Source: a virus
Lineage: Duplodnaviria > Heunggongvirae > Uroviricota > Caudoviricetes
Length of the DNA stretch: 37,872 nucleotides
Strand: one strand, 5' to 3'
Virus record (IMG/VR): IMGVR_UViG_2563366845_000004
Coordinates: 1 to 37,872 of that record
Shown: positions 1-37,872 of the stretch, piece after piece
How the letters are laid out: every line of letters begins with the position of its first letter
Numbering within the stretch: position 1 is the first letter of the stretch
Notes under the pieces: generated by a model
Databases searched by the model: none
Told to the model about the DNA's origin: nothing
What the model saw: the letters and a program-made list of their open reading frames with translations, nothing else
Program-made: the position numbers and the translations under genes

Positions 1-1053
1 TTACGGGGTAATGCCAACCGCTGCCGCCACTTTGTCGCCATTTGGTAACGTTGCCAGTGGATTGAAACGGAGCGCCGTTTCCAAATGATCCGGTGCCAGA
101 TGCGCATAACGCATAGTCATTTTTATATCGTGATGTCCGAGAATTTTTTGTAAGGCCAAGATGTTTCCACCCGACATCATGAAGTGCGCCGCAAACGTAT
201 GGCGCAGAACGTGTGTCAGTTGACCGCGAGGGAGAACGATAGACGTTTTTTCCATCACGGATAAAAATTGAAAATAGCAGTCTGTGAAGAAATTGAACCC
301 ATCGAGCGCCATGATCTCTTCATAAAGCTCTTTACTGATAGGGATGCTTCTGTTTTTCTTACCCTTCGTTCTCACAAAGGTGATTCGGTACTTGGTGACC
401 TGTGAGCGAGTAAGATTGATTGCTTCTCGCCAACGTGCACCTGTACTTAGACATATTTTTACCACCAGTGCCAGAATTGGGTTCTGACGTTTGCAGTCAG
501 ACAGTAATTCGATAATCTGCTCATGTGTAAGCCATGCCATTTCCTTTTCTGCGATAGTGAATTTGCGCATCTTCTCTAATGGGTTTGGAAGTGTCCATTC
601 ACCCAGGCGGGAAAGTTCTCTGAAAACGCTGCTTAGATGGCTTTGCTCCAGGTTAACAGTAACTGGGCTTGCTCCTTTCTTCCATTTTTCACTGAAGTAG
701 ATTTCACCAGTAAGGCGTTTATCGCGATAGTGAGCAAACATTTTTGAGGTGAGATCAGTTGCAAGGGGATTTCCCAAGGCGTCAACCATCAACAGCAGCT
801 TGTTGTAGACATGCTGTCCGGCAGTAAGAGATTTGCCATGTAATTTGAACCATAGCTCAACCATATCTTTCAGTGTCCGACGATCCACTGATTCGCCCAG
901 CCAGGGCTTTGCTTCTATTTCCCCCATGGTGTATCGCTCGAAGGCCAGTGCTTCGCCTTTGGTGGCGAATTGTTTACGCACACGGCGTCCGCTACGTCCG
1001 GCGGGGTAACATTCGCAAAGCCATTTCCCTGTGGTTAGTTTTCGTACTGCCAT
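1..1053 (-). CDS. int: Tyrosine recombinase / phage integrase (P2/186 family)
   Basis: 350-aa ORF; C-terminal catalytic region with ...HVLRHTFA...HHDIKMTMRYAHL... typical of the lambda/P2 integrase family; first gene inside attL. Confidence 0.9.
   Translation of the reverse strand: MAVRKLTTGKWLCECYPAGRSGRRVRKQFATKGEALAFERYTMGEIEAKPWLGESVDRRTLKDMVELWFKLHGKSLTAGQHVYNKLLLMVDALGNPLATDLTSKMFAHYRDKRLTGEIYFSEKWKKGASPVTVNLEQSHLSSVFRELSRLGEWTLPNPLEKMRKFTIAEKEMAWLTHEQIIELLSDCKRQNPILALVVKICLSTGARWREAINLTRSQVTKYRITFVRTKGKKNRSIPISKELYEEIMALDGFNFFTDCYFQFLSVMEKTSIVLPRGQLTHVLRHTFAAHFMMSGGNILALQKILGHHDIKMTMRYAHLAPDHLETALRFNPLATLPNGDKVAAAVGITP
19..41. repeat. attL core (CGCTGCCGCCACTTTGTCGCCAT), lying inside the 3' end of int
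   Basis: Matches 35018..35040 at 22 of 23 positions; the two copies bracket the whole prophage. Confidence 0.6.
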
Positions 1054-1057
1054 AAAA

Positions 1058-1077
1058 AGCCCTCATATCAGAGGGCT
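1058..1077 (-). promoter_or_regulatory. Stem-loop directly upstream of the int start codon (possible attenuator or RBS-sequestering hairpin)
   Basis: agccctc-atatca-gagggct inverted repeat (7-bp stem); on the minus strand it is followed by TTTT and then the int ATG, and the likely int Shine-Dalgarno (GAGGG) sits in the 3' arm. Confidence 0.3.
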
Positions 1078-1138
1078 AAATTTAACTGTATATTTAAACA
1101 GTTATCAATGTATGTTTAGGATGAAATAAACATTGGCC

Positions 1139-2128
1139 TTACTCCTGTGCTTTTTCAGCGGTACTTGGCTTTAGTTTTTCTTTGGTTGAATCCCATAAAG
1201 ATTGGATTCCCGGAGGGAGTTCTGTTTTGTCAGAAAATGCAGAGTTACCAGACATATTCCAGTCTTTAAAGACTAACACAGCATCTTCTTTTGTTGACGT
1301 GGAACCATAAATTTGCAGGAATACTTGCCCAAACATTAGTGCATGTCTTCTATCTTTTCTCAAAATTGATTCATGGGTATATTTTTTAGAGTTTCCAAGG
1401 CAAATATATGCTAGCCAAGAAAGAATGGAAATACCAATTAAACCACGTGTGAAAAAATAAAATAGCTCAAAGCCTTTAACATTGTTGAAGTCAATTGTGG
1501 CGTAGAGTGTATAAAATGATGCACATACAGCAAGTAGCCCGAAAATGCAGCCAGTAAAAGCCCATACTTGCGACATTTTAATGAAATATAAGTCATCTGA
1601 ACTTAGTTCACTTTTAACGCTATCGACATATCCTGGTATTTTCTCATCAATCCTTTCTTGTTGTACTCGGCTTTGTAATTCGCTGTTAGATGCTTCAAGT
1701 TGCTTTATTCTAGATACGGCTTGCTCAATAATTGCTTCTTTTTCAGAATTTAGTTTTTCTAAATTTTCATTCCGAAGATGTAACGTAGCTTTGGACTCTT
1801 CAGCCTCCAATAAACGTTTGGTATATGATCGCATTATCTCTCGAAGATGTTTTTGTTCTTTTATTAATTCATCTATCTTGTTGTTTTCATTAATAAAAAT
1901 ATCTCCAACTTTATCGCTGTAGTTCATTTTTTCTTGCTGGGTTAATTTCCAGTAGTATTCTCTGAATTTATCAATTTCACCTTTTTTTAATAAGTCGATT
2001 AAGTAGGCGCGCTCATTTTCATTAAATTTATGCGGATTTTCATTTAAAATATTATAAAGATCTTTCCATTCGCAATTAACTTTTTCAACATAATCGATGT
2101 TTTCATTTTTTTTATTTTCAGAATTCAT
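1139..2128 (-). CDS. Hypothetical coiled-coil / multi-pass membrane protein (lysogeny-operon moron; candidate superinfection exclusion or abortive-infection protein)
   Basis: ORF 1139..2206; probable start ATG at 2128 (MNSENKK...) with AGGAA RBS, 10 nt after the repressor stop codon. K/E-rich heptad-like N-terminal region, then three hydrophobic helices (e.g. VWAFTGCIFGLLAVCASFYTLY, LIGISILSWLAYICLG). Strongly AT-rich compared with neighbours. Confidence 0.6.
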   Translation of the reverse strand: MNSENKKNENIDYVEKVNCEWKDLYNILNENPHKFNENERAYLIDLLKKGEIDKFREYYWKLTQQEKMNYSDKVGDIFINENNKIDELIKEQKHLREIMRSYTKRLLEAEESKATLHLRNENLEKLNSEKEAIIEQAVSRIKQLEASNSELQSRVQQERIDEKIPGYVDSVKSELSSDDLYFIKMSQVWAFTGCIFGLLAVCASFYTLYATIDFNNVKGFELFYFFTRGLIGISILSWLAYICLGNSKKYTHESILRKDRRHALMFGQVFLQIYGSTSTKEDAVLVFKDWNMSGNSAFSDKTELPPGIQSLWDSTKEKLKPSTAEKAQE

Positions 2129-2138
2129 GTATGTTCCT

Positions 2139-3077
2139 TTAAATTTCCTTTGAAAAAACGCAACAACATTTTGCGATGGTTGTAATGTCTTCAAGCTTAC
2201 AAACAAAATCAGTTGTATCTGATGTGATTTTTACTTTTCCAACTGGAATTCTTGTTAATTTTCTTAAACTTACTTTACCTTCAATCTCAATCAACCAACT
2301 ACCATCTGAAACATCATCATATTCTGTATCTGCAATAAAGGTTTTTCCTTCTGCGGTAACTCCAATCGGTTTTTTCAATCCGGAAGGTATAAGCGTCTTG
2401 TCAAATGCTAAGTAGCCTTCATCATGTAATTTACCGTCAATGATTGTTTGGTGTTTAAGTTGGGCTACAGAGCTGGAATTATCGAAAAATTTGGGGCCAT
2501 TGCCGTTTGTGAGCCAGAGTAATGAAGCTCCTGTTTCAAGAGCGCATTGAATGATCCAATCGCTAGGAAACGTGTCTCGTAAGTACCTGTTTGCTACAGT
2601 GCTTTTTGAAACCTGCAAATGGTTTGCTAGGGCTTGTCGGGTGCTAAAGCCGTAGGCTGCGACTAAGCGATCAATTGCCGCCTTCCCTCCTTTATTAGGA
2701 TTTATGCTGGTCTCGATTGGGAACTTTTGGACTGTTGAGTTAGTTCTATCCGGGTCATCAGATTTGGTATGGGCTAAACGTTCATCATTTAATAAAACTG
2801 AGGGTGATTCACAGCTGATTCCTGATGCCAACCAGTCGATAGATGCGCCGGTCTCTATACTGCAAATTATCACCCAGTCAGCAGGAAATGTGTCACGAGC
2901 ATACCTGTTAGCCATCGTGCTTTGTGAGATACCCAGATGATTGCAAAATGCTTGCCGCGAAGTAAAACCATACGCAACAAGTATACGCTCAATTACTTTC
3001 TGTCCCCCACGGTTTTGCATTATTGAAGTTTTTAGACTCTCGCTAACATGGCGAAATGTGTTTTTTTGAGTTGACAT
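2139..3077 (-). CDS. cI: 186 CI-like immunity repressor with tandemly duplicated N-terminal HTH domain
   Basis: 312 aa; two consecutive copies of the CI N-terminal domain (…ERILVAYGFTSRQAFCNHLGISQSTMANRYARDTFPADW…ETGASIDWL… and …DRLVAAYGFSTRQALANHLQVSKSTVANRYLRDTFPSDW…ETGASLLWL…), then a C-terminal region resembling the 186 CI C-terminal domain (SDGSWLIEIEGKVSLRKLT). Divergent from the apl-like gene. Confidence 0.7.
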   Translation of the reverse strand: MSTQKNTFRHVSESLKTSIMQNRGGQKVIERILVAYGFTSRQAFCNHLGISQSTMANRYARDTFPADWVIICSIETGASIDWLASGISCESPSVLLNDERLAHTKSDDPDRTNSTVQKFPIETSINPNKGGKAAIDRLVAAYGFSTRQALANHLQVSKSTVANRYLRDTFPSDWIIQCALETGASLLWLTNGNGPKFFDNSSSVAQLKHQTIIDGKLHDEGYLAFDKTLIPSGLKKPIGVTAEGKTFIADTEYDDVSDGSWLIEIEGKVSLRKLTRIPVGKVKITSDTTDFVCKLEDITTIAKCCCVFSKEI

Positions 3078-3165
3078 AACCGTTATGAGATCCTAATCTC
3101 CGTTTTGTGAAGTTCTGGTCACAATTCAAACCGGCTCACCACAAGCCAATAGGAGATGTTGCATC
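3078..3165. promoter_or_regulatory. Early switch region (pR/pL-type divergent promoters and operators) between repressor and apl-like gene
   Basis: Intergenic region between divergent cI and apl/cox-like genes; contains the short inverted repeat GAGAT-CCTA-ATCTC (3087..3100) and an AGGAG RBS for the rightward gene. Confidence 0.4.
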
Positions 3166-3387
3166 ATGACCCCTAACATTTCAATAACTCTGAATACGCC
3201 ACATGTCACAATTGAGCGTTATAGCGAACTTACTGGTCTTTCAATCGACACAATTAACGATATGCTGGCTGACGGTCGCATCCCTCGGCATCGCCTTCGG
3301 AAAGACAAGAAAAGAGAAAAGGTGATGATCAACCTTGCTGCTCTTACCGTTGATGCACTTACTGATTGCAATGTTGTATTCAACTAG
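3166..3387 (+). CDS. Apl/Cox-like excisionase / early transcriptional regulator (HTH)
   Basis: 73 aa, first rightward gene opposite the repressor; HTH-like segment [22 protein letters not shown]; AGGAG RBS. Confidence 0.6.
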
Positions 3388-3419
3388 TTCCATTTTGGGA
3401 TACATCAGGGGTGTCGACC

Positions 3420-3929
3420 ATGTTTGATTACCAAGTTTCCAAACATCCACATTTTGATGAAGCCTGTCGTGCATTCGCACTGCGCCACAACCTGGTGCAA
3501 CTGGCAGAACGTGCAGGCATGAATGTGCAGATTCTGCGGAACAAGCTGAACCCAGCTCAACCTCATTTATTAACCGCACCAGATATCTGGCTACTTACCG
3601 ATCTGACTGAAGATTCAACGCTGGTAGACGGTTTTCTGGCACAGATTCATTGTCTGCCATGTGTACCGATTAATGAGGTGGCAAAAGAGAAACTGCCACA
3701 TTACGTCATGAGTGCAACCGCAGAGATCGGGCGTGTTGCTGCAGGTGCGGTATCTGGCGATGTAAAAACCAGTGCAGGTCGTCGTGATGCTATCAGCAGC
3801 ATTAACTCTGTAACACGACTGATGGCGTTGGCTGCTGTTTCATTGCAGGCCCGTTTACAGGCTAACCCTGCGATGGCGAGTGCAGTTGATACCGTGACTG
3901 GCCTCGGTGCTTCATTCGGTTTGCTGTGA
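3420..3929 (+). CDS. cII: Phage regulatory protein CII (186 CII-like)
   Basis: ORF 3366..3929; start at [10 protein letters not shown] gives 169 aa, which I recall as the 186 CII length; positioned directly after apl as in 186. Confidence 0.65.
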
Positions 3930-3936
3930 GGTACTT

Positions 3937-4233
3937 ATGCTGACGAAAGAACCATCATTTGCATCGCTGCTGGTAAAGCAAAGCCCGGCAATGCACTACG
4001 GTCACGGCTGGATCATGGGTGAGGATGGAAAACGCTGGCATCCATGTCATTCACAAGATGAATTGCTGTCTGAATTGACCACGAGGAAACGGAGAAAGTC
4101 AAAATGTATGCAGCGGAAGGTGAAGTGGTTTATCAGTTTCGTTACAGAGGGGAGAGTTATTCAGTACCTGAAGATGATTTGCTCTGTTGTTATCCGTCGT
4201 TGTCGGGCGATGGCAGTTACTTTTTCACGCTAA
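3937..4233 (+). CDS. Hypothetical early protein (reading frame uncertain in its 3' part)
   Basis: ORF 3907..4233 with plausible start at MLTKEP; the last ~40 codons overlap the next gene in another frame and look low-complexity. Confidence 0.3.
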   Translation: MLTKEPSFASLLVKQSPAMHYGHGWIMGEDGKRWHPCHSQDELLSELTTRKRRKSKCMQRKVKWFISFVTEGRVIQYLKMICSVVIRRCRAMAVTFSR

Positions 4234-4328
4234 AAGATGGGACGTTTTTACGGGGAGAGCAGGTTAAAGAGACGATACGAAAAAATGTATCTCCTCTTGA
4301 ACGTTACCGTAATAACAAACAACGATAG
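4104..4328 (+). CDS. Hypothetical early protein
   Basis: 74 aa, GGAG RBS 9 nt upstream of ATG; overlaps the previous ORF by about 130 nt. Confidence 0.5.
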   Translation: MYAAEGEVVYQFRYRGESYSVPEDDLLCCYPSLSGDGSYFFTLKDGTFLRGEQVKETIRKNVSPLERYRNNKQR

Positions 4329-4350
4329 TTGCGTTTTGGGGATATGAATT

Positions 4351-4692
4351 ATGGCAATTAATGGCGCTGCGGCGACTGTTCCATTAAGCCCCGGTGAACG
4401 CCTGAATGGACTTAATCACATTGCGGAGCTAAGGGCGAAAGTTTTTGGCCTGAATATTGAGTCAGAGCTTGAGCGGTTTATTAAAGATATGCGTGATCCA
4501 CGGGATATCAATAACGAACAAAATAAACGGGCACTGGCTGCTATATTCTTTATGGCAAAAATTCCAGCTGAACGTCATAGCATCAGCATTAATGAGCTGA
4601 CCACTGACGAAAAGCGGGAGTTGATTAAAGCAATGAATCATTTTCGTGCAGTGGTGAGCTTATTTCCCAGACGGCTAACCATGCCGAATTAA
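4351..4692 (+). CDS. Hypothetical early protein
   Basis: 113 aa, GGGGA RBS, same orientation within the early operon. Confidence 0.55.
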   Translation: MAINGAAATVPLSPGERLNGLNHIAELRAKVFGLNIESELERFIKDMRDPRDINNEQNKRALAAIFFMAKIPAERHSISINELTTDEKRELIKAMNHFRAVVSLFPRRLTMPN

Positions 4693-4759
4693 CCAACTAA
4701 TGAAATTAATGGCGTAAACCCGCCGGGTATCCCTTTATCTAAATTCAGGAGAATTGATT

Positions 4760-4993
4760 ATGCGTAATATTGAAACCCTCACGACTAAAACCGGACCGGA
4801 TGATGCAGGGCTTAATATTTTACTGACAGAGGCTCGTCTGGAAGAACGCCGGGCAAGGGCTGAAGCAATGGCAGCTCGCCTTGATAGCCTGGCGTGTCAT
4901 ATCACATCCCGCCAGCTAAACCACGTCGAAGCAGCAGAACTACTGCGTGTAACTGCTGAAGCAATCCAGAACGAAGCGCAGGAGATCCACTAA
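4760..4993 (+). CDS. Hypothetical early protein
   Basis: ORF 4754..4993; ATG at 4760 preceded by AGGAGA; its stop overlaps the next start (TAATG). Confidence 0.5.
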   Translation: MRNIETLTTKTGPDDAGLNILLTEARLEERRARAEAMAARLDSLACHITSRQLNHVEAAELLRVTAEAIQNEAQEIH

Positions 4994-5220
4994 TGGCTGA
5001 TGCAATGGATCTCGTACAGCAGCGCGTTGAAGAAGAACTCCAGCGCCATATCCGTGCTGCCCGTGCCAAAACGCCGGGCGTGTCCCGCGTGCTTTGCATT
5101 GAGTGTGAAGCGCCAATTCCGCCAGCACGCCGCCGCGCCATTCCAGGTGTGCAGCTTTGCATTACCTGTCAGGAAATCGCAGAGCTGAAAGGCAAACATT
5201 ACAACGGAGGTGCTGTATGA
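4993..5220 (+). CDS. TraR/DksA-family C4 zinc-finger protein
   Basis: 75 aa with CIECEAPIPPARRRAIPGVQLCITCQ (CxxC-N17-CxxC), typical of phage TraR/DksA-like proteins; ATGA overlap with the downstream gene. Confidence 0.7.
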   Translation: MADAMDLVQQRVEEELQRHIRAARAKTPGVSRVLCIECEAPIPPARRRAIPGVQLCITCQEIAELKGKHYNGGAV

Positions 5221-6074
5221 GCACCATCCTGAAATGGGCGGGAAATAAAACCGCAATTATGTCCGAACTGAAAAAACACCTTCCTGCTGGCCCGCGACTG
5301 GTTGAACCTTTCGCGGGTTCCTGTGCTGTGATGATGGCGACGGATTATCCAAGCTATCTGGTTGCGGATATTAATCCTGATTTAATCAACCTCTATAAAA
5401 AGGTTGCCGCTGATTGTGAATCGTTTATATCTCGCGCCAGAGTTTTATTTAAGGAAGCAAACAGGGAGGTGGCTTATTACAACATAAGGCAGGAGTTTAA
5501 TTACTCAACTGAAATTACTGATTTCATGAAAGCGGTATATTTCCTGTATCTCAATCGTCACGGTTACCGTGGTTTATGTCGCTATAACAAGAGCGGGCAT
5601 TTCAACATTCCCTACGGTAATTATAAAAATCCGTATTTCCCTGAAAAAGAAATTCGCGCATTTGCAGAAAAAGCCCAGCGGGCAACGTTTATCTGCGCCA
5701 GCTTTGATGAAACGCTGGCGATGTTGAAGGCGGGGGATGTGGTGTATTGCGATCCGCCGTATGACGGCACGTTTTCCGGTTATCACACTGACGGCTTCAC
5801 TGAAGATGACCATTATCACCTGGCATCCGTTCTTGAACATCGGTCATCAGAAGGACATCCGGTCATTGTTTCTAACAGTGACACATCCCTGATCCGTTCG
5901 CTGTATCGCAATTTTACTCACCACTACATCAAGGCAAAACGCAGCATCGGCGTAGCAGCTGGTGAGAGTAAATCTGCAACAGAAATCATCGCTGTTTCTG
6001 GGGCGCGCTGCTGGGTGGGATTTGATCCTTCGCGTGGCGTGGATAGTTCTGCCGTGTACGGAGTGCGTGCATGA
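5217..6074 (+). CDS. dam: DNA adenine methyltransferase (Dam-type N6-adenine MTase, orphan)
   Basis: N-terminal ILKWAGNK...PFAGSCAV (AdoMet-binding) and catalytic DPPY motif ([10 protein letters not shown]); start is an internal ATG of ORF 5157..6074. Confidence 0.85.
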
Positions 6075-8485
6075 GCCATGCTGATATGAACAACTGCAGC
6101 GGCTTTAACGAGGCCGCCGCAGCATTCTCATGGAACAGCCCGAAAAAGTCTATTAACCCTTATCTGGACCCGGCGGAAGTTGCGCCGGTTTCTGCGCTTT
6201 CAAACCTGATCACTCTGTACGCTGTCGATAACGAGCAGGAACAACTGCGTCGCGAGGCACTGAGTGATCAGGTCTGGGAGCGTTATTTCTTTAATGAATC
6301 CCGTGATCCTGTCCACCGCGAAATGGAGCAGGATAAGCTCATTAGCCGGGCAAAGCTGGCGCATGAGCAGCAGCGTTTTAATCCAGATATGGTCATTCTG
6401 GCGGACGTCAATGCCCAGCCTTCCCATATCAGCAAGCCGCTGATGCAACGTATTGAATACTTCAGCAGCCTGGGCAGGCCAAAGGCTTATTCCCGCTATT
6501 TGCGTGAGACGATTAAGCCATGTCTGGAACGACTGGAGCATGTACGCGACTGTCAGCTATCCACTTCTTTTCGCTTTATGGCAAGCCATGAAGGGCTGGA
6601 CGGCCTGCTGATCCTGCCTGAAATGAGTCAGGATCAGGTGAAGCGCCTGTCTACCCTTGTCGCCGCGCATATGAGCATGTGCCTTGATGCAGCTTGTGGT
6701 GATTTGTATGCCACCGATGACGTTAAGCCAGAAGAAATCCGCAAGACATGGGAAAAGGTGGCAGCGGAAACCCTGCGTCTGGATGTTATCCCGCCTGCGT
6801 TTGAGCAACTCCGTCGGAAAAGAAACCGCCGTAAACCCGTGCCTTATGAACTCATTCCGGGTTCGCTGGCGCGTATGTTATGCGCCGACTGGTGGTATCG
6901 GAAATTATGGAAGATGCGTTGCGAATGGCGGGAAGAGCAGTTGCGTGCTGTTTGCCTGGTCAGCAAAAAAGCATCTCCCTATGTCAGCTATGAAGCCGTG
7001 ATGCATAAACGTGAGCAGCGCCGTAAGTCGCTGGAGTTTTTCCGTTCTCATGAACTGGTGAACGAAGACGGCGACACGCTGGATATGGAAGACGTGGTAA
7101 ACGCCAGCAGCAGCAACCCTGCGCATCGCCGCAATGAGATGATGGCCTGTGTTAAAGGTCTGGAGCTTATCGCGGAAATGCGCGGTGACTGCGCCGTTTT
7201 CTACACCATCACCTGTCCGTCACGTTTCCATTCCACGCTAAATAACGGCAGGCCCAACCCGACCTGGACAAATGCGACGGTAAGACAAAGCAGTGATTAT
7301 CTGGTCGGTATGTTTGCTGCATTTCGTAAGGCGATGCACAAAGCCGGATTGCGCTGGTATGGCGTGCGGGTGGCTGAGCCGCATCATGACGGTACAGTTC
7401 ACTGGCACCTGTTGTGTTTTATGCGCAAAAAAGATCGCCGCGCCATTACTGCTTTGTTGCGTAAGTTTGCCATTCGTGAAGACCGCGAGGAGCTGGGTAA
7501 TAACACGGGACCACGCTTTAAGTCTGAGCTGATAAACCCGCGCAAAGGTACGCCAACAAGCTACATCGCGAAATACATCAGTAAGAACATTGACGGGCGT
7601 GGTCTGGCTGGCGAGATCAGCAAGGAAACGGGTAAATCCCTGCGTGATAACGCTGAATACGTTAATGCCTGGGCGTCTCTGCATCGTGTTCAGCAATTCC
7701 GCTTCTTTGGCATTCCGGGGCGTCAGGCTTACCGTGAACTGCGATTGCTGGCTGGTCAGGCGGCAAGGCAACAGGGGGACAAAAAAGCAGGTGCGCCGGT
7801 ACTGGATAACCCGCGTCTTGATGCCATCCTGGCTGCTGCTGATGCTGGTTGTTTTGCCACCTACATCATGAAGCAGGGCGGCGTACTGGTTCCCCGCAAA
7901 TATCACCTCATCAGAACCGCTTATGAAATCAACGAAGAGCCGACCGCCTATGGCGATCACGGCATTCGTATTTATGGCATCTGGTCACCCATTGCAGAGG
8001 GCAAGATCTGCACTCATGCGGTGAAGTGGAAAATGGTTCGTAAGGCCGTTGACATTCAGGAGGCGGCAGCCGACCAGGGCGCTTGCGCCCCTTGGACTCG
8101 TGGCAATAACTGTCCCCTTGCTGAAAATTTGTACCAACAAGGGAAAGACAAATCAGCTGATGGAGATACCAGAACGGATATCACCCGTATGGATGACAAG
8201 GAGTTGCACGATTACCTGCACAGTATGAGCAAAAAAGAGCGCCGGGAACTGGCAGCAAGGTTACGCCTGGTGAAACCGAAACGGCGTAAAGACTACAAAC
8301 AGCGAATTACAGATCATCAGCGACAGCAGCTCGTGTATGAACTGAAGTCCAGGGGATTTGATGGCAGCGAGAAAGAGGTCGATTTACTCCTTCGCGGCGG
8401 CAGTATTCCATCAGGAGCAGGCCTGCGTATCTTCTATCGGAACCAGCGTTTGCAGGAAGATGATAAGTGGCGGGATCTGTATTAA
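6071..8485 (+). CDS. Replication initiation endonuclease (P2 gpA-like rolling-circle initiator)
   Basis: 804 aa; HUH-type motif (VHWHLLCF) and downstream tyrosine-containing region (YIAKYISKN); size and position as P2 gene A. Confidence 0.85.
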
Positions 8486-8577
8486 TTACGCGGGTTAACA
8501 ATTCGTGCTCTTAATAATACCAGGCATATCAGGCTGATGAACGTAAAAAAACGTTTTACATCAGTAAGATTATTATA

Positions 8578-8597
8578 TACTGTAAATATAAACAGTG
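8578..8597. promoter_or_regulatory. LexA (SOS) box TACTGTAAATATAAACAGTG upstream of the Tum/DinI-like genes
   Basis: CTGT-N8-ACAG with an AT-rich spacer matches the E. coli LexA consensus; a candidate -35 TTTACA lies at 8555..8560 and an extra ACAGTAT half-site at 8607..8613. Confidence 0.7.
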
Positions 8598-8638
8598 GTT
8601 ATGTGTACAGTATTGCTTGTGGTGTCATAGGAGGAAAA

Positions 8639-8827
8639 ATGCAGGACTATTTTTTGGAGTCTTTGAAGCTCCAGCGCATTGATTTTTTTCTTAAGCTTGT
8701 AGCGGCTAGTGAGTGTAGTGATGAAGAGAAGGGGCTGGCTCTGCAGTGGGTTTCTGAATTGACTGATGAACTCATGGCAAAAATCAGAAGCCACGAATAC
8801 AACCGCTCAATGGATGTCATCAGCTGA
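8639..8827 (+). CDS. Small SOS-regulated protein (possible Tum-like antirepressor N-terminal part)
   Basis: 62 aa, strong AGGAGG RBS, immediately downstream of the LexA box and followed 10 nt later by a DinI-like ORF. Confidence 0.5.
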   Translation: MQDYFLESLKLQRIDFFLKLVAASECSDEEKGLALQWVSELTDELMAKIRSHEYNRSMDVIS

Positions 8828-8837
8828 GGTGACTTTT

Positions 8838-9071
8838 ATGCGCATTGAAATAATGATCGATAAAGAGCAGAAAATTAGCCAGTCTACCCTGGACGCCCTT
8901 GAATCCGAGCTTTACCGCAGTCTGCGCCCCCTGTATCCCAAAACGGTAATTCGTATCCGCAAAGGTAGCTCTAACGGTGTGGAACTGACCGGACTGCAAC
9001 TGGACGAAGAAAGAAAACAAGTGATGAAAATTATGCAGAAGGTGTGGGAAGACGACAGCTGGCTGCATTAA
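8838..9071 (+). CDS. DinI-family protein (DinI/Tum C-terminal-like)
   Basis: 77 aa beginning MRIEIMIDKE... and ending ...QKVWEDDSWLH, matching the DinI fold signature; GAGGTGA RBS. Confidence 0.75.
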   Translation: MRIEIMIDKEQKISQSTLDALESELYRSLRPLYPKTVIRIRKGSSNGVELTGLQLDEERKQVMKIMQKVWEDDSWLH

Positions 9072-9079
9072 GAAATGTT

Positions 9080-9118
9080 GCCCCCAGGAGGATTCATTCT
9101 GATGGGGGCTGGTTTTGG
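9080..9118 (+). terminator. Putative terminator after the DinI-like gene
   Basis: GCCCCCA...TGGGGGC 7-bp GC stem with a 16-nt loop, followed by TGGTTTTGG. Confidence 0.35.
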
Positions 9119-9683
9119 CAACGAGTGAAACGAGGCGTAAGGTGGGGGGCATTTTGATAAGTGCTCGTTCGCTTTGTGCCAGAGGCGGAAGTTGTTACAG
9201 CTGTTGTCTTACCCAATGGGGAGCATCTCGGAAATTTTCGACCCAACGCTGCGAACGATAAAGAAATAGTGGCCGCTTGAGTTTAGGCCTAAACTGTTTC
9301 TTGTTAGAAGAAACGCTTAAGTCGGCATGCCGTGCTATCCGCTAGGGTAGGCCGGAGCTTGGCTAGTGCTTGCAAGTATGCTACAAACACATTAGCACAT
9401 ATAACATGTATTTTGCAGTACTCCTAGAGTATAATAAGGCCAGTAGTATTGAAAAAAGGGTTGTTAAGTAGACGCACAATAATTCTACAGTTCTTGGATT
9501 TGATGAATAGATGCTAAAATGTATGCTTCAATTATTCAATCTATAAGAGGGAGCAGAGAAAAAATAAGGTGGCAGGAGGTGTTAGACCACTAAATTTAAA
9601 TCGTGAGATAAATATGGAGCCATAAACCTATGGAGGGAATGGCAAAAGCTAAAATTATAGACTAAAAATGGACGGTGTGAATA

Positions 9684-9956
9684 ATGGCGATTTTTGATAA
9701 ACAGCAGGCCATAAAAAAACTAACAGAAAAAAATGCTTTATTACCATGCCATAGATGTGGGAATAAGTCATTTGGAATTGTTGATGGAGTGACTTCCTAT
9801 TCATTAGTTAATGATCCAAATATGATAGGTAGTGTGATTGTTGGAGGAGCCTCTCTGCCTGTGTTACATGTTTTTTGTGAAAACTGTGGAGCCTTAACTT
9901 CTCATTCTTTGGGCATTCTAGAACTATTACCAAAGGAAGACGAAAATGGGGGGTAG
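9684..9956 (+). CDS. Small zinc-ribbon protein (CxxC...CxxC), first gene of a two-gene cargo cassette
   Basis: 90 aa with CHRCGN ... CENCG; AT-rich; overlaps the downstream gene by 11 nt (ATGGGGGGTAG). Confidence 0.5.
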   Translation: MAIFDKQQAIKKLTEKNALLPCHRCGNKSFGIVDGVTSYSLVNDPNMIGSVIVGGASLPVLHVFCENCGALTSHSLGILELLPKEDENGG

Positions 9957-10416
9957 TACTTTTAACTCTACGGTGAATGGTGAAAAATCTCCTGCAGTAA
10001 CACCCTCGCAAGTTATTATTAATGAGGACGGGGATTTTACTGATAAAATAGTTAGACAGACTAAAGTTGAAGTTATAGTTATTAGCGATGATAAGTTGCA
10101 TATAATACTGACGAATTGCCTTGGTAGAATAACAAGTTTAAATAAATGGACTACTCCGCTTGGTATCTTAGTTACGCTTGCAGTAACTATGTTAACAACA
10201 AATTTTAAGGAATTTATCCTTAGCGCACATGTCTGGGAAGCTATGTTCTGGATTATTACAATACTCAATGTGGTATGGCTAATTAAGTCCATCCCTTACA
10301 GGCACATATGGATTGAGTTTCTTCATTTCTTTGGCAGAGGAGAACAGATGAAAAGTATTCGAGATGTTAGGCATATAATAGAAAAAATAAAGAGTGGTGA
10401 TACTGGAATTAATTGA
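9946..10416 (+). CDS. Small membrane protein, second gene of the cassette
   Basis: 156 aa with two hydrophobic helices (LGILVTLAVTMLTT; AMFWIITILNVVWLI); AGGAAG RBS; translationally coupled to the zinc-ribbon gene. Confidence 0.5.
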   Translation: MGGSTFNSTVNGEKSPAVTPSQVIINEDGDFTDKIVRQTKVEVIVISDDKLHIILTNCLGRITSLNKWTTPLGILVTLAVTMLTTNFKEFILSAHVWEAMFWIITILNVVWLIKSIPYRHIWIEFLHFFGRGEQMKSIRDVRHIIEKIKSGDTGIN

Positions 10417-10807
10417 TCTATATGGCGAACTAAAACAAATTTATGTCATATCATAGCCCTCTCAGTAGGAGGGCAATATTTGCTAGGATCACAAACTGAC
10501 ATGAAGCCCCTATTTTCTTTCGGACTCTTTTGCCACAAGTTCCATAGTGTCTTCGTATGTTCCCTCTTGCTGGAAAAAAATCATGCCGGAATTCTGTTTC
10601 TGAATGGCGCAGGATTTTGGGTAAGGCTCAATCAGTTGTGAGAATAATTGCCAACTTTCGATCCTCGCTCGTTGCGGACTTTCTTCTTTGTAAAACCGTA
10701 TGTTTCGTTTTTCAAGTGGTCATTCAGATACGGATTTGCACTTCCTTTGGCAGTACATGACTATGCCGCATGAGATCGCATGATCGTTTGAGGATCGTTT
10801 TTGCTAA

Positions 10808-10835
10808 GGTCCGCCAGAACTGGCGGGCTTTTGCG
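10808..10835 (+). terminator. Rho-independent terminator-like hairpin
   Basis: CCGCCA-GAAC-TGGCGG stem-loop followed by GCTTTTGCG. Confidence 0.45.
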
Positions 10836-10877
10836 TAGATCATGCACCTGCATGAAAACTACTACATAAAGCGGGCA

Positions 10878-10896
10878 GGCGTGGCGGGGATACGAG
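10878..10896. other. Candidate cos (cohesive end) site
   Basis: GGCGTGGCGGGGATACGAG followed by GCGCGC; the first 13 nt match the P2/186 cos ends as I remember them (GGCG[A/T]GGCGGGGAAAGCA). Confidence 0.35.
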
Positions 10897-11107
10897 CGCG
10901 CGCAACGGGGTTAAATGGCGAAAATCCGGCGCAATCTCCGGTACGTTGACAACTTCTGTCTAAATTGCAGGTAAAAGGAGAGCACTCTGCAGAATGCTGC
11001 TGAGCAGCTAATAGCGCAGGTGTTGCCGATGCGAACAGAACTTGCTGAAAAACTCTGTGAGCAGTAACTTGTGCTCAAGTACCTAATAAATTCGATAAGG
11101 ACTGAGT

Positions 11108-12547
11108 ATGACGCCAAAAGTTTTTATATCATATAGTTGGAGTAGCCCAGCTCATAAGGAAAGAGTTAAAGCAATAGCTGATAGACTTTTGAGTGATGGA
11201 GTGGATGTTGTCATTGACATATATGATTTGAAGGAGGGCAATGATAAAAACGCATTCATGGAAAAAATGATTGTTGATAAAAGTATCACCAATGTGCTTG
11301 TGATGTGTGATTCAGTTTACGCAAAAAAAGCTGATAACAAACAAAGTGGGGTTGGCACAGAATCCCAGATCATCTCTCAACAAGTCTACACAAAAGTCGA
11401 ACAATCAAAATTTATACCTATTGTTTGTGAATTTGATGAGAATTCAGAACCTTGTCTTCCTGTTTTTATGAGTTCGCTAATATGGATTGACCTTTCAACA
11501 CCAGAAAAAGAAAATCAAAATTGGGAACGGTTAGTAAGGCTGCTTAATGGAAAACCAGCAGATATAAAACCTAAGCTTGGAAAAAGACCAAGTTATTTAG
11601 ATAGTGGGCAATATGATCCGGTGAGTGAACCACACGCAAAATTTAATAGCTTGAAACAAGCTGTTTTGCAAAATAGGGCAGGTGTTAGTTATTATCGGCG
11701 TGATTTCGTTGATTCAGTAGTCAAGTACCTTGACGGGATGAGAATCCGAGCTCGCCCAGAGCAAAATGATTTACAAAGCATGGGTAGGAAAATAATTAGC
11801 GACGTTGCTGCCATGAAGCCTATCAGGGATTATGTGTGTGAATGGATAACTCTTGAGGCAGAGTTTACGATGCAGGATGAATTTTCAACAGAACTAGTAA
11901 AGTTCTTTGAAAAAGTTCTGTTACTAACCGAAGCTCCTAGCGATGTCAGTTCATGGCAATTAAACTGGTATGATGCACAAAAGGTATTTGCATACGAAAT
12001 TTTCTTATATTCAGTTGCTATATTGATTAGATTAGAGAAGTTTCAATTAGTACGTGCGATTTTATCTGCCAGATTCCTTTCTGGTGATAGGCAGTTACCA
12101 CCGGAACATAGACTCGTGTCAATTAGCGCTTTCTTAGCTGATTCTGAAACGCTACAGGCAGGTTTTGAAGAAGATATAAGGTATTACTCTCCAGTTGCAG
12201 AGCTAATTAAAAGAAATGCAGATAGGGAAGATATTACCTTTTCTGATCTTATGCAGGCTGATGTGCTAGTTCTTTTTTATTCATTTTGTAATGATGGTGT
12301 CTATTGGTATCCATGCACTATTCATTATGCGAGTTATAATTATAGACCTGAACTATTTTTAAGAGCGACACAGCATAAGTATTTTGAATATTTAGCAATG
12401 ATTGCCGGGATAGCGTCAGCGCAAGAGATCAAATTGAAGGTTAAGGCCGGCGCTCAGAGTATGCATAATTCAGGGGTTAGATATGGACGTATGGGGACTG
12501 GTTTTGAAAGTATGATGAACGCCGATAACCTTGATTTTATAAAATGA
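11108..12547 (+). CDS. SEFIR/TIR-domain protein with an uncharacterised C-terminal domain (candidate single-gene antiphage effector)
   Basis: 479 aa; N-terminus KVFISYSWSSPAHKERVKAIADRLLSDGVDVVIDIYDL...NVLVMCDSVY fits the SEFIR/TIR (STIR) signature; moderately AT-rich; convergent with the portal gene. Confidence 0.65.
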   Translation: MTPKVFISYSWSSPAHKERVKAIADRLLSDGVDVVIDIYDLKEGNDKNAFMEKMIVDKSITNVLVMCDSVYAKKADNKQSGVGTESQIISQQVYTKVEQSKFIPIVCEFDENSEPCLPVFMSSLIWIDLSTPEKENQNWERLVRLLNGKPADIKPKLGKRPSYLDSGQYDPVSEPHAKFNSLKQAVLQNRAGVSYYRRDFVDSVVKYLDGMRIRARPEQNDLQSMGRKIISDVAAMKPIRDYVCEWITLEAEFTMQDEFSTELVKFFEKVLLLTEAPSDVSSWQLNWYDAQKVFAYEIFLYSVAILIRLEKFQLVRAILSARFLSGDRQLPPEHRLVSISAFLADSETLQAGFEEDIRYYSPVAELIKRNADREDITFSDLMQADVLVLFYSFCNDGVYWYPCTIHYASYNYRPELFLRATQHKYFEYLAMIAGIASAQEIKLKVKAGAQSMHNSGVRYGRMGTGFESMMNADNLDFIK

Positions 12548-12550
12548 TGC

Positions 12551-12572
12551 AAGCCGCTCTCAAGAGCGGCTT
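12551..12572. terminator. Bidirectional terminator hairpin between the SEFIR gene and the portal gene
   Basis: AAGCCGCTCT-CA-AGAGCGGCTT perfect inverted repeat in the 29-bp gap between two convergent stop codons. Confidence 0.5.
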
Positions 12573-12576
12573 AGTA

Positions 12577-13614
12577 TTAATATGTCCCTAAAACATATGG
12601 TGCGAATGAAATAATTTCATCTCCGGCCCAATCATTCAGTTCCTGCAGTCGTTTCTGCAATGGCATCAGCTCATTGCGGACAAAGACGAGGCTCGCTTTC
12701 TCTACATCCCCAAATCCCCCAACATTATTAGGCATTATCCCCATCATTTGTGGCGGTACACGGTGCGCAGCCATCATGTCATCACGGCTCACGTTCTTGA
12801 TATTCAGAAACTCATCCTTCGCTGCGACTTCTGACAACGGGATAATCTGAAGTCCGTCCTTTTTGCCGTTAGGCGAGTACATAAACAGATTGCGGAAGTT
12901 GCCAGGGCCTTTGGCGCTTTTCATCGCATTGCGGAGGTTGTTCACATCCTCCTGGTTCTGCGCGGCATCGGTCATGTACATGATGAAGCCTGCATGACTG
13001 CCGTTAATGTAATACTTGCGGCGGAACAGCGTGGCGGACTCGTTGAGCAGGGCGGACGGAATGGCAGAAAGATAACCGGGCAGGCCGTAGATCTCCTGGT
13101 TGATGTCCGGCTCCATCAGATGAAAAATGCTGCCTTTCGTGAACTGATACGGCTGGGTTGTCATACCGTATTGCACAAACCAGTAGGTATCCAGGTCTAA
13201 CCCGCGTCGGGTGTATTTTGCCAGAGCAGGCTCAAGGGCTATAACTTCACCGAAGCAGTTCGTGCGTTTCTCCAGGTAGGCGTTACCAAATACCAGATAG
13301 TCCTGCACAAAACGTGAAAAAGCCTGCTGGCTGAGCAGCGGATGAGGGATATAGGTACTGGTCAGAATGTTGCACTTTACTGCAATCGGGGAACTGTGAT
13401 GCACGGCGGCGCGGAAGGTGCGCGCCAGTCCGTCAAAGCTGACGGGCGGCTCATACCAACGGTCCATCTGTACGCATTCCACATAGTCCAGCAGTTCACG
13501 GCGGTCCAGAACAGGAACGGGATCGCCGAAGCTGAATGCTTCGGCTGTAGTTTGACTTTTAAGCTGGATCTGTTTCGTCGCCGCAGCTCGGTTCTTCTTA
13601 CTCTTTCCCATCAA
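12577..13614 (-). CDS. Portal protein (P2 gpQ-like)
   Basis: 345 aa, P2 Q size; adjacent to and co-oriented with the large terminase, in P2 order. Confidence 0.85.
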   Translation of the reverse strand: MMGKSKKNRAAATKQIQLKSQTTAEAFSFGDPVPVLDRRELLDYVECVQMDRWYEPPVSFDGLARTFRAAVHHSSPIAVKCNILTSTYIPHPLLSQQAFSRFVQDYLVFGNAYLEKRTNCFGEVIALEPALAKYTRRGLDLDTYWFVQYGMTTQPYQFTKGSIFHLMEPDINQEIYGLPGYLSAIPSALLNESATLFRRKYYINGSHAGFIMYMTDAAQNQEDVNNLRNAMKSAKGPGNFRNLFMYSPNGKKDGLQIIPLSEVAAKDEFLNIKNVSRDDMMAAHRVPPQMMGIMPNNVGGFGDVEKASLVFVRNELMPLQKRLQELNDWAGDEIISFAPYVLGTY

Positions 13615-15377
13615 AAAATCTCCACAATATTGCTGGTATTGGCGGATTCGCCCTGCAGCGGTTCGTTAAACAGTGCGTGCATCGTTGCCCATGCCAGATC
13701 GGCGTGGCTGGCTTCTTCGCTGCGGCTGGCTTCATAGGTCGGGCGGTTGCCACTGGCGGTGGTGGCGCGACGGATTGCCATAAATGACTGCGCAATGTCG
13801 GTATGTCCGGCGTCAAACTCCAGACGGCGGTGGCTGATAATGTCGTAGGCCTTGAGTACCAGGGCGTTTTTAACGTTGGGGTTGTAGACAAACTCCCGGA
13901 CGGCAGGAAAGAACGCTTTCACGTTCTCGTAAACCCCGTGGCCAACGCCGGTTGAGTCGATGCCGATGTAGGTCACGTTGTACTGCTCGGTCAGTTTTTT
14001 GATTGCGTCAGCCTGGGCGCGGAAGTCCATCCCGCGCCACTGGTGACGCTCAAGAATGCGGAACTTACCGCCCGGCACGGCTGGCGGTGCCACCACCACG
14101 CATCCGGCGCTGTCGCCGTTTTGCGTACCTTTTGCCGGGTCATAACCGATCCACACTTCGCGCCAGCCAAATGGGCGCAGGGCCAGTGCATGAAAGTCGG
14201 TCCAGACTTCCCAGCTGTCCACCATGCACGCCTGCAGCTCGCTGAGCGGGAACACGGACGCGAGATCGTCCACAAACTCGCACATCAGCAGGTTCTGGTA
14301 TTCGTCCGGGCTGTACTCCATGCGCAGCTGGTCGAGGTCGAATAGGTTACAGCCGCCGCGCACCGCATCTTCCACGGTGACTATCTGGCGGTATTGCCCG
14401 TCTGCACACAGCAGGCCGGGAGCCAGATTGCTGTGGGACAGGTCGATGTCCACCTTATCGGCTTTGTTGCGCCCACGGTTGAACAGCGCACCGGACCAGA
14501 ACGGATAAGCACTGTGGGTCAGGCTGGATGGTGTGGAAAAATAGGTCTGTCGCCATTTCTTGTGAATAGCCATACCGGAAGCCACTTTGCGCAGCTCCTG
14601 GAATTTCGGTATCCAGAAATATTCATCCAGATACAGGTTGCCGTGGTAACTCTGGGCCGTGCGGGCATTGGTGCCGAGGAAATACAGTGTGGCCCCGTTG
14701 GGAAGCACCATCGGATCGCCTTTCAGCTCCACCTCCACTTCTTTGGCAAAGTCGATGATGTACTGTTTAAAAACGTGGGCCTGTGCCTTACTGGCGGAAA
14801 GGAAAATCTGGTTACGTCCGGTTAGCAGGGCGTCAATCAGGGCTTCACGGGCAAAGTAAAAGGTCGCGCCGATCTGGCGTGACTTCAGCAGGTTGCGGAT
14901 GCGGTTGGTTTTTCCGGCTTCCCACCAGTGGCGCTGATAGTTGAACATAGAGGAATGGAAGATTTCTTCCAGCTTCTCAATTTGTTCATCGGTGAAAATA
15001 TTCTTTTCCGGCTGGCGGCGTGGGCCTTTGTTGCGGTTGGCGACGTTAGGGTTTAAGTCGGCTTCGTTGCCGCCATTGTTAAACTTGCCGATCCGCGCGT
15101 GGCGCTCAGACTGGCGCGCCAGCAGGTCAATCTCTTTGAAATCTTTCCCTTCTTTGTGCTCCTTCATGATGAGCTGACAGTAGCGTGCGGCGGTGGTGAG
15201 CTGCATCTGATCCAGCGGACCATAGTCACCCCACTTGTCGCGTTTTTTCCAGCTGTGAACGGTTGCAACTTTCTCGCCCAGCATTTCAGCAATGCGGGCT
15301 ACGCGGTATCCCTGAAAGTACAGCAGCATGGCCTGCCGACGGGGATCGAGATCTGCGGGTGTCAGTGTGGTGTTCAT
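13611..15377 (-). CDS. Terminase large (ATPase) subunit (P2 gpP-like)
   Basis: 588 aa; Walker A-like LKSRQIGATFYFA region; overlaps the portal gene start; divergent from the capsid operon. Confidence 0.85.
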   Translation of the reverse strand: MNTTLTPADLDPRRQAMLLYFQGYRVARIAEMLGEKVATVHSWKKRDKWGDYGPLDQMQLTTAARYCQLIMKEHKEGKDFKEIDLLARQSERHARIGKFNNGGNEADLNPNVANRNKGPRRQPEKNIFTDEQIEKLEEIFHSSMFNYQRHWWEAGKTNRIRNLLKSRQIGATFYFAREALIDALLTGRNQIFLSASKAQAHVFKQYIIDFAKEVEVELKGDPMVLPNGATLYFLGTNARTAQSYHGNLYLDEYFWIPKFQELRKVASGMAIHKKWRQTYFSTPSSLTHSAYPFWSGALFNRGRNKADKVDIDLSHSNLAPGLLCADGQYRQIVTVEDAVRGGCNLFDLDQLRMEYSPDEYQNLLMCEFVDDLASVFPLSELQACMVDSWEVWTDFHALALRPFGWREVWIGYDPAKGTQNGDSAGCVVVAPPAVPGGKFRILERHQWRGMDFRAQADAIKKLTEQYNVTYIGIDSTGVGHGVYENVKAFFPAVREFVYNPNVKNALVLKAYDIISHRRLEFDAGHTDIAQSFMAIRRATTASGNRPTYEASRSEEASHADLAWATMHALFNEPLQGESANTSNIVEIF

Positions 15378-15423
15378 GGCACAAACCTACAGCCTTGAAT
15401 GAAGGCTTTCCCCGCCTGCGGTT

Positions 15424-15441
15424 TGTGTGGTTGTCGGTACA
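15424..15441. promoter_or_regulatory. Late promoter element (Ogr-type TGT-N12-ACA dyad) in the P/O divergent region
   Basis: Exact TGT-N12-ACA about 80 bp upstream of the scaffold gene ATG. Confidence 0.5.
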
Positions 15442-15519
15442 AATACCGCGCATTGTTTCACTGCCCCCATCACCGCAACCATAAGGCTCCAGTAAGTTTT
15501 TTCTAACGGAGCACGGCTC

Positions 15520-16353
15520 ATGACAGTGAAAGCAAAGCGTTTTCGCATCGGGGTGGAAGGTGCCACCACCGACGGACGCGAAATCCAGCGTGAATGGCTG
15601 GAACAGATGGCAGCCAGCTACAACCCGGCGGTGTATACCGCGCTGATTAACCTTGAGCACATCAAGTCTTATCTCCCGGACAGCACCTTTAACCGCTACG
15701 GCAAGGTGACAGCGCTGTTTGCTGAAGAAATCAAGGAAGGTCCGCTGGCAGGCAAGATGGCGCTGTATGCCGACGTTGAGCCAACGGAGTCCCTGGTGGA
15801 ACTGGTGAAAAAAGGCCAGAAATTATTCACCTCTATGGAAGTCAGCCCGAAGTTCGCTGATACGGGCAAAGCCTACCTGGTCGGCCTGGCTGCCACTGAT
15901 GACCCTGCCAGTCTGGGCACTGAAATGCTGACATTCAGCGCCAGTGCAGCCCATAACCCGCTGGCAAACCGCAAGCAGAATCCCGCCAATCTTTTTACCG
16001 CTGCAGAGGAAACGGTGATCGAACTGGAAGAAATCCAGGATGACAAACCGTCCCTGTTTGCCCGTGTCACGGCGCTGTTCACCAAAAAAGAGCAGTCCGA
16101 TGATGCCCGGTTCTCTGATGTGCATAAGGCCGTGGAACTGGTCGCCACTGAGCAGCAGAACCTGAGTGCGCGCACCGAAAAATCCCTGTCTGAGCAGGAA
16201 GAACGCCTGTCTGAGCTGGAGACTGCCCTGCAGGCACAGCAGACCGCCTTTAACGAACTGGTGGACAAGTTGAGCCAAGAAGACAGCCGCCAGGACTACC
16301 GCCAGCGTGCAACAGGCGGTAACGCCCCCGCTGACACTCTGACCAATTGCTGA
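15520..16353 (+). CDS. Capsid scaffolding protein (P2 gpO-like)
   Basis: 277 aa, acidic/coiled-coil C-terminus, directly upstream of the major capsid gene. Confidence 0.8.
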   Translation: MTVKAKRFRIGVEGATTDGREIQREWLEQMAASYNPAVYTALINLEHIKSYLPDSTFNRYGKVTALFAEEIKEGPLAGKMALYADVEPTESLVELVKKGQKLFTSMEVSPKFADTGKAYLVGLAATDDPASLGTEMLTFSASAAHNPLANRKQNPANLFTAAEETVIELEEIQDDKPSLFARVTALFTKKEQSDDARFSDVHKAVELVATEQQNLSARTEKSLSEQEERLSELETALQAQQTAFNELVDKLSQEDSRQDYRQRATGGNAPADTLTNC

Positions 16354-16369
16354 TGGAGCACAAAACCTG

Positions 16370-17428
16370 ATGAAGAAGAATACCCGCTTTGCTTTTAACG
16401 CTTACCTGCAGCAACTGGCGCGTCTGAACGGTGTGGCAGTTGAAGAACTGTCCAGCAAGTTCACCGTAGAGCCGTCCGTGCAGCAGACATTGGAAGACCA
16501 GATCCAGCAGTCCGCCGCTTTCCTGACGCTGATTAACGTCACGCCAGTGACTGAGCAGTCCGGTCAGCTGCTGGGGTTGGGAGTTGGCAGCACCATTGCC
16601 GGAACCACTGATACCACCGCGAAAGAGCGTGAACCTGTCGATCCGACGCTGATGGTCGATGTGGAATATAAATGCGAGCAGACCAACTTTGACACGGTAC
16701 TGACCTACGCGAAGCTGGACCTGTGGGCGAAGTTTCAGGATTTTCAGGTGCGTATCCGTGACGCCATCGTGAAACGTCAGGCACTGGACCGCATCATGAT
16801 CGGCTTTAACGGCGTGAAGCGTGCGAAAACCTCCAACCGTAGCGAAAACCCGCTACTGCAGGATGTGAATAAAGGCTGGCTGCAGAAAATCCGTGAGGAT
16901 GCACCGGATCACGTCATGGGCAGCACCACCACGGGCGGTGAAACCACACCGGGTGCGGTGAAAGTCGGGAAAGGTGGCGAATATGCCAACCTGGACGCCG
17001 TGGTGATGGATGCCGTTAACGAGCTTATCGACGTGGTCTATCAGGACGATGACGATCTGGTTGTGATTTGCGGTCGTGAACTGCTGTCTGACAAGTATTT
17101 CCCGCTGGTCAACAAAGAGCAGGAAAACAGTGAAAAACTGGCTGCCGATATGATCATCAGTCAGAAACGCATGGGTGGCCTGCAGGCCGTGCGTGCGCCG
17201 TTCTTCCCGCCGAATGCGCTGCTGATCACCCGTCTGGATAACCTGTCCATCTACTGGCAGGAAGACACCCGCCGTCGTTCGGTTATCGACAACCCAAAAC
17301 GTGACCGGATTGAAAATTTTGAATCCGTTAACGAAGCCTATGTGGTTGAGGACTACCGCTGCGCTGCACTGGTGGAAAACATCCAGATTGGCGACTTCAG
17401 CGCAGCCGCAGCAGAAGCCGGAGCGTAA
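16370..17428 (+). CDS. Major capsid protein (P2 gpN-like)
   Basis: 352 aa, P2 N size and position. Confidence 0.85.
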   Translation: MKKNTRFAFNAYLQQLARLNGVAVEELSSKFTVEPSVQQTLEDQIQQSAAFLTLINVTPVTEQSGQLLGLGVGSTIAGTTDTTAKEREPVDPTLMVDVEYKCEQTNFDTVLTYAKLDLWAKFQDFQVRIRDAIVKRQALDRIMIGFNGVKRAKTSNRSENPLLQDVNKGWLQKIREDAPDHVMGSTTTGGETTPGAVKVGKGGEYANLDAVVMDAVNELIDVVYQDDDDLVVICGRELLSDKYFPLVNKEQENSEKLAADMIISQKRMGGLQAVRAPFFPPNALLITRLDNLSIYWQEDTRRRSVIDNPKRDRIENFESVNEAYVVEDYRCAALVENIQIGDFSAAAAEAGA

Positions 17429-17431
17429 TCC

Positions 17432-18082
17432 ATGAGCCTGAGTCCCGCACGGCAGCATCGCCTGCGCGTTCAGGCTGAACAGGCCGCCCGCGAGGGCGGC
17501 AGTGTTCGCCACGCGTCGGGCTATGACCTGATGCTGCTGCAACTGGCGGAAGACCGCTGTCGTCTCAAGGGCGTTCAGTCCACGGTCAAAAAAGCGGAAA
17601 TCAAAGTGGAGCTGCTGCCGAAGTACGCCGCCTGGGCGGAGGGTGTCCTGGCTGCCGGAGGCGCTCAACAGGATGACGTGCTGATGTACGTGATGCTGTG
17701 GCGCATTGATGCCGGAGATTATGCCGGGGCGCTGGAGATCGGGCGTCATGCCCTGCGTCATGGCTGGGTGATGCCGCTGGGTAATCGCAACGTGCAGACC
17801 GTGCTGGCAGAGGAAATGGCAGACGCCGCACAGAGCGCAATGCTTGCCGCCACCGGCTTTGATGTCGATCTGTTGCTGCAGACGCTGGAGCTGACAGACG
17901 GTCTGGATATGCCGGACCAGTCACGGGCGCGTCTGCATAAAGCGATTGGCGCGGTCCTGAGTGAAGGCAATCCGGCGTCTGCCCTTAATCATCTCAACCA
18001 TGCGTTACAGCTCGATCCCCGCTGTGGCGTGAAAAAAGACAAACAGCAGCTGGAGCGCAGACTGCGCAATGACAGCCGCTGA
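17432..18082 (+). CDS. Terminase small / endonuclease subunit (P2 gpM-like)
   Basis: 216 aa following the capsid gene in P2 order. Confidence 0.75.
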   Translation: MSLSPARQHRLRVQAEQAAREGGSVRHASGYDLMLLQLAEDRCRLKGVQSTVKKAEIKVELLPKYAAWAEGVLAAGGAQQDDVLMYVMLWRIDAGDYAGALEIGRHALRHGWVMPLGNRNVQTVLAEEMADAAQSAMLAATGFDVDLLLQTLELTDGLDMPDQSRARLHKAIGAVLSEGNPASALNHLNHALQLDPRCGVKKDKQQLERRLRNDSR

Positions 18083-18177
18083 CAGAACGTGCCCCCGCGC
18101 ACGGGCGGCACGGGGTGGCGAAAGGCACTGCCACATCAAAACCCCGTCCACCGCCCTTTATTTCAGGAGAAAGCAGC

Positions 18178-18642
18178 ATGAAGTTTGTTGCGCCAGAACA
18201 GGCACCGGAACAGGCGGAAATCATCAGAAATACGCCGTTCTGGCCTGATGTGGACCTGTCGGAGTTTCGCAGTGTCATGCGCACTGACGGCACGGTGACG
18301 CAGCCGCGTTTAAAGCAGGTTGCGCTGTCGGCAATTTCGGAGGTCAACGCAGAGCTGTATGAGTTTCGCAGACGTCAGCAGATGCTGGGGTATGTGTCGC
18401 TGGCTGAGGTTCCGGCGGAACAGCTGGACGGCAAAAGTGAGCGCATTCATCACTATTTCAACGCGGTTTACTGCTGGGCACGCGCCATGCTCAACGAGCG
18501 TTATCAGGACTATGACGCCACGGCATCCGGTGTGAAGCGGGGTGAGGAACTGGCGGAAGCAAGCGGTGATTTATGGCGTGACGCCCGCTGGGCCATCAGC
18601 CGGGTGCAGGATGCGCCGCATTGCACAGTGGAGCTTATCTGA
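18178..18642 (+). CDS. Head completion/stabilisation protein (P2 gpL-like)
   Basis: ATG at 18178 with AGGAGA RBS inside ORF 18115..18642; stop overlaps the gpX start (ATGA). Confidence 0.75.
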   Translation: MKFVAPEQAPEQAEIIRNTPFWPDVDLSEFRSVMRTDGTVTQPRLKQVALSAISEVNAELYEFRRRQQMLGYVSLAEVPAEQLDGKSERIHHYFNAVYCWARAMLNERYQDYDATASGVKRGEELAEASGDLWRDARWAISRVQDAPHCTVELI

Positions 18643-18845
18643 TGAAAGTGCGTGCGCATCAGTATGACACGGTGGACGCGCTTTGCTGGCGTCATTACGG
18701 GCGCACGCAGGGTGTCACGGAGCAGGTACTGAAGGCAAATCCGGGGCTTGCCGAATACGGCCCCTTTTTACCTCACGGGCTGCAGGTGGAGCTGCCGGAC
18801 ATTCCGACAACCACCACCGTGCAGACCGTCCAGCTATGGGACTGA
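18642..18845 (+). CDS. Tail protein X (P2 gpX-like)
   Basis: 67 aa from MKVRAHQYDTVDALCWRHYG..., the P2 X length. Confidence 0.75.
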   Translation: MKVRAHQYDTVDALCWRHYGRTQGVTEQVLKANPGLAEYGPFLPHGLQVELPDIPTTTTVQTVQLWD

Positions 18846-18848
18846 ATT

Positions 18849-19064
18849 ATGACGCTTGAGCGAATCAGCGCCTTTATCACGTACTGCATCGCCGTTGTGC
18901 TGGCCTGGCTGGGCGATTTGTCCATCAAGGATGCCTCAACGCTGGGTGGCCTGATGATTGGTGTACTGATGCTGGCTATCAACTGGTACTACAAACACAA
19001 AGCCTACCAGCTTCTGCGCGACGGGCAGATCTCGCGGGAGGACTATGAATCCATCAATCGTTAA
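18849..19064 (+). CDS. Holin
   Basis: 71 aa with two hydrophobic helices and a charged C-terminus, immediately before the lysozyme. Confidence 0.7.
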   Translation: MTLERISAFITYCIAVVLAWLGDLSIKDASTLGGLMIGVLMLAINWYYKHKAYQLLRDGQISREDYESINR

Positions 19065-19560
19065 ACGCTGCCTTGTCGGGACCGTGATGGCTATTGCTGC
19101 CACGCTGCCGGGTTTTCAGCAGCTTCACACCTCCGTGGAGGGGCTGAAACTGATTGCCGATTACGAAGGCTGTCGTCTGCAGCCGTATCAGTGCAGCGCG
19201 GGTGTCTGGACCGACGGCATTGGTAATACATCGGGCGTCATTCCCGGCAAAACAATCACGGAACGACAGGCAGCAGAAGGGCTGATCTCAAACGTGCTAC
19301 GTGTGGAGCGGGCGCTGGAAAGATGTGTGAAGCAACAGCCGCCACAAAAGGTGTATGACGCGGTGGTGTCGTTTGCCTTCAACGTGGGGACGGGCAATGC
19401 CTGCAGTTCCACAATGGTGAAGTTACTCAATCAGCGGCGCTGGGCGGATGCGTGCCGACAGTTGCCGCGCTGGGTTTATGTGAAAGGTGTTTTTAATCAG
19501 GGGCTGGATAACCGCCGTGCGCGGGAGATGGCCTGGTGCCTTAAAGGAGCTGGACTATGA
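19045..19560 (+). CDS. Endolysin (phage lysozyme, possibly SAR-type)
   Basis: 171 aa; lysozyme-like region (...DYEGCRLQPYQCSAGVWTDGIGNT...) after a weakly hydrophobic N-terminal segment (LVGTVMAIAATLPG); GGGAGG RBS. Confidence 0.8.
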   Translation: MNPSIVKRCLVGTVMAIAATLPGFQQLHTSVEGLKLIADYEGCRLQPYQCSAGVWTDGIGNTSGVIPGKTITERQAAEGLISNVLRVERALERCVKQQPPQKVYDAVVSFAFNVGTGNACSSTMVKLLNQRRWADACRQLPRWVYVKGVFNQGLDNRRAREMAWCLKGAGL

Positions 19561-19985
19561 CACGTGCGCTGGCGGTAGTGGCGGCGCTGGCACTCGTTGC
19601 GCTGGGCTGGCAGTCGTGGCGGCTTAACAGCGCCAGCCACACCATCGAAACGCAGCGCGCGGCGCTGAAAAGTAAAGCGCACGAACTAACGAAGAAAAAT
19701 AGCCAGCTGATCAGTCTGTCCATTCTGGCTGAAACCAACAATCGGGAGCAGGCGCGGCTCTACGCCGAAGCAGAACAGACCAGTGCACTGCTGAGACAAC
19801 GACAACGCCGGATTGAGGAACTGAAACGTGAGAACGAGGATTTACGCCGCTGGGCTGATACTCCTTTGCCTGCTGACATTATCCGGCTGCGGAAACGTCC
19901 GGCATTCACCGGAGGTGCAGCTTACCGTCAGTGGTTGTCCGCGAGTGACGCCGTGTCGGCTGGATCAGGAAACGCCGCGCACTAA
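19557..19985 (+). CDS. LysB / Rz-like i-spanin
   Basis: 142 aa with N-terminal TM helix (ALAVVAALALVALGW) and coiled-coil body. Confidence 0.75.
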   Translation: MTRALAVVAALALVALGWQSWRLNSASHTIETQRAALKSKAHELTKKNSQLISLSILAETNNREQARLYAEAEQTSALLRQRQRRIEELKRENEDLRRWADTPLPADIIRLRKRPAFTGGAAYRQWLSASDAVSAGSGNAAH

Positions 19986-20118
19986 CGGTGATCTGAACGC
20001 GTTGCTGGATGAAACGGAGGCCGCCTGGGCGGTCTGTGCAGACAAAGTGGACATGATTATTGCGTGTCAGGAGCGAAACAGTGAACAAACCACAATCCCT
20101 GCGCCACGCCCTCAATAA
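19828..20118 (+). CDS. LysC / Rz1-like o-spanin lipoprotein, embedded out of frame in lysB
   Basis: GTG start with GAGGAA RBS; lipobox LTLSGC; begins inside lysB in another frame and extends past its stop. Confidence 0.65.
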   Translation: MRTRIYAAGLILLCLLTLSGCGNVRHSPEVQLTVSGCPRVTPCRLDQETPRTNGDLNALLDETEAAWAVCADKVDMIIACQERNSEQTTIPAPRPQ

Positions 20119-20512
20119 AGCGGTGCCTTATGTCCGCAATAACCCGGACAAACTGCATCTGTTTGTGGATAACGGTTCGCTGGTTGCTACGGGGGCCAGC
20201 TCCATGTCATGGGAGTACCGTTACACCCTGAATGTGGTGATTGAGGATTTCAGTGGCGACCAGAATCTGCTGATGGCCCCGGTTTTGCTGTGGCTGCGTG
20301 ATAACCAGCCCGATGCCATCAATAACCCGGCGTTACGGGAAAAACTATTCACCTTTGAGGTGGATATTCTGCGCAACGATGTCTGTGATATCAGCCTTAA
20401 CCTGCAACTGACGGAACGTGTGCTGGTCAGCACTGACGGCACTGTGTCCAGCGTTGAAGCTGTAGCGGAACCCGATGAACCTGAAGAAATGTGGACGGTG
20501 AAACGTGGCTGA
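20081..20512 (+). CDS. Tail completion protein (P2 gpR-like)
   Basis: ORF 20060..20512; probable GTG start at 20081 preceded by AGGAG. Confidence 0.75.
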   Translation: MNKPQSLRHALNKAVPYVRNNPDKLHLFVDNGSLVATGASSMSWEYRYTLNVVIEDFSGDQNLLMAPVLLWLRDNQPDAINNPALREKLFTFEVDILRNDVCDISLNLQLTERVLVSTDGTVSSVEAVAEPDEPEEMWTVKRG

Positions 20513-20951
20513 ACTGCAGAAGGTGGACGACTGGCTGAGTGCCTTGCTGGCGAATCTGGAGCCAGCCGCAAGAAGCCGCATGATGCGCCAGCTGGCGCAG
20601 GAACTGCGCCGGACACAGCAGCAGAATATCAGGATGCAGCGCAACCCTGACGGCAGCAGCTATGAACCGCGACGGGTAACAGCACGCAGTAAAAAAGGCC
20701 GTATCAAACGTCAGATGTTTGCAAAGCTGCGCACCACAAAATACCTGAAAACTGCCGCCAGCGCCGATTCTGCCAGCGTGCAGTTTGAAGGTAAGGTGCA
20801 GCGTATTGCCCGCGTTCACCATTACGGCCTGCGTGATCGCGTCAGTCGTAAAGGGCCGGAGGTCCGTTACGCAGAGCGTAAGCTATTGGGTATCCACGAT
20901 AAAGAATATTATCAAATCAAGGATACCCTATTTGAATGGTTATCTAAATAA
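20505..20951 (+). CDS. Tail completion / virion morphogenesis protein (P2 gpS-like)
   Basis: 148 aa, GTG start overlapping the gpR stop; last gene of the head/lysis late operon. Confidence 0.75.
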   Translation: MAELQKVDDWLSALLANLEPAARSRMMRQLAQELRRTQQQNIRMQRNPDGSSYEPRRVTARSKKGRIKRQMFAKLRTTKYLKTAASADSASVQFEGKVQRIARVHHYGLRDRVSRKGPEVRYAERKLLGIHDKEYYQIKDTLFEWLSK

Positions 20952-20976
20952 TATAAAAATACATCTGTATTTTTTC

Positions 20977-21858
20977 TTATTTCATTTCGTGTGGCATATT
21001 TATGGCTTTGATTTTTTCGTGGTAATGATTAAACTCAATATGAGTATTGGTAAAATTAGATTCAAATGTATTCATTAAATTGGAATATAGTGATTCATAT
21101 GATAAGGATACTTTTTTTCCATTTTTTTCTGCAGTTGTGCTAATGTACCTATGTACTGCAGAAAAAAGAAAATGACCTCTAAGCCACTTTCTGTATTCTA
21201 TCGATTTTGATTTGAAAGATGAATCGATGTTATCTGGTTCCACACCTAATTTTTCAATAATGGTGTTTTTGTAATCCGTGATTTTTTGCTCGCAAATTTC
21301 ATTTGATTTTCTAGATTTCATGAAACGATCTGCACTGTCACCAATAACTGAAATGCCTTTTCTATAAATATGATTGTATATATCAAGTTTTATTAGGGGT
21401 TCCATTTTGGTATAAAAGTCTTCTGTCCAAGAATCGATGTTGACATCGTTCATTATCTTTTGCGGTAATTTCCCGAGAGTTTTTATTGCCTTATATATGC
21501 CTGTTTTGTCAATAAATGTGTTTTCGATGGAGTGCCCATAAGTTTTTACAATACGACTATCAGCGTTTTCTTCATTTTCAAATGTAGTGAAGTCTGCATC
21601 ACATGCAATAATAATTTGAAGATCTTCATCAGTAACTCTATCAATATATTTTTTTAATTCTTCACAGCCGCCAACATCTTTGATTTCAACCTTTAATGAA
21701 CTAGCTTTATTAAAGATGATTTCCCAAAAGCAAATATCATCTGGGCCTTCAACATAAACCATGGCTTCAGCTTGGTAAAATAAATTCATTACATTTTCTG
21801 CTTCGGCAGAATAATGGAAATCATCCATGAACCAATTTCTCCATATCAAAGATTGCAT
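20977..21858 (-). CDS. Toprim/DUF4435-like nuclease partner (AriB-like) of a split OLD-family system
   Basis: 293 aa, AT-rich; N-terminal VYVEGPDDICFW (Toprim E-G..D) and IIACDADFT (DxD-like); start may be M1 (21858) or M11 (21828), overlapping or abutting the upstream ATPase gene. Confidence 0.55.
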   Translation of the reverse strand: MQSLIWRNWFMDDFHYSAEAENVMNLFYQAEAMVYVEGPDDICFWEIIFNKASSLKVEIKDVGGCEELKKYIDRVTDEDLQIIIACDADFTTFENEENADSRIVKTYGHSIENTFIDKTGIYKAIKTLGKLPQKIMNDVNIDSWTEDFYTKMEPLIKLDIYNHIYRKGISVIGDSADRFMKSRKSNEICEQKITDYKNTIIEKLGVEPDNIDSSFKSKSIEYRKWLRGHFLFSAVHRYISTTAEKNGKKVSLSYESLYSNLMNTFESNFTNTHIEFNHYHEKIKAINMPHEMK

Positions 21859-23080
21859 TTCGATATTTAGAGGCCACTTCTGGTGAATGCGTAGCGGCGA
21901 TAATTTGTGCGTTAGGGTTAAGTTGTTTGATTGCAGGTATTATTTTTCGTTGCCATGCAATATGTAGTGATAATTCTGGTTCATCAGTAAGATAGATGAA
22001 AGGTTTTTTTTGCTGTAGCAAAGTTTCAATAAAAAGAATTAATAGCTGTTTTTCTCCAGACGATAAATTACTATGGCTAATCGGCCCATGCTCGTTTTCT
22101 ATTACTAGCTCACCGGAGATAAAATTAAATTTTTTATCGGTTATGAACTCATGTAATGTTTCTAAAAATAGATTTATAGGAAGAAATATGTTTTTTATTT
22201 CCTCCTCGGATTTTAAAGACATCTTTATAATTCTTTGCGTCTTTCGTAATGCCTCAAATGATCTGTAATCTACATTTAAAATATTTCTGTTGTTTTTTTC
22301 TGCAAGTCGTAGTTCTTCAAATGTATTGGCAATAGATTCAACGTGAAAGTTAATCTTCTTTCTGACATCGCTATCAAAAGCTCCAAGTTGAGAATATGCA
22401 GCTATTAAATTTCTACGTTCTTTTTCTTTATCAAAAGAAAAGTTAAATGTGTCATCGATACCATCTTCTTTACTATAAAGAATAGAAGCAAGAACCTCTT
22501 TCTGTAATTTTGCAGAAACATCACGAGCTCTTTGTGATAAGTAAAGCTGATATTTTGTTAGATTCTGCAATAATTGTTCTAATCGGTAATCAACGGGGTT
22601 GATTAATTTTGAGCCATATTTGTCTCTGATTTCAAAATCTTCACCGCTTCTAAGTCGGTAAACTGATAGAGAAGATAAAGCAACTAATTTATCTAGCTCT
22701 AACTTAAGTTTTTCAACGTCTTCCTGATATTTTCTCCTCATATATATAGGCAGCCTACGATCTTCAAAGGATCTGATAATATATTTCTTTCTAGAAATTG
22801 TATATTCAAACGTAGGCAAAGCCTTAGTTATGTCAAATTTACTCACAACTTTTATTGTTTTAGTTTTGCTTCCTTCTTTTATTTTTATTGTTACATTATC
22901 AAAACTATTCTCATTTAACGATTCAAGTTCTAATGCCAGAACTGAGTGAAGAATATTCATAAAGGTTGTTTTACCGGTCCCATTTCGACCAATAATAATA
23001 TTTACATCTTCATTAAATGAACATGATGCATTTAGTCTTCCCCAAAAACCTTCAATCTTGACACTAGATAATCTAAACAT
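21821..23080 (-). CDS. OLD/AAA_21-type ABC ATPase (AriA-like)
   Basis: 419 aa; Walker A GRNGTGKTT, ABC signature LSSGEKQ, Walker B FIYLTDEPELSLH, H-loop ATHSPE; AAGGA RBS; AT-rich. Confidence 0.7.
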   Translation of the reverse strand: MFRLSSVKIEGFWGRLNASCSFNEDVNIIIGRNGTGKTTFMNILHSVLALELESLNENSFDNVTIKIKEGSKTKTIKVVSKFDITKALPTFEYTISRKKYIIRSFEDRRLPIYMRRKYQEDVEKLKLELDKLVALSSLSVYRLRSGEDFEIRDKYGSKLINPVDYRLEQLLQNLTKYQLYLSQRARDVSAKLQKEVLASILYSKEDGIDDTFNFSFDKEKERRNLIAAYSQLGAFDSDVRKKINFHVESIANTFEELRLAEKNNRNILNVDYRSFEALRKTQRIIKMSLKSEEEIKNIFLPINLFLETLHEFITDKKFNFISGELVIENEHGPISHSNLSSGEKQLLILFIETLLQQKKPFIYLTDEPELSLHIAWQRKIIPAIKQLNPNAQIIAATHSPEVASKYRNAIFDMEKLVHG

Positions 23081-23116
23081 AGGAATCCTTTATTTAGTCC
23101 ATGAGTAAATGCACTT

Positions 23117-23134
23117 TGTATCATAACTGGCACA
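23117..23134. promoter_or_regulatory. Late promoter element (TGT-N12-ACA dyad) upstream of the V operon
   Basis: Exact TGT-N12-ACA in the 100-bp gap between the divergent AriA-like gene and V. Confidence 0.45.
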
Positions 23135-23180
23135 AAACTAAAGAGTTTTTTTATCAATCTTAAATCAGCATGATTAAATT

Positions 23181-23759
23181 ATGAACGCACAATTAACCGA
23201 AATCATGCGCCTTATCACCAACCTGATCCGCACTGGTGTAGTCACCGAAGTGGACCGGGAGAATTGGCTTTGCCGGGTGAAAACAGGCGACCTTGAAACC
23301 AACTGGATTAACTGGCTGACACTGCGCGCGGGCAAATCGCGCACCTGGTGGAAACCGTCTGTGGGCGAGCAGGTTGTGCTGTTCAGCCTGGGTGGCAATC
23401 TGGAAACCGCGTTTGCCCTGCCTGCAGTCTACTCAAATCAGTTTCCGCCACCTTCAGACTCTGAGGACGGCAACGTGGTTGAGTACCCGGACGGTGGCTG
23501 GTTTGAATACGAACCCGCTACCGGGCGCTGGTATGTCAGGGGAATCAAATCCATGGTCATTGAAGCTGCCGACAACATCACCCTGAAAACCAGTGAGTTT
23601 GTGCTGGAGGCCGACCGCACGCGTATTAACAGCGAAATGGTAATCAATGGTGGCGTTACCCAGGGCGGCGGTGCAATGAGTTCTAACGGGATCGTGGTTG
23701 ATGCGCATCAGCATACTGGCGTCCTGAAAGGCGGCGATACAACCGGAGGCCCGGTATGA
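23181..23759 (+). CDS. Baseplate spike / assembly protein V (P2 gpV-like)
   Basis: 192 aa with the gpV-like N-terminal region (…RAGKSRTWWKPSVGEQV…). Confidence 0.85.
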   Translation: MNAQLTEIMRLITNLIRTGVVTEVDRENWLCRVKTGDLETNWINWLTLRAGKSRTWWKPSVGEQVVLFSLGGNLETAFALPAVYSNQFPPPSDSEDGNVVEYPDGGWFEYEPATGRWYVRGIKSMVIEAADNITLKTSEFVLEADRTRINSEMVINGGVTQGGGAMSSNGIVVDAHQHTGVLKGGDTTGGPV

Positions 23760-24115
23760 CGCTTTATAGCGGGATGAACAATATCAGCGGTAAAGCCATT
23801 ACTGATATTGACCATCTGCGCCAGTCGGTGCGGGACATTCTGCTGACGCCACAGGGTAGCCGCATTGCCCGTCGTGAATATGGTTCCCTGCTGTCGGCAC
23901 TGATAGACCAGCCACAAAATCCGGCATTACGCCTGCAGGTCATGTCGGCAGTGTATGTGGCGCTGAGTCGCTGGGAGCCACGGCTGACGCTGGATTCCAT
24001 CACCATCAACAGCAACTTTGACGGTTCTATGGTGGTGGAGCTGACCGGGCGGCGGAATAACGGTGTACCTGTGTCCCTTTCCGTATCAACAGGAGCAGAG
24101 AATGGCAGTGATTGA
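23756..24115 (+). CDS. Baseplate protein W (P2 gpW-like)
   Basis: 119 aa, start overlaps the gpV stop; P2 order. Confidence 0.8.
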   Translation: MTLYSGMNNISGKAITDIDHLRQSVRDILLTPQGSRIARREYGSLLSALIDQPQNPALRLQVMSAVYVALSRWEPRLTLDSITINSNFDGSMVVELTGRRNNGVPVSLSVSTGAENGSD

Positions 24116-25010
24116 CCTCTCGCAGTTGCCTGCACCGCAGATTGTGGATGTGCCGGACTTTGAGACGCTGCTTGCCGAACGCAAGGCAGAATTTGTGGCG
24201 CTTCATCCGAAAGATGAGCAGGAAGCAGTGTTCCGCACGCTGGAACTGGAATCTGAACCCGTCACCAAATTGTTGCAGGAGAACGCTTATCGTGAGTTGC
24301 TTCTGCGCCAGCGCATTAACGAAGCCGCGCAGGCGGTGATGGTGGCTTATGCCATAGGGAGCGATCTGGACCAGCTCGCTGCCAATTACAACGTGAAACG
24401 CCTGACGGTGACGCCTGCTGATAATGACGCTGTGCCGCCCGTTGCGGCAGTGATGGAAAGTGATGAAGCGTTACGCCTGCGTGTGCCTGCAGCCTTTGAG
24501 GGGCTTTCAGTTGCGGGGCCAACTGCAGCTTATGAATTTCATGCCCGAAGCGCCGACGGTCGGGTGGCGGATGCCAGTGCAACCAGCCCGGCACCTGCAG
24601 AGGTGGTGCTGACTGTCCTTAGCCGCGAAGGCGATGGAACAGCAGAAAAAGACCTGCTGGATGTGGTGGAGAAAGCCCTGAACAGTGAGAACGTCCGCCC
24701 GGTGGCTGACCGTCTGACGGTTCGCAGTGCAGAAATCATCCCGTACCGCGTGGAAGCTACCATTTTTCTCTATCCGGGGCCGGAAGCAGAGCCGGTAATG
24801 GCAGCGGCAAAAGCCAGCCTGCAGAGGTACATTGCCAGTCAGACGCGGCTTGGTCGGGATATTCGCCGTAGCGCCATTTTTGCCGCGCTGCATGTTGAGG
24901 GTGTTCAGCGTGTGGAACTGGCTTCCCCGCTGGCGGATGTGGTCCTGAACAAAACTCAGGCGGCATCATGTACGGAGTGGAGCGTGATCAACGGGGGAAC
25001 GGATGAATAG
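24102..25010 (+). CDS. Baseplate assembly protein J (P2 gpJ-like)
   Basis: ATG at 24102 with AGGAG RBS (ORF 24063..25010); 302 aa. Confidence 0.8.
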   Translation: MAVIDLSQLPAPQIVDVPDFETLLAERKAEFVALHPKDEQEAVFRTLELESEPVTKLLQENAYRELLLRQRINEAAQAVMVAYAIGSDLDQLAANYNVKRLTVTPADNDAVPPVAAVMESDEALRLRVPAAFEGLSVAGPTAAYEFHARSADGRVADASATSPAPAEVVLTVLSREGDGTAEKDLLDVVEKALNSENVRPVADRLTVRSAEIIPYRVEATIFLYPGPEAEPVMAAAKASLQRYIASQTRLGRDIRRSAIFAALHVEGVQRVELASPLADVVLNKTQAASCTEWSVINGGTDE

Positions 25011-25608
25011 TCTGCTGCCACCGGGTTCAACACCACTGGAGCGCCGACTGGCACAAACCTGCAGCGGGATTTCTGATTTGCAGGTGCCGCTGCGTGACCT
25101 GTGGGATCCGGCTACCTGTCCGGTCAGTTTCCTGCCTTATCTCGCCTGGGCGTTCTCTGTGGATCGATGGGACGAGGGCTGGACGGAAAGCGTCAAACGC
25201 CAGGTGGTGAAGGATGCTTTTTATATACATCAGCATAAAGGAACCACCAGTGCCGTGCGGCGGGTGGTGGAGCCGTTCGGCTTCCTGATCCGCATTATTG
25301 AGTGGTGGCAGACCGGAGAAACACCCGGCACGTTTCGCCTGGATATTGGCGTGCAGGACCAGGGCATCACTGAAGATACCTATCTGGAACTTGAGCGGCT
25401 GATAAGCGATGCCAAACCATGCAGCCGTCACATGACTGGCATGTCCATCAATCTGCAGACCAGCGGTCCGCATTGGGTAGGGGCTGCCAGCTATCTTGGC
25501 GAAGAAATCACGATCTATCCGTATATCAACGAAACGATTATTTCCGGCGGCACCGCGCATGAGGGCGGGGCAGTCCACGTTATTGACACAGTGAGAGTGA
25601 ATCCATGA
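25003..25608 (+). CDS. Baseplate/tail protein I (P2 gpI-like)
   Basis: 201 aa between J and the tail fibre gene. Confidence 0.75.
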   Translation: MNSLLPPGSTPLERRLAQTCSGISDLQVPLRDLWDPATCPVSFLPYLAWAFSVDRWDEGWTESVKRQVVKDAFYIHQHKGTTSAVRRVVEPFGFLIRIIEWWQTGETPGTFRLDIGVQDQGITEDTYLELERLISDAKPCSRHMTGMSINLQTSGPHWVGAASYLGEEITIYPYINETIISGGTAHEGGAVHVIDTVRVNP

Positions 25609-27134
25609 GCACAAAATTTTATACCCTGCTGACGGAGATTGGTGCGGCGAAGCTTGCCAGCGCCACTGCACTTGGTGTGCCGCTTAAAATTACCCATATG
25701 GCGGTGGGGGATGGCGGCGGAGCATTGCCGACGCCGGACGCAAAGCAGACTGCACTGGTAAATGAGAAACGCCGGGCTGCGCTGAATATGCTCTATATCG
25801 ACCCGCAGAACAGCAGCCAGATTATTGCTGAACAGGTGATCCCTGAAAACGAGGGCGGTTGGTGGATACGTGAAGTGGGCCTGTTTGATGAGTCAGGGGC
25901 ATTGATTGCCGTGGGCAACTGCCCGGAAAGCTATAAGCCGCAACTGGCTGAAGGCAGCGGGCGCACCCAGACCGTGCGTATAGTGCTGATAACCAGCAGC
26001 ACGGACAATATCACCCTGAAAATCGATCCTGCCGTCGTGCTGGCAACCCGCAAGTATGTGGATGACAAGGCACTGGAGCTGAAGGTGTATGTGGATGATC
26101 TGATGGCAAAACACCTTGCCGCACCAGACCCGCATTCACAGTACGCGCCAAAAGCCAGCCCGACATTTACCGGAACCCCCAAAGCGCCAACGCCAGCGGC
26201 AGGGAATAATACCACGCAGGTTGCGACCACCGCGTTTGTACAGGCGGCACTGACGGCTCTTATTAATGGTGCGCCAGCCACGCTGGACACACTGAAAGAA
26301 ATAGCCGCAGCCATTAACAATGACCCGAAATTCAGCACCACCATTAACAATGCGCTGGCACTGAAAGCGCCGCTGTCGAGTCCGGCACTTACCGGAACGC
26401 CAACAGCACCTACTGCGGCACAGTCGGTCAACAATACACAGATTGCCACCACGGCTTTTGTGAAATCGGCGATTGCAGCAATGGTGGGCTCTGCACCTGC
26501 GGCACTGGATACACTGAACGAACTGGCGGCGGCGCTGGGGAATGACCCGAACTTTGCCACGACAATGCTTAATGCACTGGCAGGTAAACAACCGCTGGAC
26601 AATACGCTGACTAATTTGAGTGGAAAGGATGTAGCTGGTCTTCTCGCATACCTTGGTTTGGGAGAAGGCTCTGCATTACCTGTTGGTGTCCCTGTTCCGT
26701 GGCCTTCAGCCACTCCGCCAACAGGCTGGCTGAAATGCAACGGAGCAGCTTTTTCTGCTGAAGAATACCCGGAACTGGCAAAGGCTTACCCGACAAATAA
26801 ATTGCCAGATTTACGTGGTGAGTTTATTCGTGGCTGGGATGACGGGCGTGGTATTGATGCTGGACGTGCTTTATTGAGCCTTCAGGCCGGGATGCTGGAA
26901 AAACACCGCCATATTGTTGTTGCCAATGATGGTTACGACACAAAAGATGAATGGGAACTGGCTACGATTTTCAAAAAAACATACACACAAGGACGGGGAC
27001 TTGATGCCACAAATACAGGAGGGAGTCTGATCCCATCACCGACACTTCATTCACGAGGGAGTATCGGTAATACTGGCGGGAGTGAGACCCGTCCACGAAA
27101 TATTGCATTTAACTTTATCGTGAGGGCTGCATAA
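25605..27134 (+). CDS. Tail fibre protein (P2 gpH-like)
   Basis: 509 aa; conserved N-terminus, three internal repeats (…TPKAPT.A…NNT.IATTAFV…ALDTL.E.AAA…NDP.F…) and a C-terminal collar-like region (WLKCNGAAFSAEEYPELAKAYP). Confidence 0.85.
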   Translation: MSTKFYTLLTEIGAAKLASATALGVPLKITHMAVGDGGGALPTPDAKQTALVNEKRRAALNMLYIDPQNSSQIIAEQVIPENEGGWWIREVGLFDESGALIAVGNCPESYKPQLAEGSGRTQTVRIVLITSSTDNITLKIDPAVVLATRKYVDDKALELKVYVDDLMAKHLAAPDPHSQYAPKASPTFTGTPKAPTPAAGNNTTQVATTAFVQAALTALINGAPATLDTLKEIAAAINNDPKFSTTINNALALKAPLSSPALTGTPTAPTAAQSVNNTQIATTAFVKSAIAAMVGSAPAALDTLNELAAALGNDPNFATTMLNALAGKQPLDNTLTNLSGKDVAGLLAYLGLGEGSALPVGVPVPWPSATPPTGWLKCNGAAFSAEEYPELAKAYPTNKLPDLRGEFIRGWDDGRGIDAGRALLSLQAGMLEKHRHIVVANDGYDTKDEWELATIFKKTYTQGRGLDATNTGGSLIPSPTLHSRGSIGNTGGSETRPRNIAFNFIVRAA

Positions 27135-27736
27135 TGGATAACGCAGTATTAAATAGCGAGTTTATTGCCACGAAGGCGGGGAATATTACCGTCTATAACT
27201 ACGATGGTGAAACTCGGGAATATATTTCTGCATCAACTGAATATCTTGCAGTGGGTGTCGGTATTCCAGCATATTCTTGTTTAGACGCTCCTGGTACATA
27301 TAAGGCTGGTTATACAATTTGCCGTTCTGTAGATTTAAATTCATGGGAATATGTGCCAGACCATCGCGGTGAAATCGTCTATAACACCGAAACGGGGGAC
27401 TCAAAAGAAATCACAGTGCCGGGAGATTACCCTGAAAAGACAACCACTATTGCTCCGTTAACACCATACGATAAGTGGGATGGTGAGAAATGGGTGACGG
27501 ATACCAAAGCGCAACATAACGCAGCAGTGGAAGGGGCTGAACTGCAACGCCAGTCACTGATTGATGATGCCATGTCTTCCATTGTTCTGATTCAACTAAA
27601 ATTGCAGGCTGGAAGAAAATTAACTGCGGAAGAAACAGTAAAGCTCGATTCCGTTCTTGACTATATCGACGTGGTAGCAGCAATAGATATCAGCACAGCT
27701 CCTGATATTAACTGGCCCAAACCACCAGAAATTTAA
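27134..27736 (+). CDS. Tail fibre assembly chaperone (P2 gpG-like)
   Basis: 200 aa; start overlaps the H stop (TAATG). Confidence 0.8.
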   Translation: MDNAVLNSEFIATKAGNITVYNYDGETREYISASTEYLAVGVGIPAYSCLDAPGTYKAGYTICRSVDLNSWEYVPDHRGEIVYNTETGDSKEITVPGDYPEKTTTIAPLTPYDKWDGEKWVTDTKAQHNAAVEGAELQRQSLIDDAMSSIVLIQLKLQAGRKLTAEETVKLDSVLDYIDVVAAIDISTAPDINWPKPPEI

Positions 27737-27743
27737 ATTCCTG

Positions 27744-27767
27744 CCCCGCGCCTGCGGGGATTTTTTC
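27744..27767 (+). terminator. Rho-independent terminator after the tail fibre operon
   Basis: CCCCGC-GCCT-GCGGGG hairpin followed by ATTTTTTC. Confidence 0.7.
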
Positions 27768-27777
27768 ACCCCGTCGT

Positions 27778-27795
27778 TGTGCCATTTTCTATACA
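27778..27795. promoter_or_regulatory. Late promoter element (TGT-N12-ACA dyad) upstream of the sheath/tube operon
   Basis: Exact TGT-N12-ACA about 80 bp upstream of the sheath gene ATG. Confidence 0.5.
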
Positions 27796-27870
27796 AAACC
27801 CATCGCGTGCACCCTGCGTGTATCAACCAGAACATAGGCAGACCCCCTCTACAACCGGAGAGACTGCCTT

Positions 27871-29043
27871 ATGGCTCAGGATTACCACCACGGGGTGCGC
27901 GTTGTTGAAGTCAACGAAGGCACCCGATCTATTACCACGGTGAGCACCGCCATCGTGGGTATGGTCTGCACGGGCGATGATGCCGATGCAAAAATGTTTC
28001 CTCTTAATAAACCCGTGCTGATCACTGATGTGCTGACTGCCAGCGGTAAAGCGGGTGAGTCCGGTACGCTGGCCCGTTCGCTGGACGCCATCGCTGACCA
28101 GGCAAAACCCGTGACCGTTGTTGTGCGTGTGCCGCAGGGTGAAACGGAAGAAGAAACCACGACCAATATCATCGGCGCAGTGACCGCCGAGGGTAAAAAA
28201 ACAGGCATGAAAGCCCTGTTATCTGCCCAGTCACAGCTCGGCGTTAAACCGCGCATTCTCGGCGTGCCAGGTCACGACACGAAGGCGGTAGCTACTGAGT
28301 TGCTGAGCGTGGCGCAAAGCCTGCGTGGGTTTGCTTACCTGTCAGCGTATGGCTGCAAGACGGTACAGGAGGCGATCACTTACCGTGAAAACTTCAGCCA
28401 GCGCGAAGGAATGCTGATCTGGCCCGACTTTACTGGCTGGGACACGGTGCTGAATGCCGAAGCAACGGCATATGCCACCGCCCGTGCGCTTGGTCTGCGT
28501 GCCAAAATTGATGAGCAGACCGGGTGGCACAAAAGCCTGTCCAACGTGGGCGTGAACGGTGTCACCGGAATTTCTGCAGATGTGTTCTGGGATCTGCAGG
28601 ACCCGGCAACCGATGCAGGTCTGCTGAACCAGAACGACGTCACCACGCTTGTGCGCAAGGACGGTTTCCGCTTCTGGGGTTCCCGCTGCCTGAGTGATGA
28701 CCCGCTCTTTGCCTTCGAAAACTACACCCGCACGGCGCAGGTGCTGATGGACACGATGGCAGAAGCACACATGTGGGCGGTGGATAAACCGCTTAACCCG
28801 TCGCTGGCCCGCGACATTATCGAAGGTATCCGCGCCAAAATGCGCAGCCTGGTCAGTCAGGGCTATCTCATTGGTGGTGATTGCTGGCTGGATGAGTCGG
28901 TGAACGACAAAGACACGCTGAAAGCCGGAAAACTCACCATCGACTATGACTACACGCCAGTGCCGCCACTTGAAAATCTGATGCTGCGCCAGCGCATCAC
29001 CGATCAGTACCTGGTGAATTTCGCCAGCCAGGTCAGCGCGTAA
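27871..29043 (+). CDS. Tail sheath protein (P2 gpFI-like)
   Basis: 390 aa, P2 FI size and position. Confidence 0.85.
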
Positions 29044-29052
29044 GGGGACAAC

Positions 29053-29568
29053 ATGGCTTTACCACGCAAATTAAAACATCTGAACCTGTTTAACGACGGG
29101 AACAACTGGCAGGGGATCGTAGAGTCGCTGACGCTGCCGAAATTCACCCGCAAATATGAGAAGTATCGCGGCGGCGGAATGCCTGGTGCAATTGATGTGG
29201 ATCTGGGGCTTGATGACAGTGCGCTGGACACAGAATTTTCCATTGGTGGTACTGAACTGCTGCTGTTTAAGCAGATGGGCAAAGCCACGGTGGATGGCAT
29301 CCAGTTGCGCTTTACCGGCTCTATCCAGCGTGACGATACCGGAGAAGTGCAGGCCGTGGAGCTTGTGGTGCGTGGACGTCACAAAGAAGTGGATTCCGGC
29401 GAGTGGAAGACGGGTGAAAGCAACACCACCAAAGTGACCAGTACCAACAGCTACGCGAAGCTGACCATCAATGGTGAGGTGCTCTATGAAGTGGACCTTA
29501 TCAACATGGTGGAAATTGTGGACGGTATGGACCTGATGGAAGCGCACCGCAACGCCCTCGGCCTCTGA
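29053..29568 (+). CDS. Tail tube protein (P2 gpFII-like)
   Basis: 171 aa directly after the sheath gene. Confidence 0.85.
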   Translation: MALPRKLKHLNLFNDGNNWQGIVESLTLPKFTRKYEKYRGGGMPGAIDVDLGLDDSALDTEFSIGGTELLLFKQMGKATVDGIQLRFTGSIQRDDTGEVQAVELVVRGRHKEVDSGEWKTGESNTTKVTSTNSYAKLTINGEVLYEVDLINMVEIVDGMDLMEAHRNALGL

Positions 29569-29622
29569 ACTATCTGAACGGCGCGGGATACCGCGCCAGA
29601 ACCCAATTTACAGGACAGCAAA

Positions 29623-29925
29623 ATGAGTGATAAGCAGACTGAAAAGACCATTCAACTGGATACCCCCATCAAGCGCGGTAAAACAGAAATCACCGAAATT
29701 GTGTTGCGTAAACCGCAGTCCGGTGCGCTGCGCGGTACACGCCTGCAGGCCATTATGGATATGGATGTGAACGCGATGATGACCGTGATCCCCCGCATCT
29801 CCAGTCCGGCACTGACTGCACAGGAAATTGCAGAGATGGACCCGGCAGATCTCACTGCCATGTCGGTTGAGGTTGTCACTTTTTTGTTGAAGAAGTCGGT
29901 GCTTGCCGGTTTACCGACAGCCTGA
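29623..29925 (+). CDS. Tail assembly chaperone E (P2 gpE-like)
   Basis: 100 aa; contains the slippery heptamer T TTT TTG near its 3' end. Confidence 0.8.
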   Translation: MSDKQTEKTIQLDTPIKRGKTEITEIVLRKPQSGALRGTRLQAIMDMDVNAMMTVIPRISSPALTAQEIAEMDPADLTAMSVEVVTFLLKKSVLAGLPTA

Positions 29926-30059
29926 CGGTTGACGATCTGGTGGCTGATATCGCCACCATCTTTCACTGGCCGCCATCCGTTACTGACGTTATGCCGCTGA
30001 CCGAAGTGCTGGAATGGCGGTATAAAGCGATTCAGAGAAGCGGGGCCAACGATGAGTGA
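29623..30059 (+). CDS. E+E' extended product made by -1 programmed ribosomal frameshift
   Basis: Slippery T6G at 29880..29886; the -1 frame stays open to TGA at 30057..30059, ending just inside the tape-measure gene as in P2 E/E'. Confidence 0.6.
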
Positions 30060-33000
30060 TAATAACCTGCGCCTGCAGGTCATTCTTAATGCGGTTGACA
30101 AACTCACCCGCCCATTCCGTGCTGCACAGGCCAGTTCGAAAGAGCTGGCTGGCGCAATCAGAAACTCCCGTGACGCATTAAAGCAACTCAATCAGGCGGG
30201 TAACAGCCTGGAAAAATTTCGCAAGCTGCAGGCCGATAACAAAAAGTTAGGCGACAGGCTGAACTATGCCAGACAGAAGGCAAATTTGCTTAGTTCTGAG
30301 CTGGAAGCGATGGAACAACCATCACAAAGGCATCTTGTGGCTTTAGGTCGGCAAACGCTGGCAGTCCAACGCCTGGAAGAACAACAAAAATATTTGCAGA
30401 AGCAAACGGCGCTTGTGCGTGCAGAACTGTACCGGGCGGGAATTTCTGCGAAAGATGATGCGGGAGCAACTGCCCGTTTAGCCCGTGAAACATCACGTTA
30501 TAACCAGGAACTTTCGAAACAGGAGGCGCGGCTGAAGCGACTGGGGGAAGCTCAGCGCAGGATGAATGCGGCGCGTGCCAGTTATGCCCGTTCGCTGGAG
30601 GTGCGTGATCGTATTGCAGGTGCCGGAGCCACCACCACGGCTGCAGGGCTGGCAATGGGCGCACCAGTGATGGCGGCAGTAAAAAGCTATACCAGCATGG
30701 AAGATGCCATGAAAGGTGTGGCAAAGCAGGTCAATGGTCTGCGTGACGATAATGGCAACCGCACCGCGCGTTTTTACGAAATGCAGGATGCCATCAAGGC
30801 TGCCAGCGAACAGTTGCCGATGGAAAACGGTGCTGTGGACTTTGCCGCACTGGTTGAAGGTGGTGCGCGCATGAACGTCGCAAATCCTGACGACAGCTGG
30901 GAAGACCAGAAACGTGACCTGCTGGCCTTCGCCAGCACGGCAGCAAAGGCGGCAACAGCCTTTGAGCTGCCAGCGGATGAACTGTCAGAAAGTCTGGGGA
31001 AAATCGCCCAGCTCTACAAAATCCCTACCCGCAATATTGAACAGCTCGGTGATGCGCTGAACTATCTGGATGATAACGCCATGTCGAAAGGGGCAGACAT
31101 CATTGATGTCATGCAACGCCTGGGCGGTGTGGCTGATCGTCTGGATTATCGTAAAGCGGCGGCGCTGGGTTCCAGCTTTCTGACACTGGGCGCTGCGCCA
31201 GAGGTTGCAGCCAGTGCAGCAAACGCGATGGTGCGTGAATTGTCCATTGCCACCATGCAAAGCAAGAGTTTCTTTGAAGGGATGAATCTGCTGAAACTCA
31301 ATCCTGAAGTGATTGAAAAGCAGATGACGAAGGATGCGATGGGAACTATCCAGCGTGTGCTGGAGAAGGTGAACGCACTGCCGCAGGACAAGCGTCTGTC
31401 TGCCATGACCATGTTGTTTGGTAAAGAGTTTGGCGATGACGCGGCGAAACTGGCAAACAACCTGCCGGAACTACAGCGCCAGCTAAAACTGACAGCGGGC
31501 AATGATGCGCTCGGTTCCATGCAGAAAGAATCCGACATCAACAAGGACTCACTTTCTGCTCAGTGGTTGCTGGTTAAAACCGGAGCGCAGAATACCTTCA
31601 GCAGCCTGGGCGAAACGCTGCGCCAGCCGCTGATGGATATTCTGTACACGGTGAAAAGCGTTACGGGAGCGTTGCGTCGCTGGGGGGAAGCTAACCCGGA
31701 ACTGACGGGCACACTGATGAAAGTAGCCGCTATTGTGGCTGCGGTTACCGTAGGCCTCGGCACCTTGGCTGTGGCGCTGGCTGCAGTGCTGGGGCCGCTG
31801 GCAGTCATCCGTCTGGGATTCTCTGTGCTGGGCATCAAAACGTTACCTTCCGTTACGGCAGCAGTAACACGAACCAGCAGCGCGTTGTCCTGGCTGGCTG
31901 GCGCTCCACTGGCAGTGCTGCGACGCGGGCTTGCTTCATCGGGTAACGCAGCTGGTTTACTTACTGCGCCGTTGTCGTCTTTGCGCCGTACGGCATCACT
32001 GACGGGAAATGTCCTGAAAACTGTAGCAGGTGCGCCGGTTGCACTATTGCGGTCTGGATTATCCGCTTTACGTGCTGTTGCTGTGATGTTTATGAATCCT
32101 CTGGCGGTACTGCGCGGTGGACTGGCTGCCGCAGGCGCGGTGCTTCGTGTGCTTGCATCTGGTCCGCTGGCGATGCTGCGCGTTGCCCTGTATGCCATAT
32201 CTGGTCTGTTAGGTGCTCTGCTCAGTCCGATAGGTCTTGTGGTTACTGCCCTGGCGGGCGTGGCGCTGGTTGTCTGGAAATACTGGCAACCCATCACCGC
32301 ATTTCTCGGTGGCGTGGTGGAAGGATTCAAAGCGGCGGCAGGTCCCGTCAGTGCTGCATTCGAACCACTTAAGCCTGTGTTTCAGTGGATTGGCGACAAA
32401 GTACAGGCGCTGTGGGGCTGGTTTACTGATCTGCTGACGCCCGTTAAGTCGACCTCTGCCGAACTGCAGAGTGCAGCGGCAATGGGGCGGCGATTCGGGG
32501 AGGCACTGGCGGAAGGGCTGAATATGGTCATGCATCCGCTGGACTCCCTGAAATCCGGCGTTTCCTGGTTGCTGGAGAAACTCGGCATTGTCAGTAAAGA
32601 GGCCGCAAAGGCAAAACTACCGGAAAGCGTGACGCGTCAGCAACCTGCGACGGTGAATGCAGACGGTAAAGTGATGATGCCATCGGGTGGCTTTCCGTCA
32701 TGGGGATATGGCTTTGCGGGTATGTATGACAGCGGCGGCTATATCCCGCGCGGGCAGTTTGGCATCGTCGGTGAAAACGGGCCAGAAATTGTTAACGGCC
32801 CGGCAAATGTGACCAGCCGGAGAAATACAGCTGCACTGGCTGCCGTTGTTGCCGGAATGATGGGCGTTGCTGCCGCGCCAGCAGAGCTTCCACCGTTGCA
32901 CCCTTTGGCACTTCCCGCGAAAGGTGGAGAAGCAATTGTGAGTCGCGCAGCCACTGTGCCGCTCGTTCAACGGATTGAGGCACCGACGCAGATCATCATT

Positions 33001-33129
33001 CAGACGCAGCCAGGACAAAGTGCGCAGGATATTGCGCGGGAGGTGGCACGCCAGCTTGATGAACGTGAACGCAGGCTGAAGGCAAAAGCCAGGAGTAACT
33101 ACAGCGATCAGGGGGGATACGACGTATGA
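30052..33129 (+). CDS. Tail tape measure protein (P2 gpT-like)
   Basis: 1025 aa; coiled-coil N-terminal region, central hydrophobic Ala/Leu-rich repeats (PLAVLRRGL-type), position after E/E'. Confidence 0.85.
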   Translation: MSDNNLRLQVILNAVDKLTRPFRAAQASSKELAGAIRNSRDALKQLNQAGNSLEKFRKLQADNKKLGDRLNYARQKANLLSSELEAMEQPSQRHLVALGRQTLAVQRLEEQQKYLQKQTALVRAELYRAGISAKDDAGATARLARETSRYNQELSKQEARLKRLGEAQRRMNAARASYARSLEVRDRIAGAGATTTAAGLAMGAPVMAAVKSYTSMEDAMKGVAKQVNGLRDDNGNRTARFYEMQDAIKAASEQLPMENGAVDFAALVEGGARMNVANPDDSWEDQKRDLLAFASTAAKAATAFELPADELSESLGKIAQLYKIPTRNIEQLGDALNYLDDNAMSKGADIIDVMQRLGGVADRLDYRKAAALGSSFLTLGAAPEVAASAANAMVRELSIATMQSKSFFEGMNLLKLNPEVIEKQMTKDAMGTIQRVLEKVNALPQDKRLSAMTMLFGKEFGDDAAKLANNLPELQRQLKLTAGNDALGSMQKESDINKDSLSAQWLLVKTGAQNTFSSLGETLRQPLMDILYTVKSVTGALRRWGEANPELTGTLMKVAAIVAAVTVGLGTLAVALAAVLGPLAVIRLGFSVLGIKTLPSVTAAVTRTSSALSWLAGAPLAVLRRGLASSGNAAGLLTAPLSSLRRTASLTGNVLKTVAGAPVALLRSGLSALRAVAVMFMNPLAVLRGGLAAAGAVLRVLASGPLAMLRVALYAISGLLGALLSPIGLVVTALAGVALVVWKYWQPITAFLGGVVEGFKAAAGPVSAAFEPLKPVFQWIGDKVQALWGWFTDLLTPVKSTSAELQSAAAMGRRFGEALAEGLNMVMHPLDSLKSGVSWLLEKLGIVSKEAAKAKLPESVTRQQPATVNADGKVMMPSGGFPSWGYGFAGMYDSGGYIPRGQFGIVGENGPEIVNGPANVTSRRNTAALAAVVAGMMGVAAAPAELPPLHPLALPAKGGEAIVSRAATVPLVQRIEAPTQIIIQTQPGQSAQDIAREVARQLDERERRLKAKARSNYSDQGGYDV

Positions 33130-33611
33130 TGATGGTGCTGGGATTGTACGTGTTTATGCTGCGCACCGTGCCGTATCAGGAACTGCAGTATCAACGCAGC
33201 TGGCGACATGCGGCTAACAGCCGGGTAAATCGTCGTCCATCCACGCAGTTTCTGGGACCGGACAACGACATGCTGACGCTTTCTGGTGTTCTTATGCCGG
33301 AGATAACAGGCGGCAGGCTGTCGTTGCTGGCACTGGAGCAGATGGCAGAACAGGGGAAAGCATGGCCCCTGATTGAAGGCAGCGGCACGATTTACGGCAT
33401 GTATGTGATTGAGGGACTGAATCAGACTAAAACGGAGTTTTTCCGCGACGGTATGCCGCGCCGGATTGAGTTCACTCTGTCGCTCAAACGGGTGGATGAA
33501 TCCCTGTCCGATATGTTCGGTGATCTCAGTGCGCAACTGAATAATCTTCAGGACACGGCAACATCTGCCTTAAGCGATATCAGTAAAACGGTGGGAGGGC
33601 TGCTGTCGTGA
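33126..33611 (+). CDS. Tail protein U (P2 gpU-like)
   Basis: 161 aa, overlaps the T stop. Confidence 0.8.
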   Translation: MMMVLGLYVFMLRTVPYQELQYQRSWRHAANSRVNRRPSTQFLGPDNDMLTLSGVLMPEITGGRLSLLALEQMAEQGKAWPLIEGSGTIYGMYVIEGLNQTKTEFFRDGMPRRIEFTLSLKRVDESLSDMFGDLSAQLNNLQDTATSALSDISKTVGGLLS

Positions 33612-34708
33612 ATTTCAGTTCTGAACTGCTTAACAAAGGTAACAAAACTCCCGCATTCAGCATCAGTATTGAGGGCAGGGATATCACCACAGTGCTGGAT
33701 AACCGCCTGATGGGGCTGACGCTGACGGATAACCGGGGATTTGAAGCGGACCAGCTTGATCTGGAGCTGGACGACGCCGATGGAAAAATCGTGCTGCCGC
33801 GCCGTGGTGCGGTCATTACGCTGGCGCTGGGCTGGAAGGGGCAGCCGCTTTTCCCGAAAGGGGCATTCACGGTCGACGAGATTGAACACACTGGCGCACC
33901 GGACCGCCTGACTATCCGGGCGCGAAGTGCTGATTTTCGTGAAACACTGAATACCCGCCGCGAAAAATCGTGGCACAAGACCACTGTCGGGGAAGTGGTG
34001 AAGGAAATAGCCGTACGTCACAAGCTGAAGATGGCACTGGGTAAAGACCTGTCGGATAAGCCCGTGGAGCATATAGACCAGACTAATGAGAGTGACGGTA
34101 GTTTTTTGATGCGGTTGGCGCGCCAGTACGGTGCTATTGCGTCGGTGAAAAATGGCAATCTGTTATTCATCCGGCAGGGACAGGGCAAAAGCGCCAGCGG
34201 TAAACCACTGCCGGTGATCACTATCACGCGTAAGGACGGCGACAGTCACCGCTTTACCCTGGCAGATCGCGGAGCCTACACGGGCGTAATTGCCAGCTGG
34301 TTGCATACCCGCGAACCTGCGAAGAAAGAAAGCACCACGGTGAAGCGTAAGCGCAGAACTAAGAAGCAGAAGAAAGAGCCAGAAGCGAAGCAGGGCGATT
34401 ACCTGGTGGGTACGGATGAAAACGTGCTGGTACTTAATCGCACCTATGCCAACCGGAGCAACGCTGAACGAGCGGCGAAAATGCAGTGGGAACGCCTGCA
34501 ACGCGGCGTTGCGTCATTCTCGCTACAACTGGCAGAAGGTCGGGCAGATCTCTACACGGAAATGCCAGTGAAAGTCAGTGGCTTTAAACAGCCGATAGAT
34601 GATGCGGAATGGACCATTACGACTCTGACGCATACTGTCAGCCCGGATAACGGTTTTACGACCAGTCTGGAGCTTGAAGTGAAGATTGATGATTTCGAAA
34701 TGGAATGA
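33608..34708 (+). CDS. Tail protein D (P2 gpD-like)
   Basis: 366 aa, GTG start overlapping the U stop; last tail gene before ogr. Confidence 0.8.
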   Translation: MNFSSELLNKGNKTPAFSISIEGRDITTVLDNRLMGLTLTDNRGFEADQLDLELDDADGKIVLPRRGAVITLALGWKGQPLFPKGAFTVDEIEHTGAPDRLTIRARSADFRETLNTRREKSWHKTTVGEVVKEIAVRHKLKMALGKDLSDKPVEHIDQTNESDGSFLMRLARQYGAIASVKNGNLLFIRQGQGKSASGKPLPVITITRKDGDSHRFTLADRGAYTGVIASWLHTREPAKKESTTVKRKRRTKKQKKEPEAKQGDYLVGTDENVLVLNRTYANRSNAERAAKMQWERLQRGVASFSLQLAEGRADLYTEMPVKVSGFKQPIDDAEWTITTLTHTVSPDNGFTTSLELEVKIDDFEME

Positions 34709-34798
34709 TTCTTCGCAATGGAGAACTTTTAAGTTTTCAAAATGGAATAATGCGGTATCATTATTGTGAATTTAGCAAAAATGGGGAGAACTCGAAAA

Positions 34799-35017
34799 AT
34801 GATGATTTGCCCACTGTGTGGAAGTGCCGCCCATACTCGCAGCAGTTTTCAGGTATCTTCATTGACCAAAGAGCGTTACAACCAGTGCCAGAACATTAAC
34901 TGCAGCCATACTTTTGTTACCCATGAAACTTTTGTTCGTTCGATTGCAACGCCAAAAGAGTCAAATCCGGTTCAGCCGCATCCAATGAAATCAGGACAGG
35001 TGGCGCTCTCTCTTTGA
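34799..35017 (+). CDS. ogr: Ogr/Delta-family zinc-finger late-gene transcription activator
   Basis: 72 aa from MMICPLCGSAAH...CQNINCSHTF (CxxC-N22-CxxxxC), P2 Ogr length; GGGAGA RBS; stop abuts the attR core. Confidence 0.85.
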   Translation: MMICPLCGSAAHTRSSFQVSSLTKERYNQCQNINCSHTFVTHETFVRSIATPKESNPVQPHPMKSGQVALSL

Positions 35018-35040
35018 CGCTGCCGCCATTTTGTCGCCAT
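35018..35040. repeat. attR core (CGCTGCCGCCATTTTGTCGCCAT)
   Basis: Direct repeat of 19..41 (22 of 23 identical), immediately after the ogr stop codon. Confidence 0.6.
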
Positions 35041-35252
35041 CGTTAAAAAACAGTGCTTCTAACATCATGATTTTAAAAGGTATAAATTTCAGGCAACAAA
35101 AAACCCACCAACCTTGAACCAAAATGGCGGGGTTGATGGGCTCCACAAAATGGGGACATCAAAGAAAAGCAGTGGCACTAATTAAGACTGATGCCCTGCG
35201 GAAAAGTTCTGCGGTTGTGCAAAAAAATTTCATTTTCAGGGCAACTTCAGTT

Positions 35253-36938
35253 TTATCCTAATCCTGGCCATACCATGACGATGATTGTCCCTGCCAGCGT
35301 CAGCAGGACGTTGGCGATTGCGTAAGTGCCCGCATAGCCCAGCGCCGGGATATTACTGCGAGCTGTATCACTGATGATCTCCATTGCCGGCGCGCAGGTG
35401 CGTGCGCCCATCATTGCGCCGAACAACAGTGCGCGGTTCATTCGCAATACATAAGCACCGAACAAGAAGCAGATAACCACTGGCACCAGACTGACAATCA
35501 ATCCGGCAATCAACATCTGACCGCCAATCGCGCCCAGGCCGTTATTAATACCGCTACCAGCGCTCAGACCAACGCCTGCCATAAACACCATCAAGCCGAA
35601 CTCCTTCACCATGCTTAATGCACCCTGCGGAATGTAACCGAAGGTCGGGTGGTTAGCACGCATAAAGCCCAGCATAATTCCGGCGAATAACAACCCGGCA
35701 GCGTTCCCCATGCCGAAACTGAATGTGCTGAACTGGAAGGTGATCATCCCGATCATCAGCCCAATAACAAAGAAGGCGCAGAATGCCAGCAAGTCAGTGA
35801 CCTGGCTGTGAATCGAGATAAAGCCGATGCGATCGGCGATGGTTTTTACCCGGCGGGCATCGCCGCTGACTTGTAAAACGTCACCTTTGTTAAGCACGAC
35901 GTTGTCATCAATCGGCATCTCAATCTGGCTACGAATGACGCGGTTAAGGAAGCAACCGTGATCGGTCAACTTCAGTTGTGCCAGGCGTTTGCCAACAGCG
36001 TTATGGTTTTTAACGACCACTTCTTCAGTGACGATACGCATGTCGAGAAGGTCACGATCGAAAACTTCTTTGCCATTACGGAAACTGGGATCGAGTCGGG
36101 CGTGGGCGTCAGGATAGCCTACCAACGCTATTTCATCGCCCATTTGTAGTACGGCATCACCGTCTGGATTTGCCAGAATCCCGTTACGCCGAATACGTTC
36201 AATGTAGCAGCCGGTTTGTCGATAAATACCCAGTTCACGCAGATTTTTGCCGTCGGTCCAGGCTACCAGCTCCGGGCCGACGCGGTAGGCGCGGATCACC
36301 GGCAAATAAACCTTACGGTTGGCATCTGTGTCCAGGCCACGTTCGCGGGCGATTTGCTGGGCGCTGGTCTGTAAGTCCTGATGCTGCAATTTCGGCAAGT
36401 AACGCGCACCAACAATCAAACTCACCAGACCGATTAAATAGGTTAAGGCATACCCGAGGCTCAGATTATCCAGTGCCAGTGAGAGCTGCCTGCTTTCCAT
36501 GCCGGAATGACGCAGTGTATCGCCAGCACCGACCAGAACCGGTGTCGACGTCATAGAGCCTGCTAACATACCGGCCGTCAGGCCAATATCCCAGCCAAAC
36601 AGCTTACCTAACCCTAAGGCGATCACCAGCGCACTGCCAACCATCACCAGTGCTAACATTAGGTAATTTTTCCCATCGCGAAAAAAAATGGAAAAAAAGT
36701 TCGGTCCGGCTTCGACCCCGACGCAGAAAATAAACAGCATAAAGCCAAGATTAAGCGCGTCGGTGTTAATGCTGAAATGTTGTTGGCCTAATAACAGCGA
36801 TACGACTAAAACGCCAATGGAATTACCCAGTTGGATCGAACCAAGTCGTAATTTCCCGAGACATAGCCCAAGCGCGAGGACCACAAATAATAACAGAATG
36901 TAATTCCCATTTAACAATTCGGCGACGTTTATATTCAC
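35253..36938 (-). CDS. ybjL: Host putative transport protein YbjL (AAE-family permease with central regulatory domains)
   Basis: 561 aa with multi-pass membrane repeats at both ends and a central soluble region; followed by ybjM and grxA as in E. coli. Confidence 0.8.
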
Positions 36939-37207
36939 GGAGGCTAACTTCTTGTTTACTAGTAAGCTGTTGAAAGAAATGGTAATTTACGATAATGTTT
37001 TTTACCAGAATTCAGGGCGCAGATTCATTCAGCGCACCTAAACGATAGTAAAGTAACAATATATTTTACTAGTGTAATCACATTAGGTATCAACGGCTAT
37101 ATGAATTGCGTTGGCCTATATTAGCATGGAATGCGAAGCGGCTTTATCTTACTGAACGCCACACTGGCGAAAAATGTGTTCGATAGACGCAGTGTCAGGA
37201 GGAACGA

Positions 37208-37585
37208 GTGAAACATAAACAACGTTGGGCGGGGGCAATCTGCTGTTTTGTCCTCTTCATTGTGGTGTGCCTTTTTCTGGCGACGCATATGAAAGGCGCT
37301 TTTCGGGCTGCCGGGCATCCTGAAATCGGCTTGCTGTTTTTCATTCTTCCTGGAGCAGTTGCCAGCTTCTTTTCACAGCGTAGAGAAGTCCTGAAACCTC
37401 TGTTTGGCGCAATGCTGGCGGCACCCTGTTCAATGCTTATTATGCGGCTGTTTTTTTCACCGACGCGCTCATTCTGGCAAGAGCTGGCATGGTTATTAAG
37501 TGCGGTGTTCTGGTGTGCGCTGGGGGCACTGTGTTTCTTATTTATCAGTAGTTTGTTTAAACCACAGCACAGAAAAAATCAATAA
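37208..37585 (+). CDS. ybjM: Host inner membrane protein YbjM
   Basis: 125 aa, four hydrophobic helices, sits between ybjL and grxA. Confidence 0.7.
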   Translation: MKHKQRWAGAICCFVLFIVVCLFLATHMKGAFRAAGHPEIGLLFFILPGAVASFFSQRREVLKPLFGAMLAAPCSMLIMRLFFSPTRSFWQELAWLLSAVFWCALGALCFLFISSLFKPQHRKNQ

Positions 37586-37605
37586 AGCCCTCAACGCGAG
37601 GGCTT
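37585..37605. terminator. Bidirectional terminator between convergent ybjM and grxA
   Basis: AAGCCCTC-AACGC-GAGGGCTT hairpin; a T-run follows on the minus strand. Confidence 0.5.
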
Positions 37606-37614
37606 GTCAGACGA

Positions 37615-37872
37615 TCAGGCGTCCAGATTCTCTTTCACCCATGCAGCAAAATCGGTATAGCCGCCGATATGTTGCTGATCGACAAAAATCTGCGGCACGG
37701 TTTCTACGGGTTTACCTGCCTTTTGTTGTAGATCTTCTTTAGTGATCCCTTCCGCACGAATATCAACATACTGATACTGAAAATCATCGCGTTCATTGCT
37801 CAATTTCTCAGCCAGATCTTTTGCACGCACACAGTAAGGGCAACCCGGACGACCAAAAATAACGGTTTGCAT
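37615..37872 (-). CDS. grxA: Glutaredoxin 1
   Basis: 85 aa starting MQTVIFGRPGCPYCVRAKDLAEKL... with the CPYC active site; its start codon is the last triplet of the window. Confidence 0.9.
   Translation of the reverse strand: MQTVIFGRPGCPYCVRAKDLAEKLSNERDDFQYQYVDIRAEGITKEDLQQKAGKPVETVPQIFVDQQHIGGYTDFAAWVKENLDA

Follow-up and report, generated by a model that had tools for sequence, protein, structure and literature searches.

Genes and repeats at the prophage ends

The window, the whole 37,872-nucleotide stretch of DNA that was analysed, carries a P2-like prophage whose lysogeny module (int, cI, apl, and cII) is of the phage 186 type. The prophage lies in the rcdA-ybjL intergenic region, as foreseen by the original prediction, which had integration occur beside ybjL. 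The leftmost gene, int, encodes a tyrosine integrase; the product of the apl/cox-like gene is presumed to be the recombination directionality factor; and ogr, for which DG341-1 and Ecol_881 have an annotated homologue of 219 bp, is the last phage gene before attR (Table 1). The host genes ybjL, ybjM, and grxA make up the right flank (35253-37872), also as predicted, although the DNA that directly follows the right repeat (35041-35081) still belongs to the phage. The best E. coli matches are 99.4-99.5% identical.

Table 1. Features of the window that bear on its attachment sites
Feature	Position	Strand	Sequence or basis
int, 186-type tyrosine integrase, 350 aa	1..1053	-	Pfam Int_N and Phage_integrase; stop codon 1-3
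P' arm pair, candidate Int arm-type sites	19..41	+	TGCCGCCACTT (22-32), TGTCGCCATTT (33-43)
apl/cox-like excisionase and repressor	3166..3387	+	PHROG 575 'Cox-like excisionase and repressor', E = 9.6e-32
ogr, late-gene activator	34799..35017	+	Pfam Ogr_Delta
P arm pair, candidate Int arm-type sites	35018..35040	+	TGCCGCCATTT (35021-35031), TGTCGCCATCG (35032-35042)
P-arm spacer, phage DNA, 41 bp	35041..35081		absent from empty sites; present in intact attP of KP12 and L135
IHF-consensus-like site (candidate)	35060..35072	-	AATCATGATGTTA; consensus match only
attR copy of att core, 27 bp	35082..35108	+	ATAAATTTCAGGCAACAAAAAACCCAC; empty site, attL, and attR compared
ybjL terminator-like hairpin	35096..35142	-	stem-loop 35142-35102, U-tract 35101-35096
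Host ybjL	35253..36938	-	ORF and RefSeq annotation of matching loci
Host ybjM	37208..37585	+	ORF and RefSeq annotation of matching loci
Host grxA	37615..37872	-	ORF and RefSeq annotation of matching loci

Near the two ends of the prophage stand two copies of a 23-bp direct repeat, CGCTGCCGCCA(C/T)TTTGTCGCCAT, which differ at a single base; they lie exactly where they had been reported (window 19-41 and 35018-35040). The left copy reads CGCTGCCGCCACTTTGTCGCCAT and the right copy CGCTGCCGCCATTTTGTCGCCAT, with the variable base at position 12. The repeat is thus real, but the consensus first printed for it had 22 letters and a misplaced variable base; searched literally in the window, that form gave no match even at three mismatches. 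The window contains two matches to the 23-mer, compared with none in 100 dinucleotide-preserving shuffles. In a repeat search of the whole window, the 23-mer was absent from the 20 largest families, and only weak, chance-like families were listed. The positions relative to the genes agree with the earlier description: the left copy overlaps int codons 338-345 (NGDKVAAA) within the 3' end of the gene, and the right copy directly adjoins the ogr stop codon. The further statement that the sequences outside the two copies are unrelated is partly right; on the left, where the int stop codon opens the window, only 18 bases could be judged.

Each 23-mer is composed of two 11-bp direct repeats (TGCCGCCAYTT, TGTCGCCAT..). 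Within the window, the tandem 20-mer YRYCGCCAYTYYRYCGCCAY is found only at the two arms. Late genes hold four further single copies of the 11-mer, all on the plus strand, compared with a total expectation of about 0.55, so a lone 11-mer match is not specific by itself.

Junctions and the att core

A significant terminal direct repeat, near int on one side and just past ogr on the other as in P2-like prophages, invites the reading first given to it: that the 23-mer is the att core of recombination, marks the prophage ends, and leaves the last int codons to be completed by the host. An uninterrupted site would then be expected to hold a single copy. No match to the 23-mer, even with three mismatches allowed, was found in the 6.5 kb that surround the empty site of SJC33, and it is absent at the K-12 rcdA-ybjL site as read; both sites contain core-like sequence only. 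Furthermore, most E. coli genomes align to the window only from 35082 onward, and the right 23-mer is separated from host DNA, which begins at 35109, by the 41-bp phage spacer and then a 27-bp core. The left copy lies about 92 bp inside the phage.

The window covers only the attR of its prophage, and the junctions were therefore compared in the lysogens Ecol_881 and IPD24 against the SJC33 and K-12 empty sites. In Ecol_881, a single lysogen, attL and attR have exactly the 27-bp ATAAATTTCAGGCAACAAAAAACCCAC in common, and their outer flanks equal the empty site. IPD24 likewise has a shared core and outer flanks that join as the empty site; its two core copies, in attL and attR, disagree at positions 1, 5, 9, 12, and 13 and are identical over the right-hand 14 bp. 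Strand exchange probably takes place within this part, AACAAAAAACCCAY (35095-35108). Inverted repeats around the core, of the kind that would form core-type Int sites, were looked for, and nothing convincing was found. The original prediction had named an empty site without the 23-mer, or a different repeat at the junctions, as grounds for giving up the 23-mer as core and boundary, and both are seen here.

The attL copy of the core is outside the window, about 74 bp away from its left end. Its placement, the P' arm between core and position 1, and the 27-bp extent of the core are taken from related lysogens whose int is 99.4% identical. Because these 74 bp of phage P' arm stand between the int stop codon and the core, the int gene, stop codon included, is wholly phage DNA, contrary to the proposal that its last codons come from the host.

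Independent records locate the att site in the same place. In the Klebsiella phage 4LV2017, the attL and attR annotated by the depositor coincide with the core sequence, not the 23-mer. A published deletion in E. coli HS (Phollow study), designed to recreate attB, removed the prophage between rcdA and a point '77 bp downstream of ogr'; that point maps to 35094 in the window, within the core. Finally, an intact attP holds two copies of the 23-mer (see below), where a core would be single. Against this evidence, the reading of the 23-mer as att core retains practically no credibility. The repeat nevertheless belongs to the attachment-site machinery.

The core overlaps the 3' stem half and the U-tract of a terminator-like hairpin of ybjL (a 12-bp stem followed by UUUUUU; -23.9 kcal/mol, z = -2.3). 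The hairpin sequence is also present at empty sites, and attR restores it intact. A simple terminator scan found none near attR, since the loop is longer than the scan permits; the hairpin was then seen by folding. Among 5,426 complete E. coli genomes, 4,227 have an uninterrupted rcdA-ybjL site and 1,123 have the rcdA-core-P'arm-int junction, which places a prophage at this site in about 21% of them.

Candidate arm-type sites of the integrase

The integrase, which has an Int_N domain, shares 54% identity with phage 186 Int and 38-39% with P2 Int, and its N-terminal residues W11, E14, and Y16 are those of the 186 type, the corresponding discriminating residues in P2 being Y, D, and R (PMC3448106). 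The four 11-bp sites within the two 23-mers (Table 1) match the arm-site consensus of 186-type integrases, tgccGCCActt (PMC3448106), a paper whose text does not mention ybjL or rcdA. The GenBank record of phage 186 likewise lists 'predicted Int arm-type recognition sequences; consensus YAYCGCCAYTY', so that the arm sites are themselves labelled as predicted there (NC_001317). On these grounds, the 23-bp repeats are very probably pairs of 186-type Int arm sites, with the att core a separate sequence of up to 27 bp.

The arrangement of an unintegrated attP is consistent with this assignment. In the Klebsiella phage KP12 and in two metagenomic IMG/VR contigs (L135 and L136), attP is intact, with both 23-mers 183 bp apart and one core between them, in the order pair, 41 bp, core, 92 bp, pair. 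The segment corresponding to window 35041-35081 is contiguous with the rest of attP in KP12, and the P arm pair stands at an equal distance from the core in KP12, 4LV2017, L135, and L136. Five related attL/attP sequences all have the P' 23-mer unchanged; one of them is MS14386, in which a different gene arrangement takes the place of int right after the 23-mer and the adjoining sequence is unrelated. L136 has an unrelated P-arm spacer and unrelated sequence past the P' pair, yet retains both 23-mers, their spacing, and the core. The 23-mers are thus conserved independently of neighbouring sequence, as expected of arm sites. Tandem CGCCA repeats with 11-bp spacing, on both arms and in one orientation, also occur in phages 186, PHB48, and SEN8, whose Int proteins are 53-56% identical to the one described here.

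These comparisons bear on the idea that the copies no longer have a function and were left behind by a tandem prophage or by a second integration event, whether nested or earlier. Some prophages of this type at the same site have been reduced to remnants by deletion, and one of them (L034) retains both 23-mer copies. Yet phage and metagenomic DNA alike hold both copies in one compact 206-bp attP, the copies are kept where adjacent sequence was exchanged, and the same layout of two pairs recurs in phages with only about 54% Int identity, making a relic origin highly improbable.

Alternatively, the repeats could bind an accessory protein, an Apl/Cox-like excisionase or IHF, rather than Int. Sites for accessory factors also repeat in attP arms, and the phage 186 record annotates five Apl sites and two IHF footprints near the core. 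However, the consensus that the motif equals has been assigned to Int arm sites and to neither Apl nor IHF, and the Apl sites of 186 are on one arm only, between core and arm sites. In addition, the cI-apl switch (3078-3165), where Apl should have an operator, holds no copy of the 11-mer. As for IHF, its consensus, WATCAANNNNTTR, has no match in the 23-mer; candidate IHF-like sites are separate from the 23-mers and sit between the arm sites and the core, such as the one in the P-arm spacer with one mismatch to that consensus. Binding of an accessory protein to the 23-mers is accordingly unlikely, although somewhat less so than a relic origin. When the P' arm was compared by eye with the cI-apl switch region, only a weak resemblance (TGGTCA) was noticed, and no Apl-site motif is claimed.

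If the 23-mers are Int arm sites, the tandem 11-bp pairs on the P arm (after ogr) and the P' arm (in the last int codons) would be bound by the N-terminal domain of Int. Heterobivalent Int protomers would bridge arm and core sites and, with bends induced by IHF, assemble the intasome for integration. Integration would then leave the two arm pairs about 35 kb from each other, one at attL and one at attR; it is this split between attL and attR that would make the arm pairs resemble terminal direct repeats. The same pairs would be used again for excision, together with the Apl/Cox-like protein. The analysis shows the positions of the sites, the match to the motif, the layout of intact attP, the conservation, and the empty site, and from these the physical binding of Int, IHF, and Apl is predicted.

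The overlap of the P' pair with codons 338-345 raises the question of whether Int bound there may act on int itself, as a roadblock or through 3'-end feedback, or whether coding and binding jointly constrain this segment. Either is very improbable, and the overlap seems incidental, because the sites lie outside int in MS14386, L136, and phage 186.

Relation to known attachment sites

Among the closest known systems, 4LV2017 (Elveevirus) and KP12, both Klebsiella phages, the E. coli phage vB_EcoM-813R9, the 'P2' prophage of E. coli HS (Phollow), and NC-MV of E. coli NC101 have the same integrase type (about 95% identical), the ogr-attP-int order, the arm pairs, and the core, and the site used in E. 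coli is rcdA-ybjL. They differ in a few core bases, which match each host's attB, in cargo genes, and in the immunity region.

Another is the phage 186 attP (NC_001317). Its arm motif is the same at 10 of 11 consensus positions, its 11-bp-spaced repeats are likewise in tandem on both arms in one orientation, and the distance from core to P' pair, about 95 bp, is similar. In addition to its integrase with the same N-terminal discriminating residues, 186 has a cI/apl/cII switch. Unlike the present prophage, which occupies the rcdA-ybjL intergenic terminator region, 186 integrates at the 3' end of a tRNA-Ile gene (ileY) and has a different core. Its P' sites lie outside int, downstream of an intervening orf69, rather than overlapping the last int codons, and its P-arm distance is about 76 bp instead of 41 bp.

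Phage P2 shares the ogr-attP-int order, a core flanked on either side by two direct arm repeats, and the use of a heterobivalent Int with IHF and a Cox-type directionality factor, whereas its arm consensus is tgTGGaCa and its Int N-terminal residues differ as given above (PMC3448106). The lower identity of P2 Int sets the two systems further apart, as do the core and the host site. In phage lambda, a heterobivalent tyrosine integrase binds the arm-type sites through its N-terminal domain, and integration splits these sites between attL and attR. The likeness of its P and P' arm sites to those proposed here is a functional analogy only: the lambda sites have another motif, number, and orientation, and the attP of lambda adjoins the int-xis operon on its 5' side.

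The arrangement at this locus is therefore already known: a tyrosine integrase of the heterobivalent kind, a core that overlaps a terminator, and a commonly occupied site. What the locus adds is a caution: a terminal direct repeat in a P2/186-like prophage need not be the att core, and arm sites can mimic one. Boundaries drawn at the 23-mers are off by 64 bp at attR and by about 120 bp at attL, and they wrongly suggest that the host completes int. Accurate boundaries are important for curating prophages, for deleting them cleanly or reconstituting attB, and for designing integration vectors that use this integrase.

The 23-mer repeat and the host junction

Two copies of a 23-mer lie in direct orientation near the int and ogr ends of the prophage and differ only at base 12. 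No such pair arose in 100 dinucleotide-preserving shuffles of the window, which excludes a chance origin. The left copy covers the last codons of int (338-345, NGDKVAAA), and the right copy starts immediately after the ogr stop codon. The original prediction located and placed both copies correctly; its printed consensus is wrong, having 22 letters only and no match when searched. The window runs precisely from the int stop codon to the grxA start codon, so only 18 bases are visible left of the left copy. It resembles a prophage prediction cut at gene boundaries (positions 1 and 37872), and this apparent trimming accounts for the missing attL, whose core copy lies outside. The 20-mer at 22-41 is found at the same position in many IMG/VR contigs.

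Positions of the attachment-site features and other genes in the window
Feature	Position	Strand	Description
int	1-1053	-	350-aa integrase gene; stop codon at 1-3
23-mer, left copy (P' arm)	19-41		CGCTGCCGCCACTTTGTCGCCAT
ORF between int and cI	1139-2206	-	Up to 355 aa; PHROG 2628 match (unknown function)
cI repressor ORF	2139-3077	-	312 aa
Apl/Cox-like protein	3166-3387
DinI-like ORF	8766-9071	+	Matches DinI-like RecA-filament-binding protein family (PHROG 189); downstream of replication gene
TIR/SEFIR-domain protein	11108-12547	+	479 aa; PADLOC bSEFIR model match, E = 4.6e-104
Single arm-site 11-mers	14548, 15068, 17845, 28961	+	TGYCGCCAYYK; within late genes
Two-gene cassette	20977-23080	-	AAA_21/AAA_15 ATPase (AriA-like, 419 aa) and DUF4435 protein (AriB-like, 293 aa)
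23-mer, right copy (P arm)	35018-35040		CGCTGCCGCCATTTTGTCGCCAT
IHF-like site, P arm	35060-35072		Consensus match, 1 mismatch
attR core copy (27-mer)	35082-35108		From Ecol_881 attL/attR versus the empty site

Of 5,426 complete E. coli genomes, 5,419 match the right flank (35041-35640), but for most the alignment starts only at query base 42, or window 35082. In the empty site of strain SJC33, the rcdA stop TAGTAG is followed by ATAAATTTTAGGCAACAAAAAACCCAC and CAACCTTGAACC..., on into ybjL, and K-12 MG1655 has ATAAGTTTTAGATAACAAAAAACCCAT at the equivalent place. The 23-mer is absent from both sites, and allowing up to 3 mismatches finds no copy in 6.5 kb around the SJC33 site. The 23-mer had been read as the att core, so that a single copy was expected in the uninterrupted host locus. 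The lysogen Ecol_881, whose int is 99.4% identical to that of the window, served as junction reference. Its attL reads rcdA ...TAGTAG, ATAAATTTCAGGCAACAAAAAACCCAC, TTATCTAAATGG..., then 74 bp and the int stop codon, and its attR reads ogr, 23-mer, 41 bp, ATAAATTTCAGGCAACAAAAAACCCAC, CAACCTTGAACC.... This makes the shared 27-mer the junction repeat. Both outcomes named beforehand as refuting, an empty site without the 23-mer and a different repeat at the junctions, were thus seen, and attP holds two copies of the 23-mer; its reading as att core and prophage boundary is refuted. Sequence comparison assigns 35041-35081 and the entire int, stop codon included, to the phage, contrary to the proposal that the host supplies the last int codons. 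The original prediction stands for the repeat itself, which belongs to arm-site pairs with the core elsewhere.

The prophage occupies the common rcdA-ybjL site, which is uninterrupted in 4,227 of the 5,426 genomes and carries an rcdA-core-P' arm-int junction in 1,123 (~21%). Site and arm repeats were already known. Klebsiella phage 4LV2017 has an ogr-attR region that is 99.7% identical, and its depositors placed attL and attR at the core (CAGGCAACAAAAAACCCAT) instead of the 23-mer. In the Phollow preprint, the 'P2' prophage of E. coli HS was deleted from rcdA to '77 bp downstream of ogr', recreating attB; this endpoint falls within the core, at 35094. Integration between ybjL and rcdA is likewise described for NC-MV of E. 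coli NC101.

A further lysogen, IPD24, has host (K-12-like) bases in attL (ATAAGTTTTAGATAACAAAAAACCCAT) and phage bases in attR (TTAAATTTCAGGCAACAAAAAACCCAT). Core positions 1, 5, 9, 12, and 13 differ between them, and only the right-hand AACAAAAAACCCAT is common to both. This segregation of variants implies strand exchange within or to the right of the 14-bp segment at 35095-35108. Just downstream of ybjL, a strong minus-strand hairpin (-23.9 kcal/mol, z = -2.3) shares its U-tract and the 3' half of its stem with the core, and attR regenerates this terminator-like structure.

Predicted integrase arm-type sites and attP layout

Each 23-mer consists of tandem 11-bp direct repeats, TGCCGCCAYTT followed by TGTCGCCAT..., and the 20-mer YRYCGCCAYTYYRYCGCCAY occurs in the window only at the two 23-mers. 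Nilsson et al. (PMC3448106) give tgTGGaCa as the arm-repeat consensus of P2-type phages and tgccGCCActt as that of the 186 type; the first half of the 23-mer (22-32) matches the latter exactly. In the GenBank record of phage 186, attP is annotated on either side with 'predicted Int arm-type recognition sequences; consensus YAYCGCCAYTY'. The window Int has an Int_N domain, shares 54% identity with 186 Int and 38-39% with P2 Int, and carries W11, E14, and Y16; W, E, and Y versus Y, D, and R have been proposed to separate 186-type from P2-type arm recognition (PMC3448106). The int region adjoins cI, a Cox/Apl-like excisionase, and cII, a 186-type switch. Each 23-mer is thus a pair of predicted 186-type integrase arm sites, one pair per attP arm. 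A site for an accessory protein, Apl or IHF, is unlikely, as this motif has been assigned to Int and lies on both arms; it is also absent from the cI-apl switch region, and the 23-mer lacks an IHF consensus. The 11-mer TGYCGCCAYYK occurs 8 times in the window, against ~0.55 expected from shuffles. None of the four extra copies is in a tandem pair, and they may reflect codon or oligonucleotide bias.

In Klebsiella phage KP12, ogr and int are adjacent, and attP runs from the ogr stop through CTCTGCCGCCAATTTGTCGCCAT, 41 bp, ATAAATTTCAGACAACAAAAAACCCAT, and 74 bp to the int stop, followed by 18 bp and CGCTGCCGCCACTTTGTCGCCAC. In two more IMG/VR contigs, identified by a gapped-pattern scan, both pairs lie 183 bp apart with one core between. 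One of these, L136, is unrelated to the window in its P-arm spacer and past the P' pair, yet retains both 23-mers, their spacing, and the core. In E. coli MS14386 the P' arm is complete through the final base of the 23-mer, where similarity ends and a small ORF and an int in a different position follow. Retention despite changed neighbours shows that the 23-mer is conserved as part of attP, not for int coding. Phages 186, PHB48, and SEN8 likewise carry CGCCA repeats in tandem at 11-bp spacing, in one orientation on both arms, and the PHB48 P' sites also lie within the int 3' end. This recurrence in distant relatives, together with the single compact attP that the two pairs make up in phage DNA, makes a relic of another integration event unlikely.

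Matches to the IHF consensus, with 1 mismatch, flank the core inside the arm pairs, two of them on the P' arm; these putative sites parallel the annotated IHF footprints of 186. The P' arm outside the window (L003 3927-4000) has two short direct-repeat sets between core and int stop codon: the IHF-like AAAAACAATAA(G/C)TTA, present twice, and GTGGTGGTCA/GTGGTGGTTA in tandem. These are candidate IHF or Apl sites. Elements of ~8-10 kb also occupy the rcdA-ybjL site (L034, IMG/VR 638341082_000009, 1-7900; similarly L019, L075, and L082). They retain int, the core, both 23-mers, and the T'-U-D-ogr end but lack most late genes, and appear to be deleted prophage remnants.

Other genes in the prophage

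The cI ORF encodes two tandem, clearly similar CI N-terminal HTH domains (~aa 20-85 and 128-193) and one C-terminal domain, whereas CI in related prophages has ~198 aa. Among the 5,426 complete E. coli genomes, only 21 have the long form, annotated just as 'phage repressor protein CI'. The ORF between int and cI has no significant Pfam or PADLOC family and one sub-threshold Pfam hit; a 558-aa DUF4041 protein replaces it in related prophages, so this position looks like a variable cargo slot. The TIR/SEFIR gene, in the variable region between the replication and portal genes, is candidate anti-phage defence cargo, and the opposite-strand cassette among the tail genes is a candidate PARIS-type defence system.

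Proposed integration and excision

Heterobivalent tyrosine integrases, including those of lambda, P2, 186, and HP1, divide their work between arm and core sites. Two sources of uncertainty remain, namely the attL of this prophage, which lies outside the window, and Int binding at the 23-mers, which is predicted. Positions, motif, layout, conservation, and empty site were observed; by analogy, the Int N-terminal domain would bind the four arm sites, the core-binding and catalytic domains would act at the core, and IHF would bend the attP arms. Integration into rcdA-ybjL would separate the arm pairs by ~35 kb, with P' in attL and P in attR, and excision would re-use both pairs with the Apl/Cox-like protein.

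Follow-up and report, generated by a model that had tools for sequence, protein, structure and literature searches.

[quoted passage not shown]

At the start of the window analysed here, the whole stretch of 37,872 nt, lies the lysogeny module of a 186-type prophage (Peduoviridae), in which a gene for a protein of 329 residues, ORF329, separates the repressor gene from the integrase gene. In phage 186 cI abuts int, and in P2 the C and int genes are 115 nt apart with no gene between them, in agreement with the initial annotation, by which neither phage has a gene in this place. The genes concerned are listed below; int, ORF329 and CI are all encoded on the minus strand.

1..1053, minus strand: tyrosine integrase gene (int), the downstream neighbour of ORF329
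1139..2128, minus strand: ORF329, 329 aa, a CDS of 990 nt with the ATG at 2128 and the stop codon TAA at 1141-1139; accessory gene, proposed member of the CI operon
2129..2138, minus strand: CI-ORF329 spacer of 10 nt (aggaacatac) with the Shine-Dalgarno sequence AGGA at 2138-2135, as read from the sequence
2139..3077, minus strand: 186-type CI repressor gene, recognised by two Pfam Phage_CI_repr matches (two HTH domains), Phage_CI_C and alignment to 186 CI
3166-3387, divergent from CI, ORF329 and int: Cox/Apl-like gene
3366-3929, divergent from CI, ORF329 and int: cII

With CI divergent from apl/cox and cII, and with int downstream on the CI strand, the module has the layout of a 186-type lysogenic operon. 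ORF329 begins 10 nt after the CI stop codon (TAA at 2141-2139) and has its own ribosome-binding site, AGGA being placed 6 nt before the ATG; these features, claimed initially, were read directly from the sequence, and RefSeq agrees, as it annotates this CDS of 990 nt in a 96%-identical E. coli prophage. A longer version starting at a TTG at position 2206 was rejected because it overlaps CI and because the homologs begin at the ATG. The gene is also far more AT-rich than int, as had been remarked (GC 0.33, with a GC3 of 0.27; int has 0.47 and the whole window 0.50), and the AT-rich tract extends beyond it, the C-terminal domain of CI likewise having a GC content of 0.33.

Comparison with PHROGs v4 returned a full-length match to phrog_2628 (E 2.6e-88, 297 bits; residues 22-326 against positions 13-311 of the 314 in the profile), by which ORF329 is placed in this family without annotated function. 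In Enterobacterales, 167 homologous protein clusters were found, all named 'hypothetical', from the genera Escherichia, Klebsiella, Citrobacter, Salmonella, Enterobacter, Leclercia, Kosakonia, Rahnella, Pectobacterium and Dickeya. Of 5426 complete E. coli genomes, 154 (~3%), CFT073 included, contain a homolog, always as a single copy and always on the chromosome; parts of region 1-3400 (int and CI) match in 1650 of the 5426. Homologs are encoded by 42 viral contigs in IMG/VR, no detectable one was found by tblastn in the 50,697 phage records of INPHARED, and phages 186, P2 and RE-2010 do not carry the gene. No literature was found on the RefSeq accession or on phrog_2628. The gene is accessory and not a core 186-family gene of known function. 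The term 'moron', applied to it initially, overstates a recent acquisition, CI and ORF329 having diverged together (see below).

Conservation is distributed unevenly along the protein. Among 50 homologs, the mean pairwise identity is 20% for residues 1-145 and 61% for residues 146-329, and dN/dS values calculated against close alleles are 0.2-0.4 and 0-0.1 for the same two parts. ORF329 is under purifying selection. Because there are 167 homologous protein clusters and dN/dS is well below 1, it is a real gene and not a chance ORF. Gene-wide positive selection on the head was considered and dropped, as a dN/dS of 0.2-0.4 gives no gene-wide sign of an arms race. A head dN/dS below 1 speaks against the anti-phage explanation set out below, and so does the co-divergence of ORF329 with CI, with which a function connected to the repressor itself would be equally consistent.

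Two signals were located between ORF329 and int.

1058..1077, minus strand: hairpin AGCCCTC-tgatat-GAGGGCT, after which come a T-run and the int ATG; terminator-like for the putative CI-ORF329 transcript, and sequestering the int Shine-Dalgarno sequence
1079..1108, minus strand: promoter-like site for int; a LexA box, CTGT-N8-ACAG (1086-1101), lies within it

The intergenic fold between ORF329 and int has a z of −4.7, and the stem of the hairpin (1077-1058) is preserved through compensatory changes in related loci. The LexA box was considered as a part of the ORF329 cassette and rejected, as it stays ~45-50 nt upstream of int despite 1-2 kb of intervening cargo. At the CI-ORF329 junction, no terminator is conserved across the homologous loci examined. 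A weak hairpin with T6 in the 3' end of CI (2175-2159), a candidate attenuator, is absent from homologous loci and was rejected as chance. If the pL/pE lysogenic operon annotated in 186 is taken as a guide, ORF329 should be the second gene of the CI operon, and lysogens should produce the protein from the CI transcript.

The gene order around the homologs is constant. Across the 42 IMG/VR contigs and three genomic loci, a 186-type CI lies upstream of the homolog in 45 out of 45 and int lies downstream in 43, the remaining two loci ending at a contig edge. Examined singly, seven independent loci of E. coli, Escherichia sp., Dickeya and metagenomic origin, CFT073 and the two most divergent members (38-40% identity) among them, show the same order, with CI and the homolog on one strand and CI-ORF spacers of 11-45 nt. 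The homolog occurs with single-HTH and double-HTH CI alike. Identity to the window copies declines together for CI and ORF329 (Spearman rho 0.64; the loci are not phylogenetically independent and the value is descriptive only), and int is ~95% identical in many loci whose CI and ORF are ~55% identical. Because CI and ORF329 diverge together while int stays ~95% identical, the two behave as one exchangeable immunity cassette, int being exchanged separately.

A partnership of this kind could mean that ORF329 has a regulatory or maintenance role for the prophage, for instance by modulating repressor activity or induction from a membrane anchor, or as an addiction-type toxin that is kept in check as long as the prophage is there. 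Homologs always directly following CI, a divergence that tracks CI with int exchanged independently, and a single AT-rich tract spanning the CI C-terminal domain and ORF329 are all consistent with this, although tight linkage alone predicts the co-divergence. However, the same switch operates in 186, in Fels-2-type phages and in P2, all of which lack ORF329, the homologs accompany CI proteins with one HTH domain as well as those with two, and remote relatives, described below, are unlinked to repressors, their TIR fusions being found in variable chromosomal neighbourhoods. We consider a CI-tied regulatory or maintenance role to be quite improbable.

The slot itself holds other cargo. In 34 loci the gap between the homolog and int is 79-92 nt; nine loci contain 0.95-2.0 kb of extra, mostly AT-rich DNA at this place. 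Encoded there are NTPases of the KAP family, which match PADLOC PDC-S20 (E down to 2.6e-164) and are PifA-like as well, a DUF4145 protein that matches PD-T7-4 (E 7.9e-76), a PDC-M11A/B pair, of which B carries an ASCH domain, and a group II intron reverse transcriptase. In Klebsiella phage 4LV2017 an unrelated gene of 349 aa occupies the same slot. With its known or candidate defence genes, the CI-int slot is a hotspot for defence cargo in these prophages. Similarly, a defence hotspot between cI and int was reported for K139-like relatives of P2 by Rousset et al. [quoted passage not shown]

The protein can be divided into the following parts, on the basis of alignments, hydropathy and an AlphaFold2 model.

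1904..2128, minus strand: residues 1-75, hypervariable head (alignment A1) with three short helices modelled by AlphaFold2 (21-30, 37-48, 52-68)
1574..1888, minus strand: residues 81-185, long cytosolic coiled-coil-like helix, a stalk of ~105 residues
1499..1573, minus strand: residues 186-210, predicted TM helix 1, from hydropathy and conservation; W189 and G193 are invariant in the close family
1463..1498, minus strand: residues 211-222, short loop, predicted to be periplasmic (positive-inside rule)
1388..1462, minus strand: residues 223-247, predicted TM helix 2; Y224, R228, G229, G232 and W238 are invariant
1229..1387, minus strand: residues 248-300, conserved basic, His-rich region KKYTHESILRKDRRHALMFGQVFLQIYG ... 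FKDWNMSGNSAF, predicted to be cytosolic

E, K and N are abundant in the N-terminal half, and AlphaFold2 models residues 81-210 as a single unbroken helix, in keeping with the long K/E-rich coiled coil proposed initially. The last ~35 residues of the stalk helix (150-185, QQERIDEKIPGYVDSVK...DD) are conserved and adjoin the membrane. Hydrophobicity at the level of TM helices is reached in two segments only, ~186-210 and ~223-247, so that the three C-terminal TM helices of the initial annotation had to be reduced to two: segment 262-275 (HALMFGQVFLQIYG) is amphipathic, bears the polar residues that are most highly conserved and is modelled as a cytosolic extension of the TM2 helix. H262, A263, G267 and W290 are invariant in all 124 sequences of the superfamily alignment (A3). 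The AlphaFold2 model, calculated with a deep alignment, has a mean pLDDT of 84, with values >90 over residues 100-280, and consists of a small helical head, a very long helix that runs into TM1, and a return helix, made up of TM2 with the conserved cytosolic segment, that packs against the long one. Because ORF329 has no signal peptide at its N-terminus and six Lys/Arg follow within 18 residues after TM2, both termini are predicted by the positive-inside rule to be cytoplasmic. ORF329 should thus be an inner-membrane protein that exposes only a loop of ~12 residues to the periplasm.

Scans of ORF329 with Pfam, NCBIfam and PADLOC gave coiled-coil noise only (crescentin rod, LeoBC and a sub-threshold DUF2207_C). 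The best match in PADLOC-DB v2.0.0 was LeoBC (E 0.009), over the coiled-coil stretch, and no defence-protein model matched. These negative scans count against an anti-phage function. The conserved part was followed further afield by an exhaustive search of 1.84 billion cluster representatives with a profile of residues 146-329, which returned 456 proteins at E<=1e-3, 278 of them at E<=1e-10. These proteins have about 180-440 aa, and in every case it is their C-terminus that matches. The signature of the module comprises a juxtamembrane helix RIExxxxxYV...L...E, then TM1, a short loop in which a Trp is conserved, and TM2, in which a basic residue is conserved (R228 in ORF329, Lys in the remote-family consensus); to these are added the motifs YxHESxxRxDRxHAIxFGxxYLxxYG and FxxWNIxxxSAF. 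The module corresponds to no entry of Pfam, PADLOC, NCBIfam or the PDB: a sequence-profile search of the PDB showed nothing below E 0.18, and a PADLOC scan of ten remote members nothing better than E 3.5e-4, also over the coiled coil. The remote members bear the public names 'hypothetical' or 'TIR domain-containing protein'.

Elsewhere the module is joined to heads of other kinds. Among 123 remote representatives, the N-terminal heads were identified as TIR_2 in 23 (best E 1.2e-22), EAD11 in 8 (1.3e-29), weakly MgtE_N-like in 4 and DUF4062 in 1. In 76 loci from one-genome-per-species contigs, which span Proteobacteria, Bacteroidota, Planctomycetota, Acidobacteriota, Actinomycetota, Deinococcota, Nitrospirota, Verrucomicrobiota and Myxococcota, TIR_2 heads were found 32 times, HNH heads twice and an EAD11 head once. 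The prophage clade of the superfamily has no TIR at all. No conserved partner gene of the remote relatives was seen in 80 loci; their neighbours are variable, the commonest families being further TIR proteins (7/150) and transposases or integrases, and an HMM built from the heads yielded two likely split genes only. Immune (conflict) systems are characterised by TIR, HNH and effector-associated domains (PMC7159879; 10.64898/2025.12.03.692087). Judged by these partners, the conserved module appears to be an immune-type module, and its link to TIR, EAD11 and HNH is undescribed as far as the searched literature shows. Because TIR and HNH are effectors themselves, the module may serve as an anchor, sensor or scaffold where they are fused to it, and not as the killing part. 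Proteins of 183-201 aa consisting of the domain only also exist, and the module therefore probably acts on its own; these and the EAD11 fusions point to an activity that belongs to the module itself.

Prophage phi-b0847 of CFT073 contains a homolog, and for this reason we also considered a lysogenic-conversion or host-fitness factor unrelated to phages, concerned for instance with envelope physiology or virulence. A multi-gene deletion in phi-b0847, which may include the homolog, spans c0932-c0945, and three loci of the prophage are reported to add to virulence in zebrafish (PMC3573123). However, the same study credits an individual effect to neaT, elsewhere in phi-b0847, and makes no mention of the ORF329 homolog. 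As the partners of the module elsewhere are immune-type domains and its co-tenants in the slot are defence genes, a role in host fitness seems very unlikely to us.

For ORF329 we infer an anti-phage function and an action on the membrane. The explanation that we favour, and to which we give about even confidence, is that it is an anti-phage membrane protein made by the lysogen, whose conserved two-TM module acts on the membrane in abortive infection. The protein would comprise a helical head, a stalk of ~105 residues and a module of ~170 residues (juxtamembrane helix, TM1, loop, TM2 and basic His-rich helices). Expressed together with CI, it would protect the lysogen and the prophage against other phages. 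The variable head and the stalk would set recognition or hold the protein inactive; upon a trigger, the two-helix module would oligomerise and disturb the inner membrane. This disturbance would end the infection by abortive infection or, less likely, by an entry block, the SLATT-type two-TM effectors discussed below serving as a model. In favour of this explanation are the operon-like design of the CI-ORF329 junction, the fixed gene order, the defence cargo of the slot, the immune-type heads and domain-only proteins elsewhere, the contrast in variability between head with stalk and module, and the weak but repeated structural matches to SLATT-annotated proteins. Of the two types of function named initially, superinfection exclusion and abortive infection, the general assignment gains from the defence genes in the slot and from the TIR, EAD11 and HNH heads of distant homologs; an injection blocker facing the periplasm fits less well with a protein whose bulk is cytoplasmic.

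In classical superinfection exclusion an inner-membrane protein blocks the entry of DNA and the cell survives, as with lactococcal Sie2009, Ltp of TP-J34, T4 Imm and HK97 gp15. ORF329 shares with such a protein the repressor-integrase slot of the lysogeny module, a probable co-expression with the repressor, and a membrane location through two predicted TM helices. Within the phage family, glo of K139 is cited as an immunity/exclusion gene (PMC4870250). Against this, only ~12 residues of ORF329 are predicted to be periplasmic, nearly all of the conserved and all of the variable sequence being cytoplasmic, and its distant relatives are equipped with domains that kill or signal in the cytoplasm (TIR, HNH, EAD11), which points to an intracellular response and not to a passive block of entry. 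Classical exclusion is thus unlikely in our judgement; the modelled topology, that of a mostly cytoplasmic protein, would fit an intracellular trigger coupled to a membrane effector better than a periplasm-facing injection blocker.

A more speculative reading is put forward with considerable doubt. The module might represent a new class of membrane immune effectors apart from SLATT, in which the His-rich basic cytosolic face binds a small-molecule signal that in most bacteria comes from the fused TIR, as in a single-chain Thoeris-like system. The 186-type prophages would have captured this module without the TIR and linked its expression to that of the repressor; its head, evolving fast, would either recognise phage proteins directly or allow the prophage to eavesdrop on immune signals of the host.

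If ORF329 does defend lysogens, then an uncharacterised single-gene system would be added to prophages of E. coli, Klebsiella, Salmonella, Citrobacter and Pectobacterium, and the CI-int slot of 186-type phages would stand as a defence hotspot beside the two known ones of P2. A phenotype for the simple prophage version would also open a way into a widespread family of membrane-anchored TIR proteins.

Among known systems, SLATT proteins are the two-TM membrane effectors of CBASS and of type VII Thoeris, where the protein is ThsH (10.64898/2025.12.03.692087; also PMC7159879), and are proposed to form oligomers in the membrane once they bind a nucleotide made by a TIR protein or a cyclase (10.64898/2025.12.03.692087). 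Both SLATT and ORF329 have two TM helices flanked by cytosolic helices (here according to hydropathy and AlphaFold2) and no enzymatic domain of their own, an action through oligomerisation in the membrane is predicted for both, and both are linked to TIR, a likeness that here holds for the superfamily and not for the prophage clade. In a Foldseek comparison with BFVD, five SLATT-annotated proteins were among the top 34, as weak matches (E 0.03-0.55, TM-scores 0.15-0.42), and no hit of any kind reached E 0.001. No Pfam SLATT model matched ORF329 at E<=1, the 123 remote members at E<=1e-4 or the 76 genomic members at E<=1e-3, and none was present among the 25 most frequent of the 27 families found for 50 close members at E<=0.01. 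In contrast to SLATT systems, TIR is here mostly fused within the same polypeptide through the coiled coil and not encoded by a separate gene, and the motifs YxHESxxRxDRxHAIxFG and FxxWNIxxxSAF are specific to the ORF329 family. From sequence and model, the module may be called SLATT-like in architecture, and we do not assign it to SLATT.

The rexA-rexB genes of lambda are co-transcribed with cI and provide a lysogen-expressed exclusion with a membrane component, RexB having four TM helices. ORF329 likewise lies directly downstream of the repressor and is predicted to be a membrane component. However, Rex consists of two proteins, whereas ORF329 is a single gene with two TM helices that would combine a putative sensor and the membrane part, and no similarity to Rex appeared in the PHROG, Pfam and PADLOC scans. 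Lactococcal Sie2009, Ltp of S. thermophilus and Glo of Vibrio K139 share with ORF329 the slot between repressor and integrase and a predicted location in the envelope. No homology to proteins of these types was found; they are small and situated outside the cytoplasm, as periplasmic proteins or lipoproteins, whereas ORF329, with 329 aa, would be almost wholly cytoplasmic except for the membrane hairpin. As in the P2 hotspots old/tin and Z/fun (Rousset et al. 2022), AT-rich variable cargo is found in a Peduoviridae prophage with known or candidate defence genes as co-tenants in relatives, but ORF329 lies between CI and int, whereas those hotspots are situated between A and Q or among the tail genes; the region between integrase and primase has only 8% of the P2 defence systems in the preprint, of 2026, cited above. 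As a prophage-hotspot defence or exclusion gene that would be co-expressed with the repressor, ORF329 belongs to an already known kind; its protein family is uncharacterised and the module unannotated.

An AT-rich tract with a GC content of 0.33 covers both the C-terminal domain of the CI repressor gene (window 2139-2460) and ORF329 (1139-2128), the 329-aa membrane-protein gene that occupies the interval between CI and the integrase gene int, while the N-terminal part of CI has a GC content of 0.445. Across the compared loci, divergence of CI co-varies with that of ORF329 but divergence of int does not. This pattern suggests that the recombination boundary lies at the conserved int promoter. 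This promoter-like site is int's own and is organised as follows:

1053-1108, minus strand: region holding the int promoter-like site, its embedded LexA box and the hairpin
1108-1103, minus strand: -35 element, TTGATA
1101-1086, minus strand: LexA box upstream of int, CTGT-N8-ACAG
1084-1079, minus strand: -10 element, TAAATT
1077-1058, minus strand: hairpin following the promoter-like site, its 3' arm including the int Shine-Dalgarno sequence

A LexA box lies approximately 45-50 nt upstream of int in 39 of 43 related loci, also where other cargo intervenes. The distinct upstream sequences inspected, which range from E. coli to Dickeya, show the full layout of int promoter, LexA box and hairpin again, and changes in the hairpin stem are compensatory; phage 186 has no counterpart of this layout. 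Transcripts initiated at the int promoter would lack the 5' arm of the hairpin and leave the int Shine-Dalgarno sequence free; in a transcript reading through from CI and ORF329 the hairpin would form.

In several of the related prophages, the ORF329 homolog and int are separated by further cargo that occupies this slot:

L115, L121 and L129: KAP NTPases, matching PADLOC PDC-S20
L128: KAP NTPase, assigned from sequence alone
L126: PD-T7-4 (DUF4145)
L122: PDC-M11A and B
L105 and L106: reverse transcriptase of a group II intron, the insertion lying directly upstream of the LexA box

Within the last CI codons (2159-2175, minus strand) lies a weak hairpin that resembles a terminator, with a stem of 5 bp and a T6 run. 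It is probably a chance occurrence because homologous loci do not conserve it.

A second perfect LexA box is present downstream of replication gene A:

8580-8595: perfect LexA box, upstream of the DinI-like ORF
8766-9071, plus strand: DinI-like ORF similar to the 186 Tum antirepressor (41% identity to its C-terminal part, E 9e-24)

Together, these two features indicate that the prophage is probably SOS-inducible through Tum, and int would probably be de-repressed by the same signal.

The window CI comprises 312 aa, whereas that of 186 has 192 aa; it is longer because the Phage_CI_repr helix-turn-helix domain is present twice in tandem, at residues 28-86 and at residues 135-194, and each copy aligns to residues 13-73 of 186 CI. 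The tandem arrangement also occurs in Klebsiella phages, e.g. 4LV2017, and a single-domain CI is retained at homologous loci of Dickeya and some metagenomes. In 4LV2017 (L006), the CI-int slot holds an unrelated hypothetical protein of 349 aa (1851-2900), for which no match was obtained in Pfam or PADLOC, and approximately 770 nt of unannotated DNA separate its gene from int. For phage 186 itself, the record (L135, 1605-2336) states that plasmid-expressed orf97, an SOS-operon gene, 'blocks 186 infection'.

Follow-up and report, generated by a model that had tools for sequence, protein, structure and literature searches.

The closest described system to the repressor discussed here is CI of phage 186, the dimers of which assemble into a 14-mer wheel that wraps and loops DNA, with distal sites ~300 bp from the lytic promoter pR; engineered single-chain repressors, which are laboratory constructs, offer a further comparison. 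186 CI has a single N-terminal domain and 192 aa (an earlier note on this DNA gave about this size and the same single domain, in agreement with the record length and with our alignment), and structures are available at full length (PDB 2FJR) and for the C-terminal 14-mer (PDB 2FKD). A lambda-186 hybrid repressor (PDB 7JVT) indicates that the 186 C-terminal domain (CTD) can carry a foreign N-terminal DNA-binding domain. The account given in PMC3675496 has three operators with two-turn spacing at 186 pR and reports that the single helix-turn-helix (HTH) head of 186 CI binds two distinct recognition sequences (Shearwin et al. 2002). The 186 antirepressor Tum binds its own phage's repressor and stops it from binding operators (PMC3121763; also a note in the 186 record). 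In P2-like phages, which have a sister switch type, the immunity repressor is C, which according to PMC2995052 binds direct repeats; P2 C is of a family and size unrelated to CI, and PMC3448106 describes C and CI proteins as not alignable.

The window (the whole stretch of DNA that was analysed, 37,872 nt) comes from a 186-like (Peduoviridae, Eganvirus-like) E. coli prophage, the immunity repressor of which is a CI protein of 312 aa. The features of its gene are as follows, the limits of the two heads (~23-90 and ~129-196) having been set by a profile built from both copies.

2139..3077, minus strand: cI gene, 312 aa (coordinates include the TAA stop, 2139-2141)
3012..3077, minus strand: leader, residues 1-22 (MSTQKNTFRH...)
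2808..3011, minus strand: N1, first PF07022 HTH domain, residues 23-90
2694..2807, minus strand: linker, residues 91-128, hypervariable and predicted to be disordered
2490..2693, minus strand: N2, second PF07022 HTH domain, residues 129-196, counterpart of the 186 CI N-terminal domain
2163..2459, minus strand: PF16452 CI C-terminal (oligomerisation) domain, residues 207-305

It is near certain that this protein is a 186-type CI with two HTH heads and one CTD, which is what the earlier note had proposed. The protein belongs to the PF07022 plus PF16452 CI family, as does 186 CI, in a variant architecture with two heads and not the canonical one: Pfam finds Phage_CI_repr (PF07022) in two stretches (E 5.6e-55) and Phage_CI_C (PF16452) over residues 207-305 (E 1.4e-30). 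Residues 15-86 align with 121-192 without a gap and at 58% identity (42/72, E 7e-36, BLASTP), residues 14-190 of 186 CI align with 135-310 here (N2 plus CTD) at 35% identity (E 4e-40), and the 186 CI N-terminal domain (13-71) aligns again at residues 28-86 (41%, E 2e-15), a two-fold alignment that is likewise seen in the comparison with PDB 2fjr. The second copy is neither a linker nor another fold, since 186 CI aligns to N2 and the CTD, and both heads have the same five-helix pattern in an AlphaFold2 model (N1 helices 25-36/41-48/52-60/66-76/80-85, N2 helices 131-142/147-154/158-167/172-182/186-191, pLDDT ~85-90 in both). In this model, a monomer for which 32 double-head homologues were aligned, pLDDT is ~90 in the C-terminal beta domain and < 50 in the linker (89-122), and the inter-domain geometry is unreadable (beads on a string) because the pTM is 0.39. 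The top Foldseek match is 2fjr_A (E 8e-19), the CTD superimposes on the 186 CI C-terminal domain (2fkd_A) with a TM of 0.93 and an rmsd of 1.6 A, and 7jvt is the second-best match in both structure and sequence. Compared with 186 CI, there is an extra HTH head and a ~38-residue tether at the N-terminus (312 vs 192 aa); the heads had been described as back to back, and the two copies are real, but these ~38 hypervariable residues, predicted to be disordered, lie between them. Translation could start at the ATG at 3075-3077 or, as RefSeq has it for some genomes, at codon 20, an in-frame ATG, and both heads are retained with either. The JGI name 'HTH and peptidase S24' is not borne out: the Pfam scan of the 312-aa protein gave no Peptidase S24 match at E <= 0.01, and the resemblance to LexA C-domains is that of a distant fold and no more (E 1e-6 to 1e-3, 10-15% identity, Foldseek).

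The neighbourhood is a lysis-lysogeny switch of the 186 type and has the gene order of that family, in which cI adjoins int and is divergent from apl-cII.

1-1053, minus strand: integrase gene (int)
1139-2128, minus strand: cargo ORF, 329 aa
3166..3387, plus strand: Cox/Apl-like excisionase and repressor, 73 aa, divergent from cI (phrog_575, E 1e-31)
3420..3929, plus strand: CII-like activator (PF06892)

Further genes nearby encode DUF5347, DUF2732, a DksA/TraR zinc finger, a Dam methylase and the replication protein A; PADLOC gives no confident match for the 329-aa neighbour ORF.

Two similar domains in one ORF, if nothing more were known, might be taken for a recent tandem duplication in place (the origin that the earlier note had supposed), for an assembly artefact or for a decaying fusion pseudogene. 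All of these can be excluded. The copies are just 58% identical in amino acids and ~56% in nucleotides, a level at which the nucleotide check for a recent duplication comes out negative, and they belong to different clades. The ORF is intact in 24 complete E. coli chromosomes, which are 99% identical over region 1100-3400, N1-like DNA, counted at a query coverage of 80% or more, occurs in 239/5426 complete E. coli genomes (about 4%), and both heads are under purifying selection (see below). In neighbour-joining trees of the heads (200 bootstraps), the main double-head group has an N1 that falls together with heads from rare single-head repressors of ~207 aa in 87.5% of the replicates, and N2 is interleaved with the heads of single-head repressors of ~198 aa. 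Mean identities are 83% for N1-N1, 75% for N2-N2 and 57% for N1-N2, compared with 76% between N1 and the ~207-aa class and 78% between N2 and the ~198-aa class.

How the two heads came together can be read in part from the DNA. Residues ~114-312 correspond to a complete single-head cI from codon 2 (with up to 76% identity to the ~198-aa class, in P0025) and are homologous to it at the DNA level, with no homology to single-head cI genes detectable upstream of the single-head ATG. The last ~15 residues of the linker match what is the N-terminal leader in single-head CI proteins, that of the ~198-aa class ('MSTSKYPNEIKINPNQGGK') being recognisable at the linker end as NSTVQKFPIETSINPNKGGK. Because the DNA homology runs from single-head codon 2 to the end, the protein consists of an N1 module and a whole single-head CI, with a variable spacer between them. 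Further upstream, from apl through the pL side to GTGAC(A/C)AG, double-head loci match the ~198-aa (N2-type single-head) class, with which they share the apl/pL module, and beyond this point they match the ~207-aa class (TTCACAAAACGGAGAATAGGATC.CA.AAC ... ATG TCA ... ACA TTT CGC CAT). With the latter class ('MSN.K.T.RH') they share not just the N1 head but also the leader and the DNA next to pR. Where each single-head class has one head, the double-head form thus has the head of one class and the whole of the other. Read most simply, a segment with N1-type pR-proximal DNA and the N1 head took the place of the pR-proximal operators in an N2-type phage and was fused in frame to its cI. N1 is a head captured long ago from another CI lineage, along with the pR-proximal operator DNA of that lineage. 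This differs from 7JVT and the engineered repressors, in which the head was replaced in the laboratory, in that a natural second head of the same family is present and the first has been kept.

Both heads are, by the pattern of their substitutions, under purifying selection. When the window gene is compared with 18 diverse double-head genes, amino-acid identity to the window protein is 83-92% in N1, where third codon positions are just 34-45% identical (near saturation), 62-83% in N2, where synonymous sites are saturated, 27-56% in the CTD and 7-50% in the linker. N1 is the best-conserved part of the protein and is therefore no relic. In the 32-protein alignment, invariant or near-invariant columns concentrate in helix 2, the turn and helix 3 of both heads: the N1 recognition helix QSTMANRYA is nearly invariant, and N2 has invariant HTH columns at R147, H153, S157, S159, T160, A162, R164 and Y165. 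That N1 is so conserved, and that the pR operators are common to N1-type single-head loci, could suggest that N1 is the sole DNA-binding head and N2 a mere spacer or dimerisation module, but this is very unlikely in view of the amino-acid identity that N2 keeps at saturated synonymous sites and of its invariant HTH columns. Selection also extends to the DNA at the start of the gene. The fraction of identical codons is 0.80-0.90 in cI codons 1-12 vs 0.40-0.55 elsewhere, so that the leader DNA is under more constraint than coding alone requires. Synonymous conservation also rises at the N2 leader, but this was rejected as evidence (0.64-0.69, not above other hypervariable stretches, in which only close pairs share residues).

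The constrained leader lies beside the candidate pR and a set of operator-like elements, two of which, given last, are candidate distal elements.

3071..3099, plus strand: candidate lytic promoter pR (TTGACA 3071-3076, 17-nt spacer, TAATCT 3094-3099; read by eye)
3100..3110, minus strand: R1, operator-like, TCACAAAACGG
3080..3090, minus strand: R2, operator-like, TCTCATAACGG, in the pR spacer
3050..3061, minus strand: R3, operator-like and related to R1/R2, ACACATTTCGCC, in cI codons 6-10
2711..2723, minus strand: internal site in cI, TTCCCAATCGAGA, encoding FPIE in the disordered linker
3385..3402, plus strand: TAGTTCCATTTTGGGATA, immediately behind the apl stop codon, where 186 has FR

The TTGACA of pR is formed by cI codons 1-3; a scan for strict consensus promoters does not list this candidate. 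R1 and R2 are 20 bp apart and in direct orientation on the cI-sense strand, a phasing that resembles the two-turn operator spacing at 186 pR and an orientation that resembles the direct repeats of P2 C. The pR-proximal elements follow the pattern TCNCA-W3-CGG in direct orientation, whereas the CI-binding region of 186 pR has a palindrome, TCTCCCAATTGAGAGA. R1 is found in 17/20 double-head loci and also in single-head loci of the N1 type, but those of the N2 type lack it, and TCACAAAAC-like sites at about -30 are distributed in the same manner (17/20 double-head, 4/5 N1-type single-head and 0/16 N2-type single-head loci). R3 DNA is highly conserved in double-head genes that adjoin pR. At -40, all 16 N2-type single-head loci have CCCAAWTGGG, which is close to TCTCCCAATTGAGAGA (this palindrome of 186 lies inside the region annotated as CI-binding at pR); double-head loci do not have the CCCAAWTGGG sequence. 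The internal site is one base off TCCCAATTGAGA, a palindromic sequence within the same annotated 186 region, and in 11/22 double-head genes it reads exactly CCCAATTGAG, which matches the core of the 186 pR palindrome; it is a relic of the leader site of a single-head cI. The site at 3385-3402 was considered as an N2-specific FR site and rejected, for it is conserved in all three repressor classes and does not discriminate.

No candidate operator motif, the two distal elements included, is statistically enriched across the whole window, and generic repeat finding between 1900 and 4000 gave no convincing operator families. [quoted passage not shown]

Which head would read which element is suggested by covariation. 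Neither the N1 helix nor R1 varies among double-head genes, while R2, which varies among immunity types, changes with the N2 recognition helix: ANRY->ATRY in the N2 helix coincides with GGATC..CGG -> GGTTC..AGA in R2 and with CCCAATTGAG -> CGAYAATGAA at the internal site, although all of this is one clade-level change, effectively a single evolutionary event. An assignment of N1 to R1/R3 and of N2 to R2 and the internal site fits, because R1 stays constant with the N1 helix and R2 and the internal site change with the N2 helix; perhaps it is right, at a little under an even chance. Two types of motif need not mean two heads, because the single HTH of 186 CI is reported to bind two sequences. 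That the doubled head changes operator geometry or specificity, as the earlier note expected, is plausible because the operator segment at pR differs from that of single-head relatives with the same apl/pL module.

The mechanism that we favour on balance is that of a canonical CI (N2 plus a wheel-forming CTD) with an extra, captured N1 head, in which both heads read DNA and a composite operator set lies at pR. A complete canonical CI would carry N1 on a flexible tether of ~38 residues, and both heads would be functional DNA readers. The CTD would assemble as in 186, from dimers to a 14-mer wheel (we infer wheel formation from the similarity of the CTD), with two heads displayed per subunit. 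N1 would read the invariant elements of TCACA type, which lie at the start site of pR (R1) and in the cI leader (R3), and N2 would read the variable R2 in the pR spacer and the palindromic site kept inside cI. Repression of pR, and immunity, would depend on the composite set.

The main rival explanation, which we consider doubtful, is one of dual immunity. Here N1 would run the phage's own switch and N2 would be kept mainly against superinfecting N2-type phages, the phage's own pR having been swapped to N1-type operators so that it escapes the repressors of resident N2-type prophages. The absence from double-head loci of the CCCAAWTGGG palindrome is in keeping with this, as is the N2 recognition helix, which is nevertheless the same as in N2-type single-head proteins. 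So is a second arrangement of the gene: in loci L059-62 and L081 and in E. coli ZH48, the double-head cI is a second repressor gene, 50 nt downstream of a resident single-head cI, and since it is located away from pR it cannot be the primary switch repressor; its leader DNA element has been lost (MSTQKLKFSH). Against dual immunity, the covariation of R2 and the internal site with the N2 helix suggests that N2 has targets in its own genome.

Induction of the prophage would presumably occur, by analogy with 186, through a LexA-controlled antirepressor. A module placed like 186 p95-tum is present in the window.

8580-8595, at the start of the 8580..9071 (plus strand) SOS module: LexA-box-like CTGTAAATATAAACAG
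8639-8827, plus strand: 62-aa ORF (phrog_698)
8766-9071, plus strand: DinI-family ORF

By position only, this SOS module is a candidate antirepressor locus, in that it holds a LexA box, a small ORF and a DinI ORF where 186 has tum; the candidate antirepressor is unlike Tum, no sequence similarity between the 62-aa ORF and 186 Tum being detectable. The module, taken with the binding of 186 Tum to its repressor, invites the idea that one head is mainly a decoy or extra target for Tum-like antirepressors, which would change the sensitivity of the prophage to SOS induction or insulate it from the antirepressors of co-resident relatives. We consider this quite unlikely, as the small ORF is unrelated in sequence to Tum and as DNA binding is the simpler reason for HTH residues to be invariant in both heads.

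The double-head form is far from confined to this prophage. Two heads are present in 49/120 of the best clusters at 90% identity, the sources of these 49 being E. coli, Klebsiella, Citrobacter, Enterobacter, Salmonella, Kosakonia and Edwardsiella, and IMG/VR yields about 60 double-head loci. Full-length matches occur in the Klebsiella prophage records ST437-OXA245phi4.2, 4LV2017 and Kp48xx, labelled just 'repressor protein CI', and the three N1-positive E. coli genomes that were inspected all have a double-head gene, named 'phage repressor protein CI'. When 1.84 billion representatives at 50% identity are searched with a single head, the whole family comes to 177 representatives at E <= 1e-3, and two stretches are found in about 25 of the best 150 of these. 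Five more distant proteins with two stretches, 285-327 aa long, were checked and do have the 2 x PF07022 + PF16452 architecture; P0178, P0238, P0244 and P0260 (3-9 'stretches') are unrelated repetitive proteins, and not multi-head repressors.

Head trees show several origins for this architecture. P0246 is a true case of duplication, its own heads being most closely related to one another (100% bootstrap). In P0044/P0047 the first head falls beside that of the single-head P0110 (76%), and further lineages of N1 are seen in P0024/P0037 and in P0046/P0061. By these groupings the double-head architecture arose at least three times in the CI family. It is a recurrent and common variant and not the canonical form, so that the possibility, raised by the earlier note, of its being standard in the family is half true: widespread it is, canonical it is not. 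It is also apparently undescribed. No description of a double-head CI was found in the literature, and a 2011 survey of 18 CI proteins notes longer C-terminal domains or couplers and nothing else (PMC3448106).

186 CI is one of the few repressors with a higher-order mechanism that is understood, and a common natural version, which would have 28 heads on the wheel instead of 14, the extra ones on long flexible tethers, raises direct questions, that is, (i) how operator phasing is read on the wheel, (ii) whether two specificities can be combined in one repressor and (iii) how immunity types arise via module capture. It is conceivable, although we hold this speculatively, that one polypeptide with the heads of two immunity groups makes the prophage immune to two groups of 186-like phages, with a lytic promoter of its own that escapes the repressors of the ancestral group, and that the capture of heads is a recurrent move in an arms race. 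Whatever its use, the double-head form sits in about 4% of complete E. coli genomes and in named Klebsiella prophages under the generic 'phage repressor protein CI', and because this label covers it, predictions of immunity group made from the label or from whole-protein identity will be wrong.

A conserved element of the switch region lies beyond the apl gene.

3385-3402 (+), TAGTTCCATTTTGGGATA, directly 3' of the stop codon of apl, where coliphage 186 has its FR operator

Double-head loci and single-head loci of the N2 and N1 types all keep this element, also when its flanks differ; it may be a distal CI site, a pE element or a cII translation signal. The N1-type single-head loci L102-L105 and L018 also share a conserved element, AAATCACAAATGGG, which sits about 320 bp into cI (nt ~315-330, encoding ITNG), is similar in position to 186 FL and resembles both motif types found at pR. 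In one prophage, the otherwise 97%-identical L026, the upstream alignment revealed an 18-bp tandem duplication upstream of cI, on the side of pL and apl, where ATTGGCTTGTGGTGAGCC is present twice.

Some prophages have two repressor genes in tandem, namely L059 (1875-3424), L060-62, L081 and E. coli ZH48 (L144, 1881-3424). In these loci a 191-aa single-head cI adjoins apl, a 307-aa double-head cI, in which the conserved leader DNA is gone (MSTQKLKFSH), lies 50 nt further in the same orientation, and a KAP NTPase gene comes after it. In the window, the slot between int and cI is occupied as follows.

1139-2128 (-), 329-aa ORF, phrog_2628, unknown function

Its product has a coiled-coil region and, at the C-terminal side, hydrophobic segments; the match to the crescentin rod is weak. 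Since sister prophages have an AAA ATPase, another hypothetical protein or a KAP-family NTPase here, this looks like a variable cargo slot, possibly for defence. Elsewhere the prophage carries a gene for anti-phage defence, whose product matches the PADLOC bSEFIR model (E 4.6e-104).

11108-12547 (+), SEFIR/TIR-domain protein, 479 aa

Two exact CTGT-N8-ACAG LexA-box-like palindromes are present in the window (0.54 expected by chance), the second of which precedes two overlapping ORFs.

1086-1101, palindrome between the 329-aa ORF and int
8580-8595, palindrome upstream of the two ORFs below
8639-8827, 62-aa ORF, phrog_698
8766-9071, DinI-family ORF, overlapping the 62-aa ORF

These two ORFs occupy the position held by tum in 186, but the 62-aa ORF shows no similarity to 186 Tum.

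The window covers essentially the whole prophage, as seen from its right end.

34766-35017 (+), Ogr/B-like zinc-finger late activator gene
~35100-35170, probable attR region, after the Ogr/B-like gene
35253-36938 (-), YbjL/YidE-type transporter, host gene
37615-37872 (-), glutaredoxin, host gene

A distant double-head CI, P0246 (327 aa), came from the representative search. Its two heads are mutual nearest relatives (100% bootstrap). This is a genuine duplication of independent origin, in contrast to the window CI with its captured head.

Follow-up and report, generated by a model that had tools for sequence, protein, structure and literature searches.

A two-gene tumA/tumB module as the probable SOS-induction operon of a Fels-2-type prophage

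Two short reading frames behind a LexA box, at positions 8555-9071 of a 37,872-nt stretch of viral DNA (hereafter the window), raise the question of whether they form an SOS-controlled antirepressor module like that of phage 186, and of whether they are two natural genes or the pieces of a frameshifted tum. Induction of 186 proceeds via the LexA-regulated p95 promoter and Tum (PMC7708051; the GenBank notes of 186 agree). The module in the window lies directly after the end, at 8485, of a P2/186-type replication gene A (6071-8485; Pfam Phage_GPA, 1e-127), the same order as in 186, Fels-2 and PSP3, and nearly all species-level loci with an identified gene A have its end a few hundred nucleotides upstream of the homologue of the first reading frame. 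The preliminary description had placed here a LexA box followed by a 62-aa ORF and a DinI-family ORF, 10 nt apart and in different frames, and this layout was borne out. The first gene, ORF1 (tumA-like, 62 aa), occupies 8639-8827 on the plus strand, with ATG at 8639 and TGA at 8825-8827, and the second, ORF2 (tumB-like, 77 aa), occupies 8838-9071 on the same strand, with ATG at 8838 and TAA at 9069-9071; the gap of 10 nt (8828-8837) puts ORF2 in the +1 frame relative to ORF1. As read from the sequence, each has its own Shine-Dalgarno element on the plus strand, GGAGG at 8630-8634 for ORF1, within a conserved (ATA)GGAGG(G)AA that precedes the start codon across loci, and GAGG at 8826-8829 for ORF2, overlapping the tumA stop codon. 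An equivalent purine-rich element is found before tumB in SopEPhi despite a different junction sequence. A 96-aa ORF listed from 8537 was discarded as an ORF-calling artefact, since its start lies upstream of the promoter.

The assignment of ORF2 to the DinI family, made in the same description, was confirmed by a match to Pfam DinI (PF06183) at 2.4e-22 and 79.5 bits (cutoff 24.2), covering profile positions 1-63 of 63, and by a match at 3.6e-6 to the whole of E. coli DinI (1GHH, residues 1-75), in which the C-terminal WEDDSW motif of ORF2 aligned with the region of the DinI C-terminal helix. ORF2 also aligned pairwise with residues 71-145 of 186 Tum (41% identity, E 4e-24), the DinI-like C-terminal half of that protein. 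The start of ORF2 coincides exactly with the internal GTG from which 186 produces a separate, truncated DinI-like Tum product.

No alignment was returned by BLASTP between ORF1 and 186 Tum, and a profile comparison was therefore needed. ORF1 is matched over its full length by PHROG 698 (6e-38), and comparison by hhalign of the ORF1 family with the family of the Tum N-terminal domain gave 96.7% (E 4e-10), ungapped, with columns 4-44 aligned to columns 4-44; the value was 97.7% when a bridging sequence was included and 96.7% without it, and 20 column-shuffled controls reached 1.2% at most. A Yersinia protein of 60 aa annotated as 'tum protein' was matched by both homology queries. A Pfam search of ORF1 gave nothing significant, and a sequence search of the PDB with ORF1 gave no matches. 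The AlphaFold2 model of ORF1 is a helical hairpin (pLDDT 86.7) and a Foldseek search of the PDB with this model found no match below E 0.9; the hairpin is generic, so the fold is uninformative. Judged by these profiles, ORF1 is a remote but significant homologue of the N-terminal half of Tum, the identity of about 20% being visible only by profile comparison. Aligned with 186 Tum as the preliminary description had suggested, both halves thus match, ORF2 pairwise and ORF1 by profile, and together with the recurrence of the p95 layout this supports its reading of the module as Tum-like.

In 186 both halves are carried on one 146-aa protein, whereas the ORFs in the window are 10 nt apart and in different frames, and both could accordingly be the remains of a recently frameshifted, decaying tum pseudogene. 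Several findings make this reading very improbable. Each ORF has a dN/dS of 0.06-0.11 in its own frame (0.06-0.08 for ORF2), at dS values up to about 1, and each is preceded by its own Shine-Dalgarno sequence. Junctions consisting of a stop and a restart, varied in sequence and length (3 nt and 9-13 nt), are found in PSP3, SopEPhi and 20 species loci. PHROG 698 is a stand-alone family of 63 positions, and nearly all of the ORF1 relatives detected are short stand-alone proteins of about 55-100 aa, none having the fused architecture of Tum; even the 186-type N-terminal domain is also found by itself, in proteins of 63-78 aa. In the frame of ORF2, 72 nt without a stop precede the ATG (giving an ORF at 8766-9071) and overlap the 3' end of ORF1, which would suit a programmed +1 frameshift or a stop-codon bypass at the junction, yielding a functional Tum-like fusion as in 186. 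To this recoding we give hardly any weight, as the relative frame is not kept. Across species the spacer ranges from 9 to 13 nt and so places the two genes in all three relative frames: among the loci with TumB, 6 have a spacer of 9 or 12 nt, another 6 one of 10 or 13 nt, and 7 one of 11 nt. The junction shows no evident slippery motif, and TumB is absent from 16 of the 36 TumA loci. We rejected decay and recoding alike on the grounds of dN/dS and of the variable length and frame of the spacer. Both genes are under purifying selection in a two-gene organisation, and as to the choice left open between two genes and a frameshifted tum, the dN/dS values, the separate Shine-Dalgarno sequences, the variable spacers and the occurrence of TumA alone decide for two natural genes. 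Rather than forming a single polypeptide of ~146 aa, the two moieties are encoded by separate cistrons, the first closed by a stop codon and the second provided with a Shine-Dalgarno sequence of its own, and because this split is conserved and selected, the module represents a tumA/tumB variant and not tum in the strict 186 sense.

A strict consensus promoter scan called no promoter at the module, and the promoter was assigned instead through homology to p95 and conservation. The -35 hexamer of this putative equivalent of 186 p95 is TTTACA at 8555-8560 on the plus strand, and in 28 of the 35 related loci a spacer of exactly 17 nt, variable in sequence, separates TT[TC]ACA from the TACTGT downstream. 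By analogy with the annotated -10 of 186 p95, the -10 would be TACTGT at 8578-8583 (plus strand), which forms the left end of the first LexA box and is invariant in the related loci (35 of 35). The annotation of p95 gives TTCACA, 18 nt and TACTGT, and the overlap of the -10 by the LexA box reproduces, at the level of sequence, the sigma-70 layout of 186. From its sequence, TATACT at 8576-8581, with a 15-nt spacer, could alternatively serve as the -10.

Box 1, TACTGTAAATATAAACAGTG, spans 8578-8597 and agrees with 17 of the 20 consensus positions; it contains the perfect half-sites CTGT-N8-ACAG previously noted, which lie at 8580-8595. With up to 3 mismatches to the 20-nt LexA consensus allowed, the 37.9-kb window contains no other site and none of 100 shuffles yielded one, although the looser CTGT-N8-ACAG pattern is not rare (2 observed against 0.54 expected). 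Of 35 species-level loci, 34 have a CTG-N10-CAG box upstream of the ORF1 homologue, and the conservation of the box and of the promoter spacing across related loci supports a function of the site. By analogy with 186, PSP3 and Fels-2, we infer that LexA binds at the module.

A second box, missed by the preliminary description, overlaps the first by 5 nt. This box 2, CAGTGGTTATGTGTACAGTA, lies at 8593-8612, and its left half is degenerate, with GTG instead of CTG; among 34 related loci, 21 keep its right half-site TACAGT in register. A single nucleotide distinguishes it from the promoter-proximal box in the ColE1 cea operator, which box 2 of Fels-2 matches at every position. Operators of colicin, bacteriocin and pesticin genes such as ColE1 cea show the same arrangement, CTGT-N8-[AC]CAGTGG-N8-ACAG, in which two 20-nt boxes share 5 nt (CAGTG). 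When the dual operator was searched for in plasmids, 909 records matched, and in the three that were inspected it lies upstream of genes for colicin E1, a colicin-like bacteriocin and pesticin. Colicin dual boxes are bound by two LexA dimers and repression is very tight (PMC2994835). Unlike these operators, the one in the window precedes a prophage antirepressor gene and not a bacteriocin gene, the distance from operator to start codon is 59 nt compared with 77-79 nt, and the -35 and spacer sequences also differ. A colicin-style dual LexA operator that may control a prophage induction gene is a modest lead.

Comparison with known prophages places the module closest to Fels-2. In Salmonella LT2 the Fels-2 genes STM2728 and STM2726.1, which follow gene A, share 97.6% DNA identity with the window over the promoter, the operator and both genes; TumA (STM2728) is identical to ORF1 at 60 of 62 residues, TumB differs from ORF2 by one nonsynonymous change, and the two loci have the dual SOS box and a spacer of 10 nt in common, with a single central A-to-G change in box 2. 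The downstream Fels-2 gene is annotated as similar to PSP3 TumB. Downstream cargo differs, being orf97-like in Fels-2 and consisting of small ORFs and bSEFIR in the window. The 186 p95-tum region shares the position after gene A, the LexA box overlapping a TACTGT -10 and homologues of both ORFs, but its halves are fused, it has a single LexA box and orf97 is next in the operon. PSP3 has two cistrons after gene A with a LexA box upstream, as well as a two-HTH CI, and they are annotated as tumA ('similar to 5' end 186 tum; UV induction of prophage') and tumB. PSP3 TumB is 77% identical to ORF2, whereas PSP3 TumA has no more than about 20% identity with ORF1 and is nearer the 186 type, for which hhalign gives 84% compared with 20% for the ORF1 family, and PSP3 differs further in its single LexA box and 3-nt spacer. 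That tum is split by a stop codon in Fels-2 and PSP3 has been reported (PMC3121763), and a personal communication cited in that paper assigns the antirepressor activity of PSP3 to the upstream gene. The Gifsy-1, -2 and -3 operons (gfoA, gftA and gfhA) similarly combine, under LexA repression, a DinI homologue with a small antirepressor directed against a non-cleavable repressor, but there dinI is the leading gene, the operons are carried by lambdoid phages, and neither the repressors nor the antirepressors belong to families related to those considered here (PMC3121763).

The presumptive target of TumA is a 186-type CI repressor of 312 aa encoded at 2139-3077 on the minus strand, with Phage_CI_repr matched twice (5.6e-55) and Phage_CI_C once (1.4e-30), an unusual architecture of two HTH domains and a CI C-terminal domain. 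An S24 peptidase domain was absent from this protein in the Pfam search. In a 186-type CI without a protease domain an antirepressor is the expected route of induction, and such a non-cleavable repressor fits the SOS-inducible model. Taking these data together, we put the probability that the module is the SOS-induction operon of a Fels-2-type (186-like, Peduoviridae) prophage at roughly 80%. In the lysogen, host LexA bound to the overlapping pair of SOS boxes (8578-8612), which extend over the -10 and the start region of the sigma-70 promoter, would keep the operon silent. DNA damage would activate RecA, LexA would cleave itself and the promoter would fire. The first cistron would then yield TumA, the 62-aa helical-hairpin counterpart of the Tum N-terminal half, which is presumed to act as an antirepressor by analogy with 186, PSP3 and Fels-2; following the 186 paradigm, it would bind the non-cleavable CI of the prophage and keep it off its operators, so that the lytic promoter is derepressed. 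From its own ribosome-binding site 10 nt downstream, the second cistron would give the DinI-like TumB, the counterpart of both the Tum C-terminal half and the internally initiated product of 186. On the same analogy, the most likely role of TumB is modulation of RecA filaments and of the SOS signal, and it would be dispensable for antirepression. The prophage is thus probably SOS-inducible.

The pairing of TumA with the resident CI is uncertain. The CI of the window is only 43% identical to that of Fels-2, which has 210 aa and one HTH domain, while the two TumA proteins are 97% identical. More generally, TumA is 97-100% identical among phages whose CIs share 40-52% identity and are of unlike architecture (189, 210 and 312-313 aa). 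Across 32 loci (496 locus pairs) no co-variation of TumA with CI was found (rho -0.02 and -0.12), whereas TumA identity tracks that of gene A (rho 0.78). A proposal that TumA type follows CI HTH type was rejected, for it holds coarsely between the three TumA types and fails within the family (rho -0.02). A matched TumA-CI pair cannot therefore be assumed here, and an antirepressor that shows no co-variation with the repressor it supposedly neutralises is itself a modest lead. The module may be SOS-induced and TumA nonetheless have no effect on its own CI, a near-fixed tumA having recombined beside a heterologous immunity region; the prophage would then not be SOS-inducible, and the role of the operon would be limited to DinI-type modulation of RecA, or to action in trans on other 186-like prophages resident in the host. 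Such an outcome would agree with the finding of a two-HTH CI like that of the window in none of the 36 species-level loci, with the documented action of Gifsy antirepressors on non-cognate repressors (PMC3121763), and with the Salmonella relative BTP5, which has tum and releases no detectable phage (PMC7067206). We nevertheless regard it as unlikely, because about 25 positions of the CI HTH remain near-invariant over 34 co-resident CI variants and could form a common TumA-binding surface, and because strong purifying selection acts on the module in every one of these backgrounds. In addition, Klebsiella phage 4LV2017, a deposited phage genome, combines a two-HTH CI with a 98% identical TumA, and loss of LexA is lethal in Salmonella LT2 owing to Fels-2, according to the title of Bunny et al. 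2002.

Keeping to TumA as an antirepressor of its own CI, a tentative extension, which we hold to be somewhat improbable as a whole, is that the near-invariant TumA has a broad spectrum and that SOS control in this prophage lineage is exerted at two nodes, the tumAB and int promoters. If so, TumA would recognise the ~25 near-invariant positions of the CI HTH scaffold, inactivate many heteroimmune CIs, two-HTH forms included, and synchronise the induction of different 186-like prophages. Under two-node control, the dual-box tumAB promoter would give a tight, late, all-or-none commitment, and a LexA-box promoter directly upstream of int would supply Int only on induction.

The module is present in 1125 of 5426 complete E. 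coli genomes, about a fifth. It is an ordinary, already known element, the DNA-damage switch of P2-like prophages of the Fels-2/186 type. A literature search on the names TumA and TumB returned unrelated matches only; both published work and GenBank already contain the split tum of Fels-2 and PSP3, and the current understanding is therefore unchanged. For annotators, the module would tie a common E. coli prophage family to the SOS response via an antirepressor and not via repressor cleavage, a switch masked by the routine labels 'hypothetical protein' and 'DinI-like family protein'.

No RNA family was found by Rfam within or near the module. A terminator-scan match at 8816-8833 was not accepted as a terminator, as it straddles the junction of ORF1 and ORF2. 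Downstream of ORF2, at 9080-9119 on the plus strand, a GC-rich hairpin (GCCCCCA...UGGGGGC, followed by UGGUUUUGG) folds at -19.1 kcal/mol and is positioned like the partial terminator t95a of 186. The terminator scan did not call this hairpin and its stability is not statistically unusual (z-score only -1.5); it is a possible weak or partial terminator. Elsewhere, a second conserved LexA-type box is found upstream of int in one integrase lineage. Its sequence context is promoter-like, and it constitutes a further modest lead.

The window is a P2/186-like prophage with an integrase gene (int, 1-1053, minus strand), a 186-type CI repressor gene (2139-3077, minus strand), an early region that also holds an apl-like gene, cII and a DNA adenine methylase (dam-like) gene, and replication gene A (6071-8485; Pfam Phage_GPA, 1e-127). 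The tum-like module comes next after gene A, the position of tum in 186, and, as the preliminary description had it, a LexA box stands ahead of a 62-aa ORF and a DinI-family ORF that lie 10 nt apart in different frames. ORF1 (62 aa, 8639-8827) is preceded by the ribosome-binding site GGAGG at 8630-8634, and ORF2 (77 aa, 8838-9071), in the +1 frame relative to ORF1, has a ribosome-binding site, GAGG, that overlaps the ORF1 stop codon. Longer versions of 96 aa (from 8537) and 101 aa (from 8766) also appear in the mechanical ORF list; the former start lies upstream of the promoter and the latter version overlaps ORF1. We take 8639 and 8838 as the real starts, judging by the lengths of homologues and the Shine-Dalgarno sequences. 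Public gene calls often list ORF1 as a 96-aa protein (for example, the protein entries P0001 and P0004), and these starts are likely mis-set since their in-frame ATG is upstream of the promoter.

Both ORFs could be aligned with Tum, the antirepressor of 186. ORF2 is a DinI-family protein (Pfam 2.4e-22; full-length match to E. coli DinI, 1GHH) that shares 41% identity with residues 71-145 of 186 Tum (E 4e-24) and 77% with PSP3 TumB; the Tum alignment begins at the valine that is an internal GTG start in 186, giving a "truncated Tum" said in GenBank notes to modulate SOS induction. ORF1 has no Pfam family and no similarity to 186 Tum by BLASTP, but over its full length it matches PHROG 698, whose profile of 63 positions describes a stand-alone family. 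Its relatives among 1.84 billion representative proteins number only 67, nearly all of 55-75 aa, and none of them has the fused, Tum-like architecture. Columns 4-44 of an ORF1-family profile built from 31 diverse members aligned without gaps to columns 4-44 of a profile for the 186-type Tum N-terminal domain, with an hhalign probability of 97.7% (E 2e-12), or 96.7% (E 4e-10) when a bridging Yersinia sequence was left out, against at most 1.2% for 20 column-shuffled controls. A 60-aa Yersinia phage "tum protein" is matched by both ORF1 and Tum at the same place, and M1, E7, R13, C26 and A34 are nearly invariant in the joint alignment. ORF1 thus belongs, as a divergent member, to the Tum N-terminal (TumA) family. 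The AlphaFold2 model is a hairpin of two helices (2-22 and 28-61; pLDDT 86.7), for which no informative structural neighbour was found.

It had been left open whether the module is naturally two genes or a frameshifted tum; the former holds. Each ORF in its own frame has a dN/dS of 0.06-0.11, at dS up to ~1, in comparisons with Fels-2, Klebsiella phage 4LV2017 and SopEPhi, which contradicts a broken gene, as do the varied junctions and the occurrence of TumA without TumB. Relatives have junctions of varying sequence and length, 3 nt in PSP3 and 9-13 nt in the species loci, and TumB is found in each of the three possible frames relative to TumA (6, 6 and 7 loci), so a conserved frameshift or readthrough fusion is excluded as well. 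No DinI-like gene follows TumA in 16 of 36 loci, and in two others TumB is seemingly truncated or frameshifted with TumA intact. The 186-type N-terminal domain likewise occurs as stand-alone "Tum protein" entries of 63-78 aa, 75-97% identical to 186, in Salmonella, Kluyvera, Klebsiella, Enterobacter and Edwardsiella (proteins P0226, P0241, P0248, P0268 and P0292); therefore the halves of tum have been both fused and split within the 186 type too. The fused 186 Tum is one state among several, not the norm.

The module is a further copy of a system already described, and its reading as Tum/DinI-like is borne out by the homology of both ORFs and by their counterparts in Fels-2 and PSP3. The module region of Fels-2 is 97.6% identical to the window and its record notes the downstream gene as similar to PSP3 TumB, while the PSP3 record describes tumA as "similar to 5' end 186 tum; UV induction of prophage" and tumB as "similar to dinI and 3' end of 186 tum". 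The split tum of Fels-2 and PSP3 is mentioned by Lemire et al., citing work of 2002 and a personal communication (PMC3121763), and the title of Bunny et al. 2002 attributes the lethality of a lexA null in Salmonella to Fels-2. Of 5426 complete E. coli genomes, 1125 carry the module, with its two genes labelled "hypothetical protein" and "DinI-like family protein". Only three points go beyond anything we found described: the colicin-type double operator, the lack of co-variation between TumA and CI, and a LexA-type box before int.

The pattern CTGT-N8-ACAG is weak evidence by itself, with 2 sites in the window against 0.54 expected. Box 1, TACTGTAAATATAAACAGTG (8578-8597), is the sole 20-mer in the window with at most 3 mismatches to the LexA consensus, and 0 of 100 shuffles gave one. 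Conservation is the stronger argument that the box is not due to chance: in 36 loci from different Enterobacterales species, each encoding an ORF1 relative, that relative is always downstream of gene A, and a CTG-N10-CAG box is present in 34 of the 35 with a complete upstream region. A -35-like TTTACA lies at 8555-8560, and TT[TC]ACA precedes an invariant TACTGT by exactly 17 nt, across a spacer of varying sequence, in 28 of the 35; the annotated layout of p95, the LexA-regulated promoter of 186, is the same, with the -10 at the left end of the LexA box. A strict consensus scan called no promoter at the module, so the assignment rests on homology and conservation.

The box reported previously thus stands, near-consensus and conserved, but a second one that overlaps it had been overlooked. 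Box 2, CAGTGGTTATGTGTACAGTA (8593-8612), shares 5 nt with box 1. A 43-nt query spanning both matched 909 plasmid records, mostly mobilizable plasmids, and the three matches examined lie just upstream of colicin E1 cea, a colicin-like bacteriocin gene and the pesticin gene pst, whose operators have the common core CTGT-N8-[AC]CAGTGG-N8-ACAG. Box 2 of Fels-2 is identical to the proximal box of ColE1, and that of the window differs by one central base. Among 34 related loci, 21 have the right half-site of box 2, TACAGT, in register; it is missing from a mainly Pantoea/Erwinia subgroup, in which a single box lies ~40 nt from the start codon; 186 and PSP3 have one LexA box each. We infer that the dual operator would give tighter and later derepression of the induction gene.

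The LexA-regulated promoter and Tum-CI antirepression of 186 serve as the model for the module (PMC7708051; GenBank notes). By analogy, LexA cleavage would open the promoter, TumA would bind CI and keep it off DNA, and RecA would be the target of TumB. The CI encoded here is of the non-cleavable 186 family, with Phage_CI_repr and Phage_CI_C but no protease domain; in its 312 aa, a tandem pair of Phage_CI_repr HTH domains that share 60% identity precedes the C-terminal domain. Two HTH domains are also found in PSP3 (286 aa) and Klebsiella phage 4LV2017 (313 aa), and a single one in Fels-2, SopEPhi, 186 and all 36 species loci.

The weak point of this mechanism is the specificity of TumA for CI. 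TumA is 97-100% identical among phages whose CI proteins are 40-52% identical and 189, 210 or 312-313 aa long. Across 32 loci and 496 pairs (drawn from related loci L017-L052, L008, L009 and L011), TumA identity follows that of the adjacent gene A (Spearman 0.78) and shows no correlation with CI (HTH, -0.02; linker and C-terminal domain, -0.12). In pairs with TumA at least 90% identical, the CI HTH has a median identity of 65% (minimum 35%) and the C-terminal domains of 32%. These comparisons indicate independent shuffling of the tum module and the immunity region, with a single TumA sequence found alongside many heteroimmune repressors. Some TumA-CI combinations could then be mismatched, but we favour a broad-spectrum TumA, which would recognise ~25 near-invariant positions of the HTH scaffold, because tumA is under strong purifying selection in every background; Gifsy antirepressors have been described as broad-spectrum (PMC3121763). 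Mainly since TumA-CI recognition is presumed, SOS induction of this prophage, proposed by analogy with 186, is held with lower confidence than the identification of the module. Between the three TumA types (Fels-2, 186 and PSP3), TumA identity is ~20% and the CI HTH types are 27-48% identical, whereas TumB remains 77% identical, which fits a division of roles in which TumA is directed at the phage and TumB at the host.

A LexA-type box, AACTGTATATTTAAACAGTT on the plus strand (1084-1103, within 1050-1140), begins ~50 nt before the start codon of int, read on the int strand. On that strand the box takes up the 17-nt spacer between the promoter-like hexamers TTGATA and TTAAAT, and a hairpin and T-run (GCCCTCTGATATGAGGGC-TTTTT) adjoining the ATG comes next. 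A CTG-N10-CAG box whose inner bases vary is found 49-52 nt before the int ATG in all 8 loci of this integrase type (the window and related loci L011, L015, L016, L017, L023, L048 and L052; integrase identity 77-100%) and in none of the 28 with other integrase types. This suggests a LexA-repressed int promoter, and hence an SOS-inducible Int, of which no description was found.

The similarity to Fels-2 extends as far as the stop codon of ORF2. At 9080-9119 there is a GC-rich hairpin with UGGUUUUGG after it, a possible counterpart of the partial terminator t95a of 186, though statistically unremarkable; variable cargo lies beyond it. An ORF-poor stretch of ~610 nt (9072-9683) directly follows the module, succeeded by two small overlapping ORFs of 90 aa (weak Lar/zinc-ribbon-like match) and 156 aa; Rfam and PADLOC gave no match in 9072-10416 or its small ORFs. 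The same pair is present in an E. coli prophage with a retron in place of the bSEFIR gene. The latter (11108-12547, plus strand; 479-aa TIR/SEFIR protein, PADLOC bSEFIR defence model, 4.6e-104) is located in the variable stretch that separates the portal gene from the tum module, where related prophages have other cargo, for example a retron St85 system or an orf97-like gene. A second cargo gene, between cI and int (1139-2206, minus strand, 355 aa), has a weak coiled-coil-type Pfam match and no PADLOC match; most of it is present in just 24 of 5426 E. coli genomes, and at this position prophages that share the int carry something else, such as a DUF4041 or YdcA-family gene. The end of the window seems to enter the host chromosome, since the host sRNA gene RybB is present at 35095-35173 (minus strand; Rfam, 104.8 bits), and the int end is flanked by rcdA in related E. 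coli genomes.

Follow-up and report, generated by a model that had tools for sequence, protein, structure and literature searches.

The A-to-Q hotspot of P2-like phages has a defensive content that was validated by experiment, and the cargo tested so far from this hotspot is defensive (Rousset et al. 2022, PMC9122126). About a fifth of the P2-like hotspots carry no recognizable defense gene (preprint 10.64898/2026.02.27.708500). The two genes described here, designated Z and B, occupy the same site as tin and old of P2, between gene A/DinI and cos, and all four are expendable lysogenic-conversion cargo; Tin and Old, however, are single cytoplasmic proteins, unlike the two-gene Z-B. Another prophage module, RexA/RexB of lambda, likewise consists of two genes; in the mechanism proposed for it, the soluble protein gates a small inner-membrane protein, which depolarizes the cell upon superinfection. 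Z-B matches no described family and, judging from the sequences, is a good candidate for an anti-phage or toxin-antitoxin module. We consider the chances evenly balanced that Z-B is a self-contained mobile module of the abortive-infection or toxin-antitoxin-like type, in which a zinc-ribbon regulator would gate a membrane-permeabilizing effector.

The features of the locus are collected in Table 1. Positions refer to the window, which is the whole stretch of 37,872 nucleotides that was analyzed.

Table 1. Z, B and the features surrounding them, with positions in the window.
Feature	Positions	Strand	Description	Basis
Gene Z	9684-9956	+	90 aa, predicted zinc-ribbon product	ORF listing
Gene B	9946-10416	+	156 aa, predicted membrane hairpin product	ORF listing
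Z/B overlap	9946-9956	+	11 nt, Z stop over B start, translational coupling	
Mobile cassette extent	9171-10583	no strand	75-83% identity to two Proteus loci and one Serratia locus	blastn and alignment
Leader	9270-9683	+	Conserved, non-coding, putative promoter region 5' of Z	alignment
Terminator-like hairpin	10456-10474	+	GC-rich hairpin with T-rich tail, 40 nt past the B stop	
cos	10878-10896	+	Cohesive-end sequence GGCGTGGCGGGGATACGAG	alignment with annotated P2 cosL
bSEFIR gene (neighbor)	11108-12547	+	479 aa, just across cos	

The original prediction had described two AT-rich genes, overlapping by 11 nt, between DinI and a candidate cos site, and these points hold. The GC content of the pair is 0.356 versus 0.497 for the window, the two ORFs overlap as listed, and a DinI gene is found at 8766-9071 (Pfam DinI, 4.5e-22). 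The cos sequence shares 14 of its 19 bases with P2 cosL (NC_001895 positions 1-19) and is followed by GCGCGC. Inside Z, ahead of the start codon of B, a ribbosome-binding site (AGGAAG) is present. Z and B are genuine, conserved genes: compared with the variants from Proteus, Serratia and E. coli, the pair has dN/dS values of 0.08-0.36 (0.08-0.24 for Z, 0.14-0.36 for B), which indicates purifying selection, and both ORFs are annotated in RefSeq, as hypothetical proteins (WP_001595558 and WP_001595559).

The cassette extent was obtained by blastn of positions 8401-12700 against the fetched loci and by alignment, the Proteus and Serratia copies lying in non-P2 contexts. The leader contains a perfect TATAAT at 9430-9435 and may hold the promoter of the pair; on the plus strand, however, scanning for the sigma-70 consensus did not reveal a strong promoter. 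A part of about 130 nt (~9520-9650) is missing from the leader in the Serratia alignment. An Rfam scan of positions 8800-11200 gave no match and so lends no support to a non-coding RNA concealed in the leader. The Z-B transcript likely ends at the hairpin behind B; in the region, four terminator-like sites were found, versus 1.4 expected. The cos site is a boundary marker outside the module, dividing Z-B from the next gene.

This next gene is a known defense gene, overlooked in the first reading. Its product corresponds to PDLC03957 (bSEFIR) over residues 2-475 (4.6e-104) and also matches Pfam SEFIR (4.2e-15) and TIR_2 (6.4e-15); the bSEFIR assignment applies to this neighbor and not to Z-B. 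A single three-gene system of Z, B and the SEFIR/TIR protein has a precedent in the 2TM, 1TM and TIR proteins of AC1 (PMC9122126), and it would fit the common hotspot and strand, the TIR-type protein being encoded 690 nt downstream. Nevertheless, such a system is extremely unlikely and was rejected, as it is contradicted by the cos site and the terminator-like hairpin in between, and by identical Z-B copies that have a retron II-A or 3HP in place of the SEFIR gene. Moreover, the 479-aa protein fits a single-gene model over its full length, and the profiles of Z and B do not match the AC1 sequences that were compared (proteins 2 and 3, and residues 1-44 of protein 1). Homology to AC1 was likewise dismissed: on these sequences, hmmsearch with the two profiles found nothing, and the best BLASTP E-value was 5.9.

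Since a terminator-like hairpin and cos lie between them, and since the same pair adjoins other systems elsewhere, Z-B is independent of bSEFIR. In P2-like phages, the known systems beside the pair are bSEFIR, retron II-A/St85, 3HP (Hp1, Hp2, Hp3) or PDC-S39, while the neighbors in other loci include a type II restriction-modification system, a mad3-like ATPase and an OLD nuclease, each in one locus. In several metagenomic loci, the neighbors are housekeeping genes (Maf, UvrC, PrmC-like), which speaks against the proposed module. The defense context is a qualitative one. Z-B sits in defense hotspots, independently of the neighboring genes.

The pair was found in phages, a plasmid and the chromosomes of distant bacteria. 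The co-occurrence that the original prediction had proposed to check is thereby borne out, to an extent that could not be foreseen in the first reading. Among the 16 metagenomic loci that were retrieved by the B pattern and had sufficient upstream DNA, a Z homologue lies directly 5' of the B homologue in 14, and the same order is seen in nine IMG/VR viral contigs. In Arthrobacter phage Shoya, the two genes are gp27 and gp28; a 4.6-kb mobilizable Col plasmid of Klebsiella carries them directly after rep, alongside a NadS-family gene; further copies lie on chromosomes of Proteus and Serratia, and two P2-like lineages of E. coli also have the pair. In the eight distant pairs with a readable junction, this junction is tight, the genes overlapping by up to 14 nt or lying no more than 3 nt apart. 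Z and B also co-diverge, their pairwise identities being correlated with r = 0.68 (Mantel p ~2e-4) when the close enterobacterial clade is excluded. No BLASTP matches were identified among the flanking proteins of different loci, and a larger conserved operon around the pair was therefore rejected. Hence, Z and B are inherited and transferred as a unit. The pair is rare, a point against the proposed module, with 12 carriers in 5426 complete E. coli genomes and a single one in 50,697 phage records from the public databases. That Z-B is a widespread family rather than a one-off is a point absent from the first reading.

As two adjacent, co-transcribed small genes with paired conservation and on mobile elements, Z and B correspond to the generic toxin-antitoxin layout. 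The gene order, with the small putative regulator first and the membrane protein second, supports the reading of Z-B as a regulator-effector module. Yet the same layout, with a small upstream gene overlapping the downstream one, would also suit a selfish addiction module, in which Z would act as the labile antitoxin and B as the toxin, in the membrane, the two stabilizing the prophage or plasmid without any anti-phage role. Orphan Z copies, as they are common for antitoxins, are in agreement with this, as are the partner swaps of both Z and B and the fact that the pair is a main cargo of the small Col plasmid, although carriage by this plasmid fits plasmid addiction and defense equally. We nevertheless judge pure addiction to be rather unlikely, given the consistent siting in hotspots whose tested contents are anti-phage, beside known defense genes, and no obvious need for addiction in a P2 prophage. 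Furthermore, many toxin-antitoxin pairs prove to be defense systems, so that this explanation overlaps with the abortive-infection one.

Z is predicted to be a cytoplasmic zinc-ribbon protein. The CxxC...CxxC ribbon noticed earlier in the first product is formed by C22-x2-C25 and C65-x2-C68, and all four cysteines are invariant in nine close and about 35 distant homologues. A helix at the N-terminus is followed by the PCxRCG knuckle, a beta segment, the CxxCG knuckle and, at the C-terminus, a conserved H-x-LG-x-L-x-L-L-P motif, the secondary structure being read from a low-confidence model. Z homologues without B also exist, which counts against the proposed module, and in one locus (L040) a Z paralogue lies immediately 5' of an OLD-family nuclease gene; a scan of viral sequences for this paralogue gave no match. 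A hotspot protein of Aliivibrio, from the supplements of Rousset 2022, has a weak likeness to Z (15 bits) and is a lead only.

The best-ranking names for Z are Lar-like (PF14354, Lar_restr_allev, E 0.0012; phrog_599, E 0.12), which brings up a restriction alleviation or other anti-defense factor, the pair then aiding the phage or plasmid to evade host immunity. Such a role is highly unlikely. The PF14354 score of Z, 19.5 bits, stays below the gathering threshold of 28.6, and the alignment extends no further than the zinc knuckles (model positions 2-34 of 58). An anti-restriction factor would also leave the obligate membrane partner without a role, and it does not agree with the defensive nature of the hotspot cargo tested to date (PMC9122126).

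B is predicted to be an inner-membrane protein with both termini in the cytoplasm (N-in/C-in). The two transmembrane helices proposed for the second product were recovered as hydrophobic segments at ~68-92 and ~94-117, with Kyte-Doolittle maxima of 1.48 and 1.72 over 19 residues, the first segment being Thr-rich. A disordered N-terminus and a conserved strand-helix, VIVISDDKLHIILTNCL, precede the first helix; a short loop leads to the second, and two short helices form the C-terminus. In the AlphaFold model, the helical hairpin 71-92/94-115 is the best-scored part, the rest being poor. An aromatic belt of W68, F87, W97 and W111 is nearly invariant among 150 representatives. B matches phrog_32870 (4.3e-12, function unknown) and belongs to a large, unnamed superfamily of two-helix proteins, with 1137 representatives of 50%-identity clusters and no Pfam family. 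In three loci, other small proteins are encoded upstream of the B homologue, and in a further one the B homologue is fused to a zinc ribbon. Together with the position of Z before OLD, these partner swaps represent a modularity that is typical of immune and toxin-antitoxin systems and supports such a function for Z-B.

The predicted topology of B is also that of class II holins, and weak Phage_holin_3_6 matches were obtained for six of the 150 superfamily members (best E 0.01). The pair could then serve the cycle of its own carrier phage, either in lysis timing, holin/antiholin-like, or in packaging near cos and terminase; in several phage contigs, the pair or a relative adjoins terminase genes, and in Shoya it comes after the lysis enzymes. 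On the contrary, its rarity among E. coli genomes rules out a core function in a P2-like prophage, and it is also found on a plasmid and at non-phage chromosomal sites. Z-B never lies within a same-strand lysis cassette; here, the hotspot that holds it is remote from the lysis genes of P2. We therefore regard a function in the carrier's own cycle as very unlikely.

No homologue of Z or B among characterized defense, toxin or antitoxin proteins was detected in Pfam, PADLOC, PHROG, NCBIfam or PDB. Neither protein matches any family of PADLOC-DB v2.0.0 at E ≤ 1, the Old model included, while the nuclease beside the Z paralogue in L040 did match this model; ten members of the B superfamily matched no PADLOC family at E ≤ 0.1. 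Pfam gave only sub-threshold zinc-ribbon matches for the pair, NCBIfam nothing, and PDB sequence searches with the family profiles nothing meaningful. This is in line with the earlier failure to match either product to a known defense family, and the PADLOC comparison proposed at that time is thereby supplied. The AlphaFold2 models are weak (B, pLDDT 54.7 from 12 sequences; Z, 57.8 from six) owing to the shallow early alignments, as the deep family was not yet known. Foldseek searches of both models against PDB and BFVD returned nothing below E ~0.9; with this result and such pLDDT values, structure gives the proposed reading no support. In the literature, searched by accession, by keyword and in the Rousset 2022 supplements, no description of the pair was found. 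The interpretation as a candidate undescribed system is thus partly supported.

If Z-B is an abortive-infection or toxin-antitoxin-like module, it could act as follows. Prophages, phages, small plasmids and chromosomal islands would carry it as cargo. B would insert into the inner membrane, its helical hairpin leaving the two termini on the cytoplasmic side, and soluble Z would be produced in a fixed ratio to B through translational coupling. Z may bind the cytoplasmic part of B and thereby hold it inactive. Infection by another phage would be the trigger, removing or altering Z, either because a phage product binds it or because a shut-off of host synthesis depletes a labile Z. The freed B might then oligomerize and permeabilize or depolarize the membrane, so that the infected cell would be halted before progeny are formed. 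Binding of Z to B, toxicity or pore formation by B, and phage infection as the signal are inferred, as is the originally proposed layout of a sensor plus a membrane effector.

A prophage-encoded pair with a small, predicted inner-membrane protein may also be expected to act in superinfection exclusion, B blocking DNA entry or another envelope step without killing and Z assisting or regulating it. A B relative with a different partner adjoins DUF4238 and SieB genes, and the position of Z-B, matched here by cos, is the one where P2 carries its exclusion genes tin and old. We know of no need for a cytoplasmic zinc-ribbon partner in SieA, SieB, Imm, Sp or Ltp. As Z is also paired with a cytoplasmic OLD nuclease, a regulator of effectors fits better than an envelope accessory, and Z-B occurs on a small plasmid and on chromosomes outside prophages as well. 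Exclusion without killing is, for these reasons, unlikely.

Going beyond the single module, Z-B may represent an unrecognized broad abortive-infection family, with members as far apart as P2-like prophages of enterobacteria and a phage of Arthrobacter, in which zinc-ribbon adaptors would sense infection and gate interchangeable effectors, usually two-helix membrane proteins and sometimes an OLD nuclease. This wider reading is put forward tentatively. If it is true, the two-helix superfamily would constitute a new class of immune effector that acts by disrupting membranes, a role would be assigned to more than 1000 clusters (50% identity) of membrane proteins without a Pfam family, and a small zinc-ribbon protein would be an exchangeable regulator for effectors as unrelated as a membrane hairpin and an OLD nuclease. 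If the pair is protective, a compact system of ~730 bp with two uncharacterized protein families would be added to the defense catalogue; if it is only a toxin-antitoxin system, the membrane toxin would still be new, and a zinc-ribbon protein would be its antitoxin. Cultured carriers are at hand: E. coli strains, Arthrobacter phage Shoya and the Klebsiella plasmid.

Among the described systems, RexA/RexB resembles Z-B in its proposed mode of action. The proteins differ: four transmembrane helices are present in RexB, and RexA, with 279 aa, lacks a zinc ribbon. The AC1 system Rst_2TM_1TM_TIR (PMC9122126) resides in the same P2 hotspot, with small membrane proteins as the presumed effectors, and the window also has a TIR-type gene nearby; Z-B, however, is found without a TIR gene in most contexts. 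The Lar family (PF14354) also consists of small, phage-encoded proteins with two CxxC knuckles, but the match of Z is sub-threshold and confined to these knuckles. Type II toxin-antitoxin operons with a zinc-ribbon antitoxin, such as MqsRA with MqsA, share with Z-B a small zinc-binding regulator, a tightly coupled two-gene operon and carriage on mobile elements. Z has no helix-turn-helix domain, searches of NCBIfam and Pfam did not match it to the YgiT/MqsA ribbon, and the partner is a membrane protein in Z-B versus an RNase in MqsRA. SLATT is absent from the top 25 Pfam families of 150 B-superfamily members, a single member giving a faint match to NCBIfam SLATT_4 (E 0.18). SLATT and related two-helix modules, which serve as effectors in CBASS, retrons and UG/Abi reverse transcriptases, are likewise short membrane proteins that combine modularly with various upstream partners and are presumed to kill by disrupting the membrane. 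B is accompanied by neither a cyclase nor a reverse transcriptase; its partner is a zinc ribbon of 90 aa.

The window is a P2-like prophage, and its zinc-ribbon gene (Z) and the membrane-protein gene downstream (B) are real genes: they are coupled, co-inherited, independent of their neighbours and located in defence hotspots. The best-supported reading of the pair is a two-gene abortive-infection or toxin-antitoxin-like module, in which Z, a cytoplasmic zinc-ribbon regulator, would control B, a small inner-membrane effector. ORF calling returned both genes as originally predicted, Z at 9684-9956 (90 aa) and B at 9946-10416 (156 aa), with the 11-nt overlap; the ribosome-binding site of B (AGGAAG) sits within Z. 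RefSeq lists them as hypothetical proteins (WP_001595558 and WP_001595559). Purifying selection acts on both genes, with dN/dS values of 0.08-0.24 (Z) and 0.14-0.36 (B) when the window copies are compared with those of Proteus, Serratia and the second E. coli lineage.

The predicted CxxC...CxxC zinc ribbon of Z consists of C22xxC25 and C65xxC68. These four cysteines are invariant in all homologues examined, which also keep a PCxRCG knuckle, a CxxCG knuckle and a C-terminal H-x-LG-x-L-x-LLP. All that Pfam and NCBIfam return for Z is sub-threshold hits to generic zinc ribbons. The top one, Lar_restr_allev, scores 19.5 bits where the cut-off is 28.6, and this match is the single point in favour of a Lar-like anti-restriction role for Z, a weakly supported alternative. 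In B, two hydrophobic helices (~68-92 and 94-117), separated by a short loop, correspond to the two transmembrane helices first noticed. Ahead of them come an N-terminus that varies and a strand-helix segment (VIVISDDKLHIILTNCL) that is strongly conserved, and two short helices lie C-terminal to the hairpin; the distribution of charges points to a cytoplasmic location of both ends. From just its size, its Thr-rich helix and its aromatic belt, B may be toxic through membrane permeabilisation.

PADLOC-DB v2 gave nothing for Z or B at E<=1 and, like Pfam and NCBIfam, no known defence family, in line with the original prediction. The sole PHROG match of B is phrog_32870 (4.3e-12), of unknown function. 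AlphaFold models built from early shallow alignments were poor (pLDDT 54.7 for B and 57.8 for Z), Foldseek searches of the models against PDB and BFVD gave nothing below E about 0.9, and profile searches found nothing among PDB sequences; hence, structure is neutral on the proposal. A word-indexed search yielded about a dozen enterobacterial clusters per protein. With the B alignment, exhaustive HMMER reached 1137 cluster representatives at E<=1e-3, of which 174 pass E<=1e-10; each matches over B residues about 32-117, the conserved helix and hairpin. Among 150 representatives, D49, L55, W68, P71, F87, W97, F101 and W111 are near-invariant, and Pfam provided neither a named family for their core nor a SLATT family. 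A few members of the superfamily have extra C-terminal domains or a fused double zinc ribbon. The extra cytoplasmic C-terminal domains of representatives P0132, P0041, P0022, P0029 and others are PcrA/UvrD tudor, CarD/TRCF RID (RNA polymerase-binding in other proteins) or DnaJ-like_C11_C.

The pair co-occurs elsewhere. Distant B homologues (30-45% mutual identity) supplied a pattern for a metagenome scan, which gave 20 loci; their called ORFs were searched with the Z and B profiles. Upstream DNA measures 250 nt or more in 16 loci, and in 14 of these a Z homologue lies immediately upstream of B; the junction of the eight readable distant pairs varies between a 14-nt overlap and a 3-nt gap. In one exception, L041 (532-1032), B carries a different CxxC...CxxC ribbon as an N-terminal fusion, which links zinc ribbons to the two-helix module; the neighbours of this gene are likewise CxxC-rich. 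The other, L043, has an unrelated 127-aa partner upstream of B. The Z pattern found 16 viral contigs in IMG/VR: Z is followed by a B homologue in nine, by another gene or nothing in six, and one contig stops right after Z. The sole deposited phage genome with the pair is that of Arthrobacter phage Shoya (gp27/gp28), where the lysis enzymes lie on one side of the pair and the immunity/integrase region on the other. The annotated start of gp27 lies too far downstream, so that the 61-aa product lacks the first CxxC; the full ORF overlaps gp28, the B homologue, by 4 nt. Flanking proteins compared between loci showed no similarity; as the flanks are unlike, what is conserved as a unit is the pair. 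The pairwise identities of Z correlate with those of B (r = 0.81 over 18 pairs; for the 14 non-enterobacterial pairs only, r = 0.68 with a Mantel p of about 2e-4), as expected if both genes are inherited and diverge together. Z would bind B, a physical interaction of which the correlation alone is no proof.

Coordinates of the features, in the window unless a comparison locus (L-number) is named
Feature	Position	Strand	Remarks
Replication gene A	6071-8485		
DinI-family gene	8766-9071		Pfam DinI 4.5e-22
Conserved non-coding leader, ~400 nt	9270-9683		After a 39-aa ORF remnant; moves with the cassette
Terminator-like hairpin	10456-10474		3' of B
cos	10878-10896		GGCGTGGCGGGGATACGAG; aligned to the annotated 19-nt cosL of phage P2
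bSEFIR gene, 479 aa	11108-12547	+	Between cos and portal gene; full-length single-gene match, PADLOC 4.6e-104
Portal gene	12577-13614	-	
Terminase gene	13611-15377	-	
Full Shoya gp27 ORF, 102 aa	L062 3091-3399 (MN908684 about 21380-21688)		Complete Z homologue, both CxxC knuckles
Second Z paralogue	L040 3906-4193		26 nt upstream of the OLD-family nuclease gene
OLD-family nuclease, 641 aa	L040 4219-6144		PADLOC Old 1e-76; Pfam AAA_15 and OLD-like TOPRIM
Non-Z partners upstream of B	L013 3658-4008; L014 3658-4011; L043 2583-2966		Second partner class
Plasmid Z-B pair	L063 (NZ_CP055165.1) 1600-2326		Immediately after rep

The stretch from the DinI-family gene to the portal gene is AT-rich (GC 0.35-0.39 vs. 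0.50 for the whole window). The candidate cos site proposed within it is identical to P2 cosL at 14 of 19 positions, and the GCGCGC directly after also matches. Because it aligns with the annotated P2 cosL, the site is real and Z-B lies on the side of tin and old, as had been suggested. The cos site (about 5587-5605 in L003) divides the P2 hotspot into two cargo slots. Z-B uses the DinI side in the window and the portal side in a second E. coli lineage. This variant (about 60% protein identity, 8 genomes) resides in P2-like elements, between cos and the portal gene, and the candidate system PDC-S39 (DUF7380) fills the tin/old side.

Across cos, the window carries a bSEFIR gene that was absent from the original prediction; its N-terminal domain matches Pfam SEFIR and TIR_2 (about 1e-15). 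Near-identical Z-B DNA (98-99.8%) is present in four complete E. coli genomes. Beyond cos, the first one examined has retron St85/II-A, and the second has the three-gene 3HP (Hp1 1.2e-64, Hp2 1.7e-39, Hp3 1.1e-10). A three-gene system of Z-B and bSEFIR is thereby contradicted: since the same Z-B DNA pairs with other systems across cos, the two are separate systems.

Other AT-rich stretches were seen in the window. An island at 20977-23080 (-), with a GC of about 0.31, among the late tail/baseplate genes, encodes a 419-aa AAA ATPase and a 293-aa DUF4435 protein (RefSeq names), the architecture of PARIS (AriA/AriB), and occurs in 18 of 5426 complete E. coli genomes. A 355-aa ORF at 1139-2206 (-; GC 0.33), flanked by the integrase (1-1053) and a 312-aa repressor-like gene (2139-3077), shows by eye a long coiled-coil-like region and two C-terminal hydrophobic helices, and may be another lysogenic-conversion gene.

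Each gene is also found with other partners. A 44%-identical Z stands alone, beside a GNAT gene, in Spirochaetia MAGs. In L040, a prophage-repressor-like gene and a Z paralogue come after a canonical pair, with the gene of an OLD-family nuclease next in line; Z may be a swappable regulator of unrelated effectors. Conversely, B occurs with an unrelated 116-117-aa beta-rich partner in two genomes, one of them Chromohalobacter, with DUF4238 and SieB genes nearby, and, in contigs of prophages and phages, with small proteins of other kinds. The second partner class, that of L013, L014 and L043 (116-127 aa), has no Cys and overlaps B in the same way as Z; the L013 and L014 partners are visibly homologous to each other, and those of L014 and L043 had no match in Pfam. 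Swapping of both partners is the pattern of immune systems and toxin-antitoxin networks. Superinfection exclusion by the pair is an improbable reading.

The pair moves as one unit between replicons. The window segment 9171-10583, leader included, is shared at 75-83% identity (blastn) with the Proteus faecis and Serratia marcescens chromosomes and a Logan contig, where no P2 genes are present. A 39-aa ORF remnant (9161-9280, +) matches the C-terminus of a gene called ahead of the cassette in Serratia, and the leader, which may act as a promoter, UTR or RNA, had no match in Rfam. With such non-P2 sites, a role in the phage's own cycle is very improbable. A 61%-identical pair is carried by a mobilizable 4,648-bp Klebsiella pneumoniae Col(Ye4449) plasmid, directly after rep, as the main cargo; a NadS-family gene is the only other non-backbone gene. 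A pure addiction module is unlikely, if somewhat less so than superinfection exclusion.

In the abortive-infection or toxin-antitoxin-like reading, phage infection would trigger Z-B, and confidence in a defence function is moderate. Anti-phage systems have been demonstrated by experiment in the P2 A-to-Q hotspot (PMC9122126), where 19% of P2-like elements lack a recognisable defence gene according to a 2026 preprint; in the sister P4 hotspot, most randomly chosen unknown loci were anti-phage (10.64898/2026.02.27.708500). The E. coli pairs adjoin four known or candidate systems, and metagenomic pairs adjoin a type II restriction-modification system (L038; REase 5.3e-113), a mad3-like ATPase (L032) and the OLD nuclease (L040). 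Because other loci have housekeeping neighbours (e.g., Maf, UvrC, PrmC-like methyltransferase), the association with defence is suggestive and unquantified. In the Aliivibrio wodanis AWOD1 hotspot of the PMC9122126 supplementary table, a 98-aa protein labelled Methyltransf_13 precedes three membrane proteins; its weak resemblance to Z (15 bits, Z profile) is a lead, not a match. No description of the pair turned up in 8 million full texts, searched by accession and keyword, or in the PMC9122126 supplements. Compared with PADLOC v2, Pfam, NCBIfam, PDB and the literature, Z-B is, as far as sequence tells, a known layout, a regulator with a membrane effector, built from two undescribed families.

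Follow-up and report, generated by a model that had tools for sequence, protein, structure and literature searches.

The window analysed here, a stretch of 37,872 nucleotides, carries a P2/Fels-2-like prophage in which a gene with a TIR-like start sits between replication gene A and portal gene Q, next to the cos site. What does this gene encode, and is its place beside cos out of the ordinary for a cargo gene? We consider its product, with a probability of roughly 0.8, to be a single-protein abortive-infection antiphage system of the bSEFIR family, carried as cargo by the prophage.

The interval contains one intact ORF, the SEFIR gene, at 11108-12547 on the plus strand, encoding 479 aa. The N-terminus of the protein, MTPKVFISYSWSSPAHKERVKAIADRLLSDGVDVVIDIYDL, is the motif quoted in the earlier note, which had set the start at 10897; that position is the first base past the cos 19-mer, 211 bp off the true ATG, and the span 10897-12547 is not divisible by three. 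The ATG at 11108 is the first start past an in-frame stop and agrees with the N-termini of 52 aligned homologues. The GC content of the gene is ~0.38, versus ~0.55 in the phage core genes. The cassette and its right-hand border are composed of the following features:

10910-11107, plus strand: 5' region of the SEFIR cassette, with the Shine-Dalgarno sequence near its end
11097-11101, plus strand: Shine-Dalgarno sequence AAGGA, ahead of the SEFIR ATG at 11108
11108-11557, plus strand: SEFIR (TIR-like) domain, residues 1-150, predicted NAD+ glycohydrolase effector
11558-11626, plus strand: linker, residues 151-173, predicted disordered (pLDDT <50 at 154-171)
11627-12547, plus strand: all-alpha C-terminal domain, residues 174-479, and the stop codon; presumed sensor/regulatory domain
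12550-12573: G+C-rich hairpin AAGCCGCTCtcaaGAGCGGCTT, picked up in the terminator scan; 6 of the 10 pairs in its stem are GC
12577-13611, minus strand: portal gene (gpQ homologue; phrog_68 portal, 5.7e-175), right-hand boundary of the cargo slot

The 5' region accompanies the gene in the related loci L001 and L002 of E. coli and L013 of Citrobacter. A scan for consensus promoters upstream of the ATG returned nothing convincing, and in the alignment of the Citrobacter and window upstream sequences the last ~90 bp are conserved, without clear -35/-10 elements. On the opposite side, the SEFIR and portal genes are convergent and lie 29 bp apart, with the hairpin inside this gap. The terminators tQ of P2 and tW of 186 are annotated at the equivalent place relative to the portal gene, and the hairpin is likely their counterpart, acting as a bidirectional terminator. 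RefSeq names the portal gene 'phage portal protein' in L001, a locus 99.7% identical to the window.

Profile searches, which the earlier note had suggested as a check on its claims of a SEFIR/TIR start and of membership in the single-gene bSEFIR antiphage family, bear out both. The N-terminus matches Pfam SEFIR (4.2e-15, 56.7 bits) and TIR_2 (6.4e-15, 56.2 bits), each above its gathering threshold. SEFIR outscores TIR_2 by a narrow margin only, and this ordering is the one selected by the DefenseFinder bSEFIR rule (an N-terminal SEFIR match scoring at least as high as TIR), as that rule is quoted in the Millman preprint. The PADLOC bSEFIR model (PDLC03957) matches along the full length of the protein at 4.6e-104, aligning residues 2-475 with profile positions 38-382 of 412; these residues cover just 345 positions of the profile, indicating insertions relative to the model. 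A second full-length match, at 1.7e-139 over 6-478 of 482, is to phrog_11745, a PHROGs family without assigned function, and a search of NCBIfam with the protein gave no match. By sequence, the sole solved relative is the isolated SEFIR domain of Bacillus cereus F65185 (PDB 5Y8E/5Y8F; Yang et al. 2018), which is found at 5e-25 with the single sequence and at 1e-38 with the family profile, and which has the motifs FISYSWS, GVGTE and KFIP in common with the window protein. Only this isolated domain has been solved, and there is no structure for the C-terminal domain or the full-length protein.

The remainder of the protein, described in the earlier note as a region of roughly 330 aa without a recognisable motif and possibly a sensor domain, indeed has no Pfam, NCBIfam or PDB match. 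Structure prediction, which had been proposed there for this part, reveals a separate all-alpha domain. In the AlphaFold2 model (mean pLDDT 84), residues 1-150 adopt the alpha-beta fold of SEFIR/TIR domains, and residues 174-479 form an all-helical domain with pLDDT mostly 85-97; comparing the structure of the latter with known folds yielded no informative structural relative. Relative to distant homologues, the C-terminal domain is 40% identical and the SEFIR domain 67%. Such faster divergence than that of the effector is as expected of a sensor, the role that we presume for residues 174-479.

Homologues of the SEFIR protein are spread over many phyla. A search of 5.8 billion proteins returned >3300 matches, and the best 120 of these measure ~473-512 aa, mostly 476-481, with alignments that cover 99-100% of the query. 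Vibrio, Pseudomonas, Ekhidna, Thermotogota and Anaerolineales have proteins of ~45-50% identity, and a homologue from a Firmicute phage (Clostridium phage D-1873) shows 31% identity across residues 2-469. An alignment of 53 sequences contains 67 invariant residues, among them the acidic residues D37, D40, D46 and E85, all of which the window protein carries by construction, being the first row of the alignment. E85 lies in the GVGTE motif and, judging by the position of this motif, may be the catalytic glutamate. When the C-terminal domain alone was compared with 1.84 billion representative proteins, nearly all matches were SEFIR fusions. Among the rest, one metagenomic protein of 649 aa (P0238) starts with a ParA/AAA_31 P-loop domain instead of SEFIR and continues with the bSEFIR C-terminal domain, and a few proteins of ~370 aa have the C-terminal domain with short unassigned N-termini and may be fragments. 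These cases hint, if weakly, that the bSEFIR helical domain could also pair with N-terminal modules of other kinds.

Judged by homology, the most likely mode of action of the window protein is that of the SEFIR protein of Bacillus. In the lysogen, it would be made from its own promoter and kept inactive; upon infection by another phage, the C-terminal all-helical domain would sense a trigger, and the SEFIR domains would oligomerise and cleave NAD+, thereby aborting the infection. Activation by oligomerisation is a prediction, as is activity of the protein in E. coli, which we extrapolate from its relatives. According to the Millman preprint, the Bacillus sp. NIO-1130 SEFIR protein defends against phi29 as a single gene, and its D40A variant, altered at the SEFIR-SEFIR interface, is inactive; this residue is counted in the numbering of the Bacillus protein and need not equal D40 of the window protein. 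Depletion of NAD+ by bSEFIR is reported for the Bacillus homologue in later papers.

The window protein shares with the bSEFIR of Bacillus sp. NIO-1130 (Millman et al. 2022; PDLC03957) the N-terminal SEFIR domain and the single-gene organisation, and both proteins carry a long C-terminal domain without an assigned fold, but the window protein, unlike its Bacillus relative, is an enterobacterial allele on a P2-like prophage. The same logic, an N-terminal NAD+-cleaving domain joined to a larger C-terminal recognition domain and resulting in abortive infection, is found in DSR1/DSR2 and in TIR-domain Avs/NLR-like proteins. However, the effector of the window protein is SEFIR and not SIR2, the protein has neither a STAND NTPase nor a TPR module, and its C-terminal domain is unrelated in sequence and fold. 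In E. coli, single-protein TIR systems have been described as TIR-V, TIR-VI as well as TIR-IX (Wang et al. 2024, PMC11350192).

The surroundings of the gene were resolved by pairwise blastn against related prophages, which defines a mosaic of conserved and variable segments:

to 9081: conserved segment, through the end of the DinI-like gene
6071-8485: replication endonuclease ORF (gene A)
8766-9071: DinI-like gene
9082 to ~10750: slot L, variable
10750-10909: conserved cos block of ~155 bp (blastn), between the two variable cargo slots
10878-10896, plus strand: cos 19-mer GGCGTGGCGGGGATACGAG, candidate cohesive end, from homology to the 186/P2 cos and identity with SEN8
~10910-12590: slot R, variable, holding the SEFIR cassette
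from ~12590-12630: conserved portal segment

The candidate cos site on which the earlier note had relied stands up well. An alignment to the cos junctions of 186 and P2, in circularised form, takes in the 19-mer and ~130 bp on its left; the junction of 186 reads ...TCATGCAACTGCATTAAAACCGACCCATAAAGTGGGCA|GGCGTGGCGGGGAAAGCATTGCGCGC, and that of the window, aligned to it, ...TCATGCACCTGCATGAAAACTACTACATAAAGCGGGCA|GGCGTGGCGGGGATACGAGCGCGCGC. The first 13 nt of the 19-mer are those of the 186 cos (GGCGTGGCGGGGAAAGCAT), a GCGCGC motif follows at equal spacing, and bases 1-19 of Salmonella phage SEN8, annotated as 'putative cos site', are the identical 19-mer. The P2 cos sequence itself was not found in the window with up to 3 mismatches, and the variant present here emerged from inspection of the sequence and from a more permissive pattern. 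We regard the assignment of cos to 10878-10896 as well supported by this homology. Around it, blastn similarity resumes at ~10749-10753 and stops at 10902-10909 in L003, L005, L008 and L009, and spans 10665-10931 in L004. In most relatives, conservation ends 6-13 bp past the 19-mer, and the sequence right of the cos cut therefore seems dispensable for packaging in this lineage. A RefSeq pseudogene of 180-198 bp ('hypothetical protein, internal stop') straddles cos in relatives (L001 4410-4589, L002 3169-3348, L005 7787-7984, corresponding to window ~10770-10950); rather than a gene in decay, this is probably an artefact of annotation.

Both slots vary in content from prophage to prophage. Slot R is filled by an St85 retron in L003, a three-gene cluster in L005, a 294-bp ORF in L004, a SEFIR protein of 43% identity in L008 (Klebsiella phage ST15-OXA48phi14.1) and a fragmented SEFIR gene in L009 (Escherichia phage 500465-1). 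Seen across relatives, the cargo between these flanks may be the St85 retron, a P-loop NTPase, an AIPR or a Hypoth_Ymh protein, or the cluster of three genes. The two slots vary in content independently of each other: the slot-L cassette of the window is paired with the retron in L003 and with the three-gene cluster in L005, and its SEFIR cassette is paired with another slot L in L001 and with an empty slot L in L002. In the window, slot L contains two small overlapping ORFs on the plus strand. The first (9684-9956) encodes 90 aa, with CxxC...CxxC motifs, and matches Lar weakly; the second (9946-10416) encodes a 156-aa protein with two hydrophobic helices, which belongs to phrog_32870, a family without assigned function. 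This pair is a candidate two-gene system and has no PADLOC match.

No other gene accompanies the SEFIR gene in the interval from the cos block to the portal gene, and no conserved partner gene was found among its E. coli, Citrobacter, Hafnia, Klebsiella phage and Vibrio contexts. In P2-like prophages of Citrobacter and Hafnia, homologues of 84% and 52% identity, respectively, follow immediately downstream of the same cos core and converge with the portal gene; the Vibrio homologue (L016) resides in an unrelated chromosomal context. The upstream neighbours of the gene differ among L001, L002, L008, L013 and L014. We also considered a core gene of P2/186 and ruled it out, as neither P2 nor 186 has a counterpart at that place; because it is absent from both, the SEFIR gene is cargo and not a core gene.

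The view that a cargo gene in this position would be unusual does not survive comparison with other P2-like phages. The stretch from gpA to gpQ, "adjacent to the cos site", has been published as the defence hotspot of these phages (PMC9122126), and a 2026 preprint confirms it as the main hotspot of P2. Table S5 of Rousset et al. 2022 (PMC9122126) even contains an arrangement of the type 'hypothetical + TIR_2/SEFIR + DinI'. Moreover, the interval between cos and the portal gene is occupied, with ~0.6-2.9 kb, in 16 of the 17 distinct related Peduoviridae records, e.g., in Fels-2, where it encodes a 566-aa hypothetical protein, in SEN8, where it holds two genes, and in SopEPhi, RE2010 and many Klebsiella phages; the sole empty one is that of Yersinia phage MLG42. 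With the hotspot as known from the tin/old locus (Odegrip 2006, Rousset et al. 2022), the window shares the interval, the adjacency to cos, the low GC and a content that varies among syntenic prophages. P2 and 186 differ in the side that is used: they keep their cargo (tin/old, orf97) between gpA and cos, and the gap between cos and the portal gene, 167 bp in P2 and 176 bp in 186, holds a terminator only, whereas the window, Fels-2, SEN8 and many Klebsiella phages have cargo on the portal side of cos too.

One rival reading is a signalling TIR of the Thoeris ThsB type, which would not deplete NAD+ itself but would synthesise a nucleotide second messenger to switch on another protein, the effector. 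Such a protein would need company, but the slot bounded by cos and the portal gene holds no second gene, the neighbours of SEFIR genes are not conserved across homologues, and the whole protein, including its C-terminus, fits the single-gene bSEFIR model; the PADLOC Thoeris models gave no match at an E-value of 1 or better, and no ThsA-type effector (SIR2/SLOG or TM/Macro) is adjacent, which leaves this reading highly improbable. A lysogenic-conversion gene is a further conceivable kind of prophage cargo, encoding a TIR-type virulence factor (TcpC/Btp-like) that disturbs Toll/IL-17 signalling in animals. We give this hardly any credence: full-length homologues are common in free-living and environmental bacteria, among them Vibrio, Ekhidna, Thermotogota and Anaerolineales, the protein showed neither a secretion signal nor a delivery domain, and the family has been tied experimentally to phage defence.

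The gene may also look intact and yet be a silent or decaying passenger without a current function in the prophage. The lack of a convincing sigma-70 promoter in the scan is compatible with silence, as are the rarity of the allele, which occurs in just 4 of 5426 complete E. coli genomes (further-diverged SEFIR genes are present in approximately nine more), and the fragmentation of the related copy in Escherichia phage 500465-1. Against decay, the ORF is complete and bears every residue invariant in the 53 sequences (as the first row of that alignment must), the four E. coli copies, labelled "SEFIR domain-containing protein" in RefSeq, are 99.5-99.8% identical across the whole cassette, and a Shine-Dalgarno sequence and a terminator are present. 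In addition, P2 elements rarely contain defence pseudogenes, according to the 2026 preprint. On balance, a passenger without function appears improbable, and we favour the abortive-infection bSEFIR protein over it and over the two other readings.

What is mildly new about the locus is that the hotspot comprises two slots flanking a conserved cos block and that diverged bSEFIR alleles recur in the slot on the portal side. Alleles of 99, 84, 52 and 43% identity are all found there; they converge with the late P-Q operon and share one hairpin terminator with it. One could read into this pattern two independently assorting slots, with the ~155-bp cos block as a recombination anchor and a portal-side placement of bSEFIR that recurs for functional reasons, a proposal that we consider unlikely on present grounds. 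If it were true, antisense read-through from the late operon might silence the NADase while the prophage goes through its own lytic cycle, or a location at the far left of the packaged genome might time expression upon entry.

The SEFIR gene is not the only cargo of the prophage. A low-GC (~0.31) insert among the late tail genes, at 20977-23080 on the minus strand, contains a PARIS-like pair, which is the second recognisable defence system of the prophage:

21821-23080, minus strand: AAA_15/AAA_21 ATPase, 419 aa, PADLOC AriA 7.7e-39
20977-21858, minus strand: DUF4435 protein, 293 aa, PADLOC AriB 2.6e-24

Between the integrase (1-1053) and the CI repressor, a position described as a minor cargo hotspot in the 2026 P2 preprint, lies another low-GC (~0.33) gene (1139-2206, minus strand). 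Its 355-aa product matches phrog_2628 (6e-88), a family without assigned function, and has no PADLOC match; its sole Pfam match, to the crescentin rod domain, scores 21.9 bits, below the curated cut-off, and hints at a coiled coil. In the adjoining CI repressor region (2139-3077, minus strand), the longest ORF has 312 aa and two Phage_CI_repr HTH stretches, and CI in a related prophage has 198 aa; the ORF is either an over-long call or contains a duplicated HTH. Beyond the last phage genes, a 561-aa Asp-Al_Ex/TrkA_C transporter is encoded at 35253-36938 on the minus strand. This gene is probably bacterial flank, placing the right end of the prophage near 35.0-35.25 kb.

By its sequence, the protein is a new member of the known single-gene bSEFIR family in a known hotspot, and near-identical copies already carry a SEFIR annotation in RefSeq. 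The main value of the analysis is in annotation: a recognisable bSEFIR, a PARIS-like pair and two unannotated low-GC cassettes make this prophage a multi-defence element of the kind typical of P2-like phages. The enterobacterial bSEFIR alleles would offer a convenient model, native to E. coli, in which to search for the trigger and to approach the structure of the C-terminal domain.

What the first reader, a model, noticed from the sequence alone, without database searches (positions are those of the whole stretch)
20977..23180. Split OLD-like ATPase + Toprim/DUF4435 pair (PARIS-like) inserted between tail gene S and the V late promoter
Two overlapping minus-strand genes, sharply AT-rich against the GC-richer structural genes, interrupt an otherwise contiguous late region. 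The upstream gene has complete ABC-ATPase motifs (Walker A, LSSGE, Walker B, H-loop). The downstream gene carries Toprim-like E-G..D and DxD motifs. This is the architecture of the two-gene PARIS system (AriA/AriB), an abortive-infection system that senses phage anti-restriction proteins. The S-V junction is not the classical P2 cargo site, and the classical Z/fun position between G and FI is empty here, so this may be a third cargo hotspot in P2-like phages or a divergent OLD-family variant.
Basis: partly seen in the sequence, partly recalled or inferred. Interest (0 to 1): 0.75.

Follow-up and report, generated by a model that had tools for sequence, protein, structure and literature searches.

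The report
PARIS defence pair in P2-like prophage
A P2-like prophage of E. coli carries an intact two-gene PARIS-type anti-phage system (AriA ATPase plus AriB Toprim nuclease) between tail genes S and V; both the system type and this cargo site (the P2 'orf30' region) were already known, so it is a correct call of modest novelty.

Summary
Two overlapping minus-strand genes (ariA 21821-23080, 419 aa; ariB 20977-21828, most likely 283 aa rather than 293) lie in a 31% GC block between gpS and gpV (55-58% GC).

The PARIS reading is supported by every test I could run:
- AriA matches AAA_21/AAA_15 and the PADLOC AriA model (7.7e-39). AriB matches DUF4435 (3e-25) and the PADLOC AriB model (2.6e-24).
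- All ABC-ATPase motifs are present, and all five Toprim acidic residues align with those of the solved AriB.
- AlphaFold models of both proteins have the solved PARIS AriA and AriB chains as their best PDB matches.
- dN/dS is about 0.05 for both genes.

The pair is only 15-26% identical to the two PARIS systems tested so far (E. coli B185 and O42), so it is an untested clade.

P2 itself carries nonessential orf30 at this junction, and a 2010 paper lists the orf30 region as one of three variable regions of P2-like phages. In a sample of E. coli prophages, 24 of 54 S-V junctions hold cargo. About 16 of 30 viral contigs carrying this AriB clade have it at S-V, in the same orientation.

Verdict: a new member of a known kind. 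The trigger and the RNA target are inferred, not shown.

The parts
21821..23080 (-). ariA: 419-aa ABC-type ATPase, the sensor/scaffold subunit of a PARIS system
   Evidence: Pfam AAA_21 9.9e-23, AAA_15 4e-18, SMC_N 1.2e-13. PADLOC AriA PDLC04164 7.7e-39. phmmer against PDB hits AriA 8ux9_B/8v45_A at 1.3e-16. Walker A, signature, Walker B and H-loop are present and invariant in a 35-sequence alignment. The top 14 PDB hits of the AF2 model are all AriA chains, E 7e-19 to 4e-16, TM 0.56-0.65. dN/dS 0.04-0.06.
20977..21828 (-). ariB: 283-aa DUF4435/Toprim nuclease, the effector subunit (the longest ORF runs to 21858, 293 aa)
   Evidence: Pfam DUF4435 3.1e-25. PADLOC AriB PDLC02983 2.6e-24 and PDLC04165 1.3e-9. 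Invariant E27, D31, D77, D79, E102 align with B185 AriB E26, D30, D88, E90, E122. AF2 model pLDDT 92.7; best PDB matches are AriB chains 8ux9_A and 8v46_D, E 1.3e-5, TM 0.54. dN/dS 0.06-0.07. The start at 21828 comes from homologue lengths and RefSeq annotation.
21821..21828 (-). ATGGATGA overlap of the ariA stop and the ariB start (probable translational coupling)
   Evidence: Read directly from the sequence. The same 8-bp overlap is seen in homologous pairs in Brenneria, Yersinia and Shewanella and in the phage contigs.
20892..20951 (+). Cassette-specific, AT-rich 3' end of tail-completion gene S (last ~18 codons); left boundary of the exchanged block
   Evidence: GC is 0.27 here against 0.58 for the rest of S. 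gpS is near-identical among relatives up to '...AERxLLG' and then differs by cassette type.
20955..20974 (.). Weak A/U-rich hairpin with U-runs on both strands, in the 25-bp convergent gap between the S stop and the ariB stop; candidate bidirectional terminator
   Evidence: strand folding gives -5.1 and -6.2 kcal/mol, z about -2.8. It was not found by the G+C-based terminator scan. P2 has its O-operon terminator at the equivalent place. Function is inferred only.
23081..23180 (.). 100-bp divergent control region between ariA and V. It is cassette-specific and must hold both the ariAB promoter (RBS AAAGGA upstream of the ATG) and the pV late promoter
   Evidence: Alignment with the empty site, another cargo and P2 shows that homology resumes only at the V ATG. 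The spacer is about 100 bp in all PARIS alleles at this site. No strong sigma-70 consensus was found here.
23117..23134 (.). TGT-N12-ACA box: the P2-type late-activator (Ogr) binding site of promoter pV, centred about 55 bp upstream of the V ATG
   Evidence: Read from the sequence. The box is conserved in the empty-site phage and in all 10 other PARIS-bearing S-V loci examined, 53-65 bp upstream of the ariA ATG. P2 annotates its pV activator site at the equivalent position.
20505..20951 (+). Gene S (tail completion), left flank
   Evidence: Annotated as gpS in the matching phage records. 38% identical to P2 gpS.
23181..23759 (+). Gene V (baseplate assembly), right flank
   Evidence: Annotated as gpV in the matching records.

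Best explanation
This is a two-gene PARIS (phage anti-restriction-induced system) cassette carried as accessory cargo by a P2-like prophage of E. coli. It sits in the known variable 'orf30' slot between tail genes S and V and is transcribed against the late operons.

Proposed mechanism, by analogy with E. coli B185 PARIS and therefore inferred:
1. AriA, an ABC ATPase, assembles into a hexameric scaffold that holds AriB monomers inactive.
2. An incoming phage protein binds AriA in an ATP-dependent way. The trigger could be an anti-restriction DNA mimic such as Ocr, or a different trigger specific to this clade.
3. AriB is released and dimerises.
4. Its Toprim site cleaves host tRNAs in the anticodon loop. 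Translation stops and the infection aborts.

This protects the lysogen population, and hence the prophage, from competing phages.

Shown here: gene architecture, family membership by sequence and by fold, intact catalytic residues, purifying selection, and the cassette-like distribution.
Inferred: assembly, trigger, RNA target, expression in the lysogen, and the defence phenotype.
For: - Sequence family: Pfam AAA_21/AAA_15 and DUF4435, all well above the curated cut-offs. The best PADLOC models are AriA (7.7e-39) and AriB (2.6e-24). The next-best for the ATPase are PtuA (1.8e-23) and mad3 (2.1e-21), and for the second protein mad4 (0.039).
- Solved relatives: AriA matches 8ux9/8v45 at 1.3e-16 by sequence.
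- Folds: the AriA model's top 14 PDB hits are all PARIS AriA chains (E ~1e-18, TM 0.56-0.65), ahead of retron PtuA (E ~5e-13, TM 0.35-0.45) and Rad50/SMC. The AriB model (pLDDT 92.7) has only two hits below E 1e-3, both AriB chains from PARIS complexes.
- Active sites: Walker A K37, LSSGE, Walker B D366/E367 and H398 are invariant across 35 homologues. AriB E27/D31/D77/D79/E102 are invariant across 36 homologues and align with the B185 residues E26/D30/D88/E90/E122 that Burman et al. 2024 describe as the metal-binding Toprim site.
- Operon: an 8-bp ATGGATGA overlap, conserved in every homologous pair examined.
- Selection: dN/dS 0.04-0.07 for both genes.
- Accessory status: relatives with about 92% identical flanks have a 68-bp S-V gap with no insert. 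The same site holds other cargo such as TIR, FRG and DUF6216 proteins in other prophages.
- Mechanism of the family: Rousset 2022, Burman 2024, Belukhina 2025.
Against: - No experiment exists on this clade.
- It is very distant from both tested systems. AriB against B185 gives BLASTP E 2e-4 over the Toprim part only, and against O42 E 0.37. Neither phmmer nor a 36-sequence profile finds the solved AriB by sequence. Fold identity is only 15-20% and TM 0.5-0.65.
- Burman et al. name R28 and R31 of B185 AriB as contacts with AriA. They have no arginine counterpart here: the aligned stretch is E27-G-P-D-D31. The interface may therefore differ.
- AriA is 45 residues shorter than B185 AriA.
- Burman et al. 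report that the trigger-sensing pore residues are poorly conserved between clades, so Ocr sensing cannot be assumed.
- No convincing sigma-70 promoter was found for ariAB, so expression in the lysogen is unproven.
- The O42 PARIS was silent from its native promoter.
Confidence: 0.88

Rival explanations
1. It belongs to the OLD-like ABC-ATPase/Toprim superfamily but works differently from B185 PARIS. For example, the released nuclease might degrade DNA as OLD or Gabija do, or cut a different RNA set, after a trigger unrelated to anti-restriction proteins.
For: Identity to the tested PARIS systems is very low. The OLD C-terminal Toprim regions 6njw and 6nk8 are the next structural hits after AriB. 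Trigger-sensing residues vary between PARIS clades. The AriB residues that contact AriA in B185 are not conserved here.
Against: Both proteins are closest to AriA/AriB by every measure. OLD hits are weak (E 6e-3 to 1e-2, TM 0.21-0.34) and GajA is weaker still (E 0.14). No Toprim_OLD Pfam match appeared at E<=0.1. AriA and AriB co-evolve as one family across 11 clades according to Burman 2024.
Confidence: 0.08
2. It is a Septu- or retron-type PtuA ATPase module, or a MADS3-4 or AbiL-like pair, mislabelled as PARIS.
For: PtuA and mad3 models hit the ATPase at 1e-21 to 1e-23. The best NCBIfam hit is PtuA at 4.8e-18. Retron PtuA structures are the second tier of fold hits.
Against: The AriA model scores 15 orders of magnitude better than PtuA or mad3. 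The NCBIfam PtuA score of 65 bits is far below its 500-bit cut-off. The partner gene is DUF4435/Toprim: it is not an HNH protein (PtuB), there is no reverse transcriptase nearby, and mad4 scores only 0.039. AriA fold hits clearly outrank PtuA.
Confidence: 0.02
3. It is an inactive relic or a purely selfish addiction cassette that persists at a recombination-prone site without giving the lysogen any defence.
For: No promoter could be assigned. The allele is rare, in 18 of 5426 complete E. coli genomes. One tested PARIS (O42) was silent from its own promoter. A decayed prophage still retains a PARIS pair.
Against: Both ORFs are intact in every copy, dN/dS is 0.04-0.07, and the catalytic residues are invariant over homologues down to 28% identity. 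Rousset 2022 showed that deleting either gene of B185 PARIS was non-toxic, which argues against toxin-antitoxin behaviour. At least six divergent alleles are kept at the same site in the same orientation.
Confidence: 0.04

Closest known systems
PARIS (AriA/AriB) of E. coli B185 ('PARIS-2'; PDB 8UX9, 8V45-8V49)
   Same: Two co-oriented genes, ATPase first. AriA is an AAA_15/AAA_21 ABC ATPase with all motifs, and AriB is a DUF4435 protein with a Toprim core. All five Toprim acidic residues and the GHS[IL]EN and RGH motifs align. These chains are the best structural matches for both proteins. Both systems are carried by a mobile viral element.
   Different: Only 15-20% identity over the folds. 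AriA is 419 aa against 464. The AriB arginines R28/R31 that contact AriA are absent. The carrier is a P2-like phage at the S-V junction rather than the psu-int hotspot of a P4 satellite. Trigger and targets are untested here.
PARIS-1 of E. coli O42 (Rousset 2022)
   Same: Same two-domain architecture and the same Pfam families.
   Different: AriB is essentially unalignable by BLASTP (E 0.37), so it belongs to a different clade. PARIS-1 is also P4-borne.
P2 orf30 region (S-V junction), one of three classical variable regions of P2-like phages
   Same: Same position, and same orientation against the late operons. The cargo sits between the terminator after S and the Ogr-dependent pV promoter, and is AT-rich and nonessential.
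   Different: P2 Orf30 is a single 261-aa protein with no Pfam or PADLOC match. Here the cargo is a recognisable two-gene defence system.
P2 Old (class 1 OLD nuclease) and Gabija GajA
   Same: All combine an ABC ATPase with a Toprim nuclease in phage defence. The literature places PARIS as class 4 of the OLD-like systems.
   Different: Old and GajA are single polypeptides with a Toprim_OLD domain, and Gabija adds a helicase. Here there are two proteins, the nuclease matches DUF4435, and structural matches to OLD and GajA are weak.

Membership tests
PARIS (AriA/AriB) | Two adjacent co-oriented genes, ATPase then DUF4435 (or a fusion of the two) | tested here: met
   ariA 21821-23080 and ariB 20977-21828 are on the same strand with an 8-bp overlap.
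PARIS (AriA/AriB) | AriA is an AAA_15/AAA_21 ABC ATPase with intact Walker A, signature, Walker B and H-loop | tested here: met
   Pfam AAA_21 82 bits and AAA_15 67 bits, both above cut-off. The motifs are present and invariant. K37 and E367 correspond to B185 K39 and E393.
PARIS (AriA/AriB) | AriA is closer to AriA than to other defence ABC ATPases (PtuA, MAD3, GajA, OLD) | tested here: met
   PADLOC AriA 7.7e-39 against PtuA 1.8e-23 and mad3 2.1e-21. The top 14 PDB fold hits are all AriA.
PARIS (AriA/AriB) | AriB carries DUF4435 | tested here: met
   PF14491, 89.8 bits against a cut-off of 27, covering 234 of 238 profile positions. PADLOC AriB 2.6e-24.
PARIS (AriA/AriB) | AriB has the Toprim metal-binding acidic residues (B185: E26, D30, D88, E90, E122) | tested here: met
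   E27, D31, D77, D79 and E102 are invariant in 36 homologues and align to the B185 residues (residue list from PMC11464382).
PARIS (AriA/AriB) | AriB fold resembles the solved AriB | tested here: met
   Foldseek: 8ux9_A E 1.3e-5 and 8v46_D E 4.3e-5, probability 1.00, TM 0.54/0.51. These are the only hits below E 1e-3. The TM-score is moderate, so the C-terminal domain packing may differ.
PARIS (AriA/AriB) | AriA hexamer sequesters up to three AriB monomers | not testable with these tools
   No multimer prediction is available here. The AriB R28/R31 contact residues of B185 are not conserved.
PARIS (AriA/AriB) | Activated by a phage anti-restriction protein such as Ocr | not testable with these tools
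   This needs co-expression or phage escape mutants. The literature says trigger-sensing pores vary between clades.
PARIS (AriA/AriB) | Effector cleaves host tRNAs (Lys-UUU, Thr-UGU, Asn-GUU in B185) and defence is abortive | not testable with these tools
   Known only for B185.
OLD nucleases (class 1, P2 Old type) | A single polypeptide with an N-terminal ABC ATPase and a C-terminal Toprim_OLD domain | tested here: not met
   Two separate genes. No Toprim_OLD Pfam hit at E<=0.1. OLD C-terminal structures match only weakly (E 6e-3, TM 0.26-0.34).
Gabija | GajA (fused ATPase-Toprim) together with a GajB UvrD-like helicase | tested here: not met
   There is no helicase gene in the 2.2-kb block. 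GajA 8x5i matches the AriB model only at E 0.14.
Septu / retron PtuAB | PtuA ATPase with an HNH nuclease PtuB (with or without a reverse transcriptase) | tested here: not met
   The partner is DUF4435, with no HNH or RT hit. The NCBIfam PtuA score is 65 bits against a cut-off of 500.
P2 'orf30 region' accessory-gene slot | Foreign, nonessential gene(s) between S and the pV promoter, absent from close relatives | tested here: met
   P2 annotation. Empty site in 4LV2017 and different cargo in Kp4865-2. 24 of 54 sampled E. coli junctions are occupied by varied cargo. Literature.

The most novel reading that the evidence does not exclude
This may be a distinct PARIS lineage that has lived for a long time in the S-V slot of P2-like phages, with its own trigger and tRNA-target spectrum. 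Its promoter shares the 100-bp region with, and may overlap, the Ogr-activated pV late promoter: a TATGAT -10-like element lies inside the TGT-N12-ACA box. On this reading the prophage's own late switch would modulate the abortive-infection system during induction, for example by shutting PARIS off so that the phage does not abort its own lytic cycle.
Probability: 0.12. Interest if true: 0.5.

Novelty: new member of a known kind. Interest (0 to 1): 0.25.

Why it matters
It adds little that is conceptually new. PARIS is a characterised defence family, PARIS has already been listed in P2-like phages at the gpA-gpQ hotspot (Rousset 2022, Table S5), and S-V is the old 'orf30' variable region.

Its practical value is threefold:
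- It flags a PARIS clade very distant from the two tested systems. NCBIfam has no model for it and PHROGs lists it as unknown function, so public records call the genes 'AAA family ATPase' and 'DUF4435'.
- It shows that this clade recurs at S-V as at least six divergent alleles that are swapped between near-identical phage backbones. That gives natural material for mapping what sets trigger and target specificity.
- It shows that the S-V slot in E. coli prophages holds many defence-like genes (TIR, FRG, DUF2971, DUF6216 and others). The hotspot papers read here named only gpA-gpQ, Z/fun and the tail-cI site, or lumped the late genes together.

Tried and rejected
- Sequence-only searches of PDB with AriB, both as a single sequence and as a 36-sequence profile, found no AriB. 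The link needed fold comparison and direct pairwise or profile alignment.
- The sigma-70 and terminator consensus scan gave fewer promoter-like sites than shuffled sequence, and none in the 100-bp ariA-V spacer. The ariAB promoter therefore could not be assigned.
- The TATGAT inside the Ogr box is present in only some alleles, so I did not build on it.
- The repeat search found no terminal inverted repeats, att-like repeats or target-site duplications at the block's edges. Transposition or integrase-mediated insertion was therefore rejected in favour of recombination in the S and V flanks.
- No tRNA genes were found in the window and no Rfam families in 20000-24000.
- NCBIfam has no PARIS model, and its best hit (PtuA) is far below cut-off.
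- P2 Orf30 and the 503-aa cargo of Kp4865-2 gave no informative Pfam or PADLOC hit, so it could not be tested whether those cargos are defence genes.
- The OLD, Gabija, Septu and MADS readings were considered and rejected (see membership tests).
- The capped metagenome and genome collection scans, and the 1.84-billion-protein representative search, were not used. The answer was already clear without them.
Full report
**What is there**

The window is an E. coli chromosome segment holding a P2-like prophage. Its right end is 100% identical to E. coli ybjL-ybjM-grxA. The late genes are annotated L-X-holin-endolysin-lysA/B/C-R-S ... V-W-J-I-H in the closest phage record, Escherichia phage vB_EcoM-813R9 (Peduoviridae).

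Between S (20505-20951, +) and V (23181-23759, +) lie two minus-strand ORFs: 21821-23080 (419 aa) and 20977-21858 (293 aa as the longest ORF). GC drops from 0.55-0.60 to 0.30-0.34 across this stretch and is 31.1% for 20952-23180.

Two refinements:
- The second gene almost certainly starts at Met11 (21828), giving 283 aa. RefSeq annotates it that way and all 50 homologues are 266-285 aa, most of them 277-283. This start creates an ATGGATGA overlap with the ariA stop codon.
- The AT-rich block begins inside S at about 20892.

**What the two proteins are**

The 419-aa protein:
- It matches Pfam AAA_21 (9.9e-23), AAA_15 (4e-18) and SMC_N.
- Its best PADLOC model is AriA at 7.7e-39. PtuA (1.8e-23) and mad3 (2.1e-21) follow.
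- It has Walker A (G31-T38), LSSGE (339-343), Walker B (FIYLTDE, 361-367) and an H-loop (THS, 397-399). All are invariant in 35 homologues of 54-83% identity.
- By sequence it hits the solved AriA (8ux9_B, 8v45_A) at 1.3e-16.
- An AlphaFold model (pLDDT 80, pTM 0.74) has PARIS AriA chains as its top 14 PDB matches (E 7e-19 to 4e-16, TM 0.56-0.65). Retron PtuA (E ~5e-13, TM 0.35-0.45) and Rad50/SMC rank below.

The 283-aa protein:
- It matches DUF4435 (3.1e-25, 89.8 bits against a cut-off of 27) and the PADLOC AriB models (2.6e-24 and 1.3e-9).
- Plain sequence searches of PDB do not find AriB, even with a 36-sequence profile.
- A high-confidence model (pLDDT 92.7, pTM 0.89) has only two hits below E 1e-3. 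Both are AriB chains of PARIS complexes: 8ux9_A (1.3e-5) and 8v46_D (4.3e-5), TM 0.54/0.51. OLD C-terminal regions come next.
- Residues E27, D31, D77, D79 and E102 are invariant across homologues down to 28% identity.
- Pairwise and profile alignment to B185 AriB puts them opposite E26, D30, D88, E90 and E122. The GHS[IL]EN and RGH motifs also align. Burman et al. 2024 (PMC11464382) describe those B185 residues as the two-metal Toprim site and report that E26A abolishes defence.

Both genes are under purifying selection, with dN/dS 0.04-0.07 against near-identical copies and 0.06 for ariA against a 79%-identical allele.

Every definable sequence and fold criterion for PARIS is therefore met. 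Assembly, trigger, target and phenotype cannot be tested with these tools.

**How far it is from the tested systems**

Rousset et al. 2022 validated two PARIS systems, from E. coli B185 and O42, both carried by P4 satellites. The AriB here aligns to B185 AriB only over the Toprim part (26% identity, E 2e-4) and to O42 AriB not significantly (E 0.37). Fold-level identity to the solved chains is 15-20%.

AriA is 45 residues shorter than B185 AriA. The AriB arginines R28 and R31 that bridge to AriA in B185 have no counterpart here. Burman et al. also report 11 PARIS clades and say that the trigger-sensing pore residues are poorly conserved. This is therefore a separate, untested clade, and sensing of Ocr should not be assumed.

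One weak hint comes from the phmmer alignment, which places an RRK patch (R115-R116-K117; R116 is near-invariant in the clade) opposite B185 R116, a pore residue. That part of the alignment is of low confidence.

**The site**

- The P2 reference record annotates 'Orf30; nonessential' on the minus strand, between the putative O-operon terminator after S and the pV activator-binding site.
- Lynch et al. 2010 (PMC3091744) state that genes not found in P2 are commonly found in three regions of P2-like phages: the TO region, the Z region and orf30.
- The R18C paper (PMC6823313) notes another replacement there.
- Recent hotspot papers name gpA-gpQ, Z/fun and a tail-cI site. A 2026 preprint adds hotspots within the late genes, 'downstream of GpL', holding 16% of P2 systems.
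- Rousset's Table S5 already lists PARIS in the gpA-gpQ hotspot of P2-like prophages.

**Anatomy of the exchanged block**

- Left edge: close relatives such as Klebsiella phage 4LV2017 have only 68 bp between S and V. gpS is near-identical up to '...AERxLLG' (residue ~129). Its last ~18 residues then differ with each cargo type and are encoded by AT-rich DNA, with GC 0.17-0.37 in ten PARIS-bearing loci.
- Right edge: homology resumes exactly at the V start codon. Each cargo type brings its own sequence for the pV core promoter, and only the TGT-N12-ACA activator box is kept (window 23117-23134).
- No terminal repeats or target duplications flank the block. Exchange by recombination within S and V is the likely route; this is inferred.
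- A weak A/U hairpin (20955-20974, -5 to -6 kcal/mol) lies in the 25-bp convergent gap between the S and ariB stop codons.
- The ariAB promoter must lie in the 100-bp spacer shared with pV, but no consensus promoter was found there.

**Distribution**

- The exact cassette (98% identity) occurs in 18 of 5426 complete E. coli genomes. It is always chromosomal, and where checked it lies at S-V. It also occurs in one phage record.
- This S/V backbone occurs in 1045 genomes. In an evenly spaced sample, 24 of 54 junctions with both flanks were occupied. The cargo included TIR, FRG, DUF2971, DUF6216 (also in E. coli B derivatives), DUF5677, P-loop NTPase and PcfJ proteins, and hypotheticals. This is a rough figure, because only inserts up to about 2.2 kb are joined.
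- A profile scan of IMG/VR found 30 loci of this AriB clade. About 16 are at the S-V junction of P2-like phages, all in the same orientation, with AriB identity to the window of 100, 70, 63, 54, 46 and 43-44%. Three are at gpA-gpQ and two lie beside cI/int.
- L026 and L027 share the window's backbone (S 93-94%, V 92%, I 98%) but carry an allele with AriA 62% and AriB 43% identity.
- Elsewhere the pair lies on a MobA-bearing contig in Brenneria, beside cI in a Yersinia P2-like prophage, and in a Shewanella chromosomal island.
- AriA is more conserved than AriB across the family.

**Mechanism proposed**

By analogy with B185 PARIS, the steps would be:
1. AriA forms a hexamer that holds AriB monomers.
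2. A phage protein binds AriA in an ATP-dependent way.
3. AriB is freed and dimerises.
4. AriB cuts specific host tRNAs, which stops translation and aborts the infection.

The parts list and the intact catalytic sites are shown here. All dynamic steps are inferred. I put about 0.88 on 'a functional PARIS-family defence module', and somewhat less (about 0.6) on tRNA cleavage specifically. The trigger is open.

**Verdict**

This is a correct identification of a known kind of system at a known variable locus. It is a new, untested member rather than a new kind, so interest is low to moderate.

Noticed in passing
window 11108-12547 (+): The classical gpA-gpQ (old/tin) hotspot of the same prophage carries a 479-aa bSEFIR defence protein (PADLOC PDLC03957 4.6e-104; Pfam SEFIR and TIR_2 ~5e-15). 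The prophage therefore holds two recognisable defence systems in two hotspots.
   Followed up: partly
window 8486-10416: Other small cargo ORFs lie in the gpA-gpQ region: a DinI-like protein (8766-9071, PF06183 4.5e-22), a 90-aa Cys-rich ORF with a sub-threshold Lar restriction-alleviation hit (9684-9956, E 1e-3, 19.5 bits against a cut-off of 28.6), and a 156-aa ORF with no hits (9946-10416).
   Followed up: partly
window 20892-20951; L011-L027 S genes: The last ~18 residues of the essential tail-completion protein gpS, after the conserved 'LLG', are re-coded by AT-rich DNA with every cargo or allele change. One example is IHDKEYYQIKDTLFEWLSK here against VNDDVEAMTRDIILQWLAG at the empty site. 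The left recombination breakpoint thus recurs at one codon, and the gpS C-terminal tail appears to tolerate almost any sequence.
   Followed up: partly
L026, L027 (IMG/VR contigs) against the window: These phage backbones are almost identical to the window (S 93-94%, V 92%, I 98%) but carry a very different PARIS allele at S-V (AriA 62%, AriB 43%). PARIS has apparently been replaced by PARIS.
   Followed up: partly
E. coli genomes, hits H55-H103: The S-V slot of this prophage lineage holds many other cargo genes: TIR-domain, FRG-domain, DUF2971, DUF5677, P-loop NTPase, PcfJ and DUF6216 proteins. DUF6216 is also present in E. coli B derivatives such as T7 Express. Most are not established defence genes.
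   Followed up: no
L003 2158-3669 (+) (Klebsiella phage Kp4865-2): The S-V junction here holds a 503-aa P-loop protein on the same strand as the late genes. It has no significant Pfam or PADLOC family and its function is unknown.
   Followed up: partly
L004 1940-2725 (-) (phage P2 Orf30): The classical P2 Orf30 (261 aa) has no Pfam or PADLOC match at E<=0.01. Its start codon lies only 14 bp from the pV activator site, so its promoter must also overlap pV.
   Followed up: partly
L006 (E. coli GDSC2227PM, NZ_CP135595): This is a decayed P2-like prophage: only a portal pseudogene fragment remains and the early-to-S genes are missing. It still keeps an intact divergent PARIS pair next to V, and a DUF4041 gene beside cI.
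   Followed up: no
window 23120-23125 (minus strand TATGAT) within 23117-23134: A -10-like hexamer for ariA lies inside the palindromic Ogr box of pV. Similar TATGAT or TATGGT elements occur in the box of several other PARIS alleles but not all. Possible cross-talk between late activation and ariAB transcription is untested.
   Followed up: partly
L014 (IMGVR_UViG_2778261454_000011): On this contig ogr lies next to ariA, and P/Q follow lysB. This is a rearranged or misassembled P2-like contig.
   Followed up: no
window 35253-37872: This is host chromosome: ybjL (an Asp-Al_Ex/TrkA_C transporter), ybjM and grxA, 100% identical to E. coli. The right end of the prophage therefore lies near 35.0-35.25 kb, just after ogr (34766-35017).
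   Followed up: partly
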